Positions 1 to 64,000 of a stretch of DNA of 64,000 nt are shown here, piece after piece. The DNA comes from a virus (taxonomy: Duplodnaviria > Heunggongvirae > Uroviricota > Caudoviricetes). A program made the translations under genes and the position numbers. How positions within the stretch are numbered: position 1 is the first letter of the stretch; each line of letters starts with the position of its first letter. Where the stretch lies: IMG/VR virus record IMGVR_UViG_3300042885_000900. One strand, given 5' to 3'. Under the pieces are notes generated by a model. The model made no database searches and was not told the origin of the DNA. It worked only from the letters and a program-made list of their open reading frames with translations.

Positions 1-2456
1 TTAATAAATTCAAAACTTGAATTATTAACTAAATTTTTAATGTAAGATGTGTTGAAAATTCCTCGTATATAATTTTGCCAACTCTCACCAATACCATCAT
101 TTGATATGTGTCTTAAAAGTATTTCAAAATTAGAAGCATTAATACCATATTCAGTTAATTTTTTAGTAATAAAAGGATTATCAGTAGATAAACTATTAAT
201 TATATTTATACTCTCACCTTCAGACACAATATCCGAAATTTGATTAGATTCTGAAATAAAACTATTACATCTACTTAATTTTGAATAATAAGATGTTAAA
301 AATATTCTTTCATAAATTTCATACATATATTTAATTTCTTCCTTATTACTAAAAACAACATTACTTACCGGAAACTCAATTGCCGACAATGATATTCTTT
401 TCACATCACTTAATTCATTTGAGTTAGGTGTAGATGGTTGTGGATTCTCACTTCTTTGAACGAATCCTTTAACAAATTCCTCAACAAATTCTACTTCAGG
501 CCATAATTCAGGTAAATACGCTTTAGTCTGATTAATAACCGTTCTATCACCAGGATATGTAATTACAAATTGTTCCTCTTTATCGGGAGTCATTGTTTCA
601 ACAATCATTTGAGGCCAAGGATATACAGGCTCTGTCGCATTATTTCCGGATGTTAAATTATCTGAACTAACACCTGTTAATATCGCCTTTTTTCTATCAT
701 TATTATCTCTAACACTCCACGCTTGAGTATGAACATCATCCATCAATCTTAAAAAGGCTTCACCATTTGCAAATACTACCGCAAGAACATTTCTAATACT
801 AGGGACAAACCCAATACCATTATCTTTATTTTGTAATAATTCTGATAGAGCCTCGGTTAATTCATTCTCAATTTGTTCTCGATAAGCCTTTAAATCCTTA
901 CCCATTTTATCTATAAAATCCTCAAAAGTACCTGTACCTTCAAAAACAAAATAATTAGTAATTGGTGTTTGTTTTCCAGCATCTGTCTTAATCACTAAAC
1001 TATTTAAAACATTGTCTATAATTAATTCAGCCTCAAATTCTTTTAATTGTACCTCCGACGGTTCAACATCTAATTTTTTTCTTTGTCTATAAGTTTCTTT
1101 AAGATTTATATCACCAGATTGTAATTTTATAGGAAAAATCTCATAAGTAATTTTATTTGGTATTTGAATTGATTTTTCAGTATTATTTATTTTATACTTC
1201 CCAAGTATTCCAAGAGTTTTATTGTTCTCTAATTTTTCTGTATAACTTGTAATATATTCTTTTAATTTATTAATTGCTTCATCTTTCTTTTTAGCCGGTG
1301 TATATTCTTTTTTAAAAGTATATACTTTAGTTTTTTCAGGATTGTCCATTACAAGAAAGTTATCAGTGTCTAAATATTTAGACCTCCAAGACTCACCATT
1401 CATAGCAAAAACATCTTTGTCGTATTCACCTAAAATTTTTGAATATTCATTTAAATCCGTTAATGGGTCTAAATTTTGTTTAGTAAAAGAATCTAAAACA
1501 TTTTTAACAAAATTTTCAAGTCTATTTTGTAATTCCATTAAACTAATTTCCGGAAAATCATCAGATATCATACCTTTTGACTTGTATTCACTATACATTT
1601 CTTTTACTTTCTGAAAACCTCTTTCAACAACACTATCAGTCGTTTTAGTTGTTTTACTATCTGTTCCTGTTGAAGGTGTTACCGATTTGTTTTGAACACT
1701 AATTCTAGATTTATACATATGGGGGACAGCTAATAACGCTCCCATAGTTATTTCACTCAATATTGTGTATTTATAGGTGTAAAACACTAAATCAACAACA
1801 AAATTACCGGAATATGTATCGTATCTTGATGTAAAGTTTTGTAACATTAAAGATAATTTAACCGCTTTACCATAGTAACCTTTAATTGTTAAATTAAACA
1901 TCGGGTAAGGTAAATTAAAAAACGAGGCATAAGGTGAATTATCACCACCCTCAAATAAGGCACGACCTTTAACATCTTCTAATTTAACATTGATTTGTGG
2001 TAAAAAATCTAAACCTTGTCTAATAGTTATTTGAGTAATACCCAACATTCCATTATCTGTAACACCCTTTAAAGTTTGTCTAATGTAAGTATCATCACTT
2101 TTATTAGGATTTTTTATTGATTCTAATTTTACTTGGTTTTTACCTTCACCTTTTAAACTATCTTTACCTGTCAATTCGTCAGTATAACTATTATCTAAAA
2201 AACCTTTATTACCAGGATTTAAAAAATTGATTGACGCGACAGAAATCGTTTGTATTTGGTCATTATTCGCAACACCAACAGCCAATTTAGTTCTTGGGAT
2301 TACTTTACATTCTAAATTGGCATAAACAACCAAATCTTCTTGTTTAACTAACCTTTCACTAACTTTACCATTAGAGTCAATAACCTTATTTGGGTCAATA
2401 ATACTAATGTTATTGTAATCAAACTCTACTAATATATTTTCACCACTATCTACCAT
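1..2456 (-). CDS. Large baseplate hub-like/tail structural protein, partial (runs off left edge; missing from ORF track)
   Basis: ATG at 2456 (MVDSGENILVEFDYNN...); frame spot-checked open near 2000 (MLGITQITIRQGLDFLPQINVK) and at the window edge (GIFNTSYIKNLVNNSSFEFI). Follows LysM wedge gene as hub genes do in contractile-tail modules. Confidence 0.7.
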   Translation of the reverse strand, partial: MVDSGENILVEFDYNNISIIDPNKVIDSNGKVSERLVKQEDLVVYANLECKVIPRTKLAVGVANNDQIQTISVASINFLNPGNKGFLDNSYTDELTGKDSLKGEGKNQVKLESIKNPNKSDDTYIRQTLKGVTDNGMLGITQITIRQGLDFLPQINVKLEDVKGRALFEGGDNSPYASFFNLPYPMFNLTIKGYYGKAVKLSLMLQNFTSRYDTYSGNFVVDLVFYTYKYTILSEITMGALLAVPHMYKSRISVQNKSVTPSTGTDSKTTKTTDSVVERGFQKVKEMYSEYKSKGMISDDFPEISLMELQNRLENFVKNVLDSFTKQNLDPLTDLNEYSKILGEYDKDVFAMNGESWRSKYLDTDNFLVMDNPEKTKVYTFKKEYTPAKKKDEAINKLKEYITSYTEKLENNKTLGILGKYKINNTEKSIQIPNKITYEIFPIKLQSGDINLKETYRQRKKLDVEPSEVQLKEFEAELIIDNVLNSLVIKTDAGKQTPITNYFVFEGTGTFEDFIDKMGKDLKAYREQIENELTEALSELLQNKDNGIGFVPSIRNVLAVVFANGEAFLRLMDDVHTQAWSVRDNNDRKKAILTGVSSDNLTSGNNATEPVYPWPQMIVETMTPDKEEQFVITYPGDRTVINQTKAYLPELWPEVEFVEEFVKGFVQRSENPQPSTPNSNELSDVKRISLSAIEFPVSNVVFSNKEEIKYMYEIYERIFLTSYYSKLSRCNSFISESNQISDIVSEGESINIINSLSTDNPFITKKLTEYGINASNFEILLRHISNDGIGESWQNYIRGIFNTSYIKNLVNNSSFEFI

Positions 2457-2772
2457 AATAAAAGAAATAATTATCTAACTCGTTTTTATAATCTTGTAGA
2501 GAAGCTATCAAAGGAAATGGAATTGTCAAGATAGAACCATCACTAATATTCCATTCTTGACCACCGAAGATTGGATTTGCTTGTAAAATCAACCAACCAA
2601 AACTCGCGGCACCATAATATTGTTGGGATAACTTATCTAATCTAGACTGTCCAACTTTATAGATATATCTTTTATCAGTACTTTTTGATGGCAAAGTAAC
2701 ATAGGGAACAACACTTTGCACCCCATTATTTAAAAACCCATTATATCTATTATAATACTGTTTATTTACCAT
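2446..2772 (-). CDS. LysM-like baseplate wedge protein (T4 gp53/P2 gpX-like)
   Basis: 108 aa with YKVGQSRLDKLSQQYYG...WLILQANP...LTIP LysM-type pattern; position downstream of tape measure. Confidence 0.75.
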   Translation of the reverse strand: MVNKQYYNRYNGFLNNGVQSVVPYVTLPSKSTDKRYIYKVGQSRLDKLSQQYYGAASFGWLILQANPIFGGQEWNISDGSILTIPFPLIASLQDYKNELDNYFFYYGR

Positions 2773-2774
2773 TT

Positions 2775-5700
2775 TTATTTAAATTTGATTTTACCATCAT
2801 AGTATTTATTATCACTATCAGAATTTACACCACTATATAATGCCATAATATCTTTTTGTTGTTGAGCATCTGTTGCTGTGTCCGGAATTGTTGTATATTC
2901 AAATTTCCTTAATTTACCTTTAGGATACACAAACTGATTAACATATTTAGTGTAATCGGGAGACTCTTTTACCTTTTTAATATGTTTGGATTCTTCCAAT
3001 AATTCTTTATCCACATTTTTCTTAAAAATATCACAAATTTTTTCAAATTTATTTTTTAAGTTTGATGGGTTTTTAACCGTTAACAAATCTCCTGATATAA
3101 TTTTATTAATAAAATCGTTGTATTTATTTTTATTTCCAAATATTTGAGCCAACACCATAAATAGTCGTTTATCTTCAATAGATACTAAACTTGACGATAT
3201 AACCCCAAATAACCCTGGTTCTTTATAATCAGAAGTTATTATTTTAACACTTTGACTTTTCAAAAATATATCAAAAGATTGTAATCTTTCACCAATTGAT
3301 TTATAATCAATACTTAATTCCGCATATGTTGTTTGAGGTGACCCAGATAAACTAGCCGGATTAACTTCTGTAGTACCTTTAATATTATACACCCTAGGTT
3401 TACCATTTTCAAGTATCTTACCGTCAGTTTTAGTTATAAGTAAATTAATTTTTCTAAAATATTGAACCATACTTTCCTCTTGAGTTGTAATTTCTTGTAT
3501 TTTGGTAAAAATACCATTACTAAACTCTCCTTTATAATCGTTAATATAGTTATTTAAATTTGTTTTAACTTTTTGTATAACTGAATCAGTGAAAAGATAA
3601 TTAACTAATCCCATTATTAATGGATTTTTATTGGACGGGTTGTCCGCATTAATATCTGATAGTAAAGTTGCGAATAGTGTGTTAATTTTATTTTCAACAC
3701 TCACATTTCCGTCTCCGCCAGGTTTACCATATATAGGAACATCTAATTTACCTCCATCAATATTAAAATGACCCAAACTGTATAATCTATCTTGAGTCAT
3801 TAATTGCCACACCCCATAATTGTAAGATTTTATAATAGAATCACATTGATTAGGGATATTTGTATAATATTCTTTTGTTGCGTCTAAAACTTTATCCATA
3901 ACTGTCGAATACTCGGTTTGTCCTGTCTGACCGCTAGTGATTGGTATATTTGTTAAAATATTTCCAATGGTGTTTCCACCATTATTTAAAAGACTATTAT
4001 CAACATTATTTACGGTCGCCGTTGGTTGAGCATCTAATATCGCTTGTACAACTTTAGCATCTAATGCCGATGTATCTTCTGTAGCTGTAGCCCTTTCATC
4101 GTATATTTCAGTATTAGCATAATAACTAAATGATAATGCGTTTTGTAATTGTTCCACCGGTCTAGCCAATCCTTGACCACCAATAAAATCAAAACTCATC
4201 GTTACATTAGCCAACATTGGTTGTACACCAATACCTTCAGGATTTAAATCATAAAGTAATGGTTCATAAGTAAAGGCAACATTATTAGGAATTATTTTAC
4301 TATTGTAAAAATCACCAATTCTTAAAACTAAAACCGGAGGTGCCCCAAAAGAGGTGTTAACCGCATCGTTATGTCTTGGTTTGTTATCTGTCCCAATAAC
4401 TGGTATAGTCTCACCAGGTCTAACACATTGATTTAAGAAGGTTAAACGAGAATTTAATCCTTCAGGTGTCATAGAGTGAAACGCTGGGTTAAAATACTTA
4501 ATTTTCTCTTTTATTGAGTCATACACCATTGGGGAATTTTCTTGGATAACCTCAAAATAATCACATTCTGATAATAATTGTCTAATAATTTGTTTACTAA
4601 TTCCTTCTTTAATACTTTTTTGTACATCAACAACAGGTTGAGGTTTAACAGGTATTATGTTTTCAGGCACTGATGGAACCTCTTTTTTAGGTGGTTCAGG
4701 TACCGGAGTTGGGGATGGAGTTACATTAATCTCACTAATTTTCACCCTTCTACACGCCATCGCTGTTGCCGCAAAAACTTCAGAGGTTTGGTTTACCACC
4801 TTACCATTTTTATCCTTAATATTATCAGAACAATTTACTTGTTTTCCCAAACCCAATGAAGTTTTTGGTACTAAAGTTGTTTCACCCGCGCCTTGTGGTG
4901 GATTAATTATAAATGTTTTATCTTTAATAAAAGGACCTAAACAGGCTTCCCCCACAGTAAAGTTTGTTAAAAACTGAACAACCGAATCGTTTCTTCTTAA
5001 AGATAAATTAGTATTATAAGCCGGTTTAGCGAGAGCTGACGCCGAACCAACCATATTAATTGTTATTTTACCTTTTTTCTCTTTTAAAATATTATAAGCA
5101 TCAATTATAAAATTACTTGTACCACCAGCAATTGTGTTAAAATTATCTATAACGACCTTATTAAAAAATTCCGTTACATTTCTATTAAAATCTCCTTCAT
5201 TAAAAAGCCCATCAGCAAAATTTTGATACTTTGTAATGTTGGCAGGATTTATATATGAATTGTATGTTTGTTCATAACTTACAGAAGATGTTGTTTTTGT
5301 TGTATCTGGGTCCGGAGTATCATTTTCAAAATAAAAAGCAAATTCTTTATATTTTTCTTTAAAATTGTCTATTGATGTATCAGGCGTTATTTTAGTTTCT
5401 TTAGTTGCTAAACTACCATTTGTTCCGGCATTATCAGCAGAAATTGATTTACTAATTCCTTTAAGTTCTTCATCTGTTAAATTAGGATTACTTAACGCCT
5501 TTTGATATGTGTATAAATCTTTAGTAGGAATAGTATTAAATTTAATAGCTAATTCATATATATCATACTTGACACATCCAGCAAAAAATGAATCAATAAT
5601 TGAGTTAATTCTATCTTTATTTTTCCCTTTTAATTGTTTTTTAACAATTGTGTTCATTATCGATGGATGGTCAACAATCATTTTCCAACTCAAACTACCC

Positions 5701-7772
5701 GTTCTAGTAGTATCTTTATATGTATAAATCGGTTCAGGTCTCCCTAAAAAAGTTTGTTTATTCCAAGCGGCAGTACTAGAATCACTAAATTTTAAATCAT
5801 ACGGTGGAAACCACATAACTCTACCCCCATTTGGACCTTTTTCACAAACTGGTAATTCATCATAAGTAAAACCAGGTCTACTTGATGTTCTCCAAGCCAA
5901 GTTCTCAATAGAGAACATATATTTTTTAGCATAACCCCCCTTACCATTTACATCCGGTATGATATTTGTCGAACCAGGGTTAGAAAGTGGCGCAATGTTT
6001 AAATTATAAGTGTTATCTAAAACAGAATTTGTAAATCTTCTACCTGATGTTGTAATACCATCTGTTTTTTGTAAATCAGCATAAGTATAATACGGTGTAT
6101 CTTTAGTAAACACACGACAATATTCTATACCAGCATTTTCACCGGTTGTTTGATTTGTATATGAAAGAACCTGTGAACCTTTGGTAATCTCTTTATATCC
6201 ATCGTGAAATACTTTACTAACTTGATTAATCGCATTACCAACATGCTTTAATCTAGCAATCCCCGAAACATTATCAGCCGAATTAACTAATCTTTGTGTT
6301 TGGTCTAATATTGAAGTGTCTTTAAAATCAATATTGGTAGATTCAGAACTACCAAAACTACTACTAATTTGATTAAACTCTGTATCTAAACTTCCACTTC
6401 CACCACCAGGTGTTGCACGAAATCCGGCGTTTGATTTGTATTTTGGTGAAGTCCAAACTAATTGTCCGTCAATACCCCCACCATCACTAGATGATTTTCC
6501 GGCTAAACCAAATTTTAAAATACCTTCGTTACCCTCAAATAAAATACCCAATTCTGAAGGTCCATAAACCGGAGATGACTCTTGTTGTCCAAAAGCGTTA
6601 ACCGGAACTTTATTTGGGGGAGATGTTATTGATGAAGGTTCAGATGTTTTACTACCAACATAATAACCCCCAATTAATGTACCATTACTAGGTTTAATAA
6701 GGTCAACGGCAAGATTAACTAATCCTTGAGCAACCCCTAATAACCCACCATAGTTTTTATCATACGATGGTTGGTATCTATTATAATTTACATTTGCAAA
6801 TAAGGCTGAACGCTGTCCATTACCTGTATTATTTAAAAATATTTCAGAGGGGTTTCTTCTTATATTTAAAATTGGGCCTAAAAATCCTCCTGTTAATTGA
6901 TTAATTACATTTAATGCCGTTGAGGTTTGTTTGGTTTGACTATTTTCATTATTATCATCAAAATAATCCCCCGGTATTAACGAAACCGGCCAATAAGCAC
7001 CAGCCAATCTTGTTGCAAAATCTGCTGCAGCAATTACAGGATTTTCCGGAACCGTAATTTTCCAATTTTTATATATTAATGGTTGTTTTCCAGATACCAT
7101 CATACTAACCTCAAATGGGTCTTGTAATGATTGTAAATTTACTCTCCCAACTGTATTTTTTATAAGTTCAGTAGCTATTCTTTCTTGGAAAAGATAATTT
7201 AATTGAGACGCACCTAATTTAGCAATATACGAATCTTGAGATAATGAACCATTATCCCCGTTTGGGTTTTTAGAATATAATATATCGTATGGACTATATG
7301 ATGATGACACAAAACTACTAGGGTCCCAATAAGGTAAATATAATTTACCGTTATTTTGTATATCTGTAACAATGAGCATATCATTATAACCCCCTACTGG
7401 CCCATAAGAGTTTGTTATAAAAGCAGCATCAATATAAAATTCATTAACTAAATCTAATGCCGTATCGTTTGGACTATATTCACCTTGATTTGGATTATCA
7501 GTCACTAACACTCTATTATAAGTTATTTCCGTGTTAAAACCCCCATTAGGGCCATATTCATTTAATGGGTATAATAATGAAACATACGGGGTATTAGCAA
7601 TTAAATCATTAGGGGAGTCAATAACCGGAGATTGAGATAAAGTTACTTCATAATTTAAATCAGAAGTTGTAGGAGTATAAACACCCATTACACTATACGC
7701 GGCTAAATTTTTAGCCATAAGCATATTTCTAAATGATGATGATGAAGTAAAGGATAATGAACTATCTGACAT
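2775..7772 (-). CDS. Large baseplate/tail-tube-initiator-like structural protein with internal OmpA-like peptidoglycan-binding domain
   Basis: 1665 aa; tube-like segments (FSDSSTAAWNKQTFLGRPEPIYTY; PPVLVLRIGDFY) flank FYFEND...GSAS...YNTNLSLRR..SV...RRVKI. Confidence 0.65.
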   Translation of the reverse strand: MSDSSLSFTSSSSFRNMLMAKNLAAYSVMGVYTPTTSDLNYEVTLSQSPVIDSPNDLIANTPYVSLLYPLNEYGPNGGFNTEITYNRVLVTDNPNQGEYSPNDTALDLVNEFYIDAAFITNSYGPVGGYNDMLIVTDIQNNGKLYLPYWDPSSFVSSSYSPYDILYSKNPNGDNGSLSQDSYIAKLGASQLNYLFQERIATELIKNTVGRVNLQSLQDPFEVSMMVSGKQPLIYKNWKITVPENPVIAAADFATRLAGAYWPVSLIPGDYFDDNNENSQTKQTSTALNVINQLTGGFLGPILNIRRNPSEIFLNNTGNGQRSALFANVNYNRYQPSYDKNYGGLLGVAQGLVNLAVDLIKPSNGTLIGGYYVGSKTSEPSSITSPPNKVPVNAFGQQESSPVYGPSELGILFEGNEGILKFGLAGKSSSDGGGIDGQLVWTSPKYKSNAGFRATPGGGSGSLDTEFNQISSSFGSSESTNIDFKDTSILDQTQRLVNSADNVSGIARLKHVGNAINQVSKVFHDGYKEITKGSQVLSYTNQTTGENAGIEYCRVFTKDTPYYTYADLQKTDGITTSGRRFTNSVLDNTYNLNIAPLSNPGSTNIIPDVNGKGGYAKKYMFSIENLAWRTSSRPGFTYDELPVCEKGPNGGRVMWFPPYDLKFSDSSTAAWNKQTFLGRPEPIYTYKDTTRTGSLSWKMIVDHPSIMNTIVKKQLKGKNKDRINSIIDSFFAGCVKYDIYELAIKFNTIPTKDLYTYQKALSNPNLTDEELKGISKSISADNAGTNGSLATKETKITPDTSIDNFKEKYKEFAFYFENDTPDPDTTKTTSSVSYEQTYNSYINPANITKYQNFADGLFNEGDFNRNVTEFFNKVVIDNFNTIAGGTSNFIIDAYNILKEKKGKITINMVGSASALAKPAYNTNLSLRRNDSVVQFLTNFTVGEACLGPFIKDKTFIINPPQGAGETTLVPKTSLGLGKQVNCSDNIKDKNGKVVNQTSEVFAATAMACRRVKISEINVTPSPTPVPEPPKKEVPSVPENIIPVKPQPVVDVQKSIKEGISKQIIRQLLSECDYFEVIQENSPMVYDSIKEKIKYFNPAFHSMTPEGLNSRLTFLNQCVRPGETIPVIGTDNKPRHNDAVNTSFGAPPVLVLRIGDFYNSKIIPNNVAFTYEPLLYDLNPEGIGVQPMLANVTMSFDFIGGQGLARPVEQLQNALSFSYYANTEIYDERATATEDTSALDAKVVQAILDAQPTATVNNVDNSLLNNGGNTIGNILTNIPITSGQTGQTEYSTVMDKVLDATKEYYTNIPNQCDSIIKSYNYGVWQLMTQDRLYSLGHFNIDGGKLDVPIYGKPGGDGNVSVENKINTLFATLLSDINADNPSNKNPLIMGLVNYLFTDSVIQKVKTNLNNYINDYKGEFSNGIFTKIQEITTQEESMVQYFRKINLLITKTDGKILENGKPRVYNIKGTTEVNPASLSGSPQTTYAELSIDYKSIGERLQSFDIFLKSQSVKIITSDYKEPGLFGVISSSLVSIEDKRLFMVLAQIFGNKNKYNDFINKIISGDLLTVKNPSNLKNKFEKICDIFKKNVDKELLEESKHIKKVKESPDYTKYVNQFVYPKGKLRKFEYTTIPDTATDAQQQKDIMALYSGVNSDSDNKYYDGKIKFK

Positions 7773-7811
7773 TTTTTATTGTTTTATTATAAATAGACAA
7801 AATATTTATTT

Positions 7812-9677
7812 TTAAGCATATGAACCCTCTAACATTTGTTTTGTTCGAGACCCCGTTTTGTTTGTTGTTAAATTATTATTTGGGTCTAATTTACCAATAG
7901 AATAAATCGCCTGAATCATTTGTGGGTCTTTCAATGCCAACGATAATTGAGCCGTGTCAATATTTGGATTGTTAGAATCTATCTTAATATTTAAATTAAC
8001 ATTTGAATCAACCGTATGTTTAGTGTTCATTTCTGTCATTCCACCAGGTGTTGTTGAACTAACATTTCTTAATGTATTTGTTGTTGGAACATTTGATGAT
8101 TGATTACCAATTACCTCTTTAACTTGGGGTATTGATTCAATCACTTTTTTTAATCTTTCACCAGAATTAACCATTAATTCTATAAAAATATTTTGAGATG
8201 TTGTTAAATTTTTCATTGATTCTTCAGCTTTATCAACAGTATCAGTAAACGCTGTTTTAGTTCCTTGTTGAATATTTTTACTTGCCGATTGTAAACTCTC
8301 TAAAACTTTAGACAATGAAGATTCACCTTTAATAAATTTGTTGAAATCCTCTAAAATACCTCCAACATTTTTATCAATCCCTTGTCTCATAGTCTTAATA
8401 GATGTTGATTCAGCACTAAGAGTTTTTTCTAATTGTTTATATAATTCTCTTGGGGCATCTAATGCCGCCTGACCAACTTTTGTTCCAGCAACGGCCATCC
8501 CAAATCTATCACGAATAGTCGCCAATGACGCTGCCATAGATTCTTGTTGGGTAAGTTGTGATTTGGCAACATCTTCAAGTGTTTTAGGTTGTTTAGATAA
8601 AGCCTCTATATCAGGTTTACTTAATTCAGCAACACTTTTTGTTACTTTTTCACCTTTTTCACCTGTAAAACTAACTTCATATTTTCCAGTACCTTTATTC
8701 ATTTCCGCCATATTGGCAATCATAGTTCTTTGGTCTTCAGTTATATCTCCACCCGGAAACTTAATAGCTTTCATTTTTTCAGCTAATTCAGCACTACCTA
8801 AAGCCATTTTAGCCAATTGTCCCGCCGGTAATCCCATTGCGGATTCTATCTCCTTCATTTGACGTTTAGCTCCCGGCATAATTTCAAAGTTCCCATCTTT
8901 ATTCAACCGAACAAATTGTTCACTCATTTTAGCAATTTGGTTCTGAAGCTCCGCTGGGTCATTTTGAGCCAAATCCATTAATCGAAGGGGGTCTAATAAA
9001 TCACTTTGAGCAACACCCAATCTTTGCATTGACGCAGCCATTGAAATTGCCTTTTCAGGGTCAAATAGACCGTCAGCAATACTTAAAGTACTTGACATAT
9101 CAATCCTTAAACTGGTTGCTTGTGCAGCCATTTTTGCCAAACCTTCAACACCATTAGCAAAATTAAATTTGTTAAGTGATGACATATTTTCAACAACTTG
9201 TTTAGAAACTGTTAAAGAATTAACCCCTAAACTATTCGCCTTTAAAACAACTTTTTCCATTTGGGAAGACGCGTCATACATAGAAAACCCCGCATCTTTA
9301 AACCCTGTCGTAATACTTTCAATACTTTGACCAGATACTTTTTGAGCGGCATATAATTTAGAATAAGATTCTGATGTAAGTATTAAATTTCTACCTAAAG
9401 TTGTTGCGGCTTTAGTTTGTATGTCAACAATATCACTAAATTGACCACCTAACGACGCAACACTAGTTGCCGCATCACCCATAGACGCTTTTATAGCAAT
9501 CAAATTTTGATTACTAACACCCATAGTTGTCATAACTTGAGATGCCGCAGTATCTACCTGATGTAAAATGTCTTTAATGTTTGTCGGGTCTAAATTAGTA
9601 TAAAAGGCATCACCAAGTTCTTTAATAGTTTGCTTGAATGAACCTATAATACCATCCTTATCGTCTATATCTGCCAT
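7812..9677 (-). CDS. Tape measure protein
   Basis: 621 aa Ala/Gln/Met/Ser-rich helical protein directly downstream of tail assembly chaperone. Confidence 0.75.
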   Translation of the reverse strand: MADIDDKDGIIGSFKQTIKELGDAFYTNLDPTNIKDILHQVDTAASQVMTTMGVSNQNLIAIKASMGDAATSVASLGGQFSDIVDIQTKAATTLGRNLILTSESYSKLYAAQKVSGQSIESITTGFKDAGFSMYDASSQMEKVVLKANSLGVNSLTVSKQVVENMSSLNKFNFANGVEGLAKMAAQATSLRIDMSSTLSIADGLFDPEKAISMAASMQRLGVAQSDLLDPLRLMDLAQNDPAELQNQIAKMSEQFVRLNKDGNFEIMPGAKRQMKEIESAMGLPAGQLAKMALGSAELAEKMKAIKFPGGDITEDQRTMIANMAEMNKGTGKYEVSFTGEKGEKVTKSVAELSKPDIEALSKQPKTLEDVAKSQLTQQESMAASLATIRDRFGMAVAGTKVGQAALDAPRELYKQLEKTLSAESTSIKTMRQGIDKNVGGILEDFNKFIKGESSLSKVLESLQSASKNIQQGTKTAFTDTVDKAEESMKNLTTSQNIFIELMVNSGERLKKVIESIPQVKEVIGNQSSNVPTTNTLRNVSSTTPGGMTEMNTKHTVDSNVNLNIKIDSNNPNIDTAQLSLALKDPQMIQAIYSIGKLDPNNNLTTNKTGSRTKQMLEGSYA

Positions 9678-9719
9678 ATCAAATTGTGTTTATATATAAA
9701 TACGCCAACAACAATTTTA

Positions 9720-9881
9720 TTATTCTTGTTTTGGCGTATTGTCTTCGATTATTCTATCAATTAAATATTTTCTCATATAGGTTGGCATGATGTTAAAATC
9801 ATTATATGATGTTCTAATAAATTTAGCTAGTAAATAATATTCTTCTACTAGAAGTTGTCGGTAATTAGAAGAAAGGCCGAA
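9720..9881 (-). CDS. Frameshifted C-terminal extension of tail assembly chaperone (G-T type)
   Basis: Open +1 frame FGLSSNYRQLLVEEYYLLAKFIRTSYNDFNIMPTYMRKYLIDRIIEDNTPKQE* overlapping the end of 9865..10620 with no start codon at its 5' end; slippery GAG TTT TTT CGG. Confidence 0.7.
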   Translation of the reverse strand, partial: FGLSSNYRQLLVEEYYLLAKFIRTSYNDFNIMPTYMRKYLIDRIIEDNTPKQE

Positions 9882-10620
9882 AAAACTCCACCCCAAAGGT
9901 AATCTCGAAAGTTACCAAGTCTCCTGAAGGGGCTTTTACTGTTTGTTTTAAGTCTAATGATGGTTGGTTTTCTTTAATGAAATTACGAACATATTTTGAA
10001 TCCATAATTGGTAATGAATCAACAAATAATGAAATATCACCAGAATTTGAATTACCGTCAATTTCCACAATTTGTTTAGCTAATCTCCAAGTAACAACAG
10101 GAGCTGTTCTACCCACTGGGTAAGACTCCTCTAATGTTGAGAGATTAAGAATGTCTCCGTAAGACAAAGGTTTTAATTTTACGGTATGTCCTGTTTTAGG
10201 TAGTTTTGTAGTAAACAACCCATTTTCATCTGGTTGGACACTAGTTTTCTTAATATTTAATTCATCAAGAATTACTGTATATGGGAATTGTTTAGATGTC
10301 TTTGGGTCAACTAAATTTACATTATATTCAGGACCAAATGAAGTATTTCTTAAGAAAATTAAAATAGCCTCAACATCACCATCTAATAACTCTTCAGGTT
10401 TTAAATCGTGCTCATAAATTTTATTTCTTAATAAAGTCATAATAATATTACTATTATTTTGAGACGCCCCCATTAAAAAATTCTCATCATTAGCGGTTAA
10501 ATAACCGACTTTGATAGATTTCTTTTTTGATTTGTAAAATATCCCACCAGAAGGTAGCATTACTATGTCGTGTGGTAATGAAAAATTTTCAGTCGCTGCG
10601 TTAATTAAATCTTGTTCCAT
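9865..10620 (-). CDS. Tail assembly chaperone / baseplate hub assembly protein (T4 gp26-like)
   Basis: LPSGG.FY, LTANDE, D..AILIFLR..SFG and terminal ITFGVEFF motifs; lies between tube and tape measure. Confidence 0.75.
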   Translation of the reverse strand: MEQDLINAATENFSLPHDIVMLPSGGIFYKSKKKSIKVGYLTANDENFLMGASQNNSNIIMTLLRNKIYEHDLKPEELLDGDVEAILIFLRNTSFGPEYNVNLVDPKTSKQFPYTVILDELNIKKTSVQPDENGLFTTKLPKTGHTVKLKPLSYGDILNLSTLEESYPVGRTAPVVTWRLAKQIVEIDGNSNSGDISLFVDSLPIMDSKYVRNFIKENQPSLDLKQTVKAPSGDLVTFEITFGVEFFRPFF

Positions 10621-10671
10621 ATAACTTATTGTTTATATATAATTATAGTTAACATCTTTTTTTAATAAACA

Positions 10672-12252
10672 TTAAATAATATATTCCCACCTAATATTCC
10701 CACAATCATATATCCTATATATTCTTCTATTAAACATAATTTTTTGTTCCGTCATATTTTTATCAAACCCCTCTTTAACTAATATTGACTTTCTATACCC
10801 AAATCTATGTTTTCGTAAATCATTAACAACATACCAATAATTTGGTTTTGATTGGGATATTTTTTTAAACCCCAATTTATCATACATTCCCCCGTCAAAT
10901 ATCCTAATATCTGAATACGAAACAATTTTATTGGGTTGATATGTTTTAACAAAATATTTTAATAATTTTGATGCCCCACCAATTACATTATGATTTAATA
11001 AATTACAAAAACGATTTAATTCCCATTCAGTTTCTTTACCCCCCATTATAATCCTACCTTTTGAAAATGTCATAACAGAAACTAGTGTTTCGTCCTTAAA
11101 TAACCCTAATTTTACTTTTGAGTTAACATTCCCCTGTATGTGATTATCATTTAAAAATTTGGTTGATACTTTTGATGTAATTTCTTTTACCTCACAATGT
11201 CTTCCATAAATTTTATTTTTAATTAATCCAAATTTACCCGTTAATATTGATTTAACAATTTCTTTTTTATATAACCATTCATCTTCAAAAATGTGAATAA
11301 GTTTTATTTCATTTTCTTTACAATCAATAGTTTTTTGTAAATGGTAATTTTTATTTTTAAATAATTCATTATGCCAATAAACCCCGTTCACTTCAATACC
11401 AATATTAAACTTTGGTAAAAATATATCCATTTCAGTTTTCTTATTCGGTATTTTTTTGTTTGTTTCATAATCAATGTTAAAATTGTTTAAAAACTCACAA
11501 ATTTCATTTTCATATCCACTTCTATTTGAAGAACCTATAGGATTACATTTAGTACAAATAATATAATTTCTTTTATGTCTTTCATATAATAATTGTTTTG
11601 ACGATTCAAAAACCTCGTTGCAAATAGGACATAAGATACTTACAGACTCTTTTTTAATGTCAATAAAATTAATATCCGGATATAATTCCTTAAAACTTTG
11701 AATTATTTTATTTTTGTAGTTATTTGTTTTACTATAATTTTCATTACCATATCTATCTAAACAAGTTTTCTTATTTTTTTCAATATTATTATAGTTTTTA
11801 TCTCCATATTTTTTAATTCTAGTTTTTTGACTTTTTTCTATATTGTTATAATTTTCATCACCAAAGTTAATTAACTTGGTTTTTTTTTGTTTAGTTATAA
11901 AATCTTTGTGTTGTGGGTAAAAGTCAATCCCGTATTTTTTTTGAAAGGTTTCTTTTTGTCGTTTAACCATTTCTAATTTATTACCATTAATACAGTTTAA
12001 AGAACAAAATTCACCATATGGGTTATCAAATCTATTTCTAAATTTTAATTCCGTACCACAAGTAACACATTTTGGTCTTTCCAAAAGATTATTATAATAA
12101 AACCATATTTTTTCTTTAAAAATTAAATCCAAAGAGATATCAATAGAATAATCTATTATTTTTTTATATAATTGAGGATGGTTAATTGACAACCATTTTT
12201 CTGTTGTCTTATATCCCGACTTATTATTTGTTGTGAAAAAAGTAAAATCCAT
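10672..12252 (-). CDS. Free-standing homing endonuclease-like protein (zinc ribbons, KKYG repeats, Vsr/PD-(D/E)XK-like domain)
   Basis: CxxC motifs, KKYG/DRYG repeats, EMDIFLP..IGIEVNGVYWH..LIHIFEDEW nuclease core; Lys/Asn-rich; interrupts tube-chaperone synteny. Confidence 0.75.
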   Translation of the reverse strand: MDFTFFTTNNKSGYKTTEKWLSINHPQLYKKIIDYSIDISLDLIFKEKIWFYYNNLLERPKCVTCGTELKFRNRFDNPYGEFCSLNCINGNKLEMVKRQKETFQKKYGIDFYPQHKDFITKQKKTKLINFGDENYNNIEKSQKTRIKKYGDKNYNNIEKNKKTCLDRYGNENYSKTNNYKNKIIQSFKELYPDINFIDIKKESVSILCPICNEVFESSKQLLYERHKRNYIICTKCNPIGSSNRSGYENEICEFLNNFNIDYETNKKIPNKKTEMDIFLPKFNIGIEVNGVYWHNELFKNKNYHLQKTIDCKENEIKLIHIFEDEWLYKKEIVKSILTGKFGLIKNKIYGRHCEVKEITSKVSTKFLNDNHIQGNVNSKVKLGLFKDETLVSVMTFSKGRIIMGGKETEWELNRFCNLLNHNVIGGASKLLKYFVKTYQPNKIVSYSDIRIFDGGMYDKLGFKKISQSKPNYWYVVNDLRKHRFGYRKSILVKEGFDKNMTEQKIMFNRRIYRIYDCGNIRWEYII

Positions 12253-12302
12253 ACATTACCGTATTACACGATAAATATATGGATTTTTATTTTGGATGTA
12301 AA
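12244..12302 (-). promoter_or_regulatory. Promoter (TTTACA-N17-TATATT) overlapping a hairpin that sequesters the endonuclease AUG
   Basis: Perfect inverted repeat 12244-12253/12278-12287, extendable to 14 bp with one G-U, includes the start codon; -35/-10-like hexamers on minus strand with 17-nt spacer. Confidence 0.6.
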
Positions 12303-12317
12303 GGGTATGTAAAAAAA

Positions 12318-12806
12318 TTAATAAACTAATATACAACGGTCCATACGAATTGTTGCCGTAATAGACGCAAGAGCATCGGTTGAATATCCTAATGAATCAA
12401 AGTTAACATCACTTAAAAACGAACCTTCTAAAATCCATTTTTCCACAACAACACCTGTTGGGTCTAACATTTCCAAATCAATATTTTTCTTATATCCCGC
12501 AGCATATCCCATTCTACCTGTTACAGATTCAGCACATAATCTAACCCACTCCATAAGAGCTTGAGACGCTGAAGGTCCAATTGGGTCTCTAAACTTAACA
12601 TTAATTGTTCCCCAAGTAAATCTACCAGCAACATATGTTGAAGTATTTAGAAAAGGAATTTCTGTTGCGTTAATTGTAATATGTGGTCTAGCCGCGGTTT
12701 CAACAAACCATTCATTAATTCCCAAAGAAGATGGAAAACGAACAATAAACCTATTCTGTCTTTTAGGTTCATACGGTATGGGCATTTTCATTAATAAATC
12801 AGCCAT
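12318..12806 (-). CDS. Tail tube protein (T4 gp19-like)
   Basis: 162 aa; EPKRQNRF, YVAGRFTW, YKKNIDLEMLDPTGVVVEKWIL motifs; downstream of sheath. Confidence 0.9.
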   Translation of the reverse strand: MADLLMKMPIPYEPKRQNRFIVRFPSSLGINEWFVETAARPHITINATEIPFLNTSTYVAGRFTWGTINVKFRDPIGPSASQALMEWVRLCAESVTGRMGYAAGYKKNIDLEMLDPTGVVVEKWILEGSFLSDVNFDSLGYSTDALASITATIRMDRCILVY

Positions 12807-12946
12807 TTTAAATTGTTTTTAATTTTATTTTATTTTATTGTTATTCTTATAAATATCCTCAATTAAAATTTTTTCTATTTACTTTTAAAACTTTAAAAAT
12901 TATAATTAAGCATAACTAACTAGATTTTTATTACTAGTTTTTTTAT

Positions 12947-13768
12947 TTAATATTCTTTTTTTATTCCTCCTGCTGTTGAATAAGTTTTAATTATGTTTTC
13001 TGGTTCTTTTTCAAAATGTTTTTTAACTACTTCAACATTTCTTACATCATCATCTGAAAATCCTACTTTAGGTATAAAATAATTACTTATCTTATTTTTT
13101 AAAAATGCTTTTTTCTGGATATGATTAGAAACTTTTTTAACATATTCTACAAATTCTTTTAATGCCTTAATTTTACCTTCTTCTGGGTTGACAGCGGAAC
13201 CCTCACCAAAAGTCACTGGGTAAAATCTACATAAATTTAAATATTCCCTAATCATCTCACTTTTAGAGATTTCTTCTTCATCTGCCAAATCTCTATATTT
13301 CTCTAAATTTTTTATTAATTCTTCAGAATCAATACCATTAAAGTTAGAAACAATATAGTTATAACAACCTTCTTTAAGTACCGATGGAGTGTGTCCTCTA
13401 GCAGTCACGATTGAAAAAATTGACCCGTTGTTAATTGCCTCAACAAAATCAGGCCAAGCTGGCCCTGGTTTAGCTAACATAGCGTCAACAATAAATTGTT
13501 TATCACCTTTTATACCAAAATATCTAAATGGTTCGTCGGCAAATCCAACAATTTTATGGTTTTCATAATCAAAAGGTTCTTTACCAATTTCAGTTCTGTG
13601 TTCCGCAAAATCTTCAGTTGACATACCCACCTCATCACCATCTTCATCTTTTAATACGATTTTAGTTGGCATAGATACAATATTGTCGTCCCAATCAAAT
13701 GCGTAGTATTTTTCATCAGGAGCCCCTGTTTCATCAATACCTTCTATTAATTTTCTATTTTTTAACAT
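12947..13768 (-). CDS. HAD-superfamily phosphatase-like protein
   Basis: Motif I AFDWDDNI, motif II IVTARGH, Lys (EGK), motif IV FSDDD..N. Confidence 0.6.
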   Translation of the reverse strand: MLKNRKLIEGIDETGAPDEKYYAFDWDDNIVSMPTKIVLKDEDGDEVGMSTEDFAEHRTEIGKEPFDYENHKIVGFADEPFRYFGIKGDKQFIVDAMLAKPGPAWPDFVEAINNGSIFSIVTARGHTPSVLKEGCYNYIVSNFNGIDSEELIKNLEKYRDLADEEEISKSEMIREYLNLCRFYPVTFGEGSAVNPEEGKIKALKEFVEYVKKVSNHIQKKAFLKNKISNYFIPKVGFSDDDVRNVEVVKKHFEKEPENIIKTYSTAGGIKKEY

Positions 13769-13791
13769 ATATTTTTGTATGGCTATATTAC

Positions 13792-13817
13792 AACCGACCG
13801 GAATTCACCGGTCAGTC
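13792..13817 (-). terminator. GC-rich stem-loop after tail sheath gene
   Basis: Minus strand GACUGACCGG-UGAAUU-CCGGUCGGUU, 10-bp stem with two G-U pairs; no U tract, so may be a stabiliser/attenuator rather than an intrinsic terminator. Confidence 0.45.
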
Positions 13818-13830
13818 ATAACAATTTTAA

Positions 13831-16800
13831 TTATATATTCTCAAAAGAAGCTCCGGTTGGAGTAATATAGAATGTAATATCTATAAATTCTAATGATTTA
13901 GTTGGTTTGATATAAATCTTACCAGTCATTTGATTTCTGTCTAAATCAGCAGCGTCTGACGATACTGTTACACGGAAATCATATAAACCTCTATCTCTTC
14001 TGATAGCGTCCAAAATAGGATTAACAGCGTCCAAGAAGTCTTGTCTTACTTTAGCATCGTTTTGTTCAAACAATAGTCTTACAGACACCGCAGAAATCAA
14101 TTTACGAGCTTGAAGTAATAATCTTCTAACATTGATTCTATCTAAAGCCGATTGTCTTATTTGAAGAGTTTTATTACCCCAAATTACAGTACCAACATCA
14201 GAGAAAGTAGCAATCGGGTTAATACGACCTTGATAAAGTGTATCTCTATCTTCTTGAGTTAGTTTACGTCTCGCTTTAACCGCATTTACAATACCTCTTG
14301 TGTAACCCGCCGCAGCGAACCAAGGGAAAGCAATATTATCAGTTAATGCTAAATTTCTCGTAACCTCAGCCGTTGCCGGTAAGTAGATTTGAGTGTTATT
14401 AACACTATCTCTTGTTAATACCCAAGGGTAGTAAGTTGCTGTGTAATTAGAATCTACACCTATTTGGTCTAAATTATCTACAGCTTCTTGAGGATAGATT
14501 AAATCTAATTGGTCTCCGGTAGATGGTACAAACATATTGTAATCAGGGGTTGTTGTGATATACAACGAATCCGCTCTATCGTTCTCAATCATATCTATAG
14601 CACTTTCAACTAAATCTGAATTGTTAAGGTAATCAATACCTGGAGTTACAAAAAGATTGATGTTAACCGCCTCAGGATTAGAAAAAGTTTGTTGACCTAA
14701 TTTATATGCGTAATAATCAGTGTTACCCCAATCTTGACTGTTGTCTCCAACCGTGATTTGTTTAAATGCTCCCCAACCTGTTGCTGTAGGATATTTAATT
14801 GATGGACAAGAACCGTGTAAGTAACCATTTCTACCTAATACAAATGTATCACCATTTGTTCTGTATTCTCTATAGATATCCCACCCGTCAAAACCTCCTT
14901 GAACAAGGAAACTAAATTTACGAGAATATAGTCTATAGTAAGGACTTGATTCGTTATCAGGGTCTTTTGTGAATGTTGCGTCTCCAACATAGAATGCCGG
15001 TGTACCACTTGTTGCAAAAGTATTAGGGATTAAGATACTATTAGCGTCTTTATCCATATGGAAACCTTTAGTTCTAGTTGACCAATCATCACCTGTTGTA
15101 TCATTACAAACATCTAATGGTAGTTGTTTACCTTTATATCCAAAGAAATCAGCATCAATACCGATACTATCTGAAATACCAAGATAAGTTCTTCTAACAT
15201 TGTCACCACCACTTCTAGTTGCGTCATCTGCCCCTGAACCTAATCCAAATGGGGGATTATAAACAACCTCACCAGGATAATCATATTTAGTTTTTATGAT
15301 TGGGAATGGTGATTTAACACCCGCATAATCTCTAGAATTAAACCCTAAAAATCCACAAGGAAGTGCATCTACCGGAGCATCTTCATTAAGTTCTAACATA
15401 ACATATTTAGAATTCAATTCGTATTCTCCATCCATAGTACCAACTTTCTTAGCCACAAATGAATTATCATTAGGATTCATATTACAATTTGTAAATTTTT
15501 CAAGAACTACAGGAGCACTATCGGAATCGTAAAAATCTCTAACTAATATATCAAAAGTTCCGTTATTAAATGAAATGTTTGCTATAGATATTTTAACCTC
15601 TGTATTAGCAGAGTCACCATCAGCAATTGTTGTGAATTTAAATAAGTTATAAACTTTATTACCTCTTAATTCAGAAACAACCCATGGAGATGTTGGTGAT
15701 TGATATTTTTCCAAGTACCAAGCGATTGATGTTGGGTCTACACCCTGTCTAGCGTTTGGTAAAGATGTTAAATCACAATTTAAACCTCTAATAAATCCTT
15801 TTCTATATCCATAATTTAATAAAGATTGATATCTTTCTTCTACAAATAACGGAACTGTTGTTCTTGGTTTTGCGAAATTAGATGAACCAAAAACTTTACT
15901 AATATATTTAGAATCCGAATTTTGTAATGAAGTCTCAAAGAAATATGACTCACCATCTTTATTTGTAATATTTAAACCAAAGGTTGAAAATGGGTTTTTA
16001 GTTACTCCTGAATAAGTCAAAGTACAATCCATTGATACATCTGTTAAACCTGATACTTCATAAACTGCTCCGTCATCACTACCATAAGTCGCTATACCTC
16101 TTGAACGAAGAGTTGCAATAACTAAATCGTCAAAATCTGTGTAAGAAGTTCCCGTGTAAACAAATACTTCACCAAAAACTGTTCCCGAATAACAAGATTT
16201 AGTTGTACCAGTATTAGGTGTTCCAGTATTTCCGTTAATATTAACATTACACGGTACTTCAATTTGAACACAAACAGTCCAAGTAGTTTCGGTTGAACCA
16301 TCTTGAGAAAGTAATACATATTCTAAACATCCGTTAGAGAAATCATTATCCGTTTCACCACTTGTTTGAGTTGTTGCTGAGATTGTTACATTTTCGTCAG
16401 GAACACAAGTTTCAAATCCACAAACAATGTTTGATAAATCTATTCCCGACGGAACAATAACATCTATTTTATAAGTGTTGTAGTTTATATTACCAATTGT
16501 TGTAGCACTTAAATCTGATATAACAATTTGAGCATCATTTCCTGAACCTCCTTGTATTATAGTAATTGTATCACCAACTTGATATCCGGTACCTGGTGTA
16601 TTAATGGTTACTCCGGTTACAAGACCTGAATCAACTGTTACACTAACAGTTAATCCAACACCATAACCATCAGTTGTTGTTGTACCACTACCCACAGAAT
16701 ATCCTGTTCCTCCTGAAAGAGACAAATCATCAAATGATAAAACATATCCACCCACACTAAATTCAAAGAAAGTTGAACAGGTTGAAGAGGTAAATGTTGG

Positions 16801-17634
16801 AACTAATGAATCTACAATACTATAAAAAGATGACCCTGTATAAGAACCACTTCCAATGTTATCAAACAATGAATAATACCAAGGGTCGTTTTGAGCCGCC
16901 ATATAATCTGAAAAATCTGAACTAACATTATCAACACCAAACACATTTGTTGATGGTGAATAAGAGGTTAATCCGGTATATACGTCTGTTGGTATTGTAC
17001 CAAAATACGAAATACCGTTATTTGATTCTCCACTAATAGAGTTAAATATTAAATTGTTAATATCTGACCTAAGAGTTGATATACTACCATCAAATAATTC
17101 ATACGGTAAATCTAACCTATTTAATAAGTAATTAGGTAAATCCGTATCAATCACACTAATAGATGATAAACTATCGTTACAACCTGAAAAAGTATATGTG
17201 TATGATGTTGTTAAATAACTTTCACAACCATCAACACAATCAACTATTGTTGGAACATCACAATAAAAATCTATTGTGGTTGGGTCTACATTTGCTTTTG
17301 TTGTGATTGACCAAGATGGTCCCGCATCATATCCGGAAAGACCTAAAACTCTAGTTACAAATAATTGATTAGATTGTTGTAAATATGCTTTAGCGATATA
17401 GGACGCCTCATACTTTGGTATTTGTGTGTTTATAAATTTTTCAGGGGAAGTTCCTCCAAAATACGCCGAGAATTCATCAAAATTTCGTATAAAAATAGGT
17501 TCGAAGGCAGGACCTTTTAAGGTTTCACCAACAATACCTAATGTAGTTACACCCACACTTTGGGCTACGAAACTTAAATCAACTTCAGAAGTATATACTC
17601 CAGGAGATACGAATACTTTACTGTTTGATGCCAT
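13831..17634 (-). CDS. Tail sheath protein with inserted accessory domains (T4 gp18-like)
   Basis: VSPGVYTSEVDLS, GETLKGPAFEP at N-terminus; PWFAAAGYTRG, RINPI, IWGNKTLQ, RINVRRLL, IKPTKSLEFI at C-terminus. Confidence 0.95.
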   Translation of the reverse strand: MASNSKVFVSPGVYTSEVDLSFVAQSVGVTTLGIVGETLKGPAFEPIFIRNFDEFSAYFGGTSPEKFINTQIPKYEASYIAKAYLQQSNQLFVTRVLGLSGYDAGPSWSITTKANVDPTTIDFYCDVPTIVDCVDGCESYLTTSYTYTFSGCNDSLSSISVIDTDLPNYLLNRLDLPYELFDGSISTLRSDINNLIFNSISGESNNGISYFGTIPTDVYTGLTSYSPSTNVFGVDNVSSDFSDYMAAQNDPWYYSLFDNIGSGSYTGSSFYSIVDSLVPTFTSSTCSTFFEFSVGGYVLSFDDLSLSGGTGYSVGSGTTTTDGYGVGLTVSVTVDSGLVTGVTINTPGTGYQVGDTITIIQGGSGNDAQIVISDLSATTIGNINYNTYKIDVIVPSGIDLSNIVCGFETCVPDENVTISATTQTSGETDNDFSNGCLEYVLLSQDGSTETTWTVCVQIEVPCNVNINGNTGTPNTGTTKSCYSGTVFGEVFVYTGTSYTDFDDLVIATLRSRGIATYGSDDGAVYEVSGLTDVSMDCTLTYSGVTKNPFSTFGLNITNKDGESYFFETSLQNSDSKYISKVFGSSNFAKPRTTVPLFVEERYQSLLNYGYRKGFIRGLNCDLTSLPNARQGVDPTSIAWYLEKYQSPTSPWVVSELRGNKVYNLFKFTTIADGDSANTEVKISIANISFNNGTFDILVRDFYDSDSAPVVLEKFTNCNMNPNDNSFVAKKVGTMDGEYELNSKYVMLELNEDAPVDALPCGFLGFNSRDYAGVKSPFPIIKTKYDYPGEVVYNPPFGLGSGADDATRSGGDNVRRTYLGISDSIGIDADFFGYKGKQLPLDVCNDTTGDDWSTRTKGFHMDKDANSILIPNTFATSGTPAFYVGDATFTKDPDNESSPYYRLYSRKFSFLVQGGFDGWDIYREYRTNGDTFVLGRNGYLHGSCPSIKYPTATGWGAFKQITVGDNSQDWGNTDYYAYKLGQQTFSNPEAVNINLFVTPGIDYLNNSDLVESAIDMIENDRADSLYITTTPDYNMFVPSTGDQLDLIYPQEAVDNLDQIGVDSNYTATYYPWVLTRDSVNNTQIYLPATAEVTRNLALTDNIAFPWFAAAGYTRGIVNAVKARRKLTQEDRDTLYQGRINPIATFSDVGTVIWGNKTLQIRQSALDRINVRRLLLQARKLISAVSVRLLFEQNDAKVRQDFLDAVNPILDAIRRDRGLYDFRVTVSSDAADLDRNQMTGKIYIKPTKSLEFIDITFYITPTGASFENI

Positions 17635-17728
17635 TTTTTTTGTTGTTTTTATTTATTAATTTATTTTTATTGATAAATATTCTGAAAAAAAACAAAAGAC
17701 TTTACTTTGTGCGAACTATTTATATTTT

Positions 17729-17759
17729 AGGTAGACTTTTTTCTACCTTTTTTCTACCT
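17729..17759 (+). promoter_or_regulatory. Candidate operator: three TCTACCT heptads (one inverted) abutting the RHH start codon
   Basis: AGGTAGA 17729-17735, TCTACCT 17742-17748 and 17753-17759 (11-bp period). Confidence 0.5.
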
Positions 17760-17924
17760 ATGGATAAAGACATTAAAAAGATTAAAAATTTAAAGATTTC
17801 GATAGAAACCCACGAAATTCTTAAAAATTATTGTGAAAAAAATGGAATCAAAATGTATAGATTCTTGGAAAGATTAATTGTTGAAAAGTGTTCTCCTAAA
17901 AAGGATATCTATGGTGAGGACTAA
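17760..17924 (+). CDS. Small ribbon-helix-helix DNA-binding protein (54 aa)
   Basis: MDKDIKKIKNLKISIETHEILKNYCEKNGIKMYRFLERLI fits beta-strand plus two helices; ATG at 17760 preferred over the ORF-track start, which overlaps the sheath gene. Confidence 0.7.
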   Translation: MDKDIKKIKNLKISIETHEILKNYCEKNGIKMYRFLERLIVEKCSPKKDIYGED

Positions 17925-18958
17925 ATTAAATGGTTTTCTAAAACAATTGACGCCTCTTTAGTCTCATCTTTTTTAACCACAATAAATTTTAAAACATCGT
18001 TTGTGTTGATTTGTATTTGAGGTAAATCAGACCCATAATATTCATTATTAATGAACACATCAAACGACTCAATGTTAATTGATTTACCCAAATTTAAGTC
18101 TGCGGTATAATCAAAAATTTGTGAAATAATATTATTATTTTCAGTAAATAAAACATTTAAAGTTGTACTACTTAGATTTGAATTTAATTTTTTTTGTTTT
18201 TTTGTTGTATTTTTATCAAGTTCCACAACCTGTAATAATCTAGAAATTGCCGGAGAAACTTCAAATTCATTTTCATCAATTAAAAATCCAAGTACAGTGA
18301 AATCATAACTTTGTATGTAATATTTTCTTTTCTCAAGTTCCATTACAGATTCATCCGAAATGTTTCCCATAACGATTGGAATGTAATGTCCTTTGATTGA
18401 TGTATAAGCTTGTTTTGATGCAAACTTCTCAAGTACATTTTTATTAAATTCATTTAATTCCCTCATTCTATTACAAATAATTTTAACAACGAATGAAATA
18501 TCAATAGGAACTGGTTGAGGTATTTTATATATATCCGACCCGTGTCTTTGTCCGTCCCAAGTTGGTACTTGAGCGTAAAAAAATTGTTTTCTGTTTGGTA
18601 TGTTATAAACTATTGCGGGATTTGTACCATATTTAACTTCGGGTACTCTAACTACGGTTATAAATGGGGTCTCAACATTTTTATCTATATTTTGTAAATT
18701 CCAAGTTTCTGTGAATTGTGACCAATTTTGAGTTGTAACCAAAATATCAACCATTGATATGGTTTTACCCTCAACAACGGTTTTTAAATCATTTTTAACA
18801 AAATCCAAAAACCCCCTATCCAAATCCGCATGTAAAATTGATTTTGGTAGGAAAGTTCCGTCTTTATTAATTTTATCCAAAAGTTCTTCTCTTCTTGGTA
18901 AAAGAGTTTTTGAGGATGTTAACGGAATATGTTTTTTTATTTTGTTTGGTAATGGCAT
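17921..18958 (-). CDS. Tail terminator / sheath stabiliser (T4 gp15-like)
   Basis: PFITVVR, IPQPVPIDISF, YDFTVLGFL motifs; upstream of sheath. Confidence 0.65.
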   Translation of the reverse strand: MPLPNKIKKHIPLTSSKTLLPRREELLDKINKDGTFLPKSILHADLDRGFLDFVKNDLKTVVEGKTISMVDILVTTQNWSQFTETWNLQNIDKNVETPFITVVRVPEVKYGTNPAIVYNIPNRKQFFYAQVPTWDGQRHGSDIYKIPQPVPIDISFVVKIICNRMRELNEFNKNVLEKFASKQAYTSIKGHYIPIVMGNISDESVMELEKRKYYIQSYDFTVLGFLIDENEFEVSPAISRLLQVVELDKNTTKKQKKLNSNLSSTTLNVLFTENNNIISQIFDYTADLNLGKSINIESFDVFINNEYYGSDLPQIQINTNDVLKFIVVKKDETKEASIVLENHLI

Positions 18959-18960
18959 CT

Positions 18961-19395
18961 TTATTTTGTTATAAAAATTTTATTTTTTAAATTAATCATT
19001 TCCACTTCATTGGCGTGAAATATAGGTTCTTCGGTGTCTTTCATAACATAAGAATTATACTTGTATGGGTTGTAGGTAACAATATTATTGTTAGGTTCTT
19101 CCGGTAAATTCTCACAAGGGAACTCACAATAATCCATTAAAGTTCCAATTACAAACGCATGAACATTTTTTTGTTTTTCAGAACGAACTCGGTCTTTTCC
19201 TCCAGGTCTAACTCTAAATTCAACATTTTCTAATTTAACATAATCAGAATGTAAAATTATTTTATTATTATATCTAACTGAAAATGTATGTTTATGTAAG
19301 TTATAATACACCATAACTTTTTTACCGATATAATCGTTATCTGAATAAATTTCAAATAATCTTTTTGCTTGAGATTCTGTTATTAATATTTTCAT
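18961..19395 (-). CDS. Hypothetical phage protein with MKILITE leader
   Basis: 144 aa; YYNLHK..FSV and KNVHAFV.G resemble a widespread phage family of unknown function. Confidence 0.75.
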   Translation of the reverse strand: MKILITESQAKRLFEIYSDNDYIGKKVMVYYNLHKHTFSVRYNNKIILHSDYVKLENVEFRVRPGGKDRVRSEKQKNVHAFVIGTLMDYCEFPCENLPEEPNNNIVTYNPYKYNSYVMKDTEEPIFHANEVEMINLKNKIFITK

Positions 19396-19784
19396 TAGTC
19401 GGATACAATTGTTTTTACTGGTAAATCAAAGTTATCTTTAAACCACTCTTTCATAGGTTCTATCCAATAACTACCAAATATGCTGGTTAATTTTTCATAA
19501 TCATTAACAATTAATATTGGTGCCTTTTCCCTAAAAGAATTAGTTGATTCGTCGTCCGAATAATATTCTTCTTCAATATATACAAAAGCAACACCATCTT
19601 GGTCGTAATTACCTTCATATATATGATAAAAATATTCTCTTATGTATGGATTTTCTTCATCATCATATTCATCATCATTCCATGTGGTTGGATGAAAATA
19701 ATCTATGTTACTTACATCAAAAGTATCTTCAAGATAATTATATATTGTTCTATATAATTTATTTTCTGTTATTAATATTTTCAT
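19395..19784 (-). CDS. Hypothetical acidic protein with MKILITE leader
   Basis: 129 aa; overlapping stop/start with neighbours; C-terminal W-x-x-D-x-F motif. Confidence 0.75.
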   Translation of the reverse strand: MKILITENKLYRTIYNYLEDTFDVSNIDYFHPTTWNDDEYDDEENPYIREYFYHIYEGNYDQDGVAFVYIEEEYYSDDESTNSFREKAPILIVNDYEKLTSIFGSYWIEPMKEWFKDNFDLPVKTIVSD

Positions 19785-20086
19785 ATTTCATCTACTCTAT
19801 AAAAGACTTTTGCTCTAAATCCAAATTTATCATTACACCAATTCAATAAAAATTTTCCCGTTTCTTCATAATCTAAACTAAACATATTACTAATAAAATC
19901 CCATATTTCACGAACAATATATAATTGTTTACCTCTCAAATTATACATAATTTTAAACCTCCCATTTTTAGATAAATAAATTTCTCTAAATTCAGTACGA
20001 TTAAATCTTTCTAAATCTCCATAATTTTTATTTAACCAATTTTCAATAATTGAATTTAATACACTCTCTGTTATTAATATTTTCAT
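19781..20086 (-). CDS. Hypothetical protein with MKILITE leader
   Basis: 101 aa; translationally coupled; C-terminal WCNDKFG resembles WFKDNFD of neighbour. Confidence 0.75.
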   Translation of the reverse strand: MKILITESVLNSIIENWLNKNYGDLERFNRTEFREIYLSKNGRFKIMYNLRGKQLYIVREIWDFISNMFSLDYEETGKFLLNWCNDKFGFRAKVFYRVDEI

Positions 20087-20598
20087 TATAGACCTCTAAA
20101 TTCATTATTCATTACCGGTGAAGCAATAATACTACGATAAAAAGGTTTATACCCCCCGATTGTGTGTTTATTATCTGAAGTCACCCTTCCATCATTATTA
20201 ACCGTATAATACCTTACTTTATCTTCCGTTTCATAGTATCCGATATAATCACCAAAACTAATATCAACTTCCAATTCATCCAAATCTCTTTGATAAACAG
20301 AAAGTTTCATATTACCCGGCTCCATTTGGTCTAATTTTGATGTCCCCAAATATTTGTTCTCGGGAGCCAAAATTTGGACATAACCTTTGAGTTCAACGGG
20401 AGGGTGAAACTTAATACTATCAACTGACGCCTCTCCGTAAATGTCGTCTGTCTTGGTTTTGTATCTATCAATACGATATAGAACCACGGTAAAATTCATG
20501 TCTCCGTGTAACCATTCTTGACCGAATGAAACCTCTAAATTAAAATCTTCGGCTCCAAAGAACTTTCCAATTCTTGTGATGGGCACTTTATTATTCAT
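20086..20598 (-). CDS. Head closure / neck protein (T4 gp14-like)
   Basis: DDIYGE..F.PPVELKG, GDYI motifs; context with gp15-like gene. Confidence 0.65.
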   Translation of the reverse strand: MNNKVPITRIGKFFGAEDFNLEVSFGQEWLHGDMNFTVVLYRIDRYKTKTDDIYGEASVDSIKFHPPVELKGYVQILAPENKYLGTSKLDQMEPGNMKLSVYQRDLDELEVDISFGDYIGYYETEDKVRYYTVNNDGRVTSDNKHTIGGYKPFYRSIIASPVMNNEFRGL

Positions 20599-20920
20599 AT
20601 TGTTTTCGTCTTTTGTATTCGGATTCCGAACGAGTACCTGAATTATTAATTATAACATTAATACCAAAATAATCTTTTATAGTCTTTTGTATTTCACGAT
20701 TCCACTCATATCTGTACCTTATGGGGATTGCTTGAGTATCTGGATTAACTTTTAAATATTTACTATCATCAGGGACTACATATGTTACCATCATATAATA
20801 TTCTTCACCAGTATCGTCAGTAGGTTCTAATGTATAAATAAGTTCAGACACACCATTAGGTTTAATGTGTTTTATCATTTTATTTATTAATTTGTCTAAT
20901 ATCTCTTGTCTCATTCTCAT
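20591..20920 (-). CDS. Hypothetical protein
   Basis: 109 aa ORF coupled to downstream gene; TATTTAT motif upstream (true start could be 20914). Confidence 0.65.
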   Translation of the reverse strand: MRMRQEILDKLINKMIKHIKPNGVSELIYTLEPTDDTGEEYYMMVTYVVPDDSKYLKVNPDTQAIPIRYRYEWNREIQKTIKDYFGINVIINNSGTRSESEYKRRKQYE

Positions 20921-20923
20921 ATC

Positions 20924-20952
20924 TTGATAAATATTATAAAATATGTTATATT
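20924..20952 (+). promoter_or_regulatory. Sigma70-like promoter for helicase
   Basis: TTGATA-N17-TATATT with TG just upstream of the -10. Confidence 0.55.
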
Positions 20953-20970
20953 TCTACTAAAAGAATAAAA

Positions 20971-23847
20971 TTGGAAAACAATACATCTGAAAATTCTAAT
21001 TTAACAGTAGAACAACGAGCAATATCTCTTCTTGACACTTATCAAGGAGCAAATAACTATATCCTAAAATTAAAACATCAAAAGGAAACTAATAAAAGAT
21101 TCTTCCCTACTCGGGCACAATCTGACTACATAATAAATTATCACGAAGTAACCCCAAAGGTAGCTAAAAGATGGGTTGATTTAGACCCCTACTTCGCCAA
21201 AAAAATTGCCGATGAAAAACTATTGACAAATATTCCCGAACAAGTATGGGTGGAAAAGTTATTAGTTGAGAAAGAAAAATCGTATCATATTTGGGGTAAA
21301 GTTCTATCTGGTGAAACTATTAACGAATTTTGGTTACCGAAGGGTGCTTTAATTAAAACACACACAATTAAAGATGTTGTGGTTGATTATGAAAAATATT
21401 CTAATCGTCCCCCACTTGAACATCAAAAACTTGCAATTGAGAAACTTGCCGGTTCAAAAAGATTTATTTTAGCCGACGATATGGGTTTGGGTAAGTTTTT
21501 ACCTACAAAAACATTGATATATACGCCGTCAGGTATGAAACCTATGGGCGATATTGAAATTGGTGACGAGGTTATTGGTTCTAATGGTAATAAATGTAAA
21601 GTTACCGGAGTTTTTCCTCAAGGAAAAAAAGATACATATAAAATAACATTTAATGACGAGTTTTCGATTTTATCGGGAGACGAACATTTATGGTCAGTGT
21701 CTTCACCAAATTACGGTAAAAATAGAAAAAACGATAGAATAAAAAAATCATTAGTATTATCCACAAAACAAATGTTTGAGGGGGGTAAAATATTAATAAA
21801 GGGTGAAGGTGTTAATTCAGCGAGAGATTATGAAATAGAAACTTACTATAAATCATCGAACGGTAATAATAAATGGCAAATACCAATAGTTAAACCAATT
21901 CGTTTTGAACGGAACGATGTTTTACCAATAGACCCTTACTTATTAGGTTTAGGATTGGGTGATGGGTCATTTAAAAATAAAAATATTAATTTTTCACTAC
22001 ATAAGGACGATTATGATGAGTTATTTAACCTTTTCCTATTAAAAGAAAATAAACCTCAAGATAATAAAAGAAACGGTTATATTAATGTAGGAACATCACT
22101 TTTTGATTTGGGGATTGAACATACTCGTTCACATAATAAATTTATTCCCGAAATTTATAAATATTCTTCCATTGAGAATCGATTGTCTATATTACAAGGG
22201 TTAATGGATACTGATGGTCACTGTATGTTAGGTAAAAACAATAATTTTCACGGAACAGAATATTCGACGGTGTCTAAAAAATTGTGTGATGATGTTGTTG
22301 AAATTGTTCATACTCTTGGGGGGGTTGCGAGAGTTAGGAGTCGTATACCAACTTATACATATAAAGGTCAAAAATTAAAAGGAAAACTATCATATAGGGT
22401 AAACATTAAGTTACCTTCTGGTATGAATCCGTTTCGATTAAAACGAAAATCGGAAAGGTATATTGACCCTAAAAAATACCCAACCGGTAGATACATTAAA
22501 AATATTGAAAAATTTGGTGAGGATGATTGTGTTTGTATTTCGGTTGATTCTCCGGACAAATTATATGTTGTTGAGCACGGTATTGTGACTCATAATACAA
22601 CTTCCACCATTATCGCCGCATTAGAAACGGGAGCGAAGAAAATATTAATTGTTTGTCCGGCATCCCTAAAGATTAACTGGCAAAGAGAGATTGAGAACTA
22701 TACCGATAGAAGTGTTTATATTTCTGAAGGTAAGAATTTCTCAATAGAACACGATTTTGTGATTGTGAATTACGATATCCTTAAAAATTTTTACGACCTT
22801 AAAGGTAAAACAGAATCTTTAATCACTCAAGGAAATTTTGATTTAATTATTTTGGACGAAGCTCATTATGTGAGTAATGGACAAGCGGCAAGAACTAAAC
22901 TTGTTAATAGTTTTGCTAAAAATTGTGAAAGAGTGTGGTTGTTAACGGGGACACCTATGACAAATCGTCCGATGAATTACTTTAACCTATTATCTCTTAT
23001 TGAGAGTCCGGTTTCCCAAAATTGGATGGCTTACGCAATACGATATTGTCAAGGTTATCAATTTATGGCAGGAAAAAGAAAAATATGGAATGTTTCGGGA
23101 GCATCAAATTTGGAAGAATTAAGAGACAGAACATCAAGACAAGTTTTAAGAAGATTAAAAACCGAAGTTTTAGATTTACCTGAAAAAATTATCACACCAA
23201 TTTATTTAAGATTAAAATCAAAACTTTACGAAGGGTTGATGGGTGAATATTATGATTGGTATAATAAAAACCCTGATGAATCAACATCACTTACCGTTCA
23301 GTTCAGTAAGTTAATGAAAGTTCGTCAAGTCATTGCGGAAGAAAAAATTAAAGACACAATAGAGTTGGCTGAAAACATTTTAGAACAGGATAAAAAAGTT
23401 ATTATCTTCACCAATTTTACGGACACATTAAATCAGATTGCCGAACATTTTGGAAAAATTGCGGTTAAATTAGATGGTTCAACATCAAAACCTCAACGAC
23501 AATACGCTGTTGACCAATTTCAAGATAATGAAAAGATTAAAGTGTTTGTTGGTAATGTGAAGGCAGCCGGAGTTGGTATAACTTTAACCGCCGCTGAAGC
23601 TGTAATCATCAATGACTTATCTTTTGTTCCTGGTGACCTAGCACAAGCTGAGGATAGAGCATATAGATATGGACAAAAAAATTCGGTATCAGTTTATTAC
23701 CCAATATTCTATAATAGTATAGAAGGAATCATTTATGATATGGTGAATCATAAGAAACAAAATATTAATACCGTAATGGGCGATAATATAGAAGAGAAGG
23801 GTGATTTCATCGGAGAACTTATGAATAAAATTAACAACCGAGGTTAA
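20971..23847 (+). CDS. SNF2-family helicase/ATPase interrupted by an intein
   Basis: ILADDMGLGK/T Walker A, LIVCPASL, LDEAH, LTGTP, GVGITL, QAEDRAYRYGQ. Confidence 0.93.
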   Translation: MENNTSENSNLTVEQRAISLLDTYQGANNYILKLKHQKETNKRFFPTRAQSDYIINYHEVTPKVAKRWVDLDPYFAKKIADEKLLTNIPEQVWVEKLLVEKEKSYHIWGKVLSGETINEFWLPKGALIKTHTIKDVVVDYEKYSNRPPLEHQKLAIEKLAGSKRFILADDMGLGKFLPTKTLIYTPSGMKPMGDIEIGDEVIGSNGNKCKVTGVFPQGKKDTYKITFNDEFSILSGDEHLWSVSSPNYGKNRKNDRIKKSLVLSTKQMFEGGKILIKGEGVNSARDYEIETYYKSSNGNNKWQIPIVKPIRFERNDVLPIDPYLLGLGLGDGSFKNKNINFSLHKDDYDELFNLFLLKENKPQDNKRNGYINVGTSLFDLGIEHTRSHNKFIPEIYKYSSIENRLSILQGLMDTDGHCMLGKNNNFHGTEYSTVSKKLCDDVVEIVHTLGGVARVRSRIPTYTYKGQKLKGKLSYRVNIKLPSGMNPFRLKRKSERYIDPKKYPTGRYIKNIEKFGEDDCVCISVDSPDKLYVVEHGIVTHNTTSTIIAALETGAKKILIVCPASLKINWQREIENYTDRSVYISEGKNFSIEHDFVIVNYDILKNFYDLKGKTESLITQGNFDLIILDEAHYVSNGQAARTKLVNSFAKNCERVWLLTGTPMTNRPMNYFNLLSLIESPVSQNWMAYAIRYCQGYQFMAGKRKIWNVSGASNLEELRDRTSRQVLRRLKTEVLDLPEKIITPIYLRLKSKLYEGLMGEYYDWYNKNPDESTSLTVQFSKLMKVRQVIAEEKIKDTIELAENILEQDKKVIIFTNFTDTLNQIAEHFGKIAVKLDGSTSKPQRQYAVDQFQDNEKIKVFVGNVKAAGVGITLTAAEAVIINDLSFVPGDLAQAEDRAYRYGQKNSVSVYYPIFYNSIEGIIYDMVNHKKQNINTVMGDNIEEKGDFIGELMNKINNRG
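21496..22596 (+). mobile_element. Intein (367 aa) with LAGLIDADG endonuclease, class 3 signature
   Basis: Inserted between GK and T of Walker A; ends VTHN/T; YLLGLGLGDG and ILQGLMDTDG motifs; begins with Phe; W (EHLW), C (CVCISV), T (THN). Confidence 0.92.
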
Positions 23848-23859
23848 TTCGGTTGTTAA
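23831..23859 (+). terminator. Perfect 11-bp stem-loop over helicase stop codon
   Basis: TTAACAACCGA-GGTTAAT-TCGGTTGTTAA; no strong U tract. Confidence 0.45.
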
Positions 23860-23884
23860 GATATTTATATAACAAATAAGCCAA

Positions 23885-25423
23885 ATGAAAAAGATTGAAG
23901 AAAAAATCAATCTCATAACAGAAGAACTAAAAAAAGTTGAAACCTACGAAAATCAACAAATGTTCATTAATGAGATGAAAAAAATAGGGATAGAGAAATT
24001 ACCCTACGCCTATTCAGCATTAAAACAATTTATTGATGCTGAAACAATGAATTACCATTATAATAAACACTATAAAGGATATGTTGATAAATTAAATTCA
24101 GCCCTTAAAAAGAAAGATTATGGTGATTTAGAATTAGAAGAAATTATTAAATCAATAAGTAGATTTGATAAGACAATTAGGAACAATGCCGGAGGAGCTT
24201 TTAACCACGCATTGTTTTGGAAAATGTTAACCCCAAAAAAACAAACACCAAATGGTGAAATTATTAGGCAAATTAAAAAAGATTTCACTACCTTTGTCAA
24301 GTTTAAAAATAAGTTTGAGGAAATTGCTCAAGAAAAATTTGGTTCAGGTTGGGTTTGGTTAGTTTTAACAAAACGAAATACCCTAAAAATCGTAACCACA
24401 GAAAATCAAGACAACCCTCTTATGAATGTTATAGACGACGGAGGTTATCCAATATTAGGATTAGATTTATGGGAACACGCATATTATTTAAAATATAGAA
24501 ATAAAAAAAATGACTATATTAAGAATTTTTGGAAATGTGTTAATTGGGAATTTGTTAATAAACTATATACAATGAGAATTGAGACTAAACTAAATGAATC
24601 ATTAAATTTTAAATCTGTAATTTCTGAAGGTAAATCAGAAAGATGTAGTAGAGAAGAAAACGAAGCTATTCGTATGGTTTTTAATATCAACCCGAAAATT
24701 AAACGAATTTTTATGGAAGGTATTAATCACATCCTTAAAGAAGTTTTTCCGGATAACTATTATGGATATGGTGAATACGCTAAAGGTGAAATGTCGGGGG
24801 TCTATGATTTAGAAAGAGATGGTCGTTCTGTCTTAAATAAATTAAACACAAACTATAGTTGTTTCTGTGTTCTTCTTAACGACACAAATCAAGTTTTAAA
24901 ATCCGCAAATTTACCTGAAATTAAAATTGTTGGTTTAAAACCTGCTGAACAAATTGAGGAAACTAAAAAATTCCTTATTTTCTTACACGAATATAAATTT
25001 AGAATATTTAAACAAACTTCAGCAACATTTCAAAACATTATGAAAGTTTTAACCCAAACCGATACTTGGGGACAAGCTCGTGAAGATAAAACAGTTGAGA
25101 TTTTAAAGAAAAAATTTGGGAAAGATAATGTTAACGCCATTGGTAAATTAGGGAGTAAAGCCGATATGATTGGTGGTGTAGATTGTGAAGTCATCATTAA
25201 CGGTAGAAAATTAAGTAGTCAAATAAAGCCATTTGGAAGTATTGAAGCTACCGGTGAAGAAATTACCGTTATTGGTTCAGGTGCCGTTAAAAAATACTAC
25301 ACAGATTGGTTAATTTTTACTAGAAATAATAAAGATGTTTTAATTTTCAGAAATAAAAATTCAAAAATCGTTAATGGACAATATGTTTTTCCTAAAGGAG
25401 ATTTAATTTATTCATTAAATTGA
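23885..25423 (+). CDS. sodA: Fe/Mn superoxide dismutase (Mn-type signatures) fused to a C-terminal PD-(D/E)XK-like domain
   Basis: LPYAYSAL, HYNKH, NAGGAFNH, FGSGWVWL, NQD, LDLWEHAYY (all four metal ligands); about 280 extra C-terminal residues with D..GGVD...QIK. Confidence 0.85.
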   Translation: MKKIEEKINLITEELKKVETYENQQMFINEMKKIGIEKLPYAYSALKQFIDAETMNYHYNKHYKGYVDKLNSALKKKDYGDLELEEIIKSISRFDKTIRNNAGGAFNHALFWKMLTPKKQTPNGEIIRQIKKDFTTFVKFKNKFEEIAQEKFGSGWVWLVLTKRNTLKIVTTENQDNPLMNVIDDGGYPILGLDLWEHAYYLKYRNKKNDYIKNFWKCVNWEFVNKLYTMRIETKLNESLNFKSVISEGKSERCSREENEAIRMVFNINPKIKRIFMEGINHILKEVFPDNYYGYGEYAKGEMSGVYDLERDGRSVLNKLNTNYSCFCVLLNDTNQVLKSANLPEIKIVGLKPAEQIEETKKFLIFLHEYKFRIFKQTSATFQNIMKVLTQTDTWGQAREDKTVEILKKKFGKDNVNAIGKLGSKADMIGGVDCEVIINGRKLSSQIKPFGSIEATGEEITVIGSGAVKKYYTDWLIFTRNNKDVLIFRNKNSKIVNGQYVFPKGDLIYSLN

Positions 25424-25444
25424 TATTTATAAATAAAAAGAACT

Positions 25445-26557
25445 ATGTCAATAATCCCAGAACCTCAAAGAACCGCGTTATACACGAGAATTAAACATTT
25501 ACTTGGTGCACCACTTCGCTCAATAGAAATTGAGGACGAAATGATGGATAGTTTGTTAGAATTATCTATCGGTGATTATTCCCAATATGTCCAAGATTGG
25601 TTAATAGAATCCCAATGGACATCCTTATATAATCTTAATCTTGATACACAATCATTATCAAAAGCTTTTATAACAAAAAGTTTAGATTTTGAAACAAGAT
25701 ACACCTATGCGTATTCTAAAATTGTTGGATTACAGGCTGGTGGTGATTGGGAACTTAAAAAAGATTATATACAACTTGAACGGAATCAACAAATATATGA
25801 AATTCCTGCAAATAGAGAAATTAATGAGGTTTTATGGTTTACCCCCGCAGAACTTAATAATTTATTATTTGACCCTTGGACTTTCGGAGCTTTAGGTGCC
25901 GGTGGTTTAGGTGGACCTGGTGGTTTTTCACAAATGGGTATGTCAGGTTCGTTTTTTATGATGCCGGCCTTTGATATGTTATTGAGAATGCAAGAAATTA
26001 ATATTCAAAGAAGAATAATCGCAGGTGAATTAACATATAGAATAACCGCACTTCCTGATGGTAAAAAAGCATTACACTTAATGAATACACCAGGTGGTAA
26101 ATTTGACTTTGGTAATTCAACATTAACAAGAGGTAAGGTATGGTATTGGTACTACGATGTTGGTCCGGCGGATAGAGATAAATGTTTAAAAGCAAATCCG
26201 GATATTATTACACTCCCTTCTGATGTTCCATTTGAAGAAATTTCTTGGGTTGATTTAAATAACCCTGCTCAACAATGGGTTAGAAGATGGTTTACTGCAT
26301 ATGTAAAACAAACATTGGCAAGAGTTAGAGGTAAATTTAGTGGGAATGTTAAAACACCGGATAGTGAATTAACTATGGATTACGCATCATTAGCAACAGA
26401 AGGTGCAGACGAAAAATCAAAACTTGAAGAAGAATTAAAATTAAGGTTGGAGAGATTACGACCAGATAAAATGATGGAAAGAGAAGCTTTATTAGCAGAG
26501 AATTTAAATAAATCTTTGAAATTTAGAGCAATGCCAAGACAAATTTATGTGATTTAA
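25445..26557 (+). CDS. Neck protein / head-tail adaptor (T4 gp13-like)
   Basis: LLGAP...IEI, WVRRW..A..K..L...RGKF motifs. Confidence 0.8.
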   Translation: MSIIPEPQRTALYTRIKHLLGAPLRSIEIEDEMMDSLLELSIGDYSQYVQDWLIESQWTSLYNLNLDTQSLSKAFITKSLDFETRYTYAYSKIVGLQAGGDWELKKDYIQLERNQQIYEIPANREINEVLWFTPAELNNLLFDPWTFGALGAGGLGGPGGFSQMGMSGSFFMMPAFDMLLRMQEINIQRRIIAGELTYRITALPDGKKALHLMNTPGGKFDFGNSTLTRGKVWYWYYDVGPADRDKCLKANPDIITLPSDVPFEEISWVDLNNPAQQWVRRWFTAYVKQTLARVRGKFSGNVKTPDSELTMDYASLATEGADEKSKLEEELKLRLERLRPDKMMEREALLAENLNKSLKFRAMPRQIYVI

Positions 26558-26562
26558 AAAAT

Positions 26563-26922
26563 ATGTTAAATTTAAATAGACAAACAGAAAAAAAAGTAGT
26601 TGGGGATAAAAGATTTTATAATGAAGTTTATGAAGTTAATGTCCAAGATATAAAAAAAGTTATCACGGACGAAGTTTATAATACTAAAGGTGAGGTTTTA
26701 ATATTGGCCAAAGGTGTTAATGAATGTAGGATAGTTTTAGATTCGGAGACTACAGAACATATAATCATCAAAGCATTAACAAAAGTTTATATCACCCCAA
26801 GCTCAAACAAAATTGATGAGTATTATGATGAAATTTTTATTGATAAAGGAGCTTGTGTCGAATTTTATTTAATAGAAAATAATTGGTATATCGTCTCAAG
26901 TGATGGTTTAAAATTAGAATAA
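26563..26922 (+). CDS. Hypothetical, probably small beta-rich structural protein
   Basis: 119 aa, cotranscribed with neck gene. Confidence 0.6.
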   Translation: MLNLNRQTEKKVVGDKRFYNEVYEVNVQDIKKVITDEVYNTKGEVLILAKGVNECRIVLDSETTEHIIIKALTKVYITPSSNKIDEYYDEIFIDKGACVEFYLIENNWYIVSSDGLKLE

Positions 26923-26923
26923 A

Positions 26924-26949
26924 AAAAGGTGTCGTATTCGACACCTTTT
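26924..26949. terminator. Bidirectional intrinsic terminator
   Basis: AAAAGGTGTCG-TATT-CGACACCTTTT between convergent genes. Confidence 0.85.
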
Positions 26950-26954
26950 CTGTT

Positions 26955-29744
26955 TTAACTAATATGTTCTTCCCATCCTGGTTCAGCTAAGTCATAAATG
27001 TATTCAGAACTAACACCAACTCTCTCCCAAAATTTTAATTCTAAATCGGTGATAGTTAATAAATCCTCAATCGTATCTTGGTCACCCTCTTTATTCGGAA
27101 CACCCCCAATTAATTCACATTGTGTTTTAGTAAAAAACCCTCTGTCTTCCGGATTGGTAATTAACAAACTTTCCCTCAATTCTTTATTAAAAACAATTAA
27201 TAAAGGTTCAACCTTTTTATTAAATGTTGAGATTGCTCTCGGAACATTATAATCACCGGTTAAATCGGGATTATTCTCAATCTCGGTTTGGTCTAATAGA
27301 TAACAATTAAGTTGTATTGTTGAGCTTGTTTTGTTTTCTGGTTCCATACCATTAACAGATGTAAATAAATCTAATTCTTTTTTAGTATAATTGTTTTTTG
27401 TTATTTTTTGAACGTCTCCGTGAGAAGCTTTAGTTCCGTTATTAACATAACTAATAACATCACCCAACGATACTTTTAAATCGTGTTTGATAACCAGTTC
27501 AAGGTGAGCCATTCTACTCATAAGCGAACCCGCTTTTGTTTTTTGAGTACATCGTTTTTTATAATCGTCAACTGACAATTTAACCCTTGCTCTTTGAGCG
27601 ATTTGTTTTAATGGAATTTGTTGGTCAAAGATTCTTTGGTGATATTCAAAATACCACTCAATAAATTCTTGTCCTTTCCCTTCCAATAACAATTTAACCC
27701 CTTTATCCAAAAATACTTCTATGTATAATGGTAATTTTTTAGATTTAATTGAGTTCCCCGTTAATTTAATTTTACCATTGGATTCCATCGTGGCGTAATT
27801 CTTTCTACTTAAATTAATACAAGAATCCCAAGTTCCGTCACAATCTAATCCCATCTCACCTTTCATAAACAAATCATTATACTCGGCAGTGTCGGCATAA
27901 TATCCTCTATATTCTTTACCCTCTTTAACCAACCAATTTAATCCTTTCCCGATATAAACTCTATCATCAACACCACCTTCAGGTAAACTAAAGTTAACAC
28001 CATCGGTATCAAGTACCAAAGGAGTATAACCTCGTTTAACGAAGTATTTTACCATCTGACGAAGATATTGTCGTCCCGTACAAGTAATTCGTTCTCCACT
28101 ATTCATTTCACCCCATTCGTAAACATGGGGAGCTGATAATCCACCGAACATTGAGTTAATAAAGATTTTTAAAGGTAATTGTTTTCTATCGTATGATAAT
28201 GATTTTTTAGAATCAATTGATTTATATTCGGACGCTAAGTTTTTATACATAATACGAGCATTACGGAAATAAGTTAACATACCTTTCATTCCCCCCATTA
28301 CATCACACTCGGGAAACACATCGTGTACCAACTGAATGGATGGGTATAATGAAGAGTAGTCAAGTTTTAATACATTGGTAGAGTATCCCACTTTAAGTAG
28401 TCTAGAAAGTCCTCCTACGAAATCCGTCTTCTCTTCTTTAGCGGGGATAGCCAATTTATTCTTATAAGACCAAGCCAACATAATCATTCTCCATAGAGTT
28501 GCGGTTCCCATTGTGGAAACTCTTTCATATGTTGTTGGTACCATCGATGCGAGTAGAAACGTTCCTTGGTTGAATTCATCATCCACTGTCAACGTCTCCT
28601 CTAAATCGTCGTCAAGATATCTCTCCACAATATTATCACCTGTCACCTTTAAGTATTTACCGGGGAATCTTGTGTCTAAATTATTGAAGTCCGGATTATC
28701 GGCTCTTTTATATTTTCCATTCTCAACATTTAACCAATATTCTTCTTTTTTGGCATACATCGGACCAATCTCTAAATGGTCAATATAAACTCGGTCAGGC
28801 GCTTCGGCTTTAATATATTGAGTTATGTATTTAAGACCGGCTGACTTAATACTTGAATTGATTGCTTGTGCTCTACGAACAGAGTGGATAATATCTATCA
28901 CATTATAACCCCATAATTGAGTTTGTGAGAATCTCTCTACCTCATTAGCAAGTTTTAACATACCATCTTTTTGTCCGATAGGTCTTGCAGGATTTAAAGA
29001 TTTAGCAATCTTTTTGATATCTAAATGAAGAGCTTTACATCTCTCAAATATCCAAAACCAGTCAAAGTTTGCCGAATTGTATCCACCAATAATTGATGGT
29101 TTAAGTTCATCGATAATATTAAAGAATTCCACTAAACCTTTTCTTTCTTGGTCTTCATCGGCACACTCAATAACTTTTTGATAACCTTTATTTGTTTTGA
29201 TTCCAATCATAAATATACGACCATCTTTAGGTTCTAAAGCAGTCGTCTCCAAGTCAAATCCGAGTCGGGTGATGTCGTTGTATTCCTCATACCCTTTGAA
29301 TAACCTTTTCTCTCTTGAAATAAGGAATTGTTCTACCGGTGGAAGTACCGTTAATTTTCCTTTTGTTTTTTCACCCCACGGGTCAACACCACCATCCCTA
29401 AAGAATTGGATAAGAGAACGATAACCCTTCATTGATTTAACCATATATTTGAGACCTTTTTCTAATCTCTCATTACCTTTGGTTTCTAACTTCTCAATGA
29501 TGATTCCGTGTTTTTTCATTGCGTCTCGTTGTTGGTCTTTGGACTTTGAATAAAAATTCAAATCTCTTAAATCACCAACCCAAGCAAATGCCGTAAATGT
29601 GTCTTTTTTGATTATTTTTCCCTGACCAGGGATTTCTTTAATTTTGTAGATTGAGTCCGATGCGTAATCATACTCAATAGCAACGATGTGCTCTTCCGGG
29701 TCATTCCCTTCTAGGAACGCCTTAATCTCTTCTTGTGTAACCAT
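26955..29744 (-). CDS. Family B DNA polymerase with 3'-5' exonuclease
   Basis: FDLETT, GYNSANFD, DYSSLYPS, KIFINSMFG, DTDG, KNYA motifs. Confidence 0.95.
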   Translation of the reverse strand: MVTQEEIKAFLEGNDPEEHIVAIEYDYASDSIYKIKEIPGQGKIIKKDTFTAFAWVGDLRDLNFYSKSKDQQRDAMKKHGIIIEKLETKGNERLEKGLKYMVKSMKGYRSLIQFFRDGGVDPWGEKTKGKLTVLPPVEQFLISREKRLFKGYEEYNDITRLGFDLETTALEPKDGRIFMIGIKTNKGYQKVIECADEDQERKGLVEFFNIIDELKPSIIGGYNSANFDWFWIFERCKALHLDIKKIAKSLNPARPIGQKDGMLKLANEVERFSQTQLWGYNVIDIIHSVRRAQAINSSIKSAGLKYITQYIKAEAPDRVYIDHLEIGPMYAKKEEYWLNVENGKYKRADNPDFNNLDTRFPGKYLKVTGDNIVERYLDDDLEETLTVDDEFNQGTFLLASMVPTTYERVSTMGTATLWRMIMLAWSYKNKLAIPAKEEKTDFVGGLSRLLKVGYSTNVLKLDYSSLYPSIQLVHDVFPECDVMGGMKGMLTYFRNARIMYKNLASEYKSIDSKKSLSYDRKQLPLKIFINSMFGGLSAPHVYEWGEMNSGERITCTGRQYLRQMVKYFVKRGYTPLVLDTDGVNFSLPEGGVDDRVYIGKGLNWLVKEGKEYRGYYADTAEYNDLFMKGEMGLDCDGTWDSCINLSRKNYATMESNGKIKLTGNSIKSKKLPLYIEVFLDKGVKLLLEGKGQEFIEWYFEYHQRIFDQQIPLKQIAQRARVKLSVDDYKKRCTQKTKAGSLMSRMAHLELVIKHDLKVSLGDVISYVNNGTKASHGDVQKITKNNYTKKELDLFTSVNGMEPENKTSSTIQLNCYLLDQTEIENNPDLTGDYNVPRAISTFNKKVEPLLIVFNKELRESLLITNPEDRGFFTKTQCELIGGVPNKEGDQDTIEDLLTITDLELKFWERVGVSSEYIYDLAEPGWEEHIS

Positions 29745-29806
29745 AAATATATTTTTTAGAATGACATATTAGCACTGATTAATTTCAGGTTTGTCTTGTT
29801 TCTATA

Positions 29807-29835
29807 AATATAATTATTTAAAATAAAGAAGTCAA
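29807..29835 (-). promoter_or_regulatory. Sigma70-like promoter for DNA polymerase
   Basis: TTGACT-N17-TATATT on minus strand. Confidence 0.55.
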
Positions 29836-30765
29836 TTAGGACCTAATTTCTGTGGCAAAACAAATCTCGCCTCGTTCTCTTATTAATCTTTGCATGTCAG
29901 TAAATGAAATGTATGCGTGACCAGATTGTCCCCAAGATTGACCCCAACTATTTTTTATTCTGAAAAGTTTAGTCACCGTATTAACACCATTAATAACATA
30001 TGCGTGTCCACCAGCAATACGACCACTAATTTTAATTAAACCATTTCTATTAGGGTAAAACATTCCGTTATACCAATTAGTTCCAACAACAACAGGTCCC
30101 AAATTTAAAACGGAATTTATTAAGGTTGTTAAATTAAAACCCCAGTAATATGATGAAACTTTACCAACACTCTGCAAATATTTAACACCACCTCTAACTG
30201 AAGTACCATCATAATTCTCACCAGCCCATTCATCAACTCTTTGAGCATTTTCATAAATTACTTTAGGTGGTATTATTGGACCAATCCCACTTTGAGGAAC
30301 CGGACCATCTTCTAACCAATGAGCCCAAGCATATCCAACACATTGGGGTGTATTACCTTGATTACCCCACCATCCATTAGCGTCCCAATATTTATTGGTA
30401 ATTCTAACAGGGGCAACACTTAAAAGGTTGTTGATTGGATATTTATTGTCTCTTTCATCAGGAACATATTGTCTACCTAATTGATATGTTTGATTAATAT
30501 TCTCATCTAAAACATTAGGTGTTGGTATTGGTCTTTTAAACATTTTCTCTGTTGCAATAGCAACAACATCAATAGATTCTAATTCATTCGTATGACCTTT
30601 GTGTAGTTCTAAAAGAGCTGAAAGTCTCACTTTTTCTGCACCTTGGGCAGCATCTACTCTTTGTGTAATTTTAGCAATGTTTTCTGCATTCTTAACAAGT
30701 CTGCTAATTTTAGCTTCTTGTTGTTTAGTAATAAGTTCTTCTAATGTAAATTCTTTGTTTGTCAT
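29836..30765 (-). CDS. Papain-like (C1) cysteine peptidase with N-terminal helical extension
   Basis: NQGNTPQCVGYA (Gln, Cys), GGHAY (His), KNSWG (Asn). Confidence 0.88.
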   Translation of the reverse strand: MTNKEFTLEELITKQQEAKISRLVKNAENIAKITQRVDAAQGAEKVRLSALLELHKGHTNELESIDVVAIATEKMFKRPIPTPNVLDENINQTYQLGRQYVPDERDNKYPINNLLSVAPVRITNKYWDANGWWGNQGNTPQCVGYAWAHWLEDGPVPQSGIGPIIPPKVIYENAQRVDEWAGENYDGTSVRGGVKYLQSVGKVSSYYWGFNLTTLINSVLNLGPVVVGTNWYNGMFYPNRNGLIKISGRIAGGHAYVINGVNTVTKLFRIKNSWGQSWGQSGHAYISFTDMQRLIRERGEICFATEIRS

Positions 30766-30769
30766 AATT

Positions 30770-32383
30770 TTATATTGTTATTATCGTTACTGTATTATTA
30801 ACTTGTAGATATTGTATATCACCATCAGGGCTTCCGCTGTTGCAAGTCATAAGAGTTGATGGTACAGTTAGTGTGATTGTGTTAGCCATAATACTATTAA
30901 ATACGTCATTATCTAAAACTGTTCCTCCTAGGTCAGTACAAGCTGGTAGGCTAATTGTTGTTAATGATGTGCAAGCATAGAAACAATAATAACCTGCTGT
31001 TGTTAATAGTGGTAAATCTATTGTTGTTAGTGATGTACAATCGTAGAAACAATAATCACCTGCTGTTGTTAATAGTGGTAAATCTATTGTTGTTAGTGAT
31101 GTACAATCGTAGAAACAATAATAACCTGCTGTTGTTAATAGTGGTAAATCTATTGCTGTTAGTGATGTACAATATGCAAAACAATAATCACCTGCTGTTG
31201 TTAATAATGGTAAATCTATTGCTGTTAGTGATGTACAATATGCAAAACAACCATAACCTGCTGTTGTTAATAGTGGTAAATCAACTGTTGTTAGTGATGT
31301 ACAATATGCAAAACAATAATCACCTGCTGTTGTTAATAATGGTAAATCTATTGCTGTTAGTGATGTACAATATGCAAAACAACTATAACCTGCTGTTGTT
31401 AGTAATGGTAAGTTTAAATTAATTAAATTTACACATTCGCCAAAAGCACCGTAATCATTTTGTGGACTATCCTGCCATCCATAAGCAATTGTACAAGCAG
31501 GTAAATCAACTGTTGTTAAACCATAGCAATAAGTAAAAGCATCACCACCAACTGATGTTATACAATTTGCTGTATCTACAACACTAATCAAAAAAGTATT
31601 ATAGTTGTAATCATACATTAAAGCTGGCTTCACTTTAATATTACTACCACCTATTAAACTAACTTCATTCCCAACCACTTCTACACTTGTAAATGGATTA
31701 CCATATGTAGGCAAATCAAAGAACGTATTCCAATCTTCTACACTACTAGAATCTCCTACTAATAAATCTGCATTTGCTATATCATCAAATGTTAGTCTTA
31801 ATCCAAGAGTTGATGGTGGTGTAGGTGTAGGTGTCATTGTCGGTGTTTGAGTTGGCGTAGGCGTTGGAGTTTCAGTATTTGTCGGAGTAGGAGTAGGTGT
31901 TTCTGTATTTGTAGGCGTAGGAGTAGGTGTTTCTGTATTTGTAGGCGTAGGAGTAGGTGTTAATTCATTAACACAGCAAGGAAATTCTGAAACATAACAA
32001 CTATCATAAGCTAAATCGTCAGCAATGAAGGATTCCTGAATATTAATATTAAGTTTTTCTCTAATTGGTAAAATAAGAACACCATCAGAATTTCTTAACA
32101 TAAATTCACCCTCATATCTACCAACACGATTGGTGTCTTTTGATGTGAATTGGTAATATATGTAATATTCTGGTTCGGCATTGGGGTCCATTGAGGTTTT
32201 CTCAACAAATCCGCCCGGTCTTGAAGTGATTTTTGGTATCCCCGTTTCAACATCCACCATTGAGAAGAAAATGGAAGATACCTCTATCATATCCATAAAA
32301 TTATTATAATCGTTTCTTCCGTTTTTTACGACTTCTAATTTAATTACCGGTAATGTAGAATTTTTTTTGATATAGAAATTCAT
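30770..32383 (-). CDS. Virion-type adhesin: BppU-like N-terminal domain, Pro/Thr stalk, capped BspA-type LRR domain
   Basis: [10 protein letters not shown]...YYQF...DT...G.YEGEF N-terminus; (TP)n linker; 22-aa LRRs. Confidence 0.75.
30955..31416 (-). repeat. Seven tandem 66-bp coding repeats (22-aa LRR)
   Basis: ACCTGCTGTTGTT recurs at 30992, 31058, 31124, 31190, 31256, 31322, 31388. Confidence 0.95.
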
Positions 32384-32428
32384 TTAAAGTTTTTATTATA
32401 AATAGTTGGGTTTTTAAAAATAAATGAT

Positions 32429-34105
32429 TTAACTCTCTTTTCTTAATGAACCATCGTAATGTTCAAATCTATCGTGTTCTGTTGGTGTTAGTAATAGTAA
32501 TCCTGGTTTAACGTTACCTTTAATTGTTTCTTGATAAGAGTACGACATAAGAGTTTGTTCGTGAGGATGAGCCCATTTTGTTTCCAAATAACATTTATAA
32601 TTACCTTCTTTTGTTAATACAATCGGCCAATTCGATAAATGGGATTCACCTGTTATATATGGTAACCCTTTATGAATATGTATTTCATCAAATTTTGTTT
32701 TAGGTGAATTGGGGTCTAAACCTTGAACCGGTAATTTAGGGTTGTTTGGCCAATGTTTTTGTCTAAAATCTTGTGGGACGTTATACCAACTCCACTGCAC
32801 ACTATGGTCACCAAAAAACTCACTAAAATTTAACTTTAAAAAATCAAAATTCTCTTTTTGAATAATTCCTAAAGATTTTTGATATAAATTGTCGACAAAT
32901 CTTGGGAATCCATTTCTACACACCTCACCTTTTTTAGGGTAAAACGCCATGTCATCTTCAAAAAAGTAATAAAAATCCAAATCAGTTTCATCGAAATGTT
33001 CAGCAACAAATACCCTACCACCAACAATTCCAATATTATCTTTTTTAATATGTTCAAAACCATATTGTTCACATAGTTCAATATATCTCGGTGTTGTGGT
33101 TAAATCAGTTGAATTATCTAATAAGAATTTCTTTGGTTTCTCCACAAAATCTTTATCGTAGTCCAACATAGATTGGATAAGAACCTCTAATTGTTTTGGT
33201 GAGTTAAATGTGATTACATAAAGAGCTACTTTTGAAGTGTCCAAATTATTCACAACAACATCTTTAGACACTTCCGATTTAACCTCAACCGTCATATCTT
33301 TTAAATCCTCAAAGAATTTACCCATTAACCCATTACCCTCAATTTCCGAGTAAGTAATTAAGTTTGGGTATTTGTATGTCATAATTGTAAATAATGACTC
33401 TTCAGTACCCATTGACCCATTTGAAAGTGTTTCATTCATTAATCCGTAATAAATGGTATTAATTTCCGATATAACATCTTTTTTTCCACCAAAGAAACCT
33501 GCTCTAGCAACCATATTAACAGGTTTACCGGCTAAATCACATAATTCTTGATACTTGAATCCGTGAATTTCGTTATTGGTTTCATAAGGAAAACAAACAA
33601 AGTGAAAGTTCTTAACTAACTGGGGTAATTTATCTAAAACTTTATCATGGGTAAAGTACCCAGGGTGGATTGTGTTGGTTAACCCAGCATCAATCCAAAA
33701 CATATATTCTGACTCAAACTTATCTAAAATTTTTGCATCGTGTAATAAATAAACTTTTGACATAACCAAAGGGTTATACATTTCTAATTTGGCTTGTGTC
33801 GAATCTGTTAACCAACCAACTTGGTTATACCAATCAGGGTTGGTTCTTATTTTTTGAATTTTATCGTAAAATTCACTATTTTTAAACCAAGATAAACTTC
33901 TACGAACAAATTGAGTGTTTTCGGAGCGTCTATTATCTAACACAAATTTTTCTAATTCTTCATCACCAAAAATTATCATATTTACATCAACTTGTAATAG
34001 TTGTTGGAATTTATCTAAATAATGTTGGAATGAGCGAGACCACCCTTCTTGAAGGTCACCTCTTCCAATATCCCATAATCCTGTTACTAATGTTACTTTA
34101 TTCAT
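32429..34105 (-). CDS. HtrL/YibB-like glycosyltransferase fused to second GT-A-like domain
   Basis: TLVTGLWDIGR, MSKV, FWIDAG, GFFGG, TEES; second domain with FFEDD. Confidence 0.7.
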   Translation of the reverse strand: MNKVTLVTGLWDIGRGDLQEGWSRSFQHYLDKFQQLLQVDVNMIIFGDEELEKFVLDNRRSENTQFVRRSLSWFKNSEFYDKIQKIRTNPDWYNQVGWLTDSTQAKLEMYNPLVMSKVYLLHDAKILDKFESEYMFWIDAGLTNTIHPGYFTHDKVLDKLPQLVKNFHFVCFPYETNNEIHGFKYQELCDLAGKPVNMVARAGFFGGKKDVISEINTIYYGLMNETLSNGSMGTEESLFTIMTYKYPNLITYSEIEGNGLMGKFFEDLKDMTVEVKSEVSKDVVVNNLDTSKVALYVITFNSPKQLEVLIQSMLDYDKDFVEKPKKFLLDNSTDLTTTPRYIELCEQYGFEHIKKDNIGIVGGRVFVAEHFDETDLDFYYFFEDDMAFYPKKGEVCRNGFPRFVDNLYQKSLGIIQKENFDFLKLNFSEFFGDHSVQWSWYNVPQDFRQKHWPNNPKLPVQGLDPNSPKTKFDEIHIHKGLPYITGESHLSNWPIVLTKEGNYKCYLETKWAHPHEQTLMSYSYQETIKGNVKPGLLLLTPTEHDRFEHYDGSLRKES

Positions 34106-34110
34106 TGTTT

Positions 34111-35034
34111 TTATATTTTAAAATTTTTTATATCATGCCACATCATATAGAAAGGTTTTAATGGATTTTTTTCTTTATCCCACATTTTATAGTGATAATC
34201 ATCGTGTTCTCCGGATGCAAATGTGTTAAAAATAAATGTAATTTTTTCGTCTTCACTGATTAAATCATAAGATGGTTTCATAATTACTTCTTCTGTACAA
34301 AGTATATTTTTTTCTAATATTTTTTCAGTAAATTCCCAAAATAAATTTATGTATTTTTTTAATATTTGAGTATCACCCCCAAACATACCACCGACCGGAT
34401 AGGGTGATTCAAAAGGTTTGTCTAATATTCCGTGTTGTAAAAAAGGATAACTTATTTGAGGACCATATGAACAAACAAACATTATTTTATTTTCACATAT
34501 TTTATTTAATTTATTATATATTTCGCTATCAATTATTTTTGAAAAATTAAACACATCTAAATGAGCCCACCAATCTGTTGGTACGCCTAAATTTTCATAA
34601 TCCGTATTATAAACTTTAGAGTACATCCAAGGGAATATTCCCGGGTGTTGCAAACCAACATCAACCCAATAAACTTTATCAAACCCATCAAGTTCTCTTT
34701 CCATAACATCAAATTTTCCCCACATTATTTCAGGACCTCTTCCATCTAAATCGGTATCAAAATTATTATTTCTAATTTTTTTAATTTCATTATGGTATTT
34801 TACATCAGATAGTTCTAATATTTTTAACTCTAAATTAGTTAAATCATATCTTACTTTAATATCGTTAAGTTCGTCGTAATTTTTACTATGAGTATAGCAG
34901 ATAACCGGTAAACTACTACCAATACAATGAGAAATTAATGACCCTTGATATCTTATTTTTCTAATTGGGGAGACTCCTTGATATGGATATCCTTCAACAT
35001 CCATCCAATATGTGGTAACAATTTTAGTTTTCAT
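34111..35034 (-). CDS. HtrL/YibB-like putative glycosyltransferase
   Basis: KIVT, WGKF, YWVDVG, GGMFGG, TEE motifs parallel the neighbour. Confidence 0.6.
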   Translation of the reverse strand: MKTKIVTTYWMDVEGYPYQGVSPIRKIRYQGSLISHCIGSSLPVICYTHSKNYDELNDIKVRYDLTNLELKILELSDVKYHNEIKKIRNNNFDTDLDGRGPEIMWGKFDVMERELDGFDKVYWVDVGLQHPGIFPWMYSKVYNTDYENLGVPTDWWAHLDVFNFSKIIDSEIYNKLNKICENKIMFVCSYGPQISYPFLQHGILDKPFESPYPVGGMFGGDTQILKKYINLFWEFTEKILEKNILCTEEVIMKPSYDLISEDEKITFIFNTFASGEHDDYHYKMWDKEKNPLKPFYMMWHDIKNFKI

Positions 35035-35061
35035 AATTTTTTTTATTTATATTTTTTTATT

Positions 35062-35814
35062 TTAAAATCTAATATACAATTGTTCTGATTTATTGTAAAA
35101 TTGGAAACATTGTTGTAGGAAATGATTAAAAGCGTTATCAAAATGCCATTTCATTCCGGCCTCTAAAGCTGATATACCAATTTCAAATCCTTCGGCATAA
35201 TTTCTAATTTTATTTTCAATACTGTACCATAAAAATTGTTCCCATCTTTGGACAAAAAATCTAAATTTATATGAATTTTTAAATATCATAAATTGTTCAT
35301 TAACACAATGAGCTTCATCCCATTTATCGTATTCTAACATATCATAATCTATTAATTTTTGCATAAAAAAACTACCTTCAGGATGGGCTCTACTATCACC
35401 AATTCTTGCTGGTCTCTCAAATACAAAATCATAATCGTTTTCTTTAGTCCAATTTAACATATTTAAAACTTTTTTTTCTGAAAAATGTTCAAACATTGTC
35501 CAATCACCATCTGAAAAAATTATAAATTCATATCCTTCAGAATTAGGGTTATTTTTTTCATACTCTAAAATATGTTTTAGAGATAATACTTTTAAATTAT
35601 AATGAAAACTTGTTGTACCAACCGCTTCGTGATGTAATGATGGAGGGTTAATTACTTTAATTTTAAATCTATCACCTAAATCGGGGAAATTTTCATTTGT
35701 TGTTGTTATGAAAAAATCGCAGTTAGATGTTCTTGACGCTAAATCAGAATAAAATTGAATTGTTTTCTTTTCGTATTCTTCACCAATCGATAATGTTGTA
35801 AAACAATATTTCAT
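35062..35814 (-). CDS. Putative GT-A fold glycosyltransferase
   Basis: N-terminal CFTTLSIGEEY, DxD (FSDGD); operon context. Confidence 0.5.
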   Translation of the reverse strand: MKYCFTTLSIGEEYEKKTIQFYSDLASRTSNCDFFITTTNENFPDLGDRFKIKVINPPSLHHEAVGTTSFHYNLKVLSLKHILEYEKNNPNSEGYEFIIFSDGDWTMFEHFSEKKVLNMLNWTKENDYDFVFERPARIGDSRAHPEGSFFMQKLIDYDMLEYDKWDEAHCVNEQFMIFKNSYKFRFFVQRWEQFLWYSIENKIRNYAEGFEIGISALEAGMKWHFDNAFNHFLQQCFQFYNKSEQLYIRF

Positions 35815-35815
35815 A

Positions 35816-36496
35816 TTATAAGTTAAGGTCTTTTAAATAATTCAAAGCTTGTATTGCACTTGGAACTAATGGTTTATCATTCTCGTCAATTTGCATTCCT
35901 ATAAAAAAATCTTTATTATCTCTATGGATATAGTTTTCTTCACTATCATATCCACAATAGAAGATATTGTTTTTATCAATATTTTCCATATATAATTGTA
36001 GTATTGTTTGGTCGGAACCCCAAACTAATTCATTGTTTTTAATAAATTCATTGAAGTGTTCCTCAAATAAATTTATTTTACGTTTAATTCCAAATAGCCC
36101 ACTTGGTACTGGTGAATGCCAAGGATGGTCTCTTATTATAAAATAATCATTATCTGTTTTTAACCAACTATTAATATAACTAACTTCTCGATGACTAAAT
36201 CTACTATCTAAATCTCTAACAATTGATGGAGTATCCTCTAAAAAACTCAAGAATCTCCAAAAATATGGGAAATGAATTGATTCTAACCCACCTATAGTTA
36301 AATCTTTAACATTAATTAAGTTGGCACCTAATTCAGATAAAATTTTAATGTATTCTGTTAGGATAAAGTCACTATGATAATAAATTCTAATTTCCCAATC
36401 AGGTAATAAAGAATTAACCTCGACGGTATTTTTAACTGCACCAATATAATATTTCATATTGGTTCCAAATAATGTGAATGATACGATTGGTCTCAT
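35816..36496 (-). CDS. Putative glycosyltransferase-like protein
   Basis: SFTLFG, WRFL, RDLDSR, IIRDHPWH, DQ..L motifs; operon context. Confidence 0.55.
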   Translation of the reverse strand: MRPIVSFTLFGTNMKYYIGAVKNTVEVNSLLPDWEIRIYYHSDFILTEYIKILSELGANLINVKDLTIGGLESIHFPYFWRFLSFLEDTPSIVRDLDSRFSHREVSYINSWLKTDNDYFIIRDHPWHSPVPSGLFGIKRKINLFEEHFNEFIKNNELVWGSDQTILQLYMENIDKNNIFYCGYDSEENYIHRDNKDFFIGMQIDENDKPLVPSAIQALNYLKDLNL

Positions 36497-37344
36497 TTTT
36501 CATAAATATTTTTTACGTTTATATTTGAATATCTTTCTTCGTCATCAACAATTAAATTAACGTAAGTGTTGTAAACAGGGTTATCTGAATTCATTCCCGA
36601 GTTTGGGCCGTCATTGGTTAAAGGCCAATATATTTTTTCAGCATTTGATAAAAAACAAGCCCAAAAAGAAAAAGTTCCTTGTGCCGCAATTATTTTATTA
36701 AAAGACGTGATTTCTGAAAAAACATCAAGTATATCACCATCAATTAATTTAGGGTTATATTTTTCTAATTTATTAATTAATGATTGATGTTTATTTATGT
36801 GGTCAAATGAAATATATAAATTATCAAAAGTTTCTTGAGATATTATATTAAGGTAATAACTATCCGGTAAAACAAAACTCCCATCGTGATTACTACTCCT
36901 TAACATAATCACTAAATCATTACTACCCCTTTTATCTTTAACAATACTTTTAAAATATTCTTTAACTTTAATTTTATATGGTTTGATGTAATCATATTTT
37001 GAAAAATATGATTGGTTTATAAATCCGTGATTTGGGTAGGATTGTATTAAATTTTCAATACTACCTAATTGTATAATATCACCATCTTGAATAACTTTAA
37101 TTGGGTTATCCACAATATTTCCTTTAACACCTTTAAATGGAAACATAATTTCATTGTATTGTCCGTTTTTAGTGTCTTCTCTTCTTATTAAGGCATTTTC
37201 CGGAGATATTAACTCGTACCCTAGTAGTTCGCTAATTATTCTACAAGCGGAATATATAAACAATTTATTACCCAAATTTTTTCTTGGAGATGAAAAATAA
37301 CCACCCTCTAAATATGAATCGTATTCATCATAAATTTTAACCAT
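36493..37344 (-). CDS. Alpha-1,2-fucosyltransferase-like protein (GT11)
   Basis: LGNKLF, MLRSS (cf. HxRxGD), YY, GTFSFWACFL. Confidence 0.7.
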   Translation of the reverse strand: MVKIYDEYDSYLEGGYFSSPRKNLGNKLFIYSACRIISELLGYELISPENALIRREDTKNGQYNEIMFPFKGVKGNIVDNPIKVIQDGDIIQLGSIENLIQSYPNHGFINQSYFSKYDYIKPYKIKVKEYFKSIVKDKRGSNDLVIMLRSSNHDGSFVLPDSYYLNIISQETFDNLYISFDHINKHQSLINKLEKYNPKLIDGDILDVFSEITSFNKIIAAQGTFSFWACFLSNAEKIYWPLTNDGPNSGMNSDNPVYNTYVNLIVDDEERYSNINVKNIYEK

Positions 37345-37347
37345 TTT

Positions 37348-38595
37348 TTATAAATTACCCGTTATTCTTTCACACCAACCTTTTGACGTACTAAACGGCC
37401 AAACAACCCAGTATTTTGGTTTATGAACTGTTTGAAATTCTCTCCAAACTTTACAATACCCATCAGGGTCTCTCATCATATTATTAATTTCATTAATGTC
37501 AGCGTCTCTTCTATTTAAAGTTTCATCATTCTCGTCGTGGAAAGCAACTACCCAAAACTCATAATCCTTCTCCGGTACTTGAGTAAATCCAATATCAATA
37601 CAATGTTTGAAGATGCTAGCATAACTCGCCAACCATTCTTCTTCTGTTTCATAAATTGTTGGATTGGGGGCGTAATGTTTGTCTAATGTATATTGTTGAA
37701 CCGCTCTATTTGAAAATTTAAGACCTGAATAAATTTCATAATCCCTTAAAGTTCTTTCAGTTCCAAAACCATAATAACTAAAATCCATAGTGACCTCTTC
37801 ACCATCCATACCAAATAATTGACGATTTTTTAAATGAGATAATTCGTTTTTCTTACCCCACTCTTTATCATCATCCCATTGTTTGGTTCTACCCTTACGA
37901 GTATATTCGTGCCAAATAACGGTTTTATGTGGGTGGAATAAATCATATCCGTGAGTATATGCTCTAACGGCAATTGATATTTCTTCACCGTGAAAATAGA
38001 ACTCAGGGTCGTGTTGAACCTCGACACTAAATTGTCCTACTGTAAATGCCATATGGGCGGAGTAAAATCTTGAGGTAACGGGTTCTTTAAGGTTTTCCCA
38101 CCCCGGAATTGTTTCAGGTAAGAAGAAGACGGCACCTTCTGGTATAAATCTATCAAACGACATTCTCCATGGGTCTCTAACTCTCCCTGCCGGGTCATTG
38201 TCAGGGTCAAATGAAGAAACATACCCTGTCAATAAAGGTTTCTTAAATCCTTTCTTTTGAAGTTGTTTAACCATTTTGATTAAGGTGTCATCCCAATCTT
38301 TCTCAAATCTCATGTGAGAGTCAATTTGTAGGGTATATTCTTCACCTTTATATAATTGTTGTACTTGGTTTCTTGCCCAACAAACACCTTTGGATTCGGT
38401 GTATAAAACGTCAACAACTCTAAATCTTTTATCTTTTGCGTATTCAGATAAATCATCAAACCCGTCTTCCGGGTGATATTGACGACATATTCCAATTACC
38501 AAATTTTTAGGTTTTTTCGCATTCTCCAACATTGACTTAATTGTTGGAATAAGTTGGGGGTCACGATAGGACGCGATTTGTACAAAAATTTTCAT
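37348..38595 (-). CDS. GT60-family polypeptide/hydroxyproline N-acetylglucosaminyltransferase
   Basis: IFVQIASYRDP, SKGVCWAR, LQIDSHMRF..WD, FHGEE, RAYTHGYD, WHEY.R. Confidence 0.85.
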   Translation of the reverse strand: MKIFVQIASYRDPQLIPTIKSMLENAKKPKNLVIGICRQYHPEDGFDDLSEYAKDKRFRVVDVLYTESKGVCWARNQVQQLYKGEEYTLQIDSHMRFEKDWDDTLIKMVKQLQKKGFKKPLLTGYVSSFDPDNDPAGRVRDPWRMSFDRFIPEGAVFFLPETIPGWENLKEPVTSRFYSAHMAFTVGQFSVEVQHDPEFYFHGEEISIAVRAYTHGYDLFHPHKTVIWHEYTRKGRTKQWDDDKEWGKKNELSHLKNRQLFGMDGEEVTMDFSYYGFGTERTLRDYEIYSGLKFSNRAVQQYTLDKHYAPNPTIYETEEEWLASYASIFKHCIDIGFTQVPEKDYEFWVVAFHDENDETLNRRDADINEINNMMRDPDGYCKVWREFQTVHKPKYWVVWPFSTSKGWCERITGNL

Positions 38596-38670
38596 ATTTA
38601 CCTTAATTTATTTAAAAAATAATATTTAAACGAAAAAGATAAATATGAAAATAATTTATTGTGGATTAAT

Positions 38671-41253
38671 TTATGGGTAAATCATAATTAGTTCTAAATA
38701 ACCGGTAGATTGTTGTCCGTATAATTTATTACCAATTGCAAATATTAAATTATATTCCGTTGTAAATGATTGGAAGACCGTCCCATCGGAATTTAAAATT
38801 ATCCAATTTAATGATGGTGTACCATTATATGAAGTAAAAGTACCCCAAAGTAATAATTTATTTGTCCATATTATTGTACAGTAAGAACTAAGGTCTGCTG
38901 TTCCACCTGATAATCCGGTACCACTATTAAAACTAGGGTCAATAGTTCCATCAGACATTAATTTAAGAATTCTGTTGACAGGTGTTCCATTGTACATAGT
39001 AAATCCTCCACCATTGTAATTAGTACCAACAACATAAAAGGATGTTTCTCCGGATATTCGAAAAGTATTAATTGCTTCCTCTCCGTAACTATTAAACCCT
39101 GTACCATAATTAAAACTATCGTCTTTATATCCATTAGATTGTAATTTAATAATATGGTTTGCAGAAATACCACTAAACGACGTGAAATACCCCGTAACAT
39201 ACATAGAATCATCAGGATTAACTAACACACCTTGAGGGATAGTAGGTGCTCCGGCAAATCCTGTTGTTGCTGAGAAAGTCATATCCATAGTACCACCACT
39301 ACTTAGTTTTGCTAAACCATAGATAGGGGTAGTAACTCCATTATATGTCGAAAAATATCCCGGAACTATAATATTACCCAATGAATCAATTCCCGGTACC
39401 GCCGTATAAAAACCGTTAAATCCTGAACCCATAACAAAAGTGTTATCAATACTACCATCAACATTTAATCTAACGATTCTATTTTTGGATACACCACTAT
39501 ATGATGTTAAAAATCCTGTCGCAATTATCTTACCGTCAGGTTGTTGTATGATTGATTCACCATTGTAAAAATAGTCATATGGACCAGCAAATCCTGTACC
39601 ACCAGTAAATGAATAATCAATTGTTAAATCTTGATTTAATTTTATTATACCTCCAGCAGGAACCACATTATTTTCACTATAACCTGTATATGCACCATAG
39701 AAATATCCGCTAGTGGAATTATCAATAAAATCAATTAAATAGGCTGAGTCGTTAGGTTCAAATCTATATTGAGGTGTTGGTGACGGTGTCATTGTTTGAG
39801 TTGGAGTTATTGTTGGTGTCAAAGTCGGAGTTTGTGTTGGTGTTTGACTCGGTATGGGTAACGAACCACTAATGTCAAAAGGACAAGTAAGATTAAAAGC
39901 CGATATAGTGTGAGGAGTATTTGCATAATAACTACTAATATATCCTTTATATCCGTCTTTAAACAGTATTCTAGGCCCACTACCCATATTAATACTTCCA
40001 CTAAGGTTGAGTGTTTGAGTTGAGGTTATACCCGTTATATTATAAGGACTTGATAAAGTATATCTAATTAGATTATTACCACTATTAAACGTAAATAGAT
40101 ACAAACCGTTATTTTGAAAATTAAAATCAGAGACAAATCCGGTCGCAGAGGTAGAGGTTAACGTACCACCAATTATATCCCAAGCACTTGTTAATGTGTA
40201 TTTCTTTAAACCTCCGGTCCCTAATAATACCATAGTTAACCCATCAGGAGTAAATTTAACAACACTTAAACTTGTGCCATATGTTGTAGCTGACGCACTA
40301 AGACTCATTGTGGTTATATCCCAAGGAGTACTTACCGTAAATTTTCTTAAAACACCTGAACTAGCATTACAAACAAATATTTTTGTACCATCAGGTGAAA
40401 AACAGTGTCCTTGAGCACTACTTACAATAGTGTCGGTATTTATAGATACCGCTGCCGGTATTGCATATACTCCAGATGCAGCCGATTGAAAACCATTTGC
40501 AATTATAGTCGATACATCCCAAGGGGTACCTAAATTATACATTATAATTGGGTCATATCCTGTACTTGAACCTACTCCAGTATTATGTCGTGTGAAATAT
40601 ACTTTTGTACCATCCGGATAAAAAGATGAATAACTATTTTGCATCAAAACAGTATACTTTTCATTATTGTAAATTGTTTGTGGAATACATGCAGATACAT
40701 CAGTCGGAGTTACCGTTGGTGTCAGAGTATTTGTTGGCGTAATTGTTGGTGTTTGAGTATTAGTCGGAGTTGGAGTTATTTCGGATGTTGGACAACTATT
40801 ATCAACACAGACACCATTAATTGAGATTATTACATTTTCATCTGCAAACGGTAATTTACCACAAACATAAAAAGTTGTTGATTGAGGGATAACACCTGTA
40901 AATATAGTTTCGTCACATAGAATATAACCAAAATTTAAATTTCCGGTTCCAACATTAATAAAGGCGATGCAACTACAAGAAAGATTTGTTGGTGTTATTG
41001 TTGGTGTTGGTGTTAGTGTTGGGGTGGGTGTAGGTGTAAAACAGTTAATGTAATTTATTGTTTCACATCCTTTACTGTCGGTAATAACTACTAATAATTG
41101 GTTAACCCCATTTAGTTGTGTAGGTGGCGTTATTGTTATGGGTGCTGAAGTCACACCACTAATCGCAAAATAACAATAAGTATATGTAATATCACATATT
41201 GTGATACTAAATGGTGGATGCCCTACTAAACTAGTTATTTCTATTGATTGCAT
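38671..41253 (-). CDS. Modular virion-type protein: Pro/Thr stalks, beta-propeller (PWD repeats) and delta-60-like repeat domain
   Basis: Three (TP)n tracts; FSPDGTK..PWDIT repeats; QPDGKII, RLNVDGSIDNTF..G.GF repeats. Confidence 0.7.
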   Translation of the reverse strand: MQSIEITSLVGHPPFSITICDITYTYCYFAISGVTSAPITITPPTQLNGVNQLLVVITDSKGCETINYINCFTPTPTPTLTPTPTITPTNLSCSCIAFINVGTGNLNFGYILCDETIFTGVIPQSTTFYVCGKLPFADENVIISINGVCVDNSCPTSEITPTPTNTQTPTITPTNTLTPTVTPTDVSACIPQTIYNNEKYTVLMQNSYSSFYPDGTKVYFTRHNTGVGSSTGYDPIIMYNLGTPWDVSTIIANGFQSAASGVYAIPAAVSINTDTIVSSAQGHCFSPDGTKIFVCNASSGVLRKFTVSTPWDITTMSLSASATTYGTSLSVVKFTPDGLTMVLLGTGGLKKYTLTSAWDIIGGTLTSTSATGFVSDFNFQNNGLYLFTFNSGNNLIRYTLSSPYNITGITSTQTLNLSGSINMGSGPRILFKDGYKGYISSYYANTPHTISAFNLTCPFDISGSLPIPSQTPTQTPTLTPTITPTQTMTPSPTPQYRFEPNDSAYLIDFIDNSTSGYFYGAYTGYSENNVVPAGGIIKLNQDLTIDYSFTGGTGFAGPYDYFYNGESIIQQPDGKIIATGFLTSYSGVSKNRIVRLNVDGSIDNTFVMGSGFNGFYTAVPGIDSLGNIIVPGYFSTYNGVTTPIYGLAKLSSGGTMDMTFSATTGFAGAPTIPQGVLVNPDDSMYVTGYFTSFSGISANHIIKLQSNGYKDDSFNYGTGFNSYGEEAINTFRISGETSFYVVGTNYNGGGFTMYNGTPVNRILKLMSDGTIDPSFNSGTGLSGGTADLSSYCTIIWTNKLLLWGTFTSYNGTPSLNWIILNSDGTVFQSFTTEYNLIFAIGNKLYGQQSTGYLELIMIYP

Positions 41254-41297
41254 ATTGATAAATATAATTATAACCCATTTTAATTAAATTGTTTTTC

Positions 41298-41325
41298 TTG
41301 ACAAACATATTCATTTTGTTATTTT
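41298..41325 (+). promoter_or_regulatory. Sigma70-like promoter for plus-strand glycosyltransferase operon
   Basis: TTGACA-N16-TATTTT with TG extension. Confidence 0.45.
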
Positions 41326-41332
41326 TATATCT

Positions 41333-44050
41333 ATGAAAAAAGTTTTAATTATAACCCCCCATTTAAGTACTGGTGGAGCACCACAAGTAACACTTAATAA
41401 GATAAAGTTATTAAAGAACGATTATATTATTAAATGTGTTGAATATTCTTTGGTTGCGTGGAACTATGTGGTTCAACGAAATCAAATTGAAAATATGTTA
41501 TTAGATAATTTCCACCCATTAGGAGATAATAAATCTGAACTTATTAATATTTTAAAAGATTTTAATCCTGATGTTGTTAGTATGGAAGAATTCCCTGAAT
41601 TCTTTATGGACGATGAAATAACAAAAGAAATATATAAGCAAGACCGTAGATACACTATTTTTGAAACTACCCACGATTCTAGCTTTCCTGTTACATCAAA
41701 AAGATTTTTTCCTGATAAATTCATATTTGTAAGTGCGTTTAACGCCTTTAGATATTCTATCTTTGATATTCCATATGAAATAATAGAATATCCTGTAGAT
41801 GTCAAAATAAAAAACCAAAAAGAGAATCAAGAGAAATTAGATTTAAACCCTAATTGGAAACATGTGGTTAATGTTGGTTTATTTACCGCTAGAAAAAACC
41901 AAAAATATCTTTTTGAGATTGCCGAATACTTAAAGAATTATAAAATTAAATTTCATTTTATTGGGAATCAAGCGGACAACTTTAAAGATTATTGGGGACC
42001 ATTGATAACTAACAAACCAAAGAATGCCATTATATGGGGTGAAAGAAATGATGTGGGTAGTTTTATTCAAGCATCCGATGTATTTTTCTTTTCATCAAAA
42101 GGTGACCGAAATAATAAGGAATTAAACCCTATCGCCATTAAAGAGGCTTTAGAGTATAAGATACCGATGATGATGTATAATTTGGAGGTTTATTGTGATA
42201 AATACAATGATAAAGAATCAATAATCTTTTTAACCGGAGATATAAAACAAGATTCCGAAAACTTATTAAACATATTAGGTCTTGAGATTGACAATAATTT
42301 AATCTCATCCATAAATGATGATGAAGTAATTATTATCAGTACTTACCCCGACACCATTAAACGCAAAAATCTAACGATTGAGTGTATAGAAAGTTTCAAA
42401 AAATTAGGTAGAAAAATTATATTAGTTTCTCATTATCCGGTACCAAATGAAATACAGGAGATGGCGGATTATTATATATTTGACTCAAATAATTTAATGA
42501 TACCTCATTCATATTATACTCACTTCTATAATAATACAGACCAATATAATACTCAAATAAACATCAATGGGTTATCAAATTCAAATCAATCTTTGGCGGT
42601 ACACATGAATTTTATGAATGGTGCTAAATTGGCTAAAGATATTGGTGCAACCAAATTTATGATAATCACTTATGATGTTATTCTAAATGATTTAGACATA
42701 CCATTAATTGAAGAATATTTTAATAAATTAACAACTTGGAACTGTTGTTTATCCTATATGGATAATGGTATTGAAACGACATCAATGGTGTTTAAAACCA
42801 GTTATTTTCTAAATACTTTTTTAGATATTAATGATGAAGTTACCTTTAATAATCATTGTTTAGAATTAAAATGTCACAATTTTTTAGAAAATTACTATAT
42901 GAAAATTTTAGAAGGTAAAGAAAATATTTGGATTGAATATAATAATAAAAAAACAATATTACCGAATTCAGGTTTGGGGGTATCATCTAATTCTGAATAT
43001 TATTCAATTTTACCAGTTAATGATACTAAAAATAGGTGGGTGTTTTATTTTTATACATATAATATTGATAATCGTAGATTGGAATTATCAATTAATAAAT
43101 CGGGTAAAAACATCTTTAATGATTCTATAATTATTTCCGAACATAAGTTAGATTTAGTAACCAATAGAGCAAAATATTTTAAACATATCGATTATGATGG
43201 AGAACCTATTGAAATTATCATTTCATTTTATGATGGAAATAATTTACATAAAACAGAAACTTACGAATTAAATGATGTAACAATTCACGAATATCGTAAT
43301 AACGGGTTCTTTAAAGAAATTAATATTAACCAATCTTTAAAATATAATGTTAAAGTATTACATTTACAAACAACCATAGACGACAGTAGAGAGCAACTAT
43401 CAAGAGAATCTGTTAAAAGAGTTTGTGATTTTGGGTTTAATTATGTATTACATCAAAATGAGGTGTTTTCATCATTACCACCATCACATAATTGTTTAAG
43501 ACCTCATAATGTTAGATTAGAAAAATATACTAATATTAACGACCCTGAATACGGGAATGCTTTAACCCCAACTCATTATGGATGTTTTGAATCATTCAAA
43601 TTGGGGATTATGTCTGAATTTGATAAAGATTTAGATTTTCTAATTGTGTGTGAAGGAGATTGTATAATTGAGGTCCCTATGGAGGAATTTGTAAATAAAG
43701 TCAATCAAGTTTGTGAAATCATTAATAATGAAGATATATCTTATTTCTCATTTGGAGATACTAAAACATTAGATTTTGGGTGGCATCAATCTGATGTGGT
43801 TAGAGAAATACCTAATCAAGATTTACTTTTTATTACTGATAAAATAATTGGTTTGCAATGTATCATGTTTCCAATAAAAACTAAAGAATACCTTATCAAT
43901 AAATTAAGAACCGAAAAATGGGATTGTATGGACACATTTTTTAATATAATTTTTTCAGGTAAAAATATGGGGATACTAAAAAATAGAATAACAACTCAAT
44001 CAGACGGATATTCTTTAATTGATAAAGAATTAAAAACATTTATAAAATAA
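41333..44050 (+). CDS. Multidomain glycosyltransferase (GT4/GT-B plus two GT-A-like domains)
   Basis: HLSTGGAP, VGLF..RKNQ, ELNPIAIKEAL; central IISTYP..ILVSH; C-terminal GCF.S..IVCEGD (GT25-like). Confidence 0.75.
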   Translation: MKKVLIITPHLSTGGAPQVTLNKIKLLKNDYIIKCVEYSLVAWNYVVQRNQIENMLLDNFHPLGDNKSELINILKDFNPDVVSMEEFPEFFMDDEITKEIYKQDRRYTIFETTHDSSFPVTSKRFFPDKFIFVSAFNAFRYSIFDIPYEIIEYPVDVKIKNQKENQEKLDLNPNWKHVVNVGLFTARKNQKYLFEIAEYLKNYKIKFHFIGNQADNFKDYWGPLITNKPKNAIIWGERNDVGSFIQASDVFFFSSKGDRNNKELNPIAIKEALEYKIPMMMYNLEVYCDKYNDKESIIFLTGDIKQDSENLLNILGLEIDNNLISSINDDEVIIISTYPDTIKRKNLTIECIESFKKLGRKIILVSHYPVPNEIQEMADYYIFDSNNLMIPHSYYTHFYNNTDQYNTQININGLSNSNQSLAVHMNFMNGAKLAKDIGATKFMIITYDVILNDLDIPLIEEYFNKLTTWNCCLSYMDNGIETTSMVFKTSYFLNTFLDINDEVTFNNHCLELKCHNFLENYYMKILEGKENIWIEYNNKKTILPNSGLGVSSNSEYYSILPVNDTKNRWVFYFYTYNIDNRRLELSINKSGKNIFNDSIIISEHKLDLVTNRAKYFKHIDYDGEPIEIIISFYDGNNLHKTETYELNDVTIHEYRNNGFFKEININQSLKYNVKVLHLQTTIDDSREQLSRESVKRVCDFGFNYVLHQNEVFSSLPPSHNCLRPHNVRLEKYTNINDPEYGNALTPTHYGCFESFKLGIMSEFDKDLDFLIVCEGDCIIEVPMEEFVNKVNQVCEIINNEDISYFSFGDTKTLDFGWHQSDVVREIPNQDLLFITDKIIGLQCIMFPIKTKEYLINKLRTEKWDCMDTFFNIIFSGKNMGILKNRITTQSDGYSLIDKELKTFIK

Positions 44051-44054
44051 TAAA

Positions 44055-45218
44055 ATGGAAATAACTGGAAGTCATATTTATAAAAATTTAAAAATATCCC
44101 AACATGATTCAATATCGGAAAGTTTTGAAGAACTAATCATTTCTCTCAAACCTAGTCAAATTTTAGAAATAGGTACTTTTGGGGGTGGATTAACTTTATT
44201 AATTAGAGATTTATTAGATAATAACGGATTAAAAAATACTAGATTAATAACCTACGATATTAACACACCTTCCCATCTTATGGATTATGTGAGAGAAGGT
44301 TCAAAGATAGATGTTAGAGTTAAAAATATTTTCAATTCCGATTATAATGGTTTAATTGATGAACAGGAGATAATAGATATTATACAATCAAATGGGACAA
44401 CATTAGTTTTATGTGATGGGGGTAATAAAATAAATGAATTTAAAATATTGTCAAATTATTTAAAAGTTGGTGATGTAATTATGGCACATGATTACTCCCC
44501 AAATGAAGAACATTTTCAAAAACATATTAATAATCAAATATGGAATTGGTTTGAAATACAAGATTCAGATATTATTGACTCTTGTATTAAAAATAGTTTA
44601 ATCTCTTATATGGAAGAAAAATTTAGAAATGTTGTTTGGGTTTGTAAAATCAAATCACAAGTTTTGTTATCTATTTTAGTATGTTCTTTACTTGAGAGAA
44701 ATAATACATTTTTAAATAAATTAATTAATTCGGTTGAATCTCAAATCGGTGATAATCCGGTAGAATTTTTAGTATTTTCGGATAACGCGAAAAGGTCTAT
44801 TGGTGCAAAAAGAAATGATTTATTAAGATTATCAAAAGGAAAGTATGTTTCATTCATTGATGATGATGACCGAATTTCCGATACATACATTAAAGATATT
44901 CTTAACGAAATTGTTAATTGGTCACCAGATGTTATCGTTTTTGATGCGGAAATTTCATTTAATGGTTCTAACAATAAATTAGTTAAATATGGTAGGGAAT
45001 ACGATTATTGTGAAAAATCCGATGCGTATTATAGACACCCAAATCATTTAATGGTTCATAAAAAAGAAAATATTACCGAATTTTTTAACAACATTAATTT
45101 TGGTGAAGACGATGAATGGGCGTCGAGAATGTTACCAAGAATCGTAACACAGTCAAGAATAAATAAAATTTTATATTTTTACGATTACAACACCTCAACT
45201 AAAAAAATAATTAAATGA
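44055..45218 (+). CDS. SAM-dependent methyltransferase fused to GT2 glycosyltransferase
   Basis: ILEIGTFGGG, DGG, AHD; LSILVC, IGAKRN, FIDDDD, GED. Confidence 0.8.
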   Translation: MEITGSHIYKNLKISQHDSISESFEELIISLKPSQILEIGTFGGGLTLLIRDLLDNNGLKNTRLITYDINTPSHLMDYVREGSKIDVRVKNIFNSDYNGLIDEQEIIDIIQSNGTTLVLCDGGNKINEFKILSNYLKVGDVIMAHDYSPNEEHFQKHINNQIWNWFEIQDSDIIDSCIKNSLISYMEEKFRNVVWVCKIKSQVLLSILVCSLLERNNTFLNKLINSVESQIGDNPVEFLVFSDNAKRSIGAKRNDLLRLSKGKYVSFIDDDDRISDTYIKDILNEIVNWSPDVIVFDAEISFNGSNNKLVKYGREYDYCEKSDAYYRHPNHLMVHKKENITEFFNNINFGEDDEWASRMLPRIVTQSRINKILYFYDYNTSTKKIIK

Positions 45219-45844
45219 TGGAAAGATTTAATATTATAAATTACTTGATAGAAAACAATAATTATAAAAGTTTTTTGGAAATTGGGACTCAGGAGCGTAT
45301 CAATTTATCCAAAATAATTATTGATAAAAAAATTAGTGTTGACCCAGACCCAAATGTTAATAGTGATTTTAATATATCTTCCGATGATTTTTTTAAACAA
45401 AATATGGATAAATTTGATATTATTTTTATAGATGGACTACATCATGCCGATTTTGCGTATAGAGATATAATAAATTCATTAAAAATATTAAATAAAGACG
45501 GTTGCATTGTTGTTCACGATGTTATACCACATTCATATGAAAGCCAACTAATCCCGTTAGAAAAAACATTGTTAAACGGTACATCAATATGGAATGGTGA
45601 TGTTTGGAAAACATGGATTAAATTAAGAACTGAAAGAAAAGATTTAATGATGAAAGTTGTGAATACCGACCACGGATGTGGTATCATACATTTAACAAAC
45701 TATAATAACGGAGATTTTTTAGAATCTTACAATAATGGCTATTATGAATATAATAAAGAACTTATATTATCATCATTAAATCTAATTTCTTCTGACAAAT
45801 TTTTAACATTATTTAAAACCCCAATTTCTAAACAATATGATTAA
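45215..45844 (+). CDS. Class I SAM-dependent methyltransferase
   Basis: FLEIG, VDP, FDIIFIDGLH, IVVHD, WNGDVWK. Confidence 0.85.
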   Translation: MMERFNIINYLIENNNYKSFLEIGTQERINLSKIIIDKKISVDPDPNVNSDFNISSDDFFKQNMDKFDIIFIDGLHHADFAYRDIINSLKILNKDGCIVVHDVIPHSYESQLIPLEKTLLNGTSIWNGDVWKTWIKLRTERKDLMMKVVNTDHGCGIIHLTNYNNGDFLESYNNGYYEYNKELILSSLNLISSDKFLTLFKTPISKQYD

Positions 45845-48698
45845 TAATATTTTTAACATAGATAAAAATACCATATCTATTGATGTGATTTGTTTATCAA
45901 ACACTAAAGATAAAAGTTTTTATAATTTAACAAAACAGACATTAGACACCCTTTTACTAACCAAAGGGGGGTATGTTTTTAACATAAAATTAATAGAATC
46001 TAATATTGAATCTAAATTTATTTATGATTATCCGAATTTAAATGTTATCACACCAAATGAAAAATTTAATTATAATAAATTCTTAAATATTGGGTTGTCA
46101 TATTGTGAAAGTGAATGGATATTAATTATCAATAATGATTTAATATTTACTGAAGATTGGTTAAATAACATATTAATTGAATATTCTTTAAATCCTAACA
46201 TAAAATCTTTTTCACCCTTTGAACCTGAATGGGTTCAAAATTATTATAATGGTTCATTTAAAGAGGGTAATGTTTTTTTAGGTTATAATCCTTGTGTTGA
46301 GTTATACGGGTGGTGTATATTAGTTAAGAAAGAAGTAATAGATTTAATAGGCGGGTTTGATGAACAATTTGAATTTTATTATCAAGATAATGATTATGGT
46401 TTAACTTTACAAAAGCACAATATTCCACATGCTTTAATTAAAAATTCTATAGTTTATCATTTAGTATCTAAAAGCCATGAATTAATACCGAATGATAAAC
46501 ACAAGTCAAACACAAGAATAATGGAAAAATTATTTAGAAATAAATGGGAAAAATGGGAAAAAATAAATAACTATATGAGAATAACACAAGTAACTCCGGG
46601 AGTAATCCCAATACCCCCTAATGGATGGGGAGCCGTCGAAAAAATATTATGGTGCTACCATAACGAATTTAATTCTTTGGGTCACGAATGTACTATAAAA
46701 TATTTAAATGAGGCGTCTACCGATAATTCGGATATTATACATATCCATATTGCCAATTTAGCATTAGATGCTGCGGAAAGAGGTGTCCCTTACATCTTTT
46801 CATTACACGACCATCATGTTGTTCATTATGGAAAAGATTCATTTAACTATCGTCAAAATTTAGAAGCAATACAAAAATCCGTAATTTCATTTTGTCACGC
46901 AGAATATTTAGTTGATTACTTTGAAGGGACTGATAAATTATTCTATCTATCTCATGGAGTGGAAGTTGATTATTTTAAAGTCGATAATTTATATAGAGAA
47001 GAACATAAATTACTTTGTATTGCTAATAATGGTATTGGAGGTGACTCCTCGTTTGATAGAAAAGGGTTTAGATACGCAATAGAATCTGCAAAAAAATTAA
47101 ATCTTCCAATAACAATTGCCGGACCGGAAAACAATAAATTATTTTTTCAACACCACCCTGACTTATTAGAATACGAAAAATTAACGCTATTATTAACCAA
47201 TTTAAGTGAAGATGAAATTTTAGAGTTATATAAATCACACTCAATATTTTTACACCCATCCATATTGGAAGCTGGTCACCCAAATTTAACATTATTAGAG
47301 GCTGTCTCTTGTGGACTTCCTGTTGTTGGAACTTACGAGGGGTCTCAAAAGATTGACGGTATGATTATATCCGAAAGAAATTCTGATTTAGTTGCGAATG
47401 CTATCTCGGAAATAATAAATCAATATAAACATTATGTTGATTTAACCCAAAACAATAGAACTAAATTTGATTGGACAACTATTTGTAAAAGAATGGTTAA
47501 AATGTATGAGGTGGTTACCTCAATAAAAAAGGAATACTCATCTGAAGAAACCAAAAATTTATTTATAAAAAATTTTAACAATATAACGAAAACAATGGGA
47601 TTAATAAACTCAAATAACCAAAATGTAAAACCAGATGTAAAATATAATTTTCATTTTGTTAATCAACCTTTTTTTGAAATATTAGGTGATAGTGATAAAA
47701 AATTTAATGTTGAATTTTATGATAGTAGTGGATTGCATCATCACACAGAATTATCGTCAAATATGTGGACTAAAGTAAGTCGAGAATACTTTACAAATTG
47801 GTATATCAAAGTTTCTTGTGATAATGATATTGTTTTTGAATATAACCTTGATTTAACAAATAGAAGAGTTTTCATTTCTTTTGAATCTAGTTCATTGGGA
47901 GATAGTATTGCTTGGATACCTTATGTTTTAGAATTTAAAAAACAACATAATTGTATTGTAATTGTCTCAACTTTTTGGAATAAATTATTTAAAAAATCCT
48001 ATCCTGAATTAGAGTTTATTGAACCGGGTTCAACGGTACATAATTTATTTGCCTTATACAGAATTGGGTGGTTTGAAAACGAAACAAAAGAACCGTTTTA
48101 CCCTAATACAATACCATTACAAAAAACAATCACAAATCTTTTAAAATTAGAACATTCCGAAATTAAAGCAACACTTGATTTTACACCTAAAGTAAAACCT
48201 ATGGTTGAGAAGTATATAACAATTGCCGATGAATCAACCGCAGGATTAAAACTATGGAATAACCCAAAAGGGTGGCAAGAACTTATTGATTATTTAACTG
48301 GATTAGGTTATAAAATTATTAATATATCTAAACACGGTGGAAATTATAAAAATGTTACAAAATTAAAAGACACATCAATAGAGAATACAATGAACTATAT
48401 TCACCATAGTGAATTCTTTATTGGGTTATCAAGTGGATTGTCTTGGCTTTCATGGGCGTTAGGAAAACATGTTGTTATGATTTCTAATTTTACCGAATCT
48501 AACCATGAATTTACCACAAACTGTACTAGAATTACAAATGATTCTGTATGTAATGGATGTTGGAATAAGTCAGAATTTAGATTTGACCGTGGTGATTGGA
48601 ATTGGTGTCCCGAAAATAAAGGAACACCTCGTCAGTTTGAGTGTCACAAATCAATAACCTCTGAAATGGTGATAAAACAGATACAACATTTATTATAA
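45837..48698 (+). CDS. Triple glycosyltransferase fusion: GT2 + GT4 + autotransporter-type (AAH/TibC-like) heptosyltransferase
   Basis: NNDL..GGFDEQF..YQDND; IPPNGWGAVE..EAGHPNLTLLEA; SLGDSIAW, FIGLSSGLSWL, C-x2-C-x15-C-x11-C. Confidence 0.82.
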   Translation: MINNIFNIDKNTISIDVICLSNTKDKSFYNLTKQTLDTLLLTKGGYVFNIKLIESNIESKFIYDYPNLNVITPNEKFNYNKFLNIGLSYCESEWILIINNDLIFTEDWLNNILIEYSLNPNIKSFSPFEPEWVQNYYNGSFKEGNVFLGYNPCVELYGWCILVKKEVIDLIGGFDEQFEFYYQDNDYGLTLQKHNIPHALIKNSIVYHLVSKSHELIPNDKHKSNTRIMEKLFRNKWEKWEKINNYMRITQVTPGVIPIPPNGWGAVEKILWCYHNEFNSLGHECTIKYLNEASTDNSDIIHIHIANLALDAAERGVPYIFSLHDHHVVHYGKDSFNYRQNLEAIQKSVISFCHAEYLVDYFEGTDKLFYLSHGVEVDYFKVDNLYREEHKLLCIANNGIGGDSSFDRKGFRYAIESAKKLNLPITIAGPENNKLFFQHHPDLLEYEKLTLLLTNLSEDEILELYKSHSIFLHPSILEAGHPNLTLLEAVSCGLPVVGTYEGSQKIDGMIISERNSDLVANAISEIINQYKHYVDLTQNNRTKFDWTTICKRMVKMYEVVTSIKKEYSSEETKNLFIKNFNNITKTMGLINSNNQNVKPDVKYNFHFVNQPFFEILGDSDKKFNVEFYDSSGLHHHTELSSNMWTKVSREYFTNWYIKVSCDNDIVFEYNLDLTNRRVFISFESSSLGDSIAWIPYVLEFKKQHNCIVIVSTFWNKLFKKSYPELEFIEPGSTVHNLFALYRIGWFENETKEPFYPNTIPLQKTITNLLKLEHSEIKATLDFTPKVKPMVEKYITIADESTAGLKLWNNPKGWQELIDYLTGLGYKIINISKHGGNYKNVTKLKDTSIENTMNYIHHSEFFIGLSSGLSWLSWALGKHVVMISNFTESNHEFTTNCTRITNDSVCNGCWNKSEFRFDRGDWNWCPENKGTPRQFECHKSITSEMVIKQIQHLL

Positions 48699-48699
48699 C

Positions 48700-48725
48700 A
48701 AAAAACCCCAATTAAGGGGTTTTTT
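48700..48725. terminator. Bidirectional intrinsic terminator
   Basis: AAAAAACCCC-AATTAA-GGGGTTTTTT between convergent genes. Confidence 0.8.
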
Positions 48726-49600
48726 TATTGTTTTCTAATTGAATCTATAATTTGATTTACATCAAAAATTTCATTTAAATCATTATACGGAATACTTGTC
48801 ATATCTTGGAATAATAAATATTTAGAATAATGACTATGGTCTAACATAATCTCTTTTGTTGGGGTATTTGCCGTTATATTTGTATTGGTGTGATATCCGA
48901 AAACATTGGGGTTAGTTCCAACCCAAGTAACAACCGATGGTAAATTTAATGCCATCGCAATGTGCATAACGCTTGAATCTATTAACAATCGTTTTTTAGA
49001 TAAACTTAATAGAATTGCTATACTCCTAAAATCGTCTAACGCTTGTAATGTATCTTCATAAACAAATTGGTCTTCCCTTTTAATGTGGAGAATTACGTAA
49101 TCATTTTTAAAATATCTAATCACTTCCTCTATTGTTGGTTGAGGTATATCACGAGTCCAACTATATTTTAATGGTTGTCCAGCCGCTCCACCGTTTGGTT
49201 GGATAACCATAATTGGTTTATCCACTTTATAGAATTGCGTGAAGTATTGTTTTTCAGCTTCAGATATAAAAATTTCAGGTAATTCTCCTCTATATTCAAC
49301 CTTGAACATTTCACACCAAATTTGAATTAAATGTTTGGATTCTGTAATGTAATCTGATGTTTGATATGGTTCACCAACAAACACTTTAGATTCTTGGTTC
49401 ATAATGTATTTAGCGTAAATACCCGATAATTGACCGTGATTTAATACCTTGTTCATATTTGGATTGTTAATAAAAATATCCGGAAAACCAGTTACTACAA
49501 TTATATAATCGTCAGGGTATTGTCTTCTAATGGCTTTTAATACGGCGGTTCCCATTACACTTTTTCCGAGACCACCTTCTATTGAAAATATTATATTCAT
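48725..49600 (-). CDS. GT9-like (heptosyltransferase-fold) glycosyltransferase
   Basis: GGLGK, F.NNP, IDSSVMHIAMALNLPSVV.W. Confidence 0.7.
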   Translation of the reverse strand: MNIIFSIEGGLGKSVMGTAVLKAIRRQYPDDYIIVVTGFPDIFINNPNMNKVLNHGQLSGIYAKYIMNQESKVFVGEPYQTSDYITESKHLIQIWCEMFKVEYRGELPEIFISEAEKQYFTQFYKVDKPIMVIQPNGGAAGQPLKYSWTRDIPQPTIEEVIRYFKNDYVILHIKREDQFVYEDTLQALDDFRSIAILLSLSKKRLLIDSSVMHIAMALNLPSVVTWVGTNPNVFGYHTNTNITANTPTKEIMLDHSHYSKYLLFQDMTSIPYNDLNEIFDVNQIIDSIRKQ

Positions 49601-49610
49601 CTTTGTTTTT

Positions 49611-50057
49611 TTAATTGTTTAATATTTTTTTTATACATTCATTAACCCCAATGTTTGTGGTGTCAATATTAATAAAGTTTTCTGTAGGTGATTCATAATC
49701 ATCAACAAACAAATTCTCTCTACCTCTAATTTCTGATGTGTGAACATAAATCTCTGTGATTTTTCTACCCATCTTTTTCTTAAATTCTTCTCTTTGGTCT
49801 TTATAAGGTGATACTAATGAAACAACGACATGAACACTTTTAGAATTAAGGTATTGAGACATTTGTTGAGCGAGTTGTATATTTTTTCTTCTACCCTCTT
49901 CAGAATAATCTTTATTATCAAATAAATCTCTAATATCATCACCATCAATATGGAAACATAATTCTCTTTTAGAATCAACAATTGATGAACATAATTCTTT
50001 CGCCATTGTTGTTTTACCGGCTCCCGGCTGACCTGTTATCCAAAATATATTAGACAT
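49611..50057 (-). CDS. cysC: Adenylyl-sulfate (APS) kinase
   Basis: IFWITGQPGAGKTT, IDGD.IR, GRRKNI, SLVSPY, YESP; start reassigned to ATG 50057, which overlaps the sulfotransferase stop. Confidence 0.88.
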   Translation of the reverse strand: MSNIFWITGQPGAGKTTMAKELCSSIVDSKRELCFHIDGDDIRDLFDNKDYSEEGRRKNIQLAQQMSQYLNSKSVHVVVSLVSPYKDQREEFKKKMGRKITEIYVHTSEIRGRENLFVDDYESPTENFINIDTTNIGVNECIKKILNN

Positions 50058-50871
50058 ACCCAAAATAATCATAAAACCATTTATAGTGATTCTTAATATT
50101 GGTGGATAATTCATAACCCAATATATCCAAATAATCATCCGGTAATTTTCTAAATTCTTTTCTCAATACATGGTCACCATATATACCGTGAACAACATCA
50201 TTTTCGTTTGTCACCTGTTCGATATATTCAAAATTGTGTCCTTGATACATTGGTTGTCCAACATAGTCGTAAAATCGTTTTAATTCTCTTTCAGGGTTAT
50301 CCATTAAATCCTCATATCTAATAAATAAAATTTTAGTATGAAGTCCTTGTTGGAAGATATCTTGTAGTCGGTCTAATGTGACACCAACCGGTGGTCCACT
50401 AGCCCAAATATCAATTCGTTTATTTACAGTTGTTCCAACCAATTCGTTTGGGTTCTGTACATGACTTTCTTTGTGGGGGTTTTTTCTAAAGTTCTTTTCC
50501 ATTGAGGAATAGACACATCTGATGTCTCTAACCATACAAACAATCTTTGGGTCTTCTTTGAATAAACTCAATAGATTGTAATTAATACCCCACCCTCGAC
50601 TCTTATCTAACACATAGGGTTTATCTGTTAATTCCTCAAAGAATCCTTGAATCCCTTTTCTACAAAAATTAATGAATGCTTTTTCCATTAATTTAGGGTC
50701 TTGTGCTCTAATTTCTTGAGAACCATTATAATGATTTTTTGCTCCTGACACCAACTCAATTAATCCTGATGTTGGGGTTACGTAAAATTGGGGGTTTTGT
50801 CCGATTAAATTTTGAAATAGGGTTGAACCTGCTCTAGGTAGAGAAGAGTTAAAAAAGATTATCTTATCCAT
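50050..50871 (-). CDS. PAPS-dependent sulfotransferase
   Basis: SLPRAGSTL (5'-PSB loop), DKS, VRD...VYSS (3'-PB), IRYEDL..P. Confidence 0.88.
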   Translation of the reverse strand: MDKIIFFNSSLPRAGSTLFQNLIGQNPQFYVTPTSGLIELVSGAKNHYNGSQEIRAQDPKLMEKAFINFCRKGIQGFFEELTDKPYVLDKSRGWGINYNLLSLFKEDPKIVCMVRDIRCVYSSMEKNFRKNPHKESHVQNPNELVGTTVNKRIDIWASGPPVGVTLDRLQDIFQQGLHTKILFIRYEDLMDNPERELKRFYDYVGQPMYQGHNFEYIEQVTNENDVVHGIYGDHVLRKEFRKLPDDYLDILGYELSTNIKNHYKWFYDYFGYV

Positions 50872-50920
50872 AAATTATAACATATATTTGTGTTAATAAT
50901 AAACGGATATTGAATTGTTG

Positions 50921-50954
50921 TAAACCCTATTGAAGTAATTTTTAATAGGGTTTA
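50921..50954. other. Intergenic inverted repeat (11-bp stem)
   Basis: TAAACCCTATT...AATAGGGTTTA upstream of sulfotransferase; possible terminator of the fibre operon. Confidence 0.5.
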
Positions 50955-51012
50955 TTCGAAAAAATAAAGTGGTCTTGTCCTCTCCGACCAGCTAATTCCC
51001 GTAGCAACCACC

Positions 51013-51276
51013 TTATAGCAATATCGTTCCGATGATAGCTCCTAAGGTTGTGAAGGCGATGTCATAGTAATCAAAAGGGGCTTCGTGATATTTTCCATGG
51101 TACCATTCCCAAACAAATCCTATTACATATCCAAATAGACCTGCCACTATAAGTTGACCTATTTTCCCTATATCAAAGGAGGGGTCAAATTTGATTAGTA
51201 GCCAAATAATCGGCGTTACTGTTAAAATACCACCAAGTATGTGTAAGTGATATCGTTGTTTAAAAAAATTATTCAT
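51013..51276 (-). CDS. Small membrane protein (about three hydrophobic segments)
   Basis: 87 aa; H..G, WE, D...T..G pattern. Confidence 0.65.
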   Translation of the reverse strand: MNNFFKQRYHLHILGGILTVTPIIWLLIKFDPSFDIGKIGQLIVAGLFGYVIGFVWEWYHGKYHEAPFDYYDIAFTTLGAIIGTILL

Positions 51277-51280
51277 AATT

Positions 51281-51454
51281 TTAATTATTATTGTTTATAT
51301 AAGGTTGTTCATTATACCAAGTCCATCCTTCAACGGGGTAGGTGTAAGTATCTTTTAATTCTTTTACTAATGTGAAATCGGGGGCGTATACAAAGTTAGG
51401 TGCGTATAGCCAATAATTGTCTTCAAATTTATAAAATCCTGATGTATCTTCCAT
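51281..51454 (-). CDS. Small aromatic-rich protein (57 aa, missing from ORF track), possible fibre partner/chaperone
   Basis: MEDTSGFYKFEDNYWLYAPNFVYAPDFTLVKELKDTYTYPVEGWTWYNEQPYINNNN*; exactly fills the gap after the LRR gene. Confidence 0.75.
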   Translation of the reverse strand: MEDTSGFYKFEDNYWLYAPNFVYAPDFTLVKELKDTYTYPVEGWTWYNEQPYINNNN

Positions 51455-51469
51455 ATTTTTTTATTTATT

Positions 51470-53644
51470 TTATCCTGTTACCGTCCAACCTTTTCCGGTT
51501 GCGATACTTCTTGTACAAGTTGATGCTCCTGAACATCCTGTTATATTAATTGTTTTTGTTGTTACTGTTGTTAAATCACCAAATAAAGTGTTTAATGCTG
51601 CTGCAGATAAATCAGTGTACGATACGTTTATTTGTGGTGAAGTTCCTGTCCATTGTCCGGCACCTGTATTAAGAAGTCTTAAACCACTTAATTTACTAAA
51701 GTTTGTTGCACTGGAACCATTAATCGCTAATGCCGAGAAGGGACAACTAAAACTTAACGATGGTAATTTGTTAGATTGAGTAATGGCTGTAGCACCTACT
51801 AACGGTGTCGCAGTTAGACTACCTAATTTATCTAAATTATTTATTGTTGTTAAATTAGGGCATTGGGCAAAAACCGATGTTAATACAGTTAATAGTGATG
51901 TTTGAGTTGTTGGTAATGTCAATGTTTGTAAATTAACACATTGTAAGAATGCCGATGAAAAGGTTGTTAAAGATGTAGAAACTGTTACTGGCATTGTTAT
52001 GGAAGTTAATAACCAACAACCATTAAAGGTACTAGCAAAAGTTGTACAAGCGTTCATACTAGTTGGCATTGTAACTGAGGTTAGAGATTCACAAGTATTA
52101 AAGCAGTTAGTGGCGGTAGTTACCAAATTCATTGTTGATGGAAAAGTTACACCAGTGAGTGATAAACAATTCTGAAATGTTCCTGATAATGAAGTGGCTG
52201 CGGTCATACTAGTCGGTAGAGTTATTGATTCTAATTTAGTACATCCATTACACATTGATGTCATTAAAGTAATGCTGTTTTGAGTGTTATTTGGAAGAAC
52301 TATCGTTTTTAAATTAACACAATCTACAAAAGCACTATTCAAACTAGTTATTGTCCATCCAGATGGTATTGTTATTGATTCAAGAGAAATACAACTATCA
52401 AACATTAACACCATTGTTATTGTTGCACCAACTGTTGTTGGTAAAGTAAGTGATGTTAATCTATAACAATTAACGAAACAACTGGTTAAAACAGTTAAAT
52501 TCGGCATCGCCGATTGAAAAGTAACATTTGTTAATGAATAACACCCACTAAAGGCTGTTGACATTGTTGAAGCATTAAAACTTGTCGGAAAAGTTATGTT
52601 TTTTAAATTATTACATCCCTGAAATGAGGTTGTTCCATTATATACCGCATTACCAGAACAAGTGGGTGGAAAATATACGTTTTGTAAACTGTAACTAGAA
52701 GCAAAACAGTTAGTAATATCAACAGCTACACTACTCACTGGTGATGGTAATGCTGTGAATTTAACCCACTGCAGTGAGCGACAAGACTCAAATGCGCTCT
52801 CTAAACTTGTTAATAAGTTAATACTAGGTAAGGTAATATTTTTTAAACTATCACAGTTTTGAAATGCTGTTAGTAGGGTTGTACAACTATTCAATGTTGT
52901 TGGGAAGGATATTGTCCTAAGATTTTTACAATTATTAAATGTTAGAGTTAAGTTGGTTATGGTAGTGGCGTTTGATGGTAGTACTATATCTCGTAGATTA
53001 GTACAACCATTACACATGCTTGTTAAATTAGTTAATGAATTGGCGGATGTTGGCATCACAATTTTGTATAAACCACCACAATTCATAAACATAGCAGTCA
53101 TTTGAGTTGTCCAAGCAACTGAAGAAGGAAGTTTTACATATTCCAATAATTCAAAAGTGGAAACTGAAGTTGTACCACCAGCAGAAGAAAAATAAGTACC
53201 GGTTAATTCTGTTGTATTACAAGTGTTATCCCCAAAATACACCTCTAACAATCCAACATTATAGTAAACACCACCTCCGGTAACTGTAAAATTAGATAGA
53301 TGTTTGGTATTAGTTATGACACAGGTTGCGTCTCCATATATTCTTATTTTAAATGTGTTATACCCTCTAGAACAAGGTGTACCTCCGGTTGAATAGACAT
53401 GTTCGGTTGTTACAGAAGTAGTGGTTGATATTGTATCTACAGTACCATCACCCCAATCTATATAAATATTTCCTGATGTTCTTGTGAATGTTGTTTGAAT
53501 GGCGAACGCCTTTGCCCCTGTATCGGCAACTAAAAACTGAACCTCATTTGCGGTGTCAGTAATTGTTATCCAATCAGGTGGTCTTACCCAATCAGAAGGT
53601 GTGTCAATTGGTGCTATTGAATTTATTGGTACGTTAAAAGCCAT
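51470..53644 (-). CDS. BspA-type leucine-rich repeat protein, putative receptor-binding protein
   Basis: WVRPPDW and IDWGDG N-terminus, many F..C..L..I.LP repeats of about 24 aa, terminal IATGKGWTV. Confidence 0.8.
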   Translation of the reverse strand: MAFNVPINSIAPIDTPSDWVRPPDWITITDTANEVQFLVADTGAKAFAIQTTFTRTSGNIYIDWGDGTVDTISTTTSVTTEHVYSTGGTPCSRGYNTFKIRIYGDATCVITNTKHLSNFTVTGGGVYYNVGLLEVYFGDNTCNTTELTGTYFSSAGGTTSVSTFELLEYVKLPSSVAWTTQMTAMFMNCGGLYKIVMPTSANSLTNLTSMCNGCTNLRDIVLPSNATTITNLTLTFNNCKNLRTISFPTTLNSCTTLLTAFQNCDSLKNITLPSINLLTSLESAFESCRSLQWVKFTALPSPVSSVAVDITNCFASSYSLQNVYFPPTCSGNAVYNGTTSFQGCNNLKNITFPTSFNASTMSTAFSGCYSLTNVTFQSAMPNLTVLTSCFVNCYRLTSLTLPTTVGATITMVLMFDSCISLESITIPSGWTITSLNSAFVDCVNLKTIVLPNNTQNSITLMTSMCNGCTKLESITLPTSMTAATSLSGTFQNCLSLTGVTFPSTMNLVTTATNCFNTCESLTSVTMPTSMNACTTFASTFNGCWLLTSITMPVTVSTSLTTFSSAFLQCVNLQTLTLPTTQTSLLTVLTSVFAQCPNLTTINNLDKLGSLTATPLVGATAITQSNKLPSLSFSCPFSALAINGSSATNFSKLSGLRLLNTGAGQWTGTSPQINVSYTDLSAAALNTLFGDLTTVTTKTINITGCSGASTCTRSIATGKGWTVTG

Positions 53645-53721
53645 TTAATTACGTTGTTTGTGTTGTTAATGATTTGTCAGTTATTGTTAAATATTTTTTA
53701 ATATAAATTATATCGTTTAAT

Positions 53722-56700
53722 TTAGTCACAAATAGTTAAAATGTTTCCTATAACTCCTAGATTATTAATTGGATAACCACTCGTAATACTTGTTCCGATA
53801 TTAATGACGTTATTACCAACGTCCAATGGGGTAGTTAACGTAATATCGGAGTAAACGGTAATTCCTGGTTCAAAAACTGATGAGAGTGAATAACCTGTAT
53901 AGATGTTACCACCACAATTTGATAAAATAAGTGTAGTTGCTCCCAAATTTGTTGATGTTATTACTATATCTACCGTCATATTCGCGTCAGGCGGAAATTG
54001 AGAATAAAATGTTGCCACTCCTGACGCTACTCCCACATATGGTAATACTTGTGCGTTATACGCTGTTAGATAACTTGCGTTTTGTGGTGTAACAGATACA
54101 TCACAATTTGCGGTAATATTTACATTACTAAATGAATATGTGTAATATCCTGACACTAATGTCCACGATGCTGCGGTTAATGTTTGACCTGTAAGTTTAA
54201 TTGGTGTTGAACCTCCACCACCTGAACTTGTTCCGCTAGTACCTGCCATTCCTGATGTTCCGCTAGAACCAGAACCACCGGCAGTTGTTGTAACTAGTAA
54301 ACCATTTGAACCAACACAGATTGAACATCCTGATGAACTTGCGAAACTACATACAGATAAGTCATTAACAAATGTTGTGCAAGCTCTATTTGCTGTTATA
54401 TTACTACCTATGATATTGGTACATGTAAAACTTGATGATATAGTGTTATTTCTACCACCAAGTATTGATGAATAAAGTGAACAAGCACTATTACATAAAC
54501 CACCAGCAATCGTTGAAGAACTCCCTTGATTAATATTACAATACCCTCCACCAATTGATGAAAAGAAACCTTGAGCATTATTTTTAGACCCCCCACCAAT
54601 TGTTGAACAAGCACCTGTTGCGCAGTTTCTATATCCACCACCAATGGTTGATAATCTACCCGAATCACAGCAAACAATTGTTCCGGTTAATAAACCTCCT
54701 GTTGAGAATGTTCCTCCTGATGTGTTGTGTCCAATACCTCCACCAATTGTCACCCCTAAAGAACAATATTCATTTGTTGGTGATTGGATAATATTTCTAT
54801 GTCCCCCACCTATAGATGCCATTCTAGTATTTGTTATATTACAATAACCACCATTAACGCTAATAAACGAACCACATGTGCAGTTACATTTTCCTCCACT
54901 AATGACTGAATTACAACTTACAGTAGAACCATACGCACCTCTTACTTTATTTTGACTACCACCACCAATAGTTCCAAATATGTTATTACCAAAACTACAA
55001 TTCAGACATCCACCACCAATGAATATATATGATGTTTGACCATAATTTAATTTTCCGCCTACAACAGATGTGTAACAACTAGAAACACAGTTTCTACATC
55101 CTCCACCAATAAATGAACGAGTTCCTGACGATATATTACATTGACCACCAACAATTGTTGAAAAACATGTTGATACGGTATTTCCGCTACCCGCTAATGC
55201 CGCTGAGAAACACGATGTTGCAGTATTACTGACACCACATCTAATAGTTGAATTAACACCTGTTCCGGTAATGATTATACCACCCCCTCCTGCAGTTGTT
55301 GTAACTAGTAAACCATTTGAACCAACACAGATTGAACATCCTGATGAACTTGCGAAACTACATACAGATAAATCATTAACAAATGTGGTACATGCTCTGT
55401 TTGCGGTTATATTACTACCAATAATATTGGTATTTGTAAACGCTGATGATATAGTATTAAGACAACCACCAAGGATTGATGAACAACTACCATTAACGGT
55501 ATTTCTTGTACCACCACCGATAAACGATGTTGTTCCTGATGCTATATTACCTATACCACCACCAATGGTGCTACCACAACCACCGGCAGTATTTCTAATA
55601 ACAGAAATTGAATAAGAATCACTTAATACACACATTCCACCTCCACCAATTGTCGAATAATTACCTTTGGCGTAATTTCCTTGACCCCCACCAATTGTTG
55701 AGTAAAGTCCACAAGCAACATTATTACATATTACATAAGAACCTATATTAACTGTGTCTTCTATAACTCGACTTTTACCACCACCAATTGTCGAGCCATT
55801 TCCTAACGCTTTATTTCCACCACCACCACCAATAGTTGAAAAATCCCCTATGGCTTCATTAGTCGTTCTTCTTGTGTATCCATAACCACTGTTAATCCTT
55901 ATCTCACCACCCCCACCAATAGTGCTTAAATATCCAATAGCTTTATTACATCTACCACCACCAATTGTAGATGTATGTCCTGATGCAAAATTTATAATAC
56001 CACCACCGATTGTTGAATGATTACCTTTAGCGTAATTTCCACCACCACCACCTATAGTTGATAAACACCCTATGGTTTTATTATTACACATTGTTAAGGT
56101 ATTTGGTTGATAATCGTCGACTTGCCAAACAAATACACCACCACCACCAATTGTTGATGTATGTCCTGATGCATAATTTCCTCCACCTCCACCTATGGTT
56201 GAGAACTGTCCTGAAGCTATATTATATTTAACTATATTAGAACAATAAGAGTTTCCTGAACAAGAAAATCTTCCACCACCACCAATTACAGAATAACAAC
56301 TGGTTATAGTATTTAAATAACCACCACCAATTGTTGAGTAAGTCGCATTAACACAAAGTTTATTACCATAACCACCCGATATAGTTCCTAGTCCAGATAA
56401 AACACGATTACAATAACCACCACCAATGAATGACCTACTACCTGAAATTATATTATCAACACCACCACCAATAAATGAGATACTTCCAAACTCACAAATT
56501 ACATTACCTATACCACCAACAATTGATGATGTACTTCCTGATACACTATTAAGAGTACCACCAACAATTGATGAGGCACCTCCTGATACGGTATTATTTT
56601 TACCCCCAACAATTGATGAACAACTACCACTTAAAGTGATTGTATTTCCACTACCACCTAATGCTGCCGAAAAATTTCCTGATGCGGTATTTCCAACACC

Positions 56701-58416
56701 ACATCTAATAGTTGAATTAACACCTGTTCCTGTAATGATTATACCACCCCCACCTATTGGACTTGTTCCACTTGTTCCAGCAATTCCGTTTGCTCCTGAG
56801 GTTCCTGAAGAACCGCTAGAGCCATAAACAGCTCCAAGAGTTGTTACCACATAAGAATAATACTGTATCCCTTCCGTATACCAAGTAACTGGATGATTAC
56901 CACTTGATTGGTCAACCACATATATTTTAACAATCATTCTATCGGTAGGAAGAATATAAAATGATGTTGGTATTACTAAATCTACATATACTTCAACAGG
57001 TAGGACAGAACTAATCCAAGGAATTAACACTTGATTAGTTTGTAATGGACTACCACTATATGGTGTTCCTGTAGAATCGGCTAATTGTATTGTACAGAAT
57101 GTGTCTGTATTAAATCCTTGACCTCCCTTTAAGAAATGTAAATGAAATCTTTGTAGTCCAGGTGGAATAACAGTAACATCCAATCCTGACGCATTGGTGA
57201 TAAATTCTTGAACTAATACAGGTGTTGCCCCATTAGTTGTTCTTGTTATTGTTTCTCCGGTTGATGATGTTGGTAATATATCAATCTGTTTATACGATAA
57301 AGGTGTTTGGGTTACAGATTCATTAAAATAGAATATTTGACCTGATGAAACTCCACTAACACCTGAAGAACCACTAGTACCTGAAGAACCACTAGTGCCT
57401 GAAGAACCGCTAGTACCTGATGTTCCGTCAATACCGCTAGTACCTGATGAGCCTGATGTTCCATCTATACCGCTAGTACCTGATGAGCCTGATGTTCCTG
57501 AAGAACCGCTAGTACCTGATGAGCCTGATGTTCCATCTATACCGCTAGTACCTGATGAGCCTGATGTTCCTGAAGAACCGCTAGTACCTGATGAGCCTGA
57601 TGTTCCATCTATACCGCTAGTACCTGATGAGCCTGATGTTCCGTCTATACCGCTAGTGCCTGAAGAGCCTGATGTTCCATCTATACCATTGGTACCGGAT
57701 GTCCCACTAGACCCTGAAGAACCACTGGTTCCATCAACTCCGCTAGTTCCTGATGTACCATCAATTCCGGTCGCTTCGATAGATACTGTCGCCCCATCAT
57801 TCCTATATAAATCTAAAGTAGATGTTGCTGAAAAATAAGTTCCTCCCGTAACATATACATCTTGTATTGCTGTTGCAAACTTTCTCCATCTAGCATTAAT
57901 TCTAATAACTCCATCAACACCCTCAATTGTTGACCCCGTCCAAGTATCAATAAATAATTGACCTTCTGTTGAGTTATTTTTAACTGTTGTACCAAAATCA
58001 GAAACAACAACAGTGTTACCACCAGGTCCTGAAGCTCCTAAAGCGTCAGACCATAATGTATTATAATTATCTATCGAAAATTGATATACTTGGTCTGTTT
58101 CATATACATAAACCAACATACCCAATCTTCTTCTACCTGATGAGATATTATCAGAATTTAATGTTAGCGTGTCAAATGAAAACGAAGAATTAATCCCTTT
58201 ATAAAATTGGATAGGAATAGTATTACCCGAAAATTCAATATCACCATTATCACCAAAAGGTATTGTGTAAATTAAATCATTTAAGGTGTAAACCTCCATA
58301 AAACCACCCGTATTTAAAACACTAAATGTTGTTCCAAATGTGCTAGTTCTTAATGAAGATTGACTCCCTAAGGCTATTATTGGTGATAACGGATTTTTAT
58401 AATTTAAGTTAGACAT
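53722..58416 (-). CDS. Tail-fibre-like protein with collagen-like G-X-Y (SGT/SGS/DGT) tract and Cys-rich STIGGG repeats
   Basis: RRLGMLVYV N-terminal motif; about 45 Gly-X-Y triplets at 57340-57770; dozens of S-T-I-G-G-G..N repeats. Confidence 0.8.
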   Translation of the reverse strand: MSNLNYKNPLSPIIALGSQSSLRTSTFGTTFSVLNTGGFMEVYTLNDLIYTIPFGDNGDIEFSGNTIPIQFYKGINSSFSFDTLTLNSDNISSGRRRLGMLVYVYETDQVYQFSIDNYNTLWSDALGASGPGGNTVVVSDFGTTVKNNSTEGQLFIDTWTGSTIEGVDGVIRINARWRKFATAIQDVYVTGGTYFSATSTLDLYRNDGATVSIEATGIDGTSGTSGVDGTSGSSGSSGTSGTNGIDGTSGSSGTSGIDGTSGSSGTSGIDGTSGSSGTSGSSGTSGSSGTSGIDGTSGSSGTSGSSGTSGSSGTSGIDGTSGSSGTSGIDGTSGTSGSSGTSGSSGTSGSSGVSGVSSGQIFYFNESVTQTPLSYKQIDILPTSSTGETITRTTNGATPVLVQEFITNASGLDVTVIPPGLQRFHLHFLKGGQGFNTDTFCTIQLADSTGTPYSGSPLQTNQVLIPWISSVLPVEVYVDLVIPTSFYILPTDRMIVKIYVVDQSSGNHPVTWYTEGIQYYSYVVTTLGAVYGSSGSSGTSGANGIAGTSGTSPIGGGGIIITGTGVNSTIRCGVGNTASGNFSAALGGSGNTITLSGSCSSIVGGKNNTVSGGASSIVGGTLNSVSGSTSSIVGGIGNVICEFGSISFIGGGVDNIISGSRSFIGGGYCNRVLSGLGTISGGYGNKLCVNATYSTIGGGYLNTITSCYSVIGGGGRFSCSGNSYCSNIVKYNIASGQFSTIGGGGGNYASGHTSTIGGGGVFVWQVDDYQPNTLTMCNNKTIGCLSTIGGGGGNYAKGNHSTIGGGIINFASGHTSTIGGGRCNKAIGYLSTIGGGGEIRINSGYGYTRRTTNEAIGDFSTIGGGGGNKALGNGSTIGGGKSRVIEDTVNIGSYVICNNVACGLYSTIGGGQGNYAKGNYSTIGGGGMCVLSDSYSISVIRNTAGGCGSTIGGGIGNIASGTTSFIGGGTRNTVNGSCSSILGGCLNTISSAFTNTNIIGSNITANRACTTFVNDLSVCSFASSSGCSICVGSNGLLVTTTAGGGGIIITGTGVNSTIRCGVSNTATSCFSAALAGSGNTVSTCFSTIVGGQCNISSGTRSFIGGGCRNCVSSCYTSVVGGKLNYGQTSYIFIGGGCLNCSFGNNIFGTIGGGSQNKVRGAYGSTVSCNSVISGGKCNCTCGSFISVNGGYCNITNTRMASIGGGHRNIIQSPTNEYCSLGVTIGGGIGHNTSGGTFSTGGLLTGTIVCCDSGRLSTIGGGYRNCATGACSTIGGGSKNNAQGFFSSIGGGYCNINQGSSSTIAGGLCNSACSLYSSILGGRNNTISSSFTCTNIIGSNITANRACTTFVNDLSVCSFASSSGCSICVGSNGLLVTTTAGGSGSSGTSGMAGTSGTSSGGGGSTPIKLTGQTLTAASWTLVSGYYTYSFSNVNITANCDVSVTPQNASYLTAYNAQVLPYVGVASGVATFYSQFPPDANMTVDIVITSTNLGATTLILSNCGGNIYTGYSLSSVFEPGITVYSDITLTTPLDVGNNVINIGTSITSGYPINNLGVIGNILTICD
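54281..55371 (-). repeat. 80-bp perfect intragenic direct repeat
   Basis: 54281-54360 equals 55292-55371 (LSVCSFASSSGCSICVGSNGLLVTTTA). Confidence 0.9.
57340..57770 (-). repeat. 9-bp-period coding tandem repeat (collagen-like)
   Basis: Recurring ACCGCTAGT/ACCTGATGA/GCCTGATGT units with higher-order 27 and 63 bp blocks. Confidence 0.9.
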
Positions 58417-58433
58417 ATTTTGATAATTATTTG

Positions 58434-59435
58434 TTACGAAGAAACAGTATTTCCTCTGAAATAAATACTTTGGTTATTGTTTAATGCAAAGATTCTATTT
58501 GGAAAAGTTGTGTAAACTTTATATGTTGTTGGTGGAATTGTGCCACCACTATATGTGAAAGTATAAGTGTTAATTGCTCTTTCTGTATTCACCGTAACTA
58601 ATGAATTAGGGTCACCATCACTATTCACATCAATCGCCGTTTGTGTTTCATTATTTGTTAATGAAATTGGTATTATCCAAGTATACCAAGCCGATACCGG
58701 AATTGTCTGTTCAAATACTTCTGTTGTTAAGAAATTGTATCTAACAATTGGATTACCAAAAGTGTCGAATCCACCACTTTGTTGTGGAACTGATTGTCTA
58801 ATAACTGACGGGAATAAACCGCTAGTCCAACCACTAAAATCAACATAACGATTCATATCAATGTTGAATTGTGTTTGGTTTTGATTTGGCTGACTATTAT
58901 TTGTGAAACCAAAGAAATTAGAACCACCATCAAACATCCATTGACCTATATTAGTTGCTCCCGATATTGGCTCAATAAATAAATGAGCAAAATAAACAGG
59001 TGTTGGTGTTGGTGTTGGTGTTTGAGTCGGAGTTTGAGTTGGTGTTCTTGTTGGTGACGCTCCTGGCGTATGTGTAATTGTTGGTGTTGGTGTTCTTGTC
59101 GGTGTTTGAGATGGAACCGGACAAGGGTCGTAAGTTGGTGTAACCGTTGGTGTTGCTGTGGGTGTTGGAGTTTGAGTTTTTGTGGTTGTAGGTGTAGGTG
59201 TTACCGTAGGTGTTGGCATTGGAACATTTAAAATGTTTGGGCAATCACTATCCAATACTAATATAGTATAAGTTCCATATACACCTCTAGGTGGTGTTAA
59301 TAATCCGGGAACAAATAAATAAGGTAACTCTTGATTACCCAAATTAATAACAACAATTTCGTTATAAGGTTTGAATAAAATATTTGCTACTTCTCCATCG
59401 TAATTAACACTTTTTATCGTTATTGATTGTGACAT
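58434..59435 (-). CDS. Structural protein with long Pro/Thr linker
   Basis: 333 aa; about 75-residue (TP)n tract between two beta-rich domains. Confidence 0.7.
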   Translation of the reverse strand: MSQSITIKSVNYDGEVANILFKPYNEIVVINLGNQELPYLFVPGLLTPPRGVYGTYTILVLDSDCPNILNVPMPTPTVTPTPTTTKTQTPTPTATPTVTPTYDPCPVPSQTPTRTPTPTITHTPGASPTRTPTQTPTQTPTPTPTPVYFAHLFIEPISGATNIGQWMFDGGSNFFGFTNNSQPNQNQTQFNIDMNRYVDFSGWTSGLFPSVIRQSVPQQSGGFDTFGNPIVRYNFLTTEVFEQTIPVSAWYTWIIPISLTNNETQTAIDVNSDGDPNSLVTVNTERAINTYTFTYSGGTIPPTTYKVYTTFPNRIFALNNNQSIYFRGNTVSS

Positions 59436-59446
59436 TTATAATATGT

Positions 59447-60025
59447 TTACGAAATTGTACTGATTGTTATTGCAACTCCAGGTGTTACGGGTCTATTATA
59501 TGGGGATGTAATGGATGGAACAGATTTGATAAATACGGTATCATCTGATGATGCAAAAACAAATTCAACATATTGACCAGCAGTTAAAACATATGAGTAT
59601 GGTATAAAGGGTAATTGTTCGTTATTGTTATTAAGTAAAACTAACTCACCAGTAGTTCTATCTGCATCAACACCATCAACTCTAGTCCAAAAATATACCG
59701 TTGCGTTTGCTGGAGATAATGTGTTTTTATCCAATTGGAATGACACCCCAAATAAGTATGTTCCATCCTGTAATGCCGTGAATTTTGAATTATCAACAAG
59801 GTCAAACCCCACTTGACCTTCTATGGTATCAACCAATATAACAGTTGGAGTATTTGAACCTGACACTGTTTGACTTATTGTTGATGTGTATGAAGCATTT
59901 GGTTTTGATAAAATTTGAGAGTAGTTAATATGGTAAGTTACACCACTTAATTCCACTGGAGCAACCATATTTGGATTTGGTGTTGATAATAATGGTAATT
60001 CGCTAATTGTTTTTCCTGTTAACAT
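59447..60025 (-). CDS. Putative fibre/decoration protein with C1q/TNF-like domain
   Basis: KTISELP N-terminal motif; GTYLF..SFQL, LTAGQYVE jelly-roll pattern. Confidence 0.6.
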   Translation of the reverse strand: MLTGKTISELPLLSTPNPNMVAPVELSGVTYHINYSQILSKPNASYTSTISQTVSGSNTPTVILVDTIEGQVGFDLVDNSKFTALQDGTYLFGVSFQLDKNTLSPANATVYFWTRVDGVDADRTTGELVLLNNNNEQLPFIPYSYVLTAGQYVEFVFASSDDTVFIKSVPSITSPYNRPVTPGVAITISTIS

Positions 60026-60056
60026 AATTTTGTTTTATTTATAAATATTGTTATTT

Positions 60057-63000
60057 TTAATTAAATTTTAAATATTCCTGATTACCTACCGATAAATATT
60101 CGTTATCGTTAATTAAAAGAACATCATTAATAATTTGTTCGGGGATTGTCGGTGTGGGAGTAGGTGTTTGAGTTATTGTTGGGGTAAGTGTGATTGTAGG
60201 TGTTATTGTAGGGGTTATTGTAGGAGTAGGTGTGGGAGTTGCGGTATATTCAGTGATTTCATATTCAAAATCATCAACTAAACAAACATTAGTATTACAA
60301 TCCGGACAATCCGGATTAAACATTTTGAAAGTATCTTTTAATAATTTAAAGTTATGTTTTATTTCAGGTGCTGATAATGGTGAAACATACATTCTAAATT
60401 GAGAGATTCCCCCATCAAAAGTTCCAGCAAAATTCTGTTCTATTAATATATTGGTATTTAAACCTGAAAATGTTGTTCCACTTAAATCATTAATTGGAAG
60501 ACATTCTGGGTCTTGAATATATGGGCCTAATGGAGATGTAGATGAAGAGAATGTTAAATTTTCTCTTAAACCTTGAGTACCTCCACCCCACGAAACATTA
60601 AAGGGAACACCAACTTGTTTTTCTTTATCTGTATTTAATCCCCTTGGGATAATCTCTTCAAAATCCTCAATAGTATAAAATAACTTACCATTAATATAAA
60701 TTTTTAATCTACCTTTTCTGTAGTCTTTATCTAATAACCATTTTTCGTTTAAATTAACTAATTCTATTTGTTCTGGCGTACGACCATTTGTATGTGTGTA
60801 AGGTATTGTGATTAACGATACCGTATTATTGGCTAATGATTCTAAATATTTTCTTTCTGTAATATCACCAAGTCCCCCGCGATACCATAAATCACAAGTG
60901 TCTAACCAAGTATATCTTTCCCAAACAGCATTTAACTGAAACCAATGTTCCTCTTCTAAATAAGCTGGATTAATTAATTCACAATCCGGATATATTCCAC
61001 CAGGTGAACAATATTCGGTAATGGTATATCCTGTTGTATAAGTGATTCCGGTTGTTTCACAACTACCTGTTGTTTCACATCCTCCGGTGAATCGTAATAC
61101 TTTTACACCAATTTGGGGATTCTTTGGGTCACCACAAAGTTTAAATGATAATGCGTTGGACATTGAATCATATAATGGGTCAACCTCACAAGTATTTTCT
61201 ATTGATGTAAATCCTGTGGTAGCACAAGTGTCGCAAGTATCACAAGTGGTACAATTACTACAAGTTGGAGTACATACTGGAGTTGATAAACAATTAGATT
61301 GGGTGGATGTTAGTGTAGAAGTTGGTATTTCTATTATTACCGCATCATTATTAGCTTGTAAATACTGAATATCTCCATCTGGAGAGCCAACATCACAAGT
61401 CATAAGAGCCGCTGGTATTGTTAGTGTTATTATGTTTCCTGTAATATTATAAAACACAATATCATCTCCAACTGTTCCACCTAAATCTGTACAAGCAGGT
61501 AAACTTATTGTTGTTAAGGATGTACAATTATAGAAAAAACTATCACCCGCACTTATTAATTGAGGTAAATCTATTGTTGTTAGTGAATAACAATTTGTAA
61601 AACAATAACTACCAGCGTTAATCAACTGAGGTAAATTAATTGTTGTTAATGATACGCAATTAGAAAAAGAATGGTTTCCGGCAGTGGTTAAATTAGGTAA
61701 ATCAATTGTTGTGAGTGATGTACAATTACTAAAACATTGATTATCTATCGCAATTAACTTTGGAAAATACATTGATGTTAATGATAATAATCCGTAAAAA
61801 GCTCCCCCATCAAAATAACCACCTCCTGTTATATCAAGACATTCAGGAAATGAAATTTCGGTAATATTTTCACAATAACTAAATGAATCAGTATAGATTG
61901 AAGTTACACACCCTACTGAATCAATTACTTTTATAATATTATTATTGGATATAAAAGTATTCTCCTTTATAGTTATATCACTACCACCAATTAATCTCAC
62001 TTCATTCCCAACAATATCAACACTTGTAAATGGATTACCATAAGTAGGTAAATCAAAAAATGTATTCCAATCTATTACTGATGATGCATCTCCTACAAGA
62101 GCATTAGCATTAGCTATATCATCAAATGTTAATTTTAATGATGATGGTAATTGTGTTGGGGTTGGTGTTGGTGTCGGTGTTTTTGTAGGTGTTGGTGTTG
62201 ATGTTGGTATTTCTATTATTGTTACTGTATTGTTTGCTTGTAAGTATTGAATGTCTCCATCAGGTGAACCTACATTACAAGTCATAAGTGCGGCTGGTAT
62301 TGTTAGTGTTATTGTCTTACCTATTATATTATAAAATACATTATTATTACCTGTTGTTAATCCTAGATTAGTACATGATGGTAAACTTACACTTGTTAAT
62401 GAAGTACATAGAAAAAAACATGAATCCCCTATAGTAATTGCTGATGGTAGGTCAATATTTACTAATACTCCAGACTGTTTAAAACACGCAACACCTATGT
62501 TTATAGATGATGGTAAATAAACTGTAGTTAATGAATTACAGTAAGAAAAACACCCATTTCCTTTAATACCTACTGTAATAAGATTAGGTAAACTAACACT
62601 AATTAAAGATGTACAAGCAAAAAAACATTCGTCTATAATATAGGCAATACATGAACCACTAAATGATAATATATTATTATTATTTAAAAATATATCTCTC
62701 ACGGCAATGTTCTCACCACCTATTAATGTAACTTCATTAATGTTAACAACTACACTTGTAAATTGGGTTGACCAATTTGGTAAATTAAAAAATAAATTCC
62801 AATCCAAAACTGAACTTGAATCACCTACTAATAAATTAGCATTAGTTATATCATCAAAATCAATAACTAAATTACCTGAATATCCAATAAATGGTTGATA
62901 AGGTGAATTATTAATAATTAAATCATTATCAAATGATAAACGAATAATATCATCATCTAATATAATAGATTCATCAATAGTTAATGTTATATTGTTTCCT

Positions 63001-64000
63001 ACTATACCAACAAATACATAATCATATCCTATTGTTCCACCTAAATCTGTACAAACTGGAATATTTATTGTTGTTAATGAAGTACAAACACCAAAACAAC
63101 CACTTCCTGCAATAGTTAAGTTAGGTAAATTTATTGTTGTTAATGAATTACAATTATCGAAACAATAATCACCTGCAGTAGCTAATAAAGGCAATTCTAA
63201 TATTGTTAATTCAGAATAACCATAAAAACAATAATTACCTGCCGTAGTTAAGTTAGGTAAAGATAAATTAGTTAATTGGCTAGCACCATAACTACCTGTA
63301 GTATCATCACCAAAACACTGTACTCCAGCAGTTTCCAAAAGAGGTAAATTAAATAATGTGACTTTTGGTGTAATATCAAAACAATAGTCACCCGCAGTAA
63401 CTAATGATGGTAAATTTACCGTTGTTAAATTTAATGCAAATACAAAAGTAAATCCTTCTAATGATATTATACTATTGGCATTATCAATAATGCTTATTAA
63501 ATTTATATTATCACTAAATAACCTATCTTTTATAGTTATATTACTACCACCAAATAATTGTACTTCGTTTCCAATAACTATAACTGATGTAAATGGATTA
63601 CCATAAGCAGGTAAATCAAAGAATGTATTCCAATCATTAACATCTGATGAATCTCCTACAAGAGCATTAGCATTAGCTATATCATCAAATGTTAATTTTA
63701 ATGATGATGGTAATTGTGTTGGGGTTGGTGTTGGTGTCGGTGTTTGAGTGGGTGTTTTAGTAGGTGTTGGTGTAGGTGTTACATTAATAATTGTTTCACA
63801 GATGTGGTTTTGACATTCCCACCCACAAGTTGCGCAAGAACTTTCATTACAACCACAACCACAACTAGTTTTAGTTTCGGGATTCCCCCCACATAAATCA
63901 CAACCATAACTAACACGAGTATCGTGTTGATTATTAACGGACCTAGGTGGATAAACATATATACAACGACTATTAGTTATTGTATTATCACAACAAGCGC
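60057..64000 (-). CDS. Large Cys-rich structural protein with three capped LRR cassettes and LamG-like C-terminal region, partial (start lies beyond right edge)
   Basis: Hand translation shows the frame is open from 63338 to 64000; KIYINGKL, F.GGISQFRMY..PLSAPEI LamG-like motifs. Confidence 0.8.
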   Translation of the reverse strand, partial: ACCDNTITNSRCIYVYPPRSVNNQHDTRVSYGCDLCGGNPETKTSCGCGCNESSCATCGWECQNHICETIINVTPTPTPTKTPTQTPTPTPTPTQLPSSLKLTFDDIANANALVGDSSDVNDWNTFFDLPAYGNPFTSVIVIGNEVQLFGGSNITIKDRLFSDNINLISIIDNANSIISLEGFTFVFALNLTTVNLPSLVTAGDYCFDITPKVTLFNLPLLETAGVQCFGDDTTGSYGASQLTNLSLPNLTTAGNYCFYGYSELTILELPLLATAGDYCFDNCNSLTTINLPNLTIAGSGCFGVCTSLTTINIPVCTDLGGTIGYDYVFVGIVGNNITLTIDESIILDDDIIRLSFDNDLIINNSPYQPFIGYSGNLVIDFDDITNANLLVGDSSSVLDWNLFFNLPNWSTQFTSVVVNINEVTLIGGENIAVRDIFLNNNNILSFSGSCIAYIIDECFFACTSLISVSLPNLITVGIKGNGCFSYCNSLTTVYLPSSINIGVACFKQSGVLVNIDLPSAITIGDSCFFLCTSLTSVSLPSCTNLGLTTGNNNVFYNIIGKTITLTIPAALMTCNVGSPDGDIQYLQANNTVTIIEIPTSTPTPTKTPTPTPTPTQLPSSLKLTFDDIANANALVGDASSVIDWNTFFDLPTYGNPFTSVDIVGNEVRLIGGSDITIKENTFISNNNIIKVIDSVGCVTSIYTDSFSYCENITEISFPECLDITGGGYFDGGAFYGLLSLTSMYFPKLIAIDNQCFSNCTSLTTIDLPNLTTAGNHSFSNCVSLTTINLPQLINAGSYCFTNCYSLTTIDLPQLISAGDSFFYNCTSLTTISLPACTDLGGTVGDDIVFYNITGNIITLTIPAALMTCDVGSPDGDIQYLQANNDAVIIEIPTSTLTSTQSNCLSTPVCTPTCSNCTTCDTCDTCATTGFTSIENTCEVDPLYDSMSNALSFKLCGDPKNPQIGVKVLRFTGGCETTGSCETTGITYTTGYTITEYCSPGGIYPDCELINPAYLEEEHWFQLNAVWERYTWLDTCDLWYRGGLGDITERKYLESLANNTVSLITIPYTHTNGRTPEQIELVNLNEKWLLDKDYRKGRLKIYINGKLFYTIEDFEEIIPRGLNTDKEKQVGVPFNVSWGGGTQGLRENLTFSSSTSPLGPYIQDPECLPINDLSGTTFSGLNTNILIEQNFAGTFDGGISQFRMYVSPLSAPEIKHNFKLLKDTFKMFNPDCPDCNTNVCLVDDFEYEITEYTATPTPTPTITPTITPTITLTPTITQTPTPTPTIPEQIINDVLLINDNEYLSVGNQEYLKFN
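62088..63745 (-). repeat. 95-bp perfect direct repeat spanning Pro/Thr stalk and LRR N-cap
   Basis: 62088-62182 equals 63651-63745, 1563 bp apart (multiple of 3). Confidence 0.92.

Follow-up and report, generated by a model that had tools for sequence, protein, structure and literature searches.

Background

In Dictyostelium and Trypanosoma cruzi, mucin-type O-glycans are initiated on Thr/Pro-rich spacers by polypeptide alpha-GlcNAc-transferases of family GT60, which also includes the Skp1 hydroxyproline GlcNAc-transferase. Among viruses, chloroviruses make their capsid glycans with multi-domain glycosyltransferase-methyltransferase proteins, and Mimivirus carries out fibril and collagen glycosylation. 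To our knowledge, glycosylation of a viral particle by the virus itself has been shown for few viruses and never with the enzyme families considered here, and neither sulfation nor BAHT/GT60 primers have been described for giant viruses. In mycobacteriophages, structural proteins are O-glycosylated by phage-encoded glycosyltransferases (Freeman et al. 2023, Cell Host Microbe, as summarized in PMC12619734 and PMC12801897). According to these summaries, the proteins are modified within the host cell, the glycan shields the surface, and the acceptors are the C-termini of capsid and tail-tube subunits of small siphoviruses of Actinobacteria. The cyanomyoviruses S-SCSM2R, S-SCSM1, and P-SSM2 carry islands of at least 10 glycosyltransferases, including GT10, GT11, GT25, and GT2, which are taken to modify either the host surface or DNA, with no link to an acceptor protein reported (PMC12801897).

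Here we describe an ~18-kb enzyme cluster (positions 32429-50871) of a ~320-kb lake phage, situated amid the phage's own Thr-Pro-linker and collagen-like fibre genes; the window analysed is a 64,000-nucleotide stretch of the IMG/VR record IMGVR_UViG_3300042885_000900. From its gene content and from comparisons with other phages, we judge it reasonably probable that the cluster encodes a fibre glycosylation and sulfation system, through which the phage would O-glycosylate, O-methylate, and sulfate its own fibres or appendages in the cytoplasm prior to assembly. Like the mycobacteriophages, the phage would modify its own structural proteins inside the host. However, compared with those phages as summarized, it is an uncultured ~320-kb myovirus, the glycans are proposed to be attached to (TP)n linkers and Gly/Ser-rich fibres, and it has GT60- and BAHT-type primers, many more transferases, and added sulfation. 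With the giant viruses it shares virus-encoded cytoplasmic machinery, fusions of glycosyltransferase and methyltransferase domains, methylation of sugars, collagen-like proteins, and gene sets that vary between strains, but those are eukaryotic viruses with other enzyme families. Like the cyanomyoviruses it is an aquatic large myovirus with at least 10 glycosyltransferases; unlike in their islands, the primers here belong to protein-directed families and vary together with repeat proteins.

Gene content of the cluster

The window contains genes for a tail sheath (13831-17634), a T4-type baseplate protein (9865-10620), and PolB (26955-29744), bearing out the phage origin claimed in a first-pass annotation, and a check of its ORFs recovered those of the cluster where that annotation had placed them. 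Ten glycosyltransferase-like genes with about 15 domains had been counted; the cluster does encode ten such genes, and the count as a whole is an upper bound. Nine domains are solid, that is, supported by a curated score threshold or by fold (GT60, Aah/TibC, two GT4, two GT2, HtrL_YibB, the second GT-A domain of 32429-34105, and a GT6-like domain), five are leads (GT11-like, HtrL-like, 35816-36496, and the GT25-like and GT9-like regions described below), and one has no assigned family. The two methyltransferase domains, APS kinase, and sulfotransferase named earlier were recovered by Pfam. The Pro/Thr protein reported in mid-cluster is likewise present, with three (TP)n linkers in 38671-41253, and on either side there are further T/P-tract and collagen-like proteins.

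In one alternative reading, the glycosyltransferases hypermodify phage DNA bases with glycans as a protection against restriction. Phage glycosyltransferases can make multi-sugar DNA modifications (Pyle 2024, as cited in PMC12619734), and the window encodes a Mom-like protein (10672-12252); DNA modification therefore occurs in this phage. However, neither Pfam nor PHROGs assigns any cluster enzyme to a DNA glycosyltransferase family, the window has no hydroxymethylase, and sulfation, sugar O-methylation, and BAHT/GT60 chemistry are without DNA precedent. This explanation, which also leaves the association with repeat proteins unaccounted for, seems to us very improbable.

No hydrophobic or membrane segment was found in any cluster enzyme, and no flippase or polymerase in the window, as had been noted before; the window also has no initiating phosphoglycosyltransferase, ligase, export genes, or Gtr-type membrane protein. 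These observations bear on a second alternative, in which glycans of the host envelope, be it the LPS core, O-antigen, capsule, exopolysaccharide, or glycoproteins, are remodelled during infection and the T/P and collagen-like genes are mere neighbours. Such remodelling could block superinfection or alter recognition of the cell by grazers and other phages. Large cyanomyoviruses with up to 13 glycosyltransferases (GT10, GT11, GT25, GT2) have been read as modifying the host cell wall (PMC12801897). GT9, GT25, and HtrL_YibB, as well as GT11 and GT10, are families typical of LPS/O-antigen synthesis, and soluble glycosyltransferases can use undecaprenyl-linked acceptors at the membrane. In addition, the cluster resembles O-antigen and capsule loci in having a variable glycosyltransferase cassette within conserved flanks, implying diversifying selection on an exposed glycan; unlike those loci, it is without genes for lipid-carrier initiation, flipping, polymerization, or export in the window, and its enzymes are all soluble. 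Furthermore, we know of no characterised GT60 or BAHT member that uses other than protein acceptors. Both families had been called protein-directed, and this view is supported here. The GT60 protein scores 236 bits, and the BAHT domain exceeds the curated cutoff and retains both the catalytic Asp and the Cys4 iron finger. Remodelling of the host would also leave unexplained the persistence of a T/P tract beside GT60 through gene turnover, the (TP)4 contrast among genomes, and the recurrence of the sulfation genes with fibre homologues in an unrelated phage. We therefore consider it unlikely.

The minus-strand genes

On the fibre-glycosylation reading, the minus strand from 41253 to 30770 forms a first arm and is apparently one transcription unit; no terminator-like site was found on this strand from 41253 to 29744. 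The 80-nt gap 41253-41333 contains a divergent promoter-like pair, which carries little weight because promoter-like sites are no commoner across the region than in shuffled sequence. The first gene of the array (38671-41253) encodes an 860-aa candidate acceptor, whose three (TP)n linkers (nt 40984-41043, 40702-40779, and 39772-39846) join small Cys-rich modules and DUF5122 beta-propeller repeats.

Next is a 415-aa GT60-family glycosyltransferase (37348-38595; PF11397; phrog_24687, E=9e-168), which has 430 homologues in IMG/VR and YRDP, DSH, and GxE motifs that are invariant across three lineages. We propose that it primes Thr of the (TP)n linkers. It shares the Pfam family and conserved DxH motif of the protist enzymes, and the proposed Thr-Pro acceptors resemble the protist mucin-like spacers; however, unlike the protist mucin-type enzymes, which reside in the Golgi membrane, it is encoded by a phage and soluble, with a putative acceptor and donor.

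Four genes of a variable cassette follow. The 283-aa GT11-like protein (36493-37344) is a lead only, matching Pfam GT11 below cutoff (E=0.011) and the glycosyltransferase family phrog_2644 with E=6.5e-4; in its Atlas clusters, PF01531 is found in 16-27% of members. The "fucosylated" glycan proposed earlier depends on this sub-threshold GT11 match, and fucose, like the other sugars, is putative. The 226-aa lead (35816-36496) has no Pfam match, and its nearest Atlas clusters are viral proteins auto-named glycosyltransferase (GT8/Nucleotid_trans score 0.92). The 250-aa protein at 35062-35814, also without a Pfam family, is a GT-A glycosyltransferase of GT6-like fold by AF2 (pLDDT 94.9) and Foldseek, with alpha-1,3-GalT, GTA/GTB, and BoGT6a as best matches (E ~1e-6, TM ~0.5); it has 127 unannotated homologues, and a D102-x-D104 motif is invariant in alignment A3. 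The 307-aa HtrL/YibB-like protein (34111-35034) is a tentative lead, which aligns with the N-terminal domain of 32429-34105 (BLASTP E=0.011) including W-x-D-x-G-L and GG-x-FGG motifs; a relative matches Pfam HtrL_YibB with E=0.012.

The cassette is closed by a conserved 558-aa dual GT-A enzyme (32429-34105), composed of an HtrL_YibB domain (nt 33266-34105; Pfam 72 bits) and a second GT-A domain (nt 32432-33238); its AF2 model (pLDDT 83) matches LH3/PLOD3, Mimivirus R699, LARGE1, K4CP, and PmHS2 in Foldseek. Directly downstream of the enzymes is a second candidate acceptor (30770-32383, minus strand, 537 aa), in which an N-terminal domain is followed by a 53-aa (TP)n linker (nt 31805-31963) and a BspA-type LRR; a homologue was found in 68 loci. 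The dual GT-A enzyme is present in 71 of 80 loci and adjoins GT60 directly in the locus L225. Across 70 loci, the cassette between GT60 and this enzyme takes 36 architectures drawn from 57 gene families, among them GT25, GT10, GT11, GT34, PLOD-GT, FkbM methyltransferases, and a carbamoyltransferase. Such a hypervariable cassette between conserved flanks is expected of an exposed, selected glycan.

The plus-strand operon

The first gene of the operon (41333-48698) encodes a 905-aa, three-domain protein (41333-44050), consisting of GT4 (nt 41333-42277; Pfam 38.6 bits), a middle domain without a family, and a GT25-like C-terminus (a lead, E=0.013); its homologue in LR756501 is syntenic and adjoins the TibC-type gene. 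Following it are a 387-aa fusion (44055-45218) of a CmcI/rhamnosyl-O-methyltransferase-type domain (PF04989, 24.6 bits, cutoff 23.2) with GT2 (PF00535, 27.5 bits, cutoff 23.3), and a 209-aa class I methyltransferase (45215-45844; Methyltransf_24, 34.4 bits). The last gene (45837-48698) encodes a 953-aa triple fusion of GT2-like (~45867-46556), GT4 (~46575-47516), and BAHT/TibC-type protein O-glycosyltransferase (47700-48689) domains, and a terminator-like hairpin (48700-48725) lies directly after it.

The TibC-type domain matches TIGR04414 (Aah/TibC) with 277.8 bits (cutoff 200) and PDB 4RAP (TibC) with E=1e-48. Compared with the BAHTs of the TibC/TibA and Aah/AIDA-I systems (PMC4358343; PDB 4RAP, 4RB4), it keeps the catalytic Asp, three of the four sugar-binding residues, and the Cys4 iron finger (equivalents of Asp110, Thr226, Lys230, Trp305, and the four Cys). 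The setting is also TibC/TibA-like, with the enzyme gene near a repeat-rich, probably beta-structured, Ser/Thr-rich candidate acceptor. In contrast to those systems, the domain is fused to GT2 and GT4, lies in a phage, and has no autotransporter; the heptose donor is uncertain because, of the five donor and catalytic residues of TibC, one is changed, with Thr in place of the sugar-binding Arg286. In relatives its fusion partners are FkbM methyltransferase and GT32-like domains.

The candidate acceptor is a 1564-aa collagen-like, fibre-like protein (53722-58416, minus strand; Pfam Collagen), which may be modified by the TibC-type, GT9-like, and sulfation enzymes. It contains a (Gly-Ser/Thr-Ser/Thr)n collagen-like region (nt 57382-57771) and two Gly/Ser-rich "STIGGG" repeat blocks (nt 54307-56715). 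TibC-type domains are found beside such collagen-like genes in three of four lineages: the genes adjoin in LR756501 and Mel-JY01 and lie within a few kb in the window's lineage, the exception being LR756504, in which a TibC-like gene stands alone and collagen-like repeats are missing. The pattern is absent in six TibC-negative phages.

The sulfation genes

Convergent with the operon is a minus-strand trio. The 273-aa PAPS-dependent sulfotransferase (50050-50871; PF13469, 55.6 bits; PF00685, 42.7 bits) has more than 1800 homologues in environmental data. The APS kinase (49611-50138; PF01583, 72.6 bits) contains a P-loop and a D-G-D motif; its true start is probably Met28 (nt 50057), with an 8-nt overlap with the sulfotransferase stop, and the homologue in another phage (L235) is 154 aa long, with an alignment that begins at residue 31. 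Traveling with them is a 291-aa GT9 (heptosyltransferase)-like lead (48725-49600), for which Pfam GT9 (E=1.2e-3), NCBIfam heptosyltransferase I/II (E=0.03), and PDB WaaC (E=0.26) match the same region. The window contains neither an ATP sulfurylase nor nucleotide-sugar synthesis genes, which weighs against the fibre-glycosylation reading; under that reading, the phage kinase would convert host APS to PAPS, and the sulfotransferase would then sulfate the glycan.

The trio recurs in the same order in the unrelated, RecT-bearing phage L235 (identities of 64% for the sulfotransferase, 45% for APS kinase, and 65% for the GT9-like protein), directly behind three homologues of the 53722-58416 repeat region. 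Homologues of 53722-58416 lie directly upstream of the trio throughout L235-L238.

Co-occurrence with repeat proteins

T/P tracts occur in exactly four ORFs of the window, all in its 30-64 kb half: the two described above and two further minus-strand candidate acceptors with three tracts each, 58434-59435 (333 aa) and 60057-63998 (>1313 aa, running off the window), the latter with BspA-type LRR cassettes. The strict (TP)4 pattern has three matches in the window and none in shuffles.

The first-pass annotation proposed co-occurrence of the enzymes with stalk proteins in relatives as a check, and the comparisons give a positive outcome, pairing GT60 with (TP)n proteins, and TibC-type, GT9-like, and sulfation genes with Gly/Ser-rich fibres. 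In the window's lineage, 47 of 55 non-redundant loci carry a T/P tract in the ORF next upstream of GT60, compared with 9.8% of the other ORFs of those loci. The length of this ORF ranges from ~100 to 3315 aa, and its sequence often shows no relationship between loci; thus, the tract persists despite turnover of the gene. In relatives, homologues of 58434-59435 are encoded upstream of the gene pair for the T/P protein and GT60. In two further lineages, with GT60 proteins 37-47% identical to that of the window, the T/P protein is immediately upstream of GT60 (L101/L103) or (TP)n tracts occur in giant genes at most ~10 kb downstream (XacN1 and RAS14). Strict (TP)4 tracts are present in 10 of 11 GT60-positive phage genomes (the exception is G006) and in none of seven GT60-negative large phages, ~3 Mb in all (Fisher p=2.5e-4, phylogeny ignored). 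In the reverse direction, 80 viral loci chosen solely by a (TP)5 tract yielded four with GT60 homologues and one with a TibC-type and GT4 pair. The number of independent lineages behind these tests is only about three, and the tests were devised once the pattern had been noticed. Two loci (L225 and L226) have no T/P gene within their flanks, and in the ~320-kb relatives such genes are distributed over several genome regions, some unlinked to the enzymes.

The position of their genes suggests that the T/P proteins are virion components. They have no recognised virion domain, and their PHROG matches are families of unknown function. The same protein-directed enzymes could instead act on non-virion targets, either host proteins or phage proteins freed at lysis as decoys or adhesins, a role for which the LRR and propeller modules, as generic binding domains, would be suitable. 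However, the genes are co-directional within the sheath, baseplate, and collagen-like fibre block, the T/P-tract gene of XacN1 (3313 aa) comes after baseplate wedge genes, and the collagen-like protein matches PHROG collagen-like minor tail and tail fibre families, albeit via its collagen repeats only. Non-virion targets thus appear quite improbable.

Conclusions

A single assembly line, as first envisaged, is not what the comparisons suggest; they point to at least two acceptor-specific arms together with a hypervariable tailoring cassette. Arm 1 would open with the (TP)n-linker protein, to whose linker Thr residues GT60 would add the first sugar, a HexNAc by family analogy. The strain-variable cassette of small GT-A/GT-B enzymes (here GT11-like, the 226-aa protein, GT6-like, and HtrL-like) comes next, the conserved dual GT-A enzyme would then extend the glycan, and the second (TP)n-linker protein is last. 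Arm 2, the plus-strand operon plus the convergent genes 48725-50871, would use the TibC/BAHT-type domain fused to GT2 and GT4, the GT4-x-GT25-like protein, two sugar methyltransferases, and the GT9-like protein to modify Ser/Thr residues in Gly/Ser-rich fibres of the collagen-like and beta-roll types, for example 53722-58416. The shielding, stiffening, and adhesion roles suggested in the first-pass annotation are speculation. For the phage, the product would probably be a variable surface coat that influences adsorption, stability, or recognition.

The phage and its relatives

The window has a G+C content of about 30% and encodes a tail sheath, a T4-type baseplate protein, a family B DNA polymerase (PolB), an SNF2 helicase, as well as numerous large proteins without annotation; therefore, it comes from a large myovirus-type phage and not from a giant eukaryotic virus. 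The latter was considered given the low G+C, the collagen, PolB and GT60, and was ruled out by the matches to tail sheath and T4 baseplate proteins. The sheath (13831-17634, minus strand; 1267 aa) is about twice the size of T4 gp18. Alignment with T4-type sheaths is confined to the last ~400 residues of this protein, whose best overall match is to the sheaths of the phages Mel-JY01 and LR756508. Within the SNF2-family helicase (20971-23847, plus strand), a LAGLIDADG_3 domain (residues 404-461) splits the SNF2 match (residues 165-751) and is probably an intein or homing-endonuclease insertion. The 512-aa protein at 23885-25423 (plus strand) contains an Fe/Mn superoxide dismutase (residues 36-226), followed by a C-terminal half of ~280 aa with no family match. 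Adjoining the baseplate gene, a 526-aa protein (10672-12252, minus strand) has DUF7487 and a Mom-like domain, making it a candidate DNA-base modification enzyme that lies apart from the glycosylation cluster.

A megablast search with 24 kb of the window found no near-identical DNA in INPHARED. Window DNA was found again in lake and freshwater metagenomes of 2016-2024 (23 studies), IMG/VR holds 430 homologues of the GT60 gene, and related contigs rated complete are ~320 kb. Five closely related contigs with a GT60 gene (L224-L228; 60-84% identical), some of which also carry the dual GT-A enzyme described below, were deposited in MAGs labelled Bacteroidetes, Saprospiraceae (two), Melainabacteria and Geobacter; they are probably phage contigs swept into these bins. 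The placement of three of the five in Bacteroidota, two of them in Saprospiraceae, is a weak hint at best of a Bacteroidota host for the lineage, because the binning of phage contigs is unreliable.

Gene layout and repeat proteins

Thr/Pro repeats (T/P tracts) are present in four ORFs of the window, all within its 30-64 kb half. The ORFs of the glycosylation cluster lie where the first-pass annotation had placed them. Reading from 41253 on the minus strand, the order is an 860-aa (TP)n protein (38671-41253), GT60 (37348-38595), the four small genes of a variable cassette (34111-37344), a 558-aa dual GT-A enzyme (32429-34105), a second (TP)n protein of the T/P-LRR type (30770-32383) and a papain-like peptidase. 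Intergenic gaps in this run are 0-75 nt, and no terminator-like sites were found on its minus strand. The 80-nt gap upstream (41253-41333) contains a divergent pair of promoter-like sites, which is weak evidence because the frequency of such sites across the region is no higher than in shuffles. A plus-strand operon (41333-48698) is closed by a strong hairpin terminator (48700-48725), on which the genes of the sulfation trio, a GT9-like protein (48725-49600), an APS kinase (49611-50138) and a sulfotransferase (50050-50871), converge; the start of the APS kinase gene probably overlaps the sulfotransferase stop. Further on lies a candidate fibre of 1564 aa (53722-58416), which combines a collagen-like (Gly-Ser/Thr-Ser/Thr)n stretch with long repeats rich in Gly and Ser. 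The sole membrane-type protein near the cluster has 87 aa and two or three hydrophobic helices (51013-51276, minus strand); no family matches it, and the related loci examined lack a counterpart.

Enzymes of the cluster

GT60 is assigned at 236.1 bits (Pfam PF11397, cutoff 21). Of the two long plus-strand proteins, the 905-aa protein (41333-44050) contains a GT4 domain (38.6 bits), and the 953-aa TibC-type protein (45837-48698) contains GT4 (47.9 bits) and GT2 (23.4 bits) domains together with a C-terminal match (residues 622-951) to the Aah/TibC equivalog TIGR04414 (277.8 bits; cutoff 200). A second GT2 domain (27.5 bits) is joined to a CmcI-type methyltransferase (24.6 bits) in 44055-45218, a Methyltransf_24 methyltransferase (34.4 bits) is encoded at 45215-45844, and the dual GT-A enzyme matches HtrL_YibB (72 bits); the GT4, GT2, methyltransferase and HtrL_YibB scores all exceed the curated thresholds. 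The APS kinase (CysC, PF01583) scores 72.6 bits against a cutoff of 21.1, and the sulfotransferase scores 55.6 bits with PF13469, again above the curated threshold, and 42.7 bits with PF00685. In an AlphaFold model, the dual GT-A enzyme, which is conserved, is a tandem of two GT-A domains whose best matches are LH3/PLOD3, Mimivirus R699, LARGE1, chondroitin polymerase and heparosan synthase. Likewise, the model of an unannotated 250-aa cassette protein (35062-35814) is that of a GT-A enzyme, with GT6 closest.

The first-pass annotation had counted ten glycosyltransferase genes with about 15 domains. Nine domains are solid; the total is an upper bound, since the GT11, GT25-like, GT9-like and HtrL-like (34111-35034) proteins and the 226-aa protein (35816-36496) are still leads. 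The GT11 candidate (36493-37344), a putative α-1,2-fucosyltransferase, scores 15.4 bits against a PF01531 cutoff of 23.9, with the match confined to a C-terminal motif; in its Atlas neighbour clusters, 16-27% of members have PF01531. Permissive Pfam searches (E up to 10) returned nothing for 34111-35034, the C-terminal half of 32429-34105 or the middle domain of 41333-44050, and only noise for 35816-36496.

GT60 has no sequence match in the PDB; it retains the GT-A motifs (the DxH metal and donor motif and an N-terminal YRDP), and Y10, R11, D12, P13, D92, S93, H94, G203 and E205 are invariant over three lineages of 37-47% mutual identity. The APS kinase has a P-loop (GQPGAGKT) and a D-G-D motif (IDGDD). 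The sulfotransferase contains PRAGST, of the 5'-phosphosulfate-binding type, and an RD...S motif, which we read as its PAPS-binding loops. The TibC-type domain matches TibC in the PDB with E=1e-48. In TibC, Asp110 is the catalytic base, Cys339/342/358/370 form an iron finger, and Arg286, Trp305, Thr226 and Lys230 bind ADP-heptose (PMC4358343). The aligned phage domain keeps Asp110 (the Asp of SLGD), Thr226, Lys230, Trp305 and all four iron-finger cysteines. Because the Arg286 position is occupied by Thr, its sugar donor may differ from that of TibC.

GT60 accompanies T/P-tract proteins

Over 80 related loci the gene order is kept: T/P-tract protein, GT60, variable cassette, dual GT-A enzyme, T/P-LRR protein and, further on, PolB. 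A T/P tract is present in the ORF that directly precedes GT60 in 47 of the 55 non-redundant loci, compared with 9.8% of the other ORFs of the same loci. The size of this upstream ORF varies between ~100 and 3315 aa, and its sequence is often unrelated between loci; the T/P tract is thus retained during turnover of the gene. Two other phage groups have GT60 homologues, 37-47% identical to the window enzyme. In XacN1, GT60 adjoins a carbamoyltransferase gene and a GT9 gene, and a 3313-aa protein with (TP)n tracts is encoded ~9 kb downstream, after baseplate wedge genes; the setting in RAS14 is similar. Loci L101/L103 have, directly upstream of GT60, a gene for a 402-aa protein that bears three (TP)n tracts. 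A strict (TP)4 DNA pattern is present in 10 of 11 GT60-positive genomes, not chosen for the tract, and in none of seven GT60-negative large phages of ~3 Mb together (LR756501, LR756504, LR756508, Mel-JY01, phiKZ, Bacillus phage G and IME08; Fisher p=2.5e-4, a value that ignores phylogeny, with only ~3 lineages independent). In the reverse direction, among the first 80 IMG/VR viral loci listed, picked solely for a (TP)5 tract, four carry a GT60 homologue and one a TibC-type and GT4 pair. The expectation of the first-pass annotation that GT60 would co-occur with stalk genes is borne out by these counts. This co-occurrence is genomic; transfer by GT60 of HexNAc from a UDP-sugar to Thr/Hyp of protein is putative. 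Since the T/P proteins carry no recognised virion domain, the enzymes could instead glycosylate non-virion proteins, a reading we consider improbable.

The cassette between GT60 and the dual GT-A enzyme has 36 architectures and 57 gene families over 70 loci. Its glycosyltransferases include GT25, GT10, GT11, GT2, GT34, GT7-like and PLOD-type members; other families are FkbM and other methyltransferases, a carbamoyltransferase, an aminotransferase, an acetyltransferase and a nucleotidyltransferase. Cassettes differ even among loci whose GT60 is 98-99% identical to that of the window, and in the minimal form the dual GT-A enzyme directly follows GT60. The carbamoyltransferase of XacN1 (L083, 13409-15706) is of the NodU/CmcH type, which is also found in the cassette of the window's lineage (L003-L082); this suggests O-carbamoylated sugars as a recurrent decoration.

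The TibC-type and sulfation genes accompany Gly/Ser-rich fibres

For bacterial autotransporter heptosyltransferases (BAHT; TibC/Aah), the acceptor is the β-helical passenger domain of a nearby autotransporter, whereas no autotransporter was matched by Pfam or NCBIfam among the scanned window ORFs. The nearest repeat-rich acceptor candidate is the collagen-like and 'STIGGG'-repeat protein 53722-58416; therefore, the TibC-type domain appears BAHT-like with a candidate acceptor of another class. The GT9-like protein has no BLASTP similarity to this domain.

LR756501, a 735-kb phage, has syntenic homologues of the TibC-type and 905-aa GT4 proteins, adjoining a (G-S/T-S/T)n collagen-like gene. In Mel-JY01, a cultured Microcystis phage, the TibC-type domain ends a 1226-aa FkbM-type protein whose gene is preceded by an extended collagen-like frame and by the gene of a 'structural protein' rich in Ser. 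Counts of the collagen-like DNA pattern are 1446 for LR756501, 12 for Mel-JY01, 33 for a complete relative of the window and zero for each of six TibC-negative phages; an exception is LR756504, which has a stand-alone TibC-like gene without collagen-like repeats. In six related loci, the TibC-type gene is found together with those of the sulfotransferase, APS kinase and GT9-like protein. An unrelated, smaller, RecT-bearing lake phage (L235) has the trio in the same order (64%, 45% and 65% identity for the sulfotransferase, APS kinase and GT9-like proteins, respectively), where it directly follows the genes of three Gly/Ser/Thr/Asn-rich homologues of the 53722-58416 repeat region. Thus, the TibC-type/sulfation arm is tied to Gly/Ser-rich fibres rather than to (TP)n linkers. 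The co-occurrence check proposed earlier is also positive for the sulfation genes with fibre homologues; the single linear assembly line then envisaged has been replaced by two arms, because the co-occurrence tests pair GT60 with (TP)n and TibC-type/sulfation genes with Gly/Ser-rich fibres.

In Mel-JY01 (L002, PP395634.1; sites 1-3052 and 9300-9900), the plus-strand frame 2-3052 holds the Gly-Ser/Thr collagen-like repeats and stops just before the 'structural protein' and TibC-type genes; the minus-strand CDSs deposited there (1-651 and 739-2298) look like shadow ORFs over the repeats. In six loci of the window's lineage (L016-L019, L028, L069; ~3.4-8.7 kb in each), the TibC-type protein has 1447 aa. 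In L016, the one scanned, FkbM methyltransferase and GT32-like (DXD) domains precede GT4 and TibC/GT9-type domains, unlike the GT2, GT4 and TibC-type arrangement of the window; domains have evidently been shuffled around a constant, putative C-terminal primer.

No enzyme of 32429-50871 has a hydrophobic segment, and no Pfam family for a Gtr/Wzx/Wzy-type flippase, bactoprenol glycosyltransferase or polymerase was found in the scanned window ORFs, in agreement with the first reading of the sequence. Glycosyltransferase islands in aquatic phages are usually read as remodelling the host envelope (PMC12801897), which fits the LPS-type families present here. However, such remodelling leaves unexplained the retention of the T/P tract, the (TP)4 contrast, the movement of the trio with fibre homologues and the absence of any membrane step, and we regard it as rather doubtful. 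Glycosylation of DNA is unlikely.

Proposed pathway

The reading we favour, as probable, is that the phage encodes a system that glycosylates, methylates and sulfates its own fibre or appendage proteins. From the enzyme families, folds, gene order and co-occurrences observed, we infer the acceptors, the sugars, the order of the steps and the presence of the products in virions as follows. GT60 would prime Thr of the (TP)n linkers, and the cassette enzymes and the dual GT-A enzyme would extend and cap this glycan, with the cassette fixing its strain-specific structure. The TibC-type and GT9-like enzymes would prime Ser/Thr of the collagen-like and β-roll fibres, and the fused GT2/GT4 domains, together with the 905-aa protein, would extend the glycan of these fibres. 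Sugars may be O-methylated by the CmcI-type and Methyltransf_24 enzymes; the APS kinase would convert host APS to PAPS, with which the sulfotransferase would sulfate the glycan. All steps would be cytoplasmic, ahead of assembly. A bolder reading, somewhat less likely than not, extends this to a widespread family of freshwater jumbo phages, whose appendages would carry a self-made glycoprotein coat that is methylated, sulfated and variable between strains, with two orthogonal primers: GT60 for mucin-like (TP)n linkers, and a BAHT/GT9-type system with a phage PAPS route for collagen-like/β-roll fibres. Recombination of the cassette between its two conserved flanking enzymes would then generate virion 'glycan serotypes', analogous to bacterial O-antigens.

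Relation to known systems and implications

Chloroviruses and Mimivirus glycosylate their own particles with virus-encoded machinery. Mycobacteriophages do so as well, as cited in PMC12619734. For the window, which comes from an uncultured phage, the evidence is gene content and context. Literature searches turned up no paper that connects phages to GT60, to BAHT enzymes or to virion decoration by sulfotransferases; therefore, the system would be a variant of the known virion self-glycosylation, in which the use of GT60, BAHT and sulfotransferase enzymes by a phage would be new, judging from sequence.

If the bolder reading is true, it would add the first sulfated glycoprotein system for a virus of bacteria and give GT60 enzymes of bacteria and phages their first function. 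Soluble primers acting on short repeats (GT60 on (TP)n, the BAHT-type enzyme on Gly/Ser) and the compact glycosyltransferase/APS kinase/sulfotransferase trio would be useful for cytoplasmic glycoengineering, and the hypervariable cassette offers an accessible system for studying how diversifying selection acts on a viral glycan. The proposal would also provide a reading for the large glycosyltransferase islands of aquatic phages, for which modification of DNA or of the host surface is the usual interpretation. Lake tailed phages would then routinely bear self-made mucin-like and proteoglycan-like surfaces, changing views of phage adsorption, particle stability, aggregation, grazing and immune/lectin recognition.

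Follow-up and report, generated by a model that had tools for sequence, protein, structure and literature searches.

The gene at the focus of this analysis encodes a glycosyltransferase of family GT60 (P0001) and lies within a 64,000-nucleotide stretch of viral DNA, the whole of which is referred to as the window. The source of the window is an uncultured freshwater jumbo phage of low GC content. The genes and features of the locus are listed in Table 1. Directly upstream of the GT60 gene is the ORF of an 860-aa protein with three Thr-Pro (TP) tracts, which ends 75 bp before the GT60 start, as a preliminary description of this DNA had claimed. Five co-directional ORFs follow downstream, with gaps of -4 to 27 bp, and reach position 32429. 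GT60 and these ORFs had been described as a six-gene operon, but that boundary is best regarded as provisional, since the co-directional run really counts ten genes, from TP860 to PolB. Between the GT60 gene and a conserved HtrL_YibB gene lies a glycosyltransferase cassette that is variable among relatives.

Table 1. Genes and features at the GT60 locus and elsewhere in the window.
Feature	Coordinates	Strand	Size	Assignment or basis
BspA-type LRR protein, second candidate acceptor	30770..32383	(-)	537 aa	LRR_5, E 6.5e-40
HtrL_YibB protein P0007	32429..34105	(-)	558 aa	PF09612, E 7e-20
Three ORFs, rest of variable cassette	34111..36496	(-)	226, 250, 307 aa	no family match
Putative glycosyltransferase, variable cassette	36493..37344	(-)	283 aa	GT11-like as lead
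GT60-family glycosyltransferase P0001	37348..38595	(-)	415 aa	ATG-to-stop ORF
Spacer with candidate promoter element, before GT60	38596..38670	(-)	75 bp	
Candidate acceptor P0002 (TP860)	38671..41253	(-)	860 aa	translation, TP tracts, DUF5122
Multi-domain glycosyltransferase/methyltransferase block	41333..48698	(+), divergent	905, 387, 209, 953 aa	
GT9-like gene, APS kinase, sulfotransferase	48725..50871	(-)		profile matches
Further candidate acceptor	58434..59435	(-)	333 aa	82-aa TP region from aa 70

Family and fold of the GT60 protein

Membership of P0001 in CAZy family GT60 is firmly supported. The Pfam profile PF11397 ('GlcNAc') matched aa 1-294 in two stretches, with a score of 236.1 bits (cut-off 21, E 1e-69), and phrog_24687 matched with E 9e-168, while NCBIfam has no model for the protein. 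None of the 14 control genomes contained the PF11397 family, and a generic match can thus be discounted. A catalytic GT-A domain (aa ~1-300) is followed by a C-terminal beta-sandwich of ~90 aa (aa ~325-415). The motif set that had been picked out in the preliminary description, ASYRD (aa 8-12), IDSH (aa 91-94) and GEE (aa 203-205, within HGEE), was found in the translation and falls on invariant or nearly invariant columns of the family. Across an alignment of 39 diverse homologues, D92, H94, E204, E205 and H229 were invariant, and Y10, R11, D12, S93 and G203 nearly so. G203-E204-E205 and H229 are candidates for the xED-type motif and for the metal-binding His that lies C-terminally in a GT-A core. 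D92 and H94 make up a DxH motif, which in GT60, and likewise in GT27, replaces the DxD metal-binding motif (PMC7185993).

The AlphaFold2 model of P0001 (pLDDT 96.2) placed the enzyme close to the polypeptide GalNAc-transferases of family GT27. The top ~40 Foldseek matches were all ppGalNAc-Ts (E ~3e-11), and VIA-align gave Z 21.6 for GalNAc-T1 (rmsd 3.6 over 278 aa) and Z 20.0 for TgGalNAc-T3, as against Z of at most 16.9 for generic GT-A enzymes. Sequence identity to the solved GT27 structures was 12-19%, and a PDB sequence search returned a spurious match to T7 RNA polymerase (E 0.02) and no GT60 structure. Profile, DxH motif and fold thus bear out the family that had been claimed, and placement in a GT2 clade that does not act on proteins, named beforehand as the contrary outcome, was not seen. 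GT60 and GT27 have the DxH motif and a polypeptide Ser/Thr glycosylation mode in common, and the GT60 enzymes of T. cruzi and Dictyostelium attach alpha-GlcNAc to Thr (PMC7185993, PMC3769586).

The C-terminal domain, when modelled alone (pLDDT 92.6), showed a generic FN3-like likeness (Z 7.8), and structure comparison of this model found neither a specific fold relative nor a beta-trefoil or ricin-type lectin domain; GT60 enzymes are described as being without the latter (PMC8724618). A lectin-like targeting role for the domain was considered, and was not supported by the fold tests. The same beta-sandwich is present in the bacterial relatives. P0001 has no hydrophobic segment (maximum KD19 0.79) and is thus soluble. 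GT60 is listed as occurring in prokaryotes and protists (PMC7185993), and no functional study of a GT60/PF11397 member from a phage or prokaryote emerged from literature searches, so that these enzymes may all be uncharacterised.

Thr-Pro proteins beside GT60 genes in phages and bacteria

The TP tracts of P0002 (aa 70-93, 155-186 and 466-496) occur in a protein built of modules: N1 (aa 1-72), a Cys-rich N2 (aa 91-155), a middle domain, and a DUF5122/delta-60 beta-propeller head (E 2e-38). In the 537-aa LRR protein a 58-aa TP tract (aa 139-196) stands between an N-terminal domain and the LRR head. This gene flanks the far side of the cassette, and its position after the HtrL-like gene is kept in relatives. 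Neither the TP-tract proteins nor their N-terminal modules received a structural annotation from PHROGs, and since no match to known virion families was found, it is their architecture that suggests a location in the virion.

A megablast search with the 6 kb around the GT60 gene found no match among 50,697 phage records, and tblastn against the same records detected a GT60 homologue in only four jumbo phages of Xanthomonas and Stenotrophomonas. Close homologues number more than 7,400, from thousands of metagenomic phages. A TP-tract ORF lay directly upstream of GT60 on the same strand in 62 of 72 related phage loci (median gap 61 bp), while only 10.6% of the remaining ORFs at these loci carry a tract; the Fisher P for this adjacency exaggerates the evidence, because the related loci are not phylogenetically independent. 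The upstream gene itself ranges in length from 170 to 3178 aa, with N1/N2 and the position of the first TP tracts kept. N1 and N2 open this ORF in 50-51 of 80 related loci, and the middle and C-terminal parts of P0002 are kept in only two of the 80.

One cultured relative, phage XacN1, adds a published observation on virions. Its ORF334 is 47% identical to P0001, and its ORF325, a 3313-aa protein encoded after the baseplate wedge genes, has a (TP)4 tract that borders on the GT cluster. Stained for glycoproteins, virions of XacN1 gave at least two periodic acid-Schiff-positive bands, the stain being read at the level of bands (PMC5852040).

Genes for GT60 and HtrL-like proteins also adjoin in bacteria of many phyla, and one natural GT60 and HtrL_YibB fusion protein was found (P0229). 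In five bacterial genomes, picked because they have a TP ORF near GT60, the (TP)4-coding sites beside GT60 accounted for 1/1, 1/1, 4/5, 10/17 and 54/58 of those genome-wide. The neighbouring TP proteins of bacteria include TP-repeat proteins with a TAT signal and the VgrG spikes of type VI secretion systems (T6SS); VgrG is a relative of the phage-tail spike that is assembled in the cytoplasm. About 70% of bacterial GT60 loci had no strongly TP-rich ORF within 8 kb, and in four of five control genomes, whose GT60 locus lacks a nearby TP-rich ORF, there was no (TP)4 site genome-wide. From both of these results it follows that the GT60 family must also use other acceptors.

These counts can be read in two ways. 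The recurrence of the GT60/TP pairing in relatives and in bacteria indicates that the phage probably sugar-coats its own stalks, and the earlier proposal that the TP protein is the substrate has gained strong comparative support from the 62 of 72 loci, the bacterial (TP)4 sites and the XacN1 stain. Alternatively, the TP tracts could be flexible linkers that are neighbours by chance, with GT60 and the cassette glycosylating other proteins, such as the capsid, the tail, a collagen-like 1564-aa fibre or a host protein. Precedent comes from mycobacteriophages, where glycans are reported on the C-termini of capsid and tail-tube proteins (Freeman et al. 2023, as related in PMC12619734), and the ten of 72 relatives without an adjacent TP tract, like the many bacterial loci without a TP protein nearby, fit the same idea. 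We consider it unlikely, though still worth bearing in mind, because the adjacency of TP tract and GT60 persists where the upstream gene has had its distal part replaced completely, (TP)4 sites, which are rare and missing from four of the five control genomes, cluster at GT60 in five bacterial genomes, and characterised GT60 and GT27 enzymes favour Thr/Pro-rich, mucin-like tracts.

If the TP stalks are the acceptors, the modified residue might be hydroxyproline (Hyp) rather than Thr, in the manner of Skp1/Gnt1 or of plant HRGPs, with a prolyl 4-hydroxylase that would come from the host or from an unrecognised phage gene. The founding GT60 enzyme, Gnt1, modifies Hyp. Furthermore, in the giant relatives P0129 and P0130 four GT60 domains are fused to 2OG-FeII_Oxy_3 domains, and at two bacterial loci (L095 and L113) a 2OG-Fe(II) oxygenase domain lies 2-7 kb from GT60, so that a Hyp acceptor is possible in parts of the family. 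However, tblastn detected no 2OG-Fe(II) oxygenase domain in the window, in agreement with the preliminary description, which had seen no prolyl hydroxylase there. It had also proposed to search further, and in relatives the outcome was mixed: PF13640 and PF03171 had no match in the closest complete relative (G001), nor did PF13640 in G003 and XacN1, whereas a related phage (G002) has two 2OG-Fe(II) oxygenase genes, these being ~200 kb away from its GT60. The fold of P0001, moreover, is nearest to Ser/Thr-directed GT27 enzymes. Hydroxyproline is consequently an improbable acceptor for P0001, and the choice of Thr made in that description agrees with the window and G001.

Flanking genes and the spacer before GT60

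Among phage relatives, the HtrL_YibB gene downstream of GT60 is kept in nearly all, and the genes between the two come and go. The 283-aa gene next to GT60, which occurs in only a few phage relatives, had been called a GT11 gene, a designation that has to be reduced to a weak lead: PF01531 scored 15.4 bits against a cut-off of 23.9 (E 0.011) and covered aa 207-240 only. A glycosyltransferase PHROG (phrog_2644) matched with E 6.5e-4, and neighbour clusters in the ESM atlas, again as a lead, carry PF01531 in 16-27% of their members. The other three cassette proteins (226, 250 and 307 aa) are soluble, and had no Pfam, PHROG or NCBIfam match; their presence differs among relatives, and they are missing even in a phage whose GT60 protein is 99% identical.

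P0007 consists of an N-terminal HtrL_YibB domain (aa 3-255) and a C-terminal domain for which a GT2-like assignment is a lead, PF00535 being carried by 25% of members of the third-ranked neighbour cluster in the ESM atlas. It reached 72.1 bits with PF09612 (cut-off 24.1) and 75.9 with the NCBIfam YibB equivalog, under that model's cut-off of 264.9, and is therefore a member of the family and not an orthologue of YibB. On the other side of P0002, the divergent block combines GT1/GT4-type, GT2, GT9-like, Methyltransf_24 and CmcI-like domains. The group beyond it includes APS_kinase (E 4.8e-20) and Sulfotransfer_3 (E 1.1e-14) matches, together with a sub-threshold Glyco_transf_9, and could supply sulfate decoration.

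None of the 19 proteins scanned across 26955-58416, a set that includes the GT60 cluster, had a membrane-spanning segment, and family searches on these proteins found no flippase, polymerase or lipid-priming transferase. Both results point to a sequential, cytoplasmic route, and they also bear on the idea that the cluster remodels the LPS core, O-antigen or capsule of the host, for example to block superinfection, in which case the acceptor of GT60 would be a sugar or a lipid. There are reasons to entertain this. HtrL_YibB genes occur in loci for the LPS/LOS core (PMC4172580), the window has GT9-like genes, glycosyltransferase clusters of jumbo phages have been interpreted as systems that modify capsular polysaccharide (PMC7824862), and a variable cassette between conserved ends resembles an O-antigen locus. 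Yet the cluster proteins are all soluble, the searches returned no priming transferase embedded in the membrane and no flippase, polymerase or ligase, and the fold of GT60 is nearest to enzymes that act on proteins. Such a function, which would also not account for the association with TP-repeat genes seen in both phages and bacteria, appears improbable.

The cluster adjoins the PolB gene, and viral glycosyltransferases that build glycans on DNA exist (Pyle et al. 2024, as related in PMC12619734), which raises the further idea that hydroxymethylated bases of the phage DNA are glycosylated for evasion of restriction. This is very improbable: no GT60 member is found among the known DNA glycosyltransferases, the bacterial homologues adjoin genes for secreted TP proteins and VgrG rather than DNA-modification genes, and a set of sulfation and methylation genes with more than ten GT domains is ill-suited to base modification.

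The spacer before GT60 holds ATATTTATC (TATTTAT at 38639-38645) and a TATTAT-rich box. A TATTTAT-type motif lies ~45-50 nt before the GT60 ATG and is kept in most of 16 diverged relatives, its distance from the ATG being held although the upstream coding sequence differs among them. The heptamer TATTTAT also occurs ahead of the sheath gene and others, in 15 of 39 upstream regions in the sense direction versus 8 antisense. Since it is not over-represented window-wide and its sense bias upstream of genes is modest, it is regarded as a candidate element only, and would fit with GT60 having its own promoter. A scan for sigma-70 promoters and terminators gave no excess of sites over shuffled sequence, and the 75-bp spacer had no site.

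A proposed role and its relation to known systems

The most coherent account of these data, and one that we consider fairly probable, is that the soluble enzyme P0001 starts Thr-linked glycans on the TP stalks of the phage's own proteins, and that a swappable cassette extends them. It draws on the family membership, fold, solubility, conserved gene order and genome-wide co-localisation with TP tracts observed here. P0001, a soluble, retaining GT-A glycosyltransferase of the Mn-type (DxH), would act during infection in the host cytoplasm, and its predicted activity would put the first sugar on Thr of the TP stalks in modular, fibre-like proteins. Judged by known members of the family, the sugar would be a HexNAc in alpha linkage, probably GlcNAc donated by UDP-GlcNAc; the residue and the timing we infer from the enzymes and genes described above. 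P0002 is the first candidate acceptor, followed by the LRR protein downstream and the remaining TP-tract proteins of the genome. The glycan may then be lengthened by the conserved HtrL_YibB/GT2-like protein together with the transferases of the cassette, and neighbouring genes may contribute methyl and sulfate groups. The product would be mucin-like, strain-variable glycan sleeves around stalks that are presumably part of the virion, and such sleeves might shield against proteases or defence systems, mediate adhesion or stiffen the stalks.

A broader proposal is put forward tentatively, its chances being a little below even. This is that the phage locus belongs to an undescribed, widespread prokaryotic and phage system of mucin-type O-glycosylation, in which a cytosolic GT60 and an HtrL-like transferase act on the Thr-Pro linkers of proteins whose assembly or folding is cytoplasmic (the fibres of phages, the VgrG spikes of T6SS and TP-repeat proteins exported by TAT), and in which a recombining cassette that extends, methylates and sulfates the glycan gives each strain its own virion glycan 'serotype' in an abundant lineage of freshwater jumbo phages. 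If so, mucin-type O-glycosylation would have a bacterial and viral counterpart that is cytoplasmic and directed at Thr-Pro linkers. Such linkers are usually regarded as inert spacers, and those in phage fibres, T6SS spikes and secreted repeat proteins would need a new interpretation. A function would also be assigned to a gene set found in thousands of metagenomic phages, and through the recombining cassette phage surfaces could vary along a new axis, with a bearing on host recognition, evasion of defence and stability of the particle.

Several known systems resemble the one proposed. In mycobacteriophages Che8 and Corndog, as far as the account of Freeman et al. 2023 in PMC12619734 goes, phage glycosyltransferases whose genes adjoin structural genes act in the host cytoplasm on proteins of the phage's own virion, as is proposed here for P0001. 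The glycosyltransferase families differ, however, the glycans are carried by the C-terminal tails of capsid and tail-tube subunits rather than by TP stalks of fibre-like proteins, and the same account describes that system without a comparably large strain-variable cassette and without sulfate or methyl genes.

The protist GT60 enzymes, such as TcOGNT-2 of T. cruzi and DdGnt2 of Dictyostelium, share with P0001 the PF11397 profile, the DxH motif, a GT-A fold near that of GT27 and the lack of a ricin-type lectin domain. For the characterised members, alpha-GlcNAc placed on Thr of a Thr/Pro-rich tract is the first sugar of a mucin-type O-glycan, which further transferases lengthen (PMC3769586, PMC8724618, PMC7185993). 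The protist enzymes differ in being type II membrane proteins of the Golgi that act on secretory mucins, whereas P0001 is soluble, encoded by a phage and predicted to act in the bacterial cytoplasm, and has the extra C-terminal beta-sandwich of ~90 aa. The animal ppGalNAc-Ts of GT27, the closest solved structures, share the DxH motif, have a C-terminal His to which H229 may correspond, and act on Thr/Ser in Pro-rich mucin domains, but they belong to another CAZy family, use a GalNAc donor, carry a ricin-type lectin domain and work in the Golgi lumen.

Gnt1 of Dictyostelium and Toxoplasma, which acts on Skp1, is a soluble member of the same family as P0001; it is cytoplasmic, and opens a sequential pathway of soluble glycosylation on a single protein. 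Gnt1 depends on a prolyl 4-hydroxylase, its target being one Hyp in Skp1, in contrast to P0001, for which the candidate acceptors are repetitive TP stalks and no hydroxylase was found in the window or in G001. Serine-rich-repeat adhesins of Gram-positive bacteria belong to a system outside phages, with an accessory Sec export pathway and an initiator that is a GT4 pair of GT-B fold and not a GT60 enzyme. In that system, GtfA/GtfB initiate O-GlcNAc modification of a repetitive Ser/Thr domain in the cytoplasm, and strain-variable extending transferases are encoded beside the substrate gene.

The GT60 enzyme and its predicted fold

P0001, the GT60 protein of the window, is a clear member of its family. 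The open reading frame was recovered exactly as first described, and a Pfam profile search matched it to PF11397, the CAZy GT60 model, with 236 bits (cut-off 21); its full length also matches the phage family phrog_24687. The three family motifs reported in the preliminary description were all located, on invariant or nearly invariant columns of an alignment of 39 diverse homologues (Y10-R11-D12, D92-S93-H94 and G203-E204-E205), where H229 is likewise invariant. An AlphaFold2 model made from this alignment (mean pLDDT 96.2) was compared with the PDB using Foldseek, and the best ~40 matches were polypeptide GalNAc-transferases without exception (E ~3e-11). An independent all-against-all alignment gave Z 21.6 for GalNAc-T1 (278 residues, rmsd 3.6) and 20.0 for Toxoplasma GalNAc-T3, versus at most 16.9 for generic GT-A enzymes. 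This agrees with the published likeness between GT60 and GT27, both of which have the DxH variant at the metal site and glycosylate polypeptide Ser/Thr in the same mode (PMC7185993). The C-terminal ~90 residues, modelled separately (pLDDT 92.6), form a predicted beta-sandwich of just generic FN3-like likeness (Z 7.8), a different fold from the ricin-type lectin domain of GT27 enzymes, and are present too in full-length bacterial homologues. P0001 is predicted to be soluble, its catalytic signature is intact, and its fold is nearest to mucin-type initiating enzymes; that its target should be DNA is scarcely credible.

A ATATTTATC ... TATTAT motif lies ~45-50 nt 5' of the GT60 start, as it does in most of 16 diverged relatives, consistent with a transcription unit that begins with GT60. 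A TATTTAT element also recurs before genes of the window, often as TATTTATA at -21 to -25 from the start codon; its excess in the sense over the antisense orientation is modest (15 versus 8 of 39), and it may be the phage's own, possibly late, promoter.

The phage locus and its Thr-Pro tract proteins

The window is AT-rich (GC ~26-39%) and codes for a tail sheath, a family B DNA polymerase (PolB), a helicase and collagen-like fibre proteins, which identify it as belonging to a large tailed phage; IMG/VR relatives rated complete reach 322 kb. The Thr/Pro-rich neighbour noted earlier, TP860, ends 75 bp upstream of GT60, with Thr-Pro (TP) tracts at residues 70-93, 155-186 and 466-496 and a DUF5122 propeller as its head. 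On the 3' side, four small ORFs are followed by HtrL558, which combines an HtrL_YibB domain with a second domain, GT2-like as a lead. An LRR protein, whose TP tract spans 58 aa, comes next, then a peptidase and PolB. The GT11 gene earlier placed after GT60 gave a sub-threshold match only. On the other strand and beyond are genes for multi-domain glycosyltransferases and methyltransferases, an APS kinase and a sulfotransferase, and the last two suggest a sulfated product. No membrane-spanning segment was found in 19 proteins scanned across 26955-58416, the GT60 cluster included, and no flippase, polymerase or lipid-priming enzyme turned up in family searches of these proteins, so any product is assembled by soluble cytoplasmic enzymes. 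A glycan of the host envelope is an improbable target.

Features of the window and of bacterial GT60 loci
Feature	Location	Strand	Remarks
GT60 gene (P0001)	window 37348-38595	-	415 aa
TP860, candidate acceptor	window 38671-41253	-	860 aa
HtrL558	window 32429-34105	-	558 aa
TATTTAT 5' of starts	window 7772, 9677, 12252, 17634, 23885, 25445, 32383, 38595, 58416, 60025	both	11-51 nt before start codons
APS kinase (E 4.8e-20) and sulfotransferase (E 1.1e-14)	window 49611-50871	-	genes overlap; adjoin GT9-like gene
Two paralogous BspA-type LRR proteins	window 30770-32383 and 60057-63338	-	47-56% identity over LRR parts; TP tracts in both
(x)PTPT-repeat proteins, nearly whole length	L115:2189-3064, L133:9548-10129, L138:4819-5457		beside GT60/HtrL genes
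PqqD-like domain with ~110-aa Thr/Pro/Ser/Ala tail	L100:7215-7940 (Gemmatimonadota)		ORF immediately 5' of GT60
T6SS VgrG spikes with long TP inserts (Burkholderiales)	L137:10267-13131, L159:13075-15564	-	Phage_GPD, Phage_base_V, Gp5_trimer_C

Close homologues of P0001 number more than 7,400 among metagenome proteins, and 430 GT60 loci were confirmed in IMG/VR, 80 of which (GT60 identity 77-99%) were compared. The order GT60 ... HtrL-like, LRR protein, PolB is conserved across them, with the HtrL-like gene lying 0.8-9.9 kb from GT60 and differing gene content; one phage, with GT60 identity of 99% in protein and 95% in DNA, has another cassette and another upstream gene. When window 32429-41253 was aligned with G001:171934-193788, from the closest complete relative, DNA identity was 88-95% in the segments of PolB, LRR/HtrL, GT60 and GT905, a glycosyltransferase gene on the other strand. 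Between these segments, the cassette and the TP gene upstream of GT60 were of unrelated DNA, a mosaic arrangement resembling O-antigen loci. The linkage of GT60 to TP-stalk genes and an HtrL-like partner is conserved, with a recombining cassette between.

TP tracts occur in the adjacent same-strand ORF upstream of GT60 in 62 of the 72 loci with upstream sequence, versus just 10.6% of the remaining ORFs of those loci. The upstream ORF is of variable length (170-3178 aa); the two small modules at its start are retained in 50-51 loci (28-64% identity), the first TP-tract positions are also kept, and the middle and C-terminal domains of TP860 recur in only two phage loci. Phage fibres usually comprise a conserved N-terminus, a stalk and an exchangeable head, and by analogy with this plan the TP-tract proteins are probably fibre-like; no structural family match was found for them.

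GT60 in XacN1 and in bacteria

In a quick maximum-likelihood tree, the GT60 clade of the window phage (SH-aLRT 90) fell among Bacteroidota (Saprospiraceae, Lewinellaceae, Chitinophagaceae), and that of the cultured phage XacN1 with Burkholderiales and Neisseriaceae (support 99). Phage copies of the gene thus belong to at least two distinct lineages. The window phage probably infects a member of the Bacteroidota. The XacN1 homologue, ORF334, is 47% identical to P0001 and shares its block with an HtrL-like gene (ORF330); at the edge of the glycosyltransferase block, after baseplate wedge genes, lies ORF325 (3313 aa), with a (TP)4 tract. Purified XacN1 virions gave at least two Schiff-positive glycoprotein bands, and the phage's own transferases were suggested to make them (PMC5852040).

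GT60 homologues were found across many bacterial phyla, in many cases directly adjoined by a homologue of HtrL558, and one metagenomic protein (P0229) has the GT60 and HtrL_YibB domains fused. A strongly TP-rich ORF lay within 6 kb of GT60 in ~16 of ~55 bacterial loci with full flanks. Whole genomes were searched for a (TP)4-coding pattern: in five GT60 genomes picked for a nearby TP-rich ORF, the sites beside GT60 made up 1/1, 1/1, 4/5, 10/17 and 54/58 of the total, and of five without such an ORF, four had no site and one had sites elsewhere. By these counts, bacteria seldom have (TP)4 tracts, and those of GT60 genomes tend to lie beside GT60.

The 54 sites belong to a single VgrG gene of Ralstonia, and the VgrG TP-repeat genes of Ralstonia and Paraburkholderia sit 1-4 kb from GT60. 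VgrG is a homologue of the phage-tail spike and is assembled in the cytoplasm, which fits the idea of a cytosolic GT60 acting on such proteins. The small TP-repeat proteins have twin-arginine-type leaders (RRRLLQVLG, RRKLLQALG, RRQFINYLLG), and one ends in a hydrophobic anchor and basic tail resembling a sorting signal. It would be unusual for the TAT route, if it is used here, to export a protein glycosylated in the cytoplasm. The PqqD-like domain found upstream of one GT60 shares its fold with a peptide-recognition element. The family must use other acceptors besides TP tracts, and that other proteins are the acceptors in the window phage is an unlikely, though not negligible, reading.

Acceptor residue and relation to known systems

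The earlier remark that the window encodes no prolyl hydroxylase held, as the search there yielded no 2OG-Fe(II) oxygenase domain; PF13640 and PF03171 had no match in G001, nor PF13640 in the phage relative G003 or XacN1. A more distant relative, G002 (295 kb; 78% identity in GT60), carries two 2OG-FeII_Oxy_3 genes (C1:288908-291681) ~200 kb from GT60, and two bacterial loci have a 2OG-Fe(II) oxygenase domain 2-7 kb from it. Two metagenome proteins, P0129 (2461 aa) and P0130 (1641 aa), carry four GT60 domains in a row with 2OG-FeII_Oxy_3 domains, P0129 also having an AhpC/TSA peroxiredoxin domain; these are natural fusions tying GT60 to prolyl-hydroxylase-type enzymes. A hydroxyproline (Hyp) route therefore probably exists somewhere in the family; for the window phage Thr is the simpler acceptor, and Hyp an improbable one.

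We propose that, in the infected cell, P0001 would start glycan synthesis by attaching a HexNAc, probably GlcNAc, to Thr residues of the phage's own TP stalks, which would belong to its fibre-like proteins. Extension of the glycan would fall to the HtrL-like protein and the cassette enzymes, methyl and sulfate groups may be added, and the outcome would be glycan sleeves that differ between strains.

In published work, GT60 is described in protists and prokaryotic members are listed without function; a literature search found no paper on phage or bacterial GT60. The enzyme family is known; the system around GT60 is not known to have been described before. Glycosylation of mycobacteriophage virions is also known, and it involves other enzymes and other sites than those considered here.
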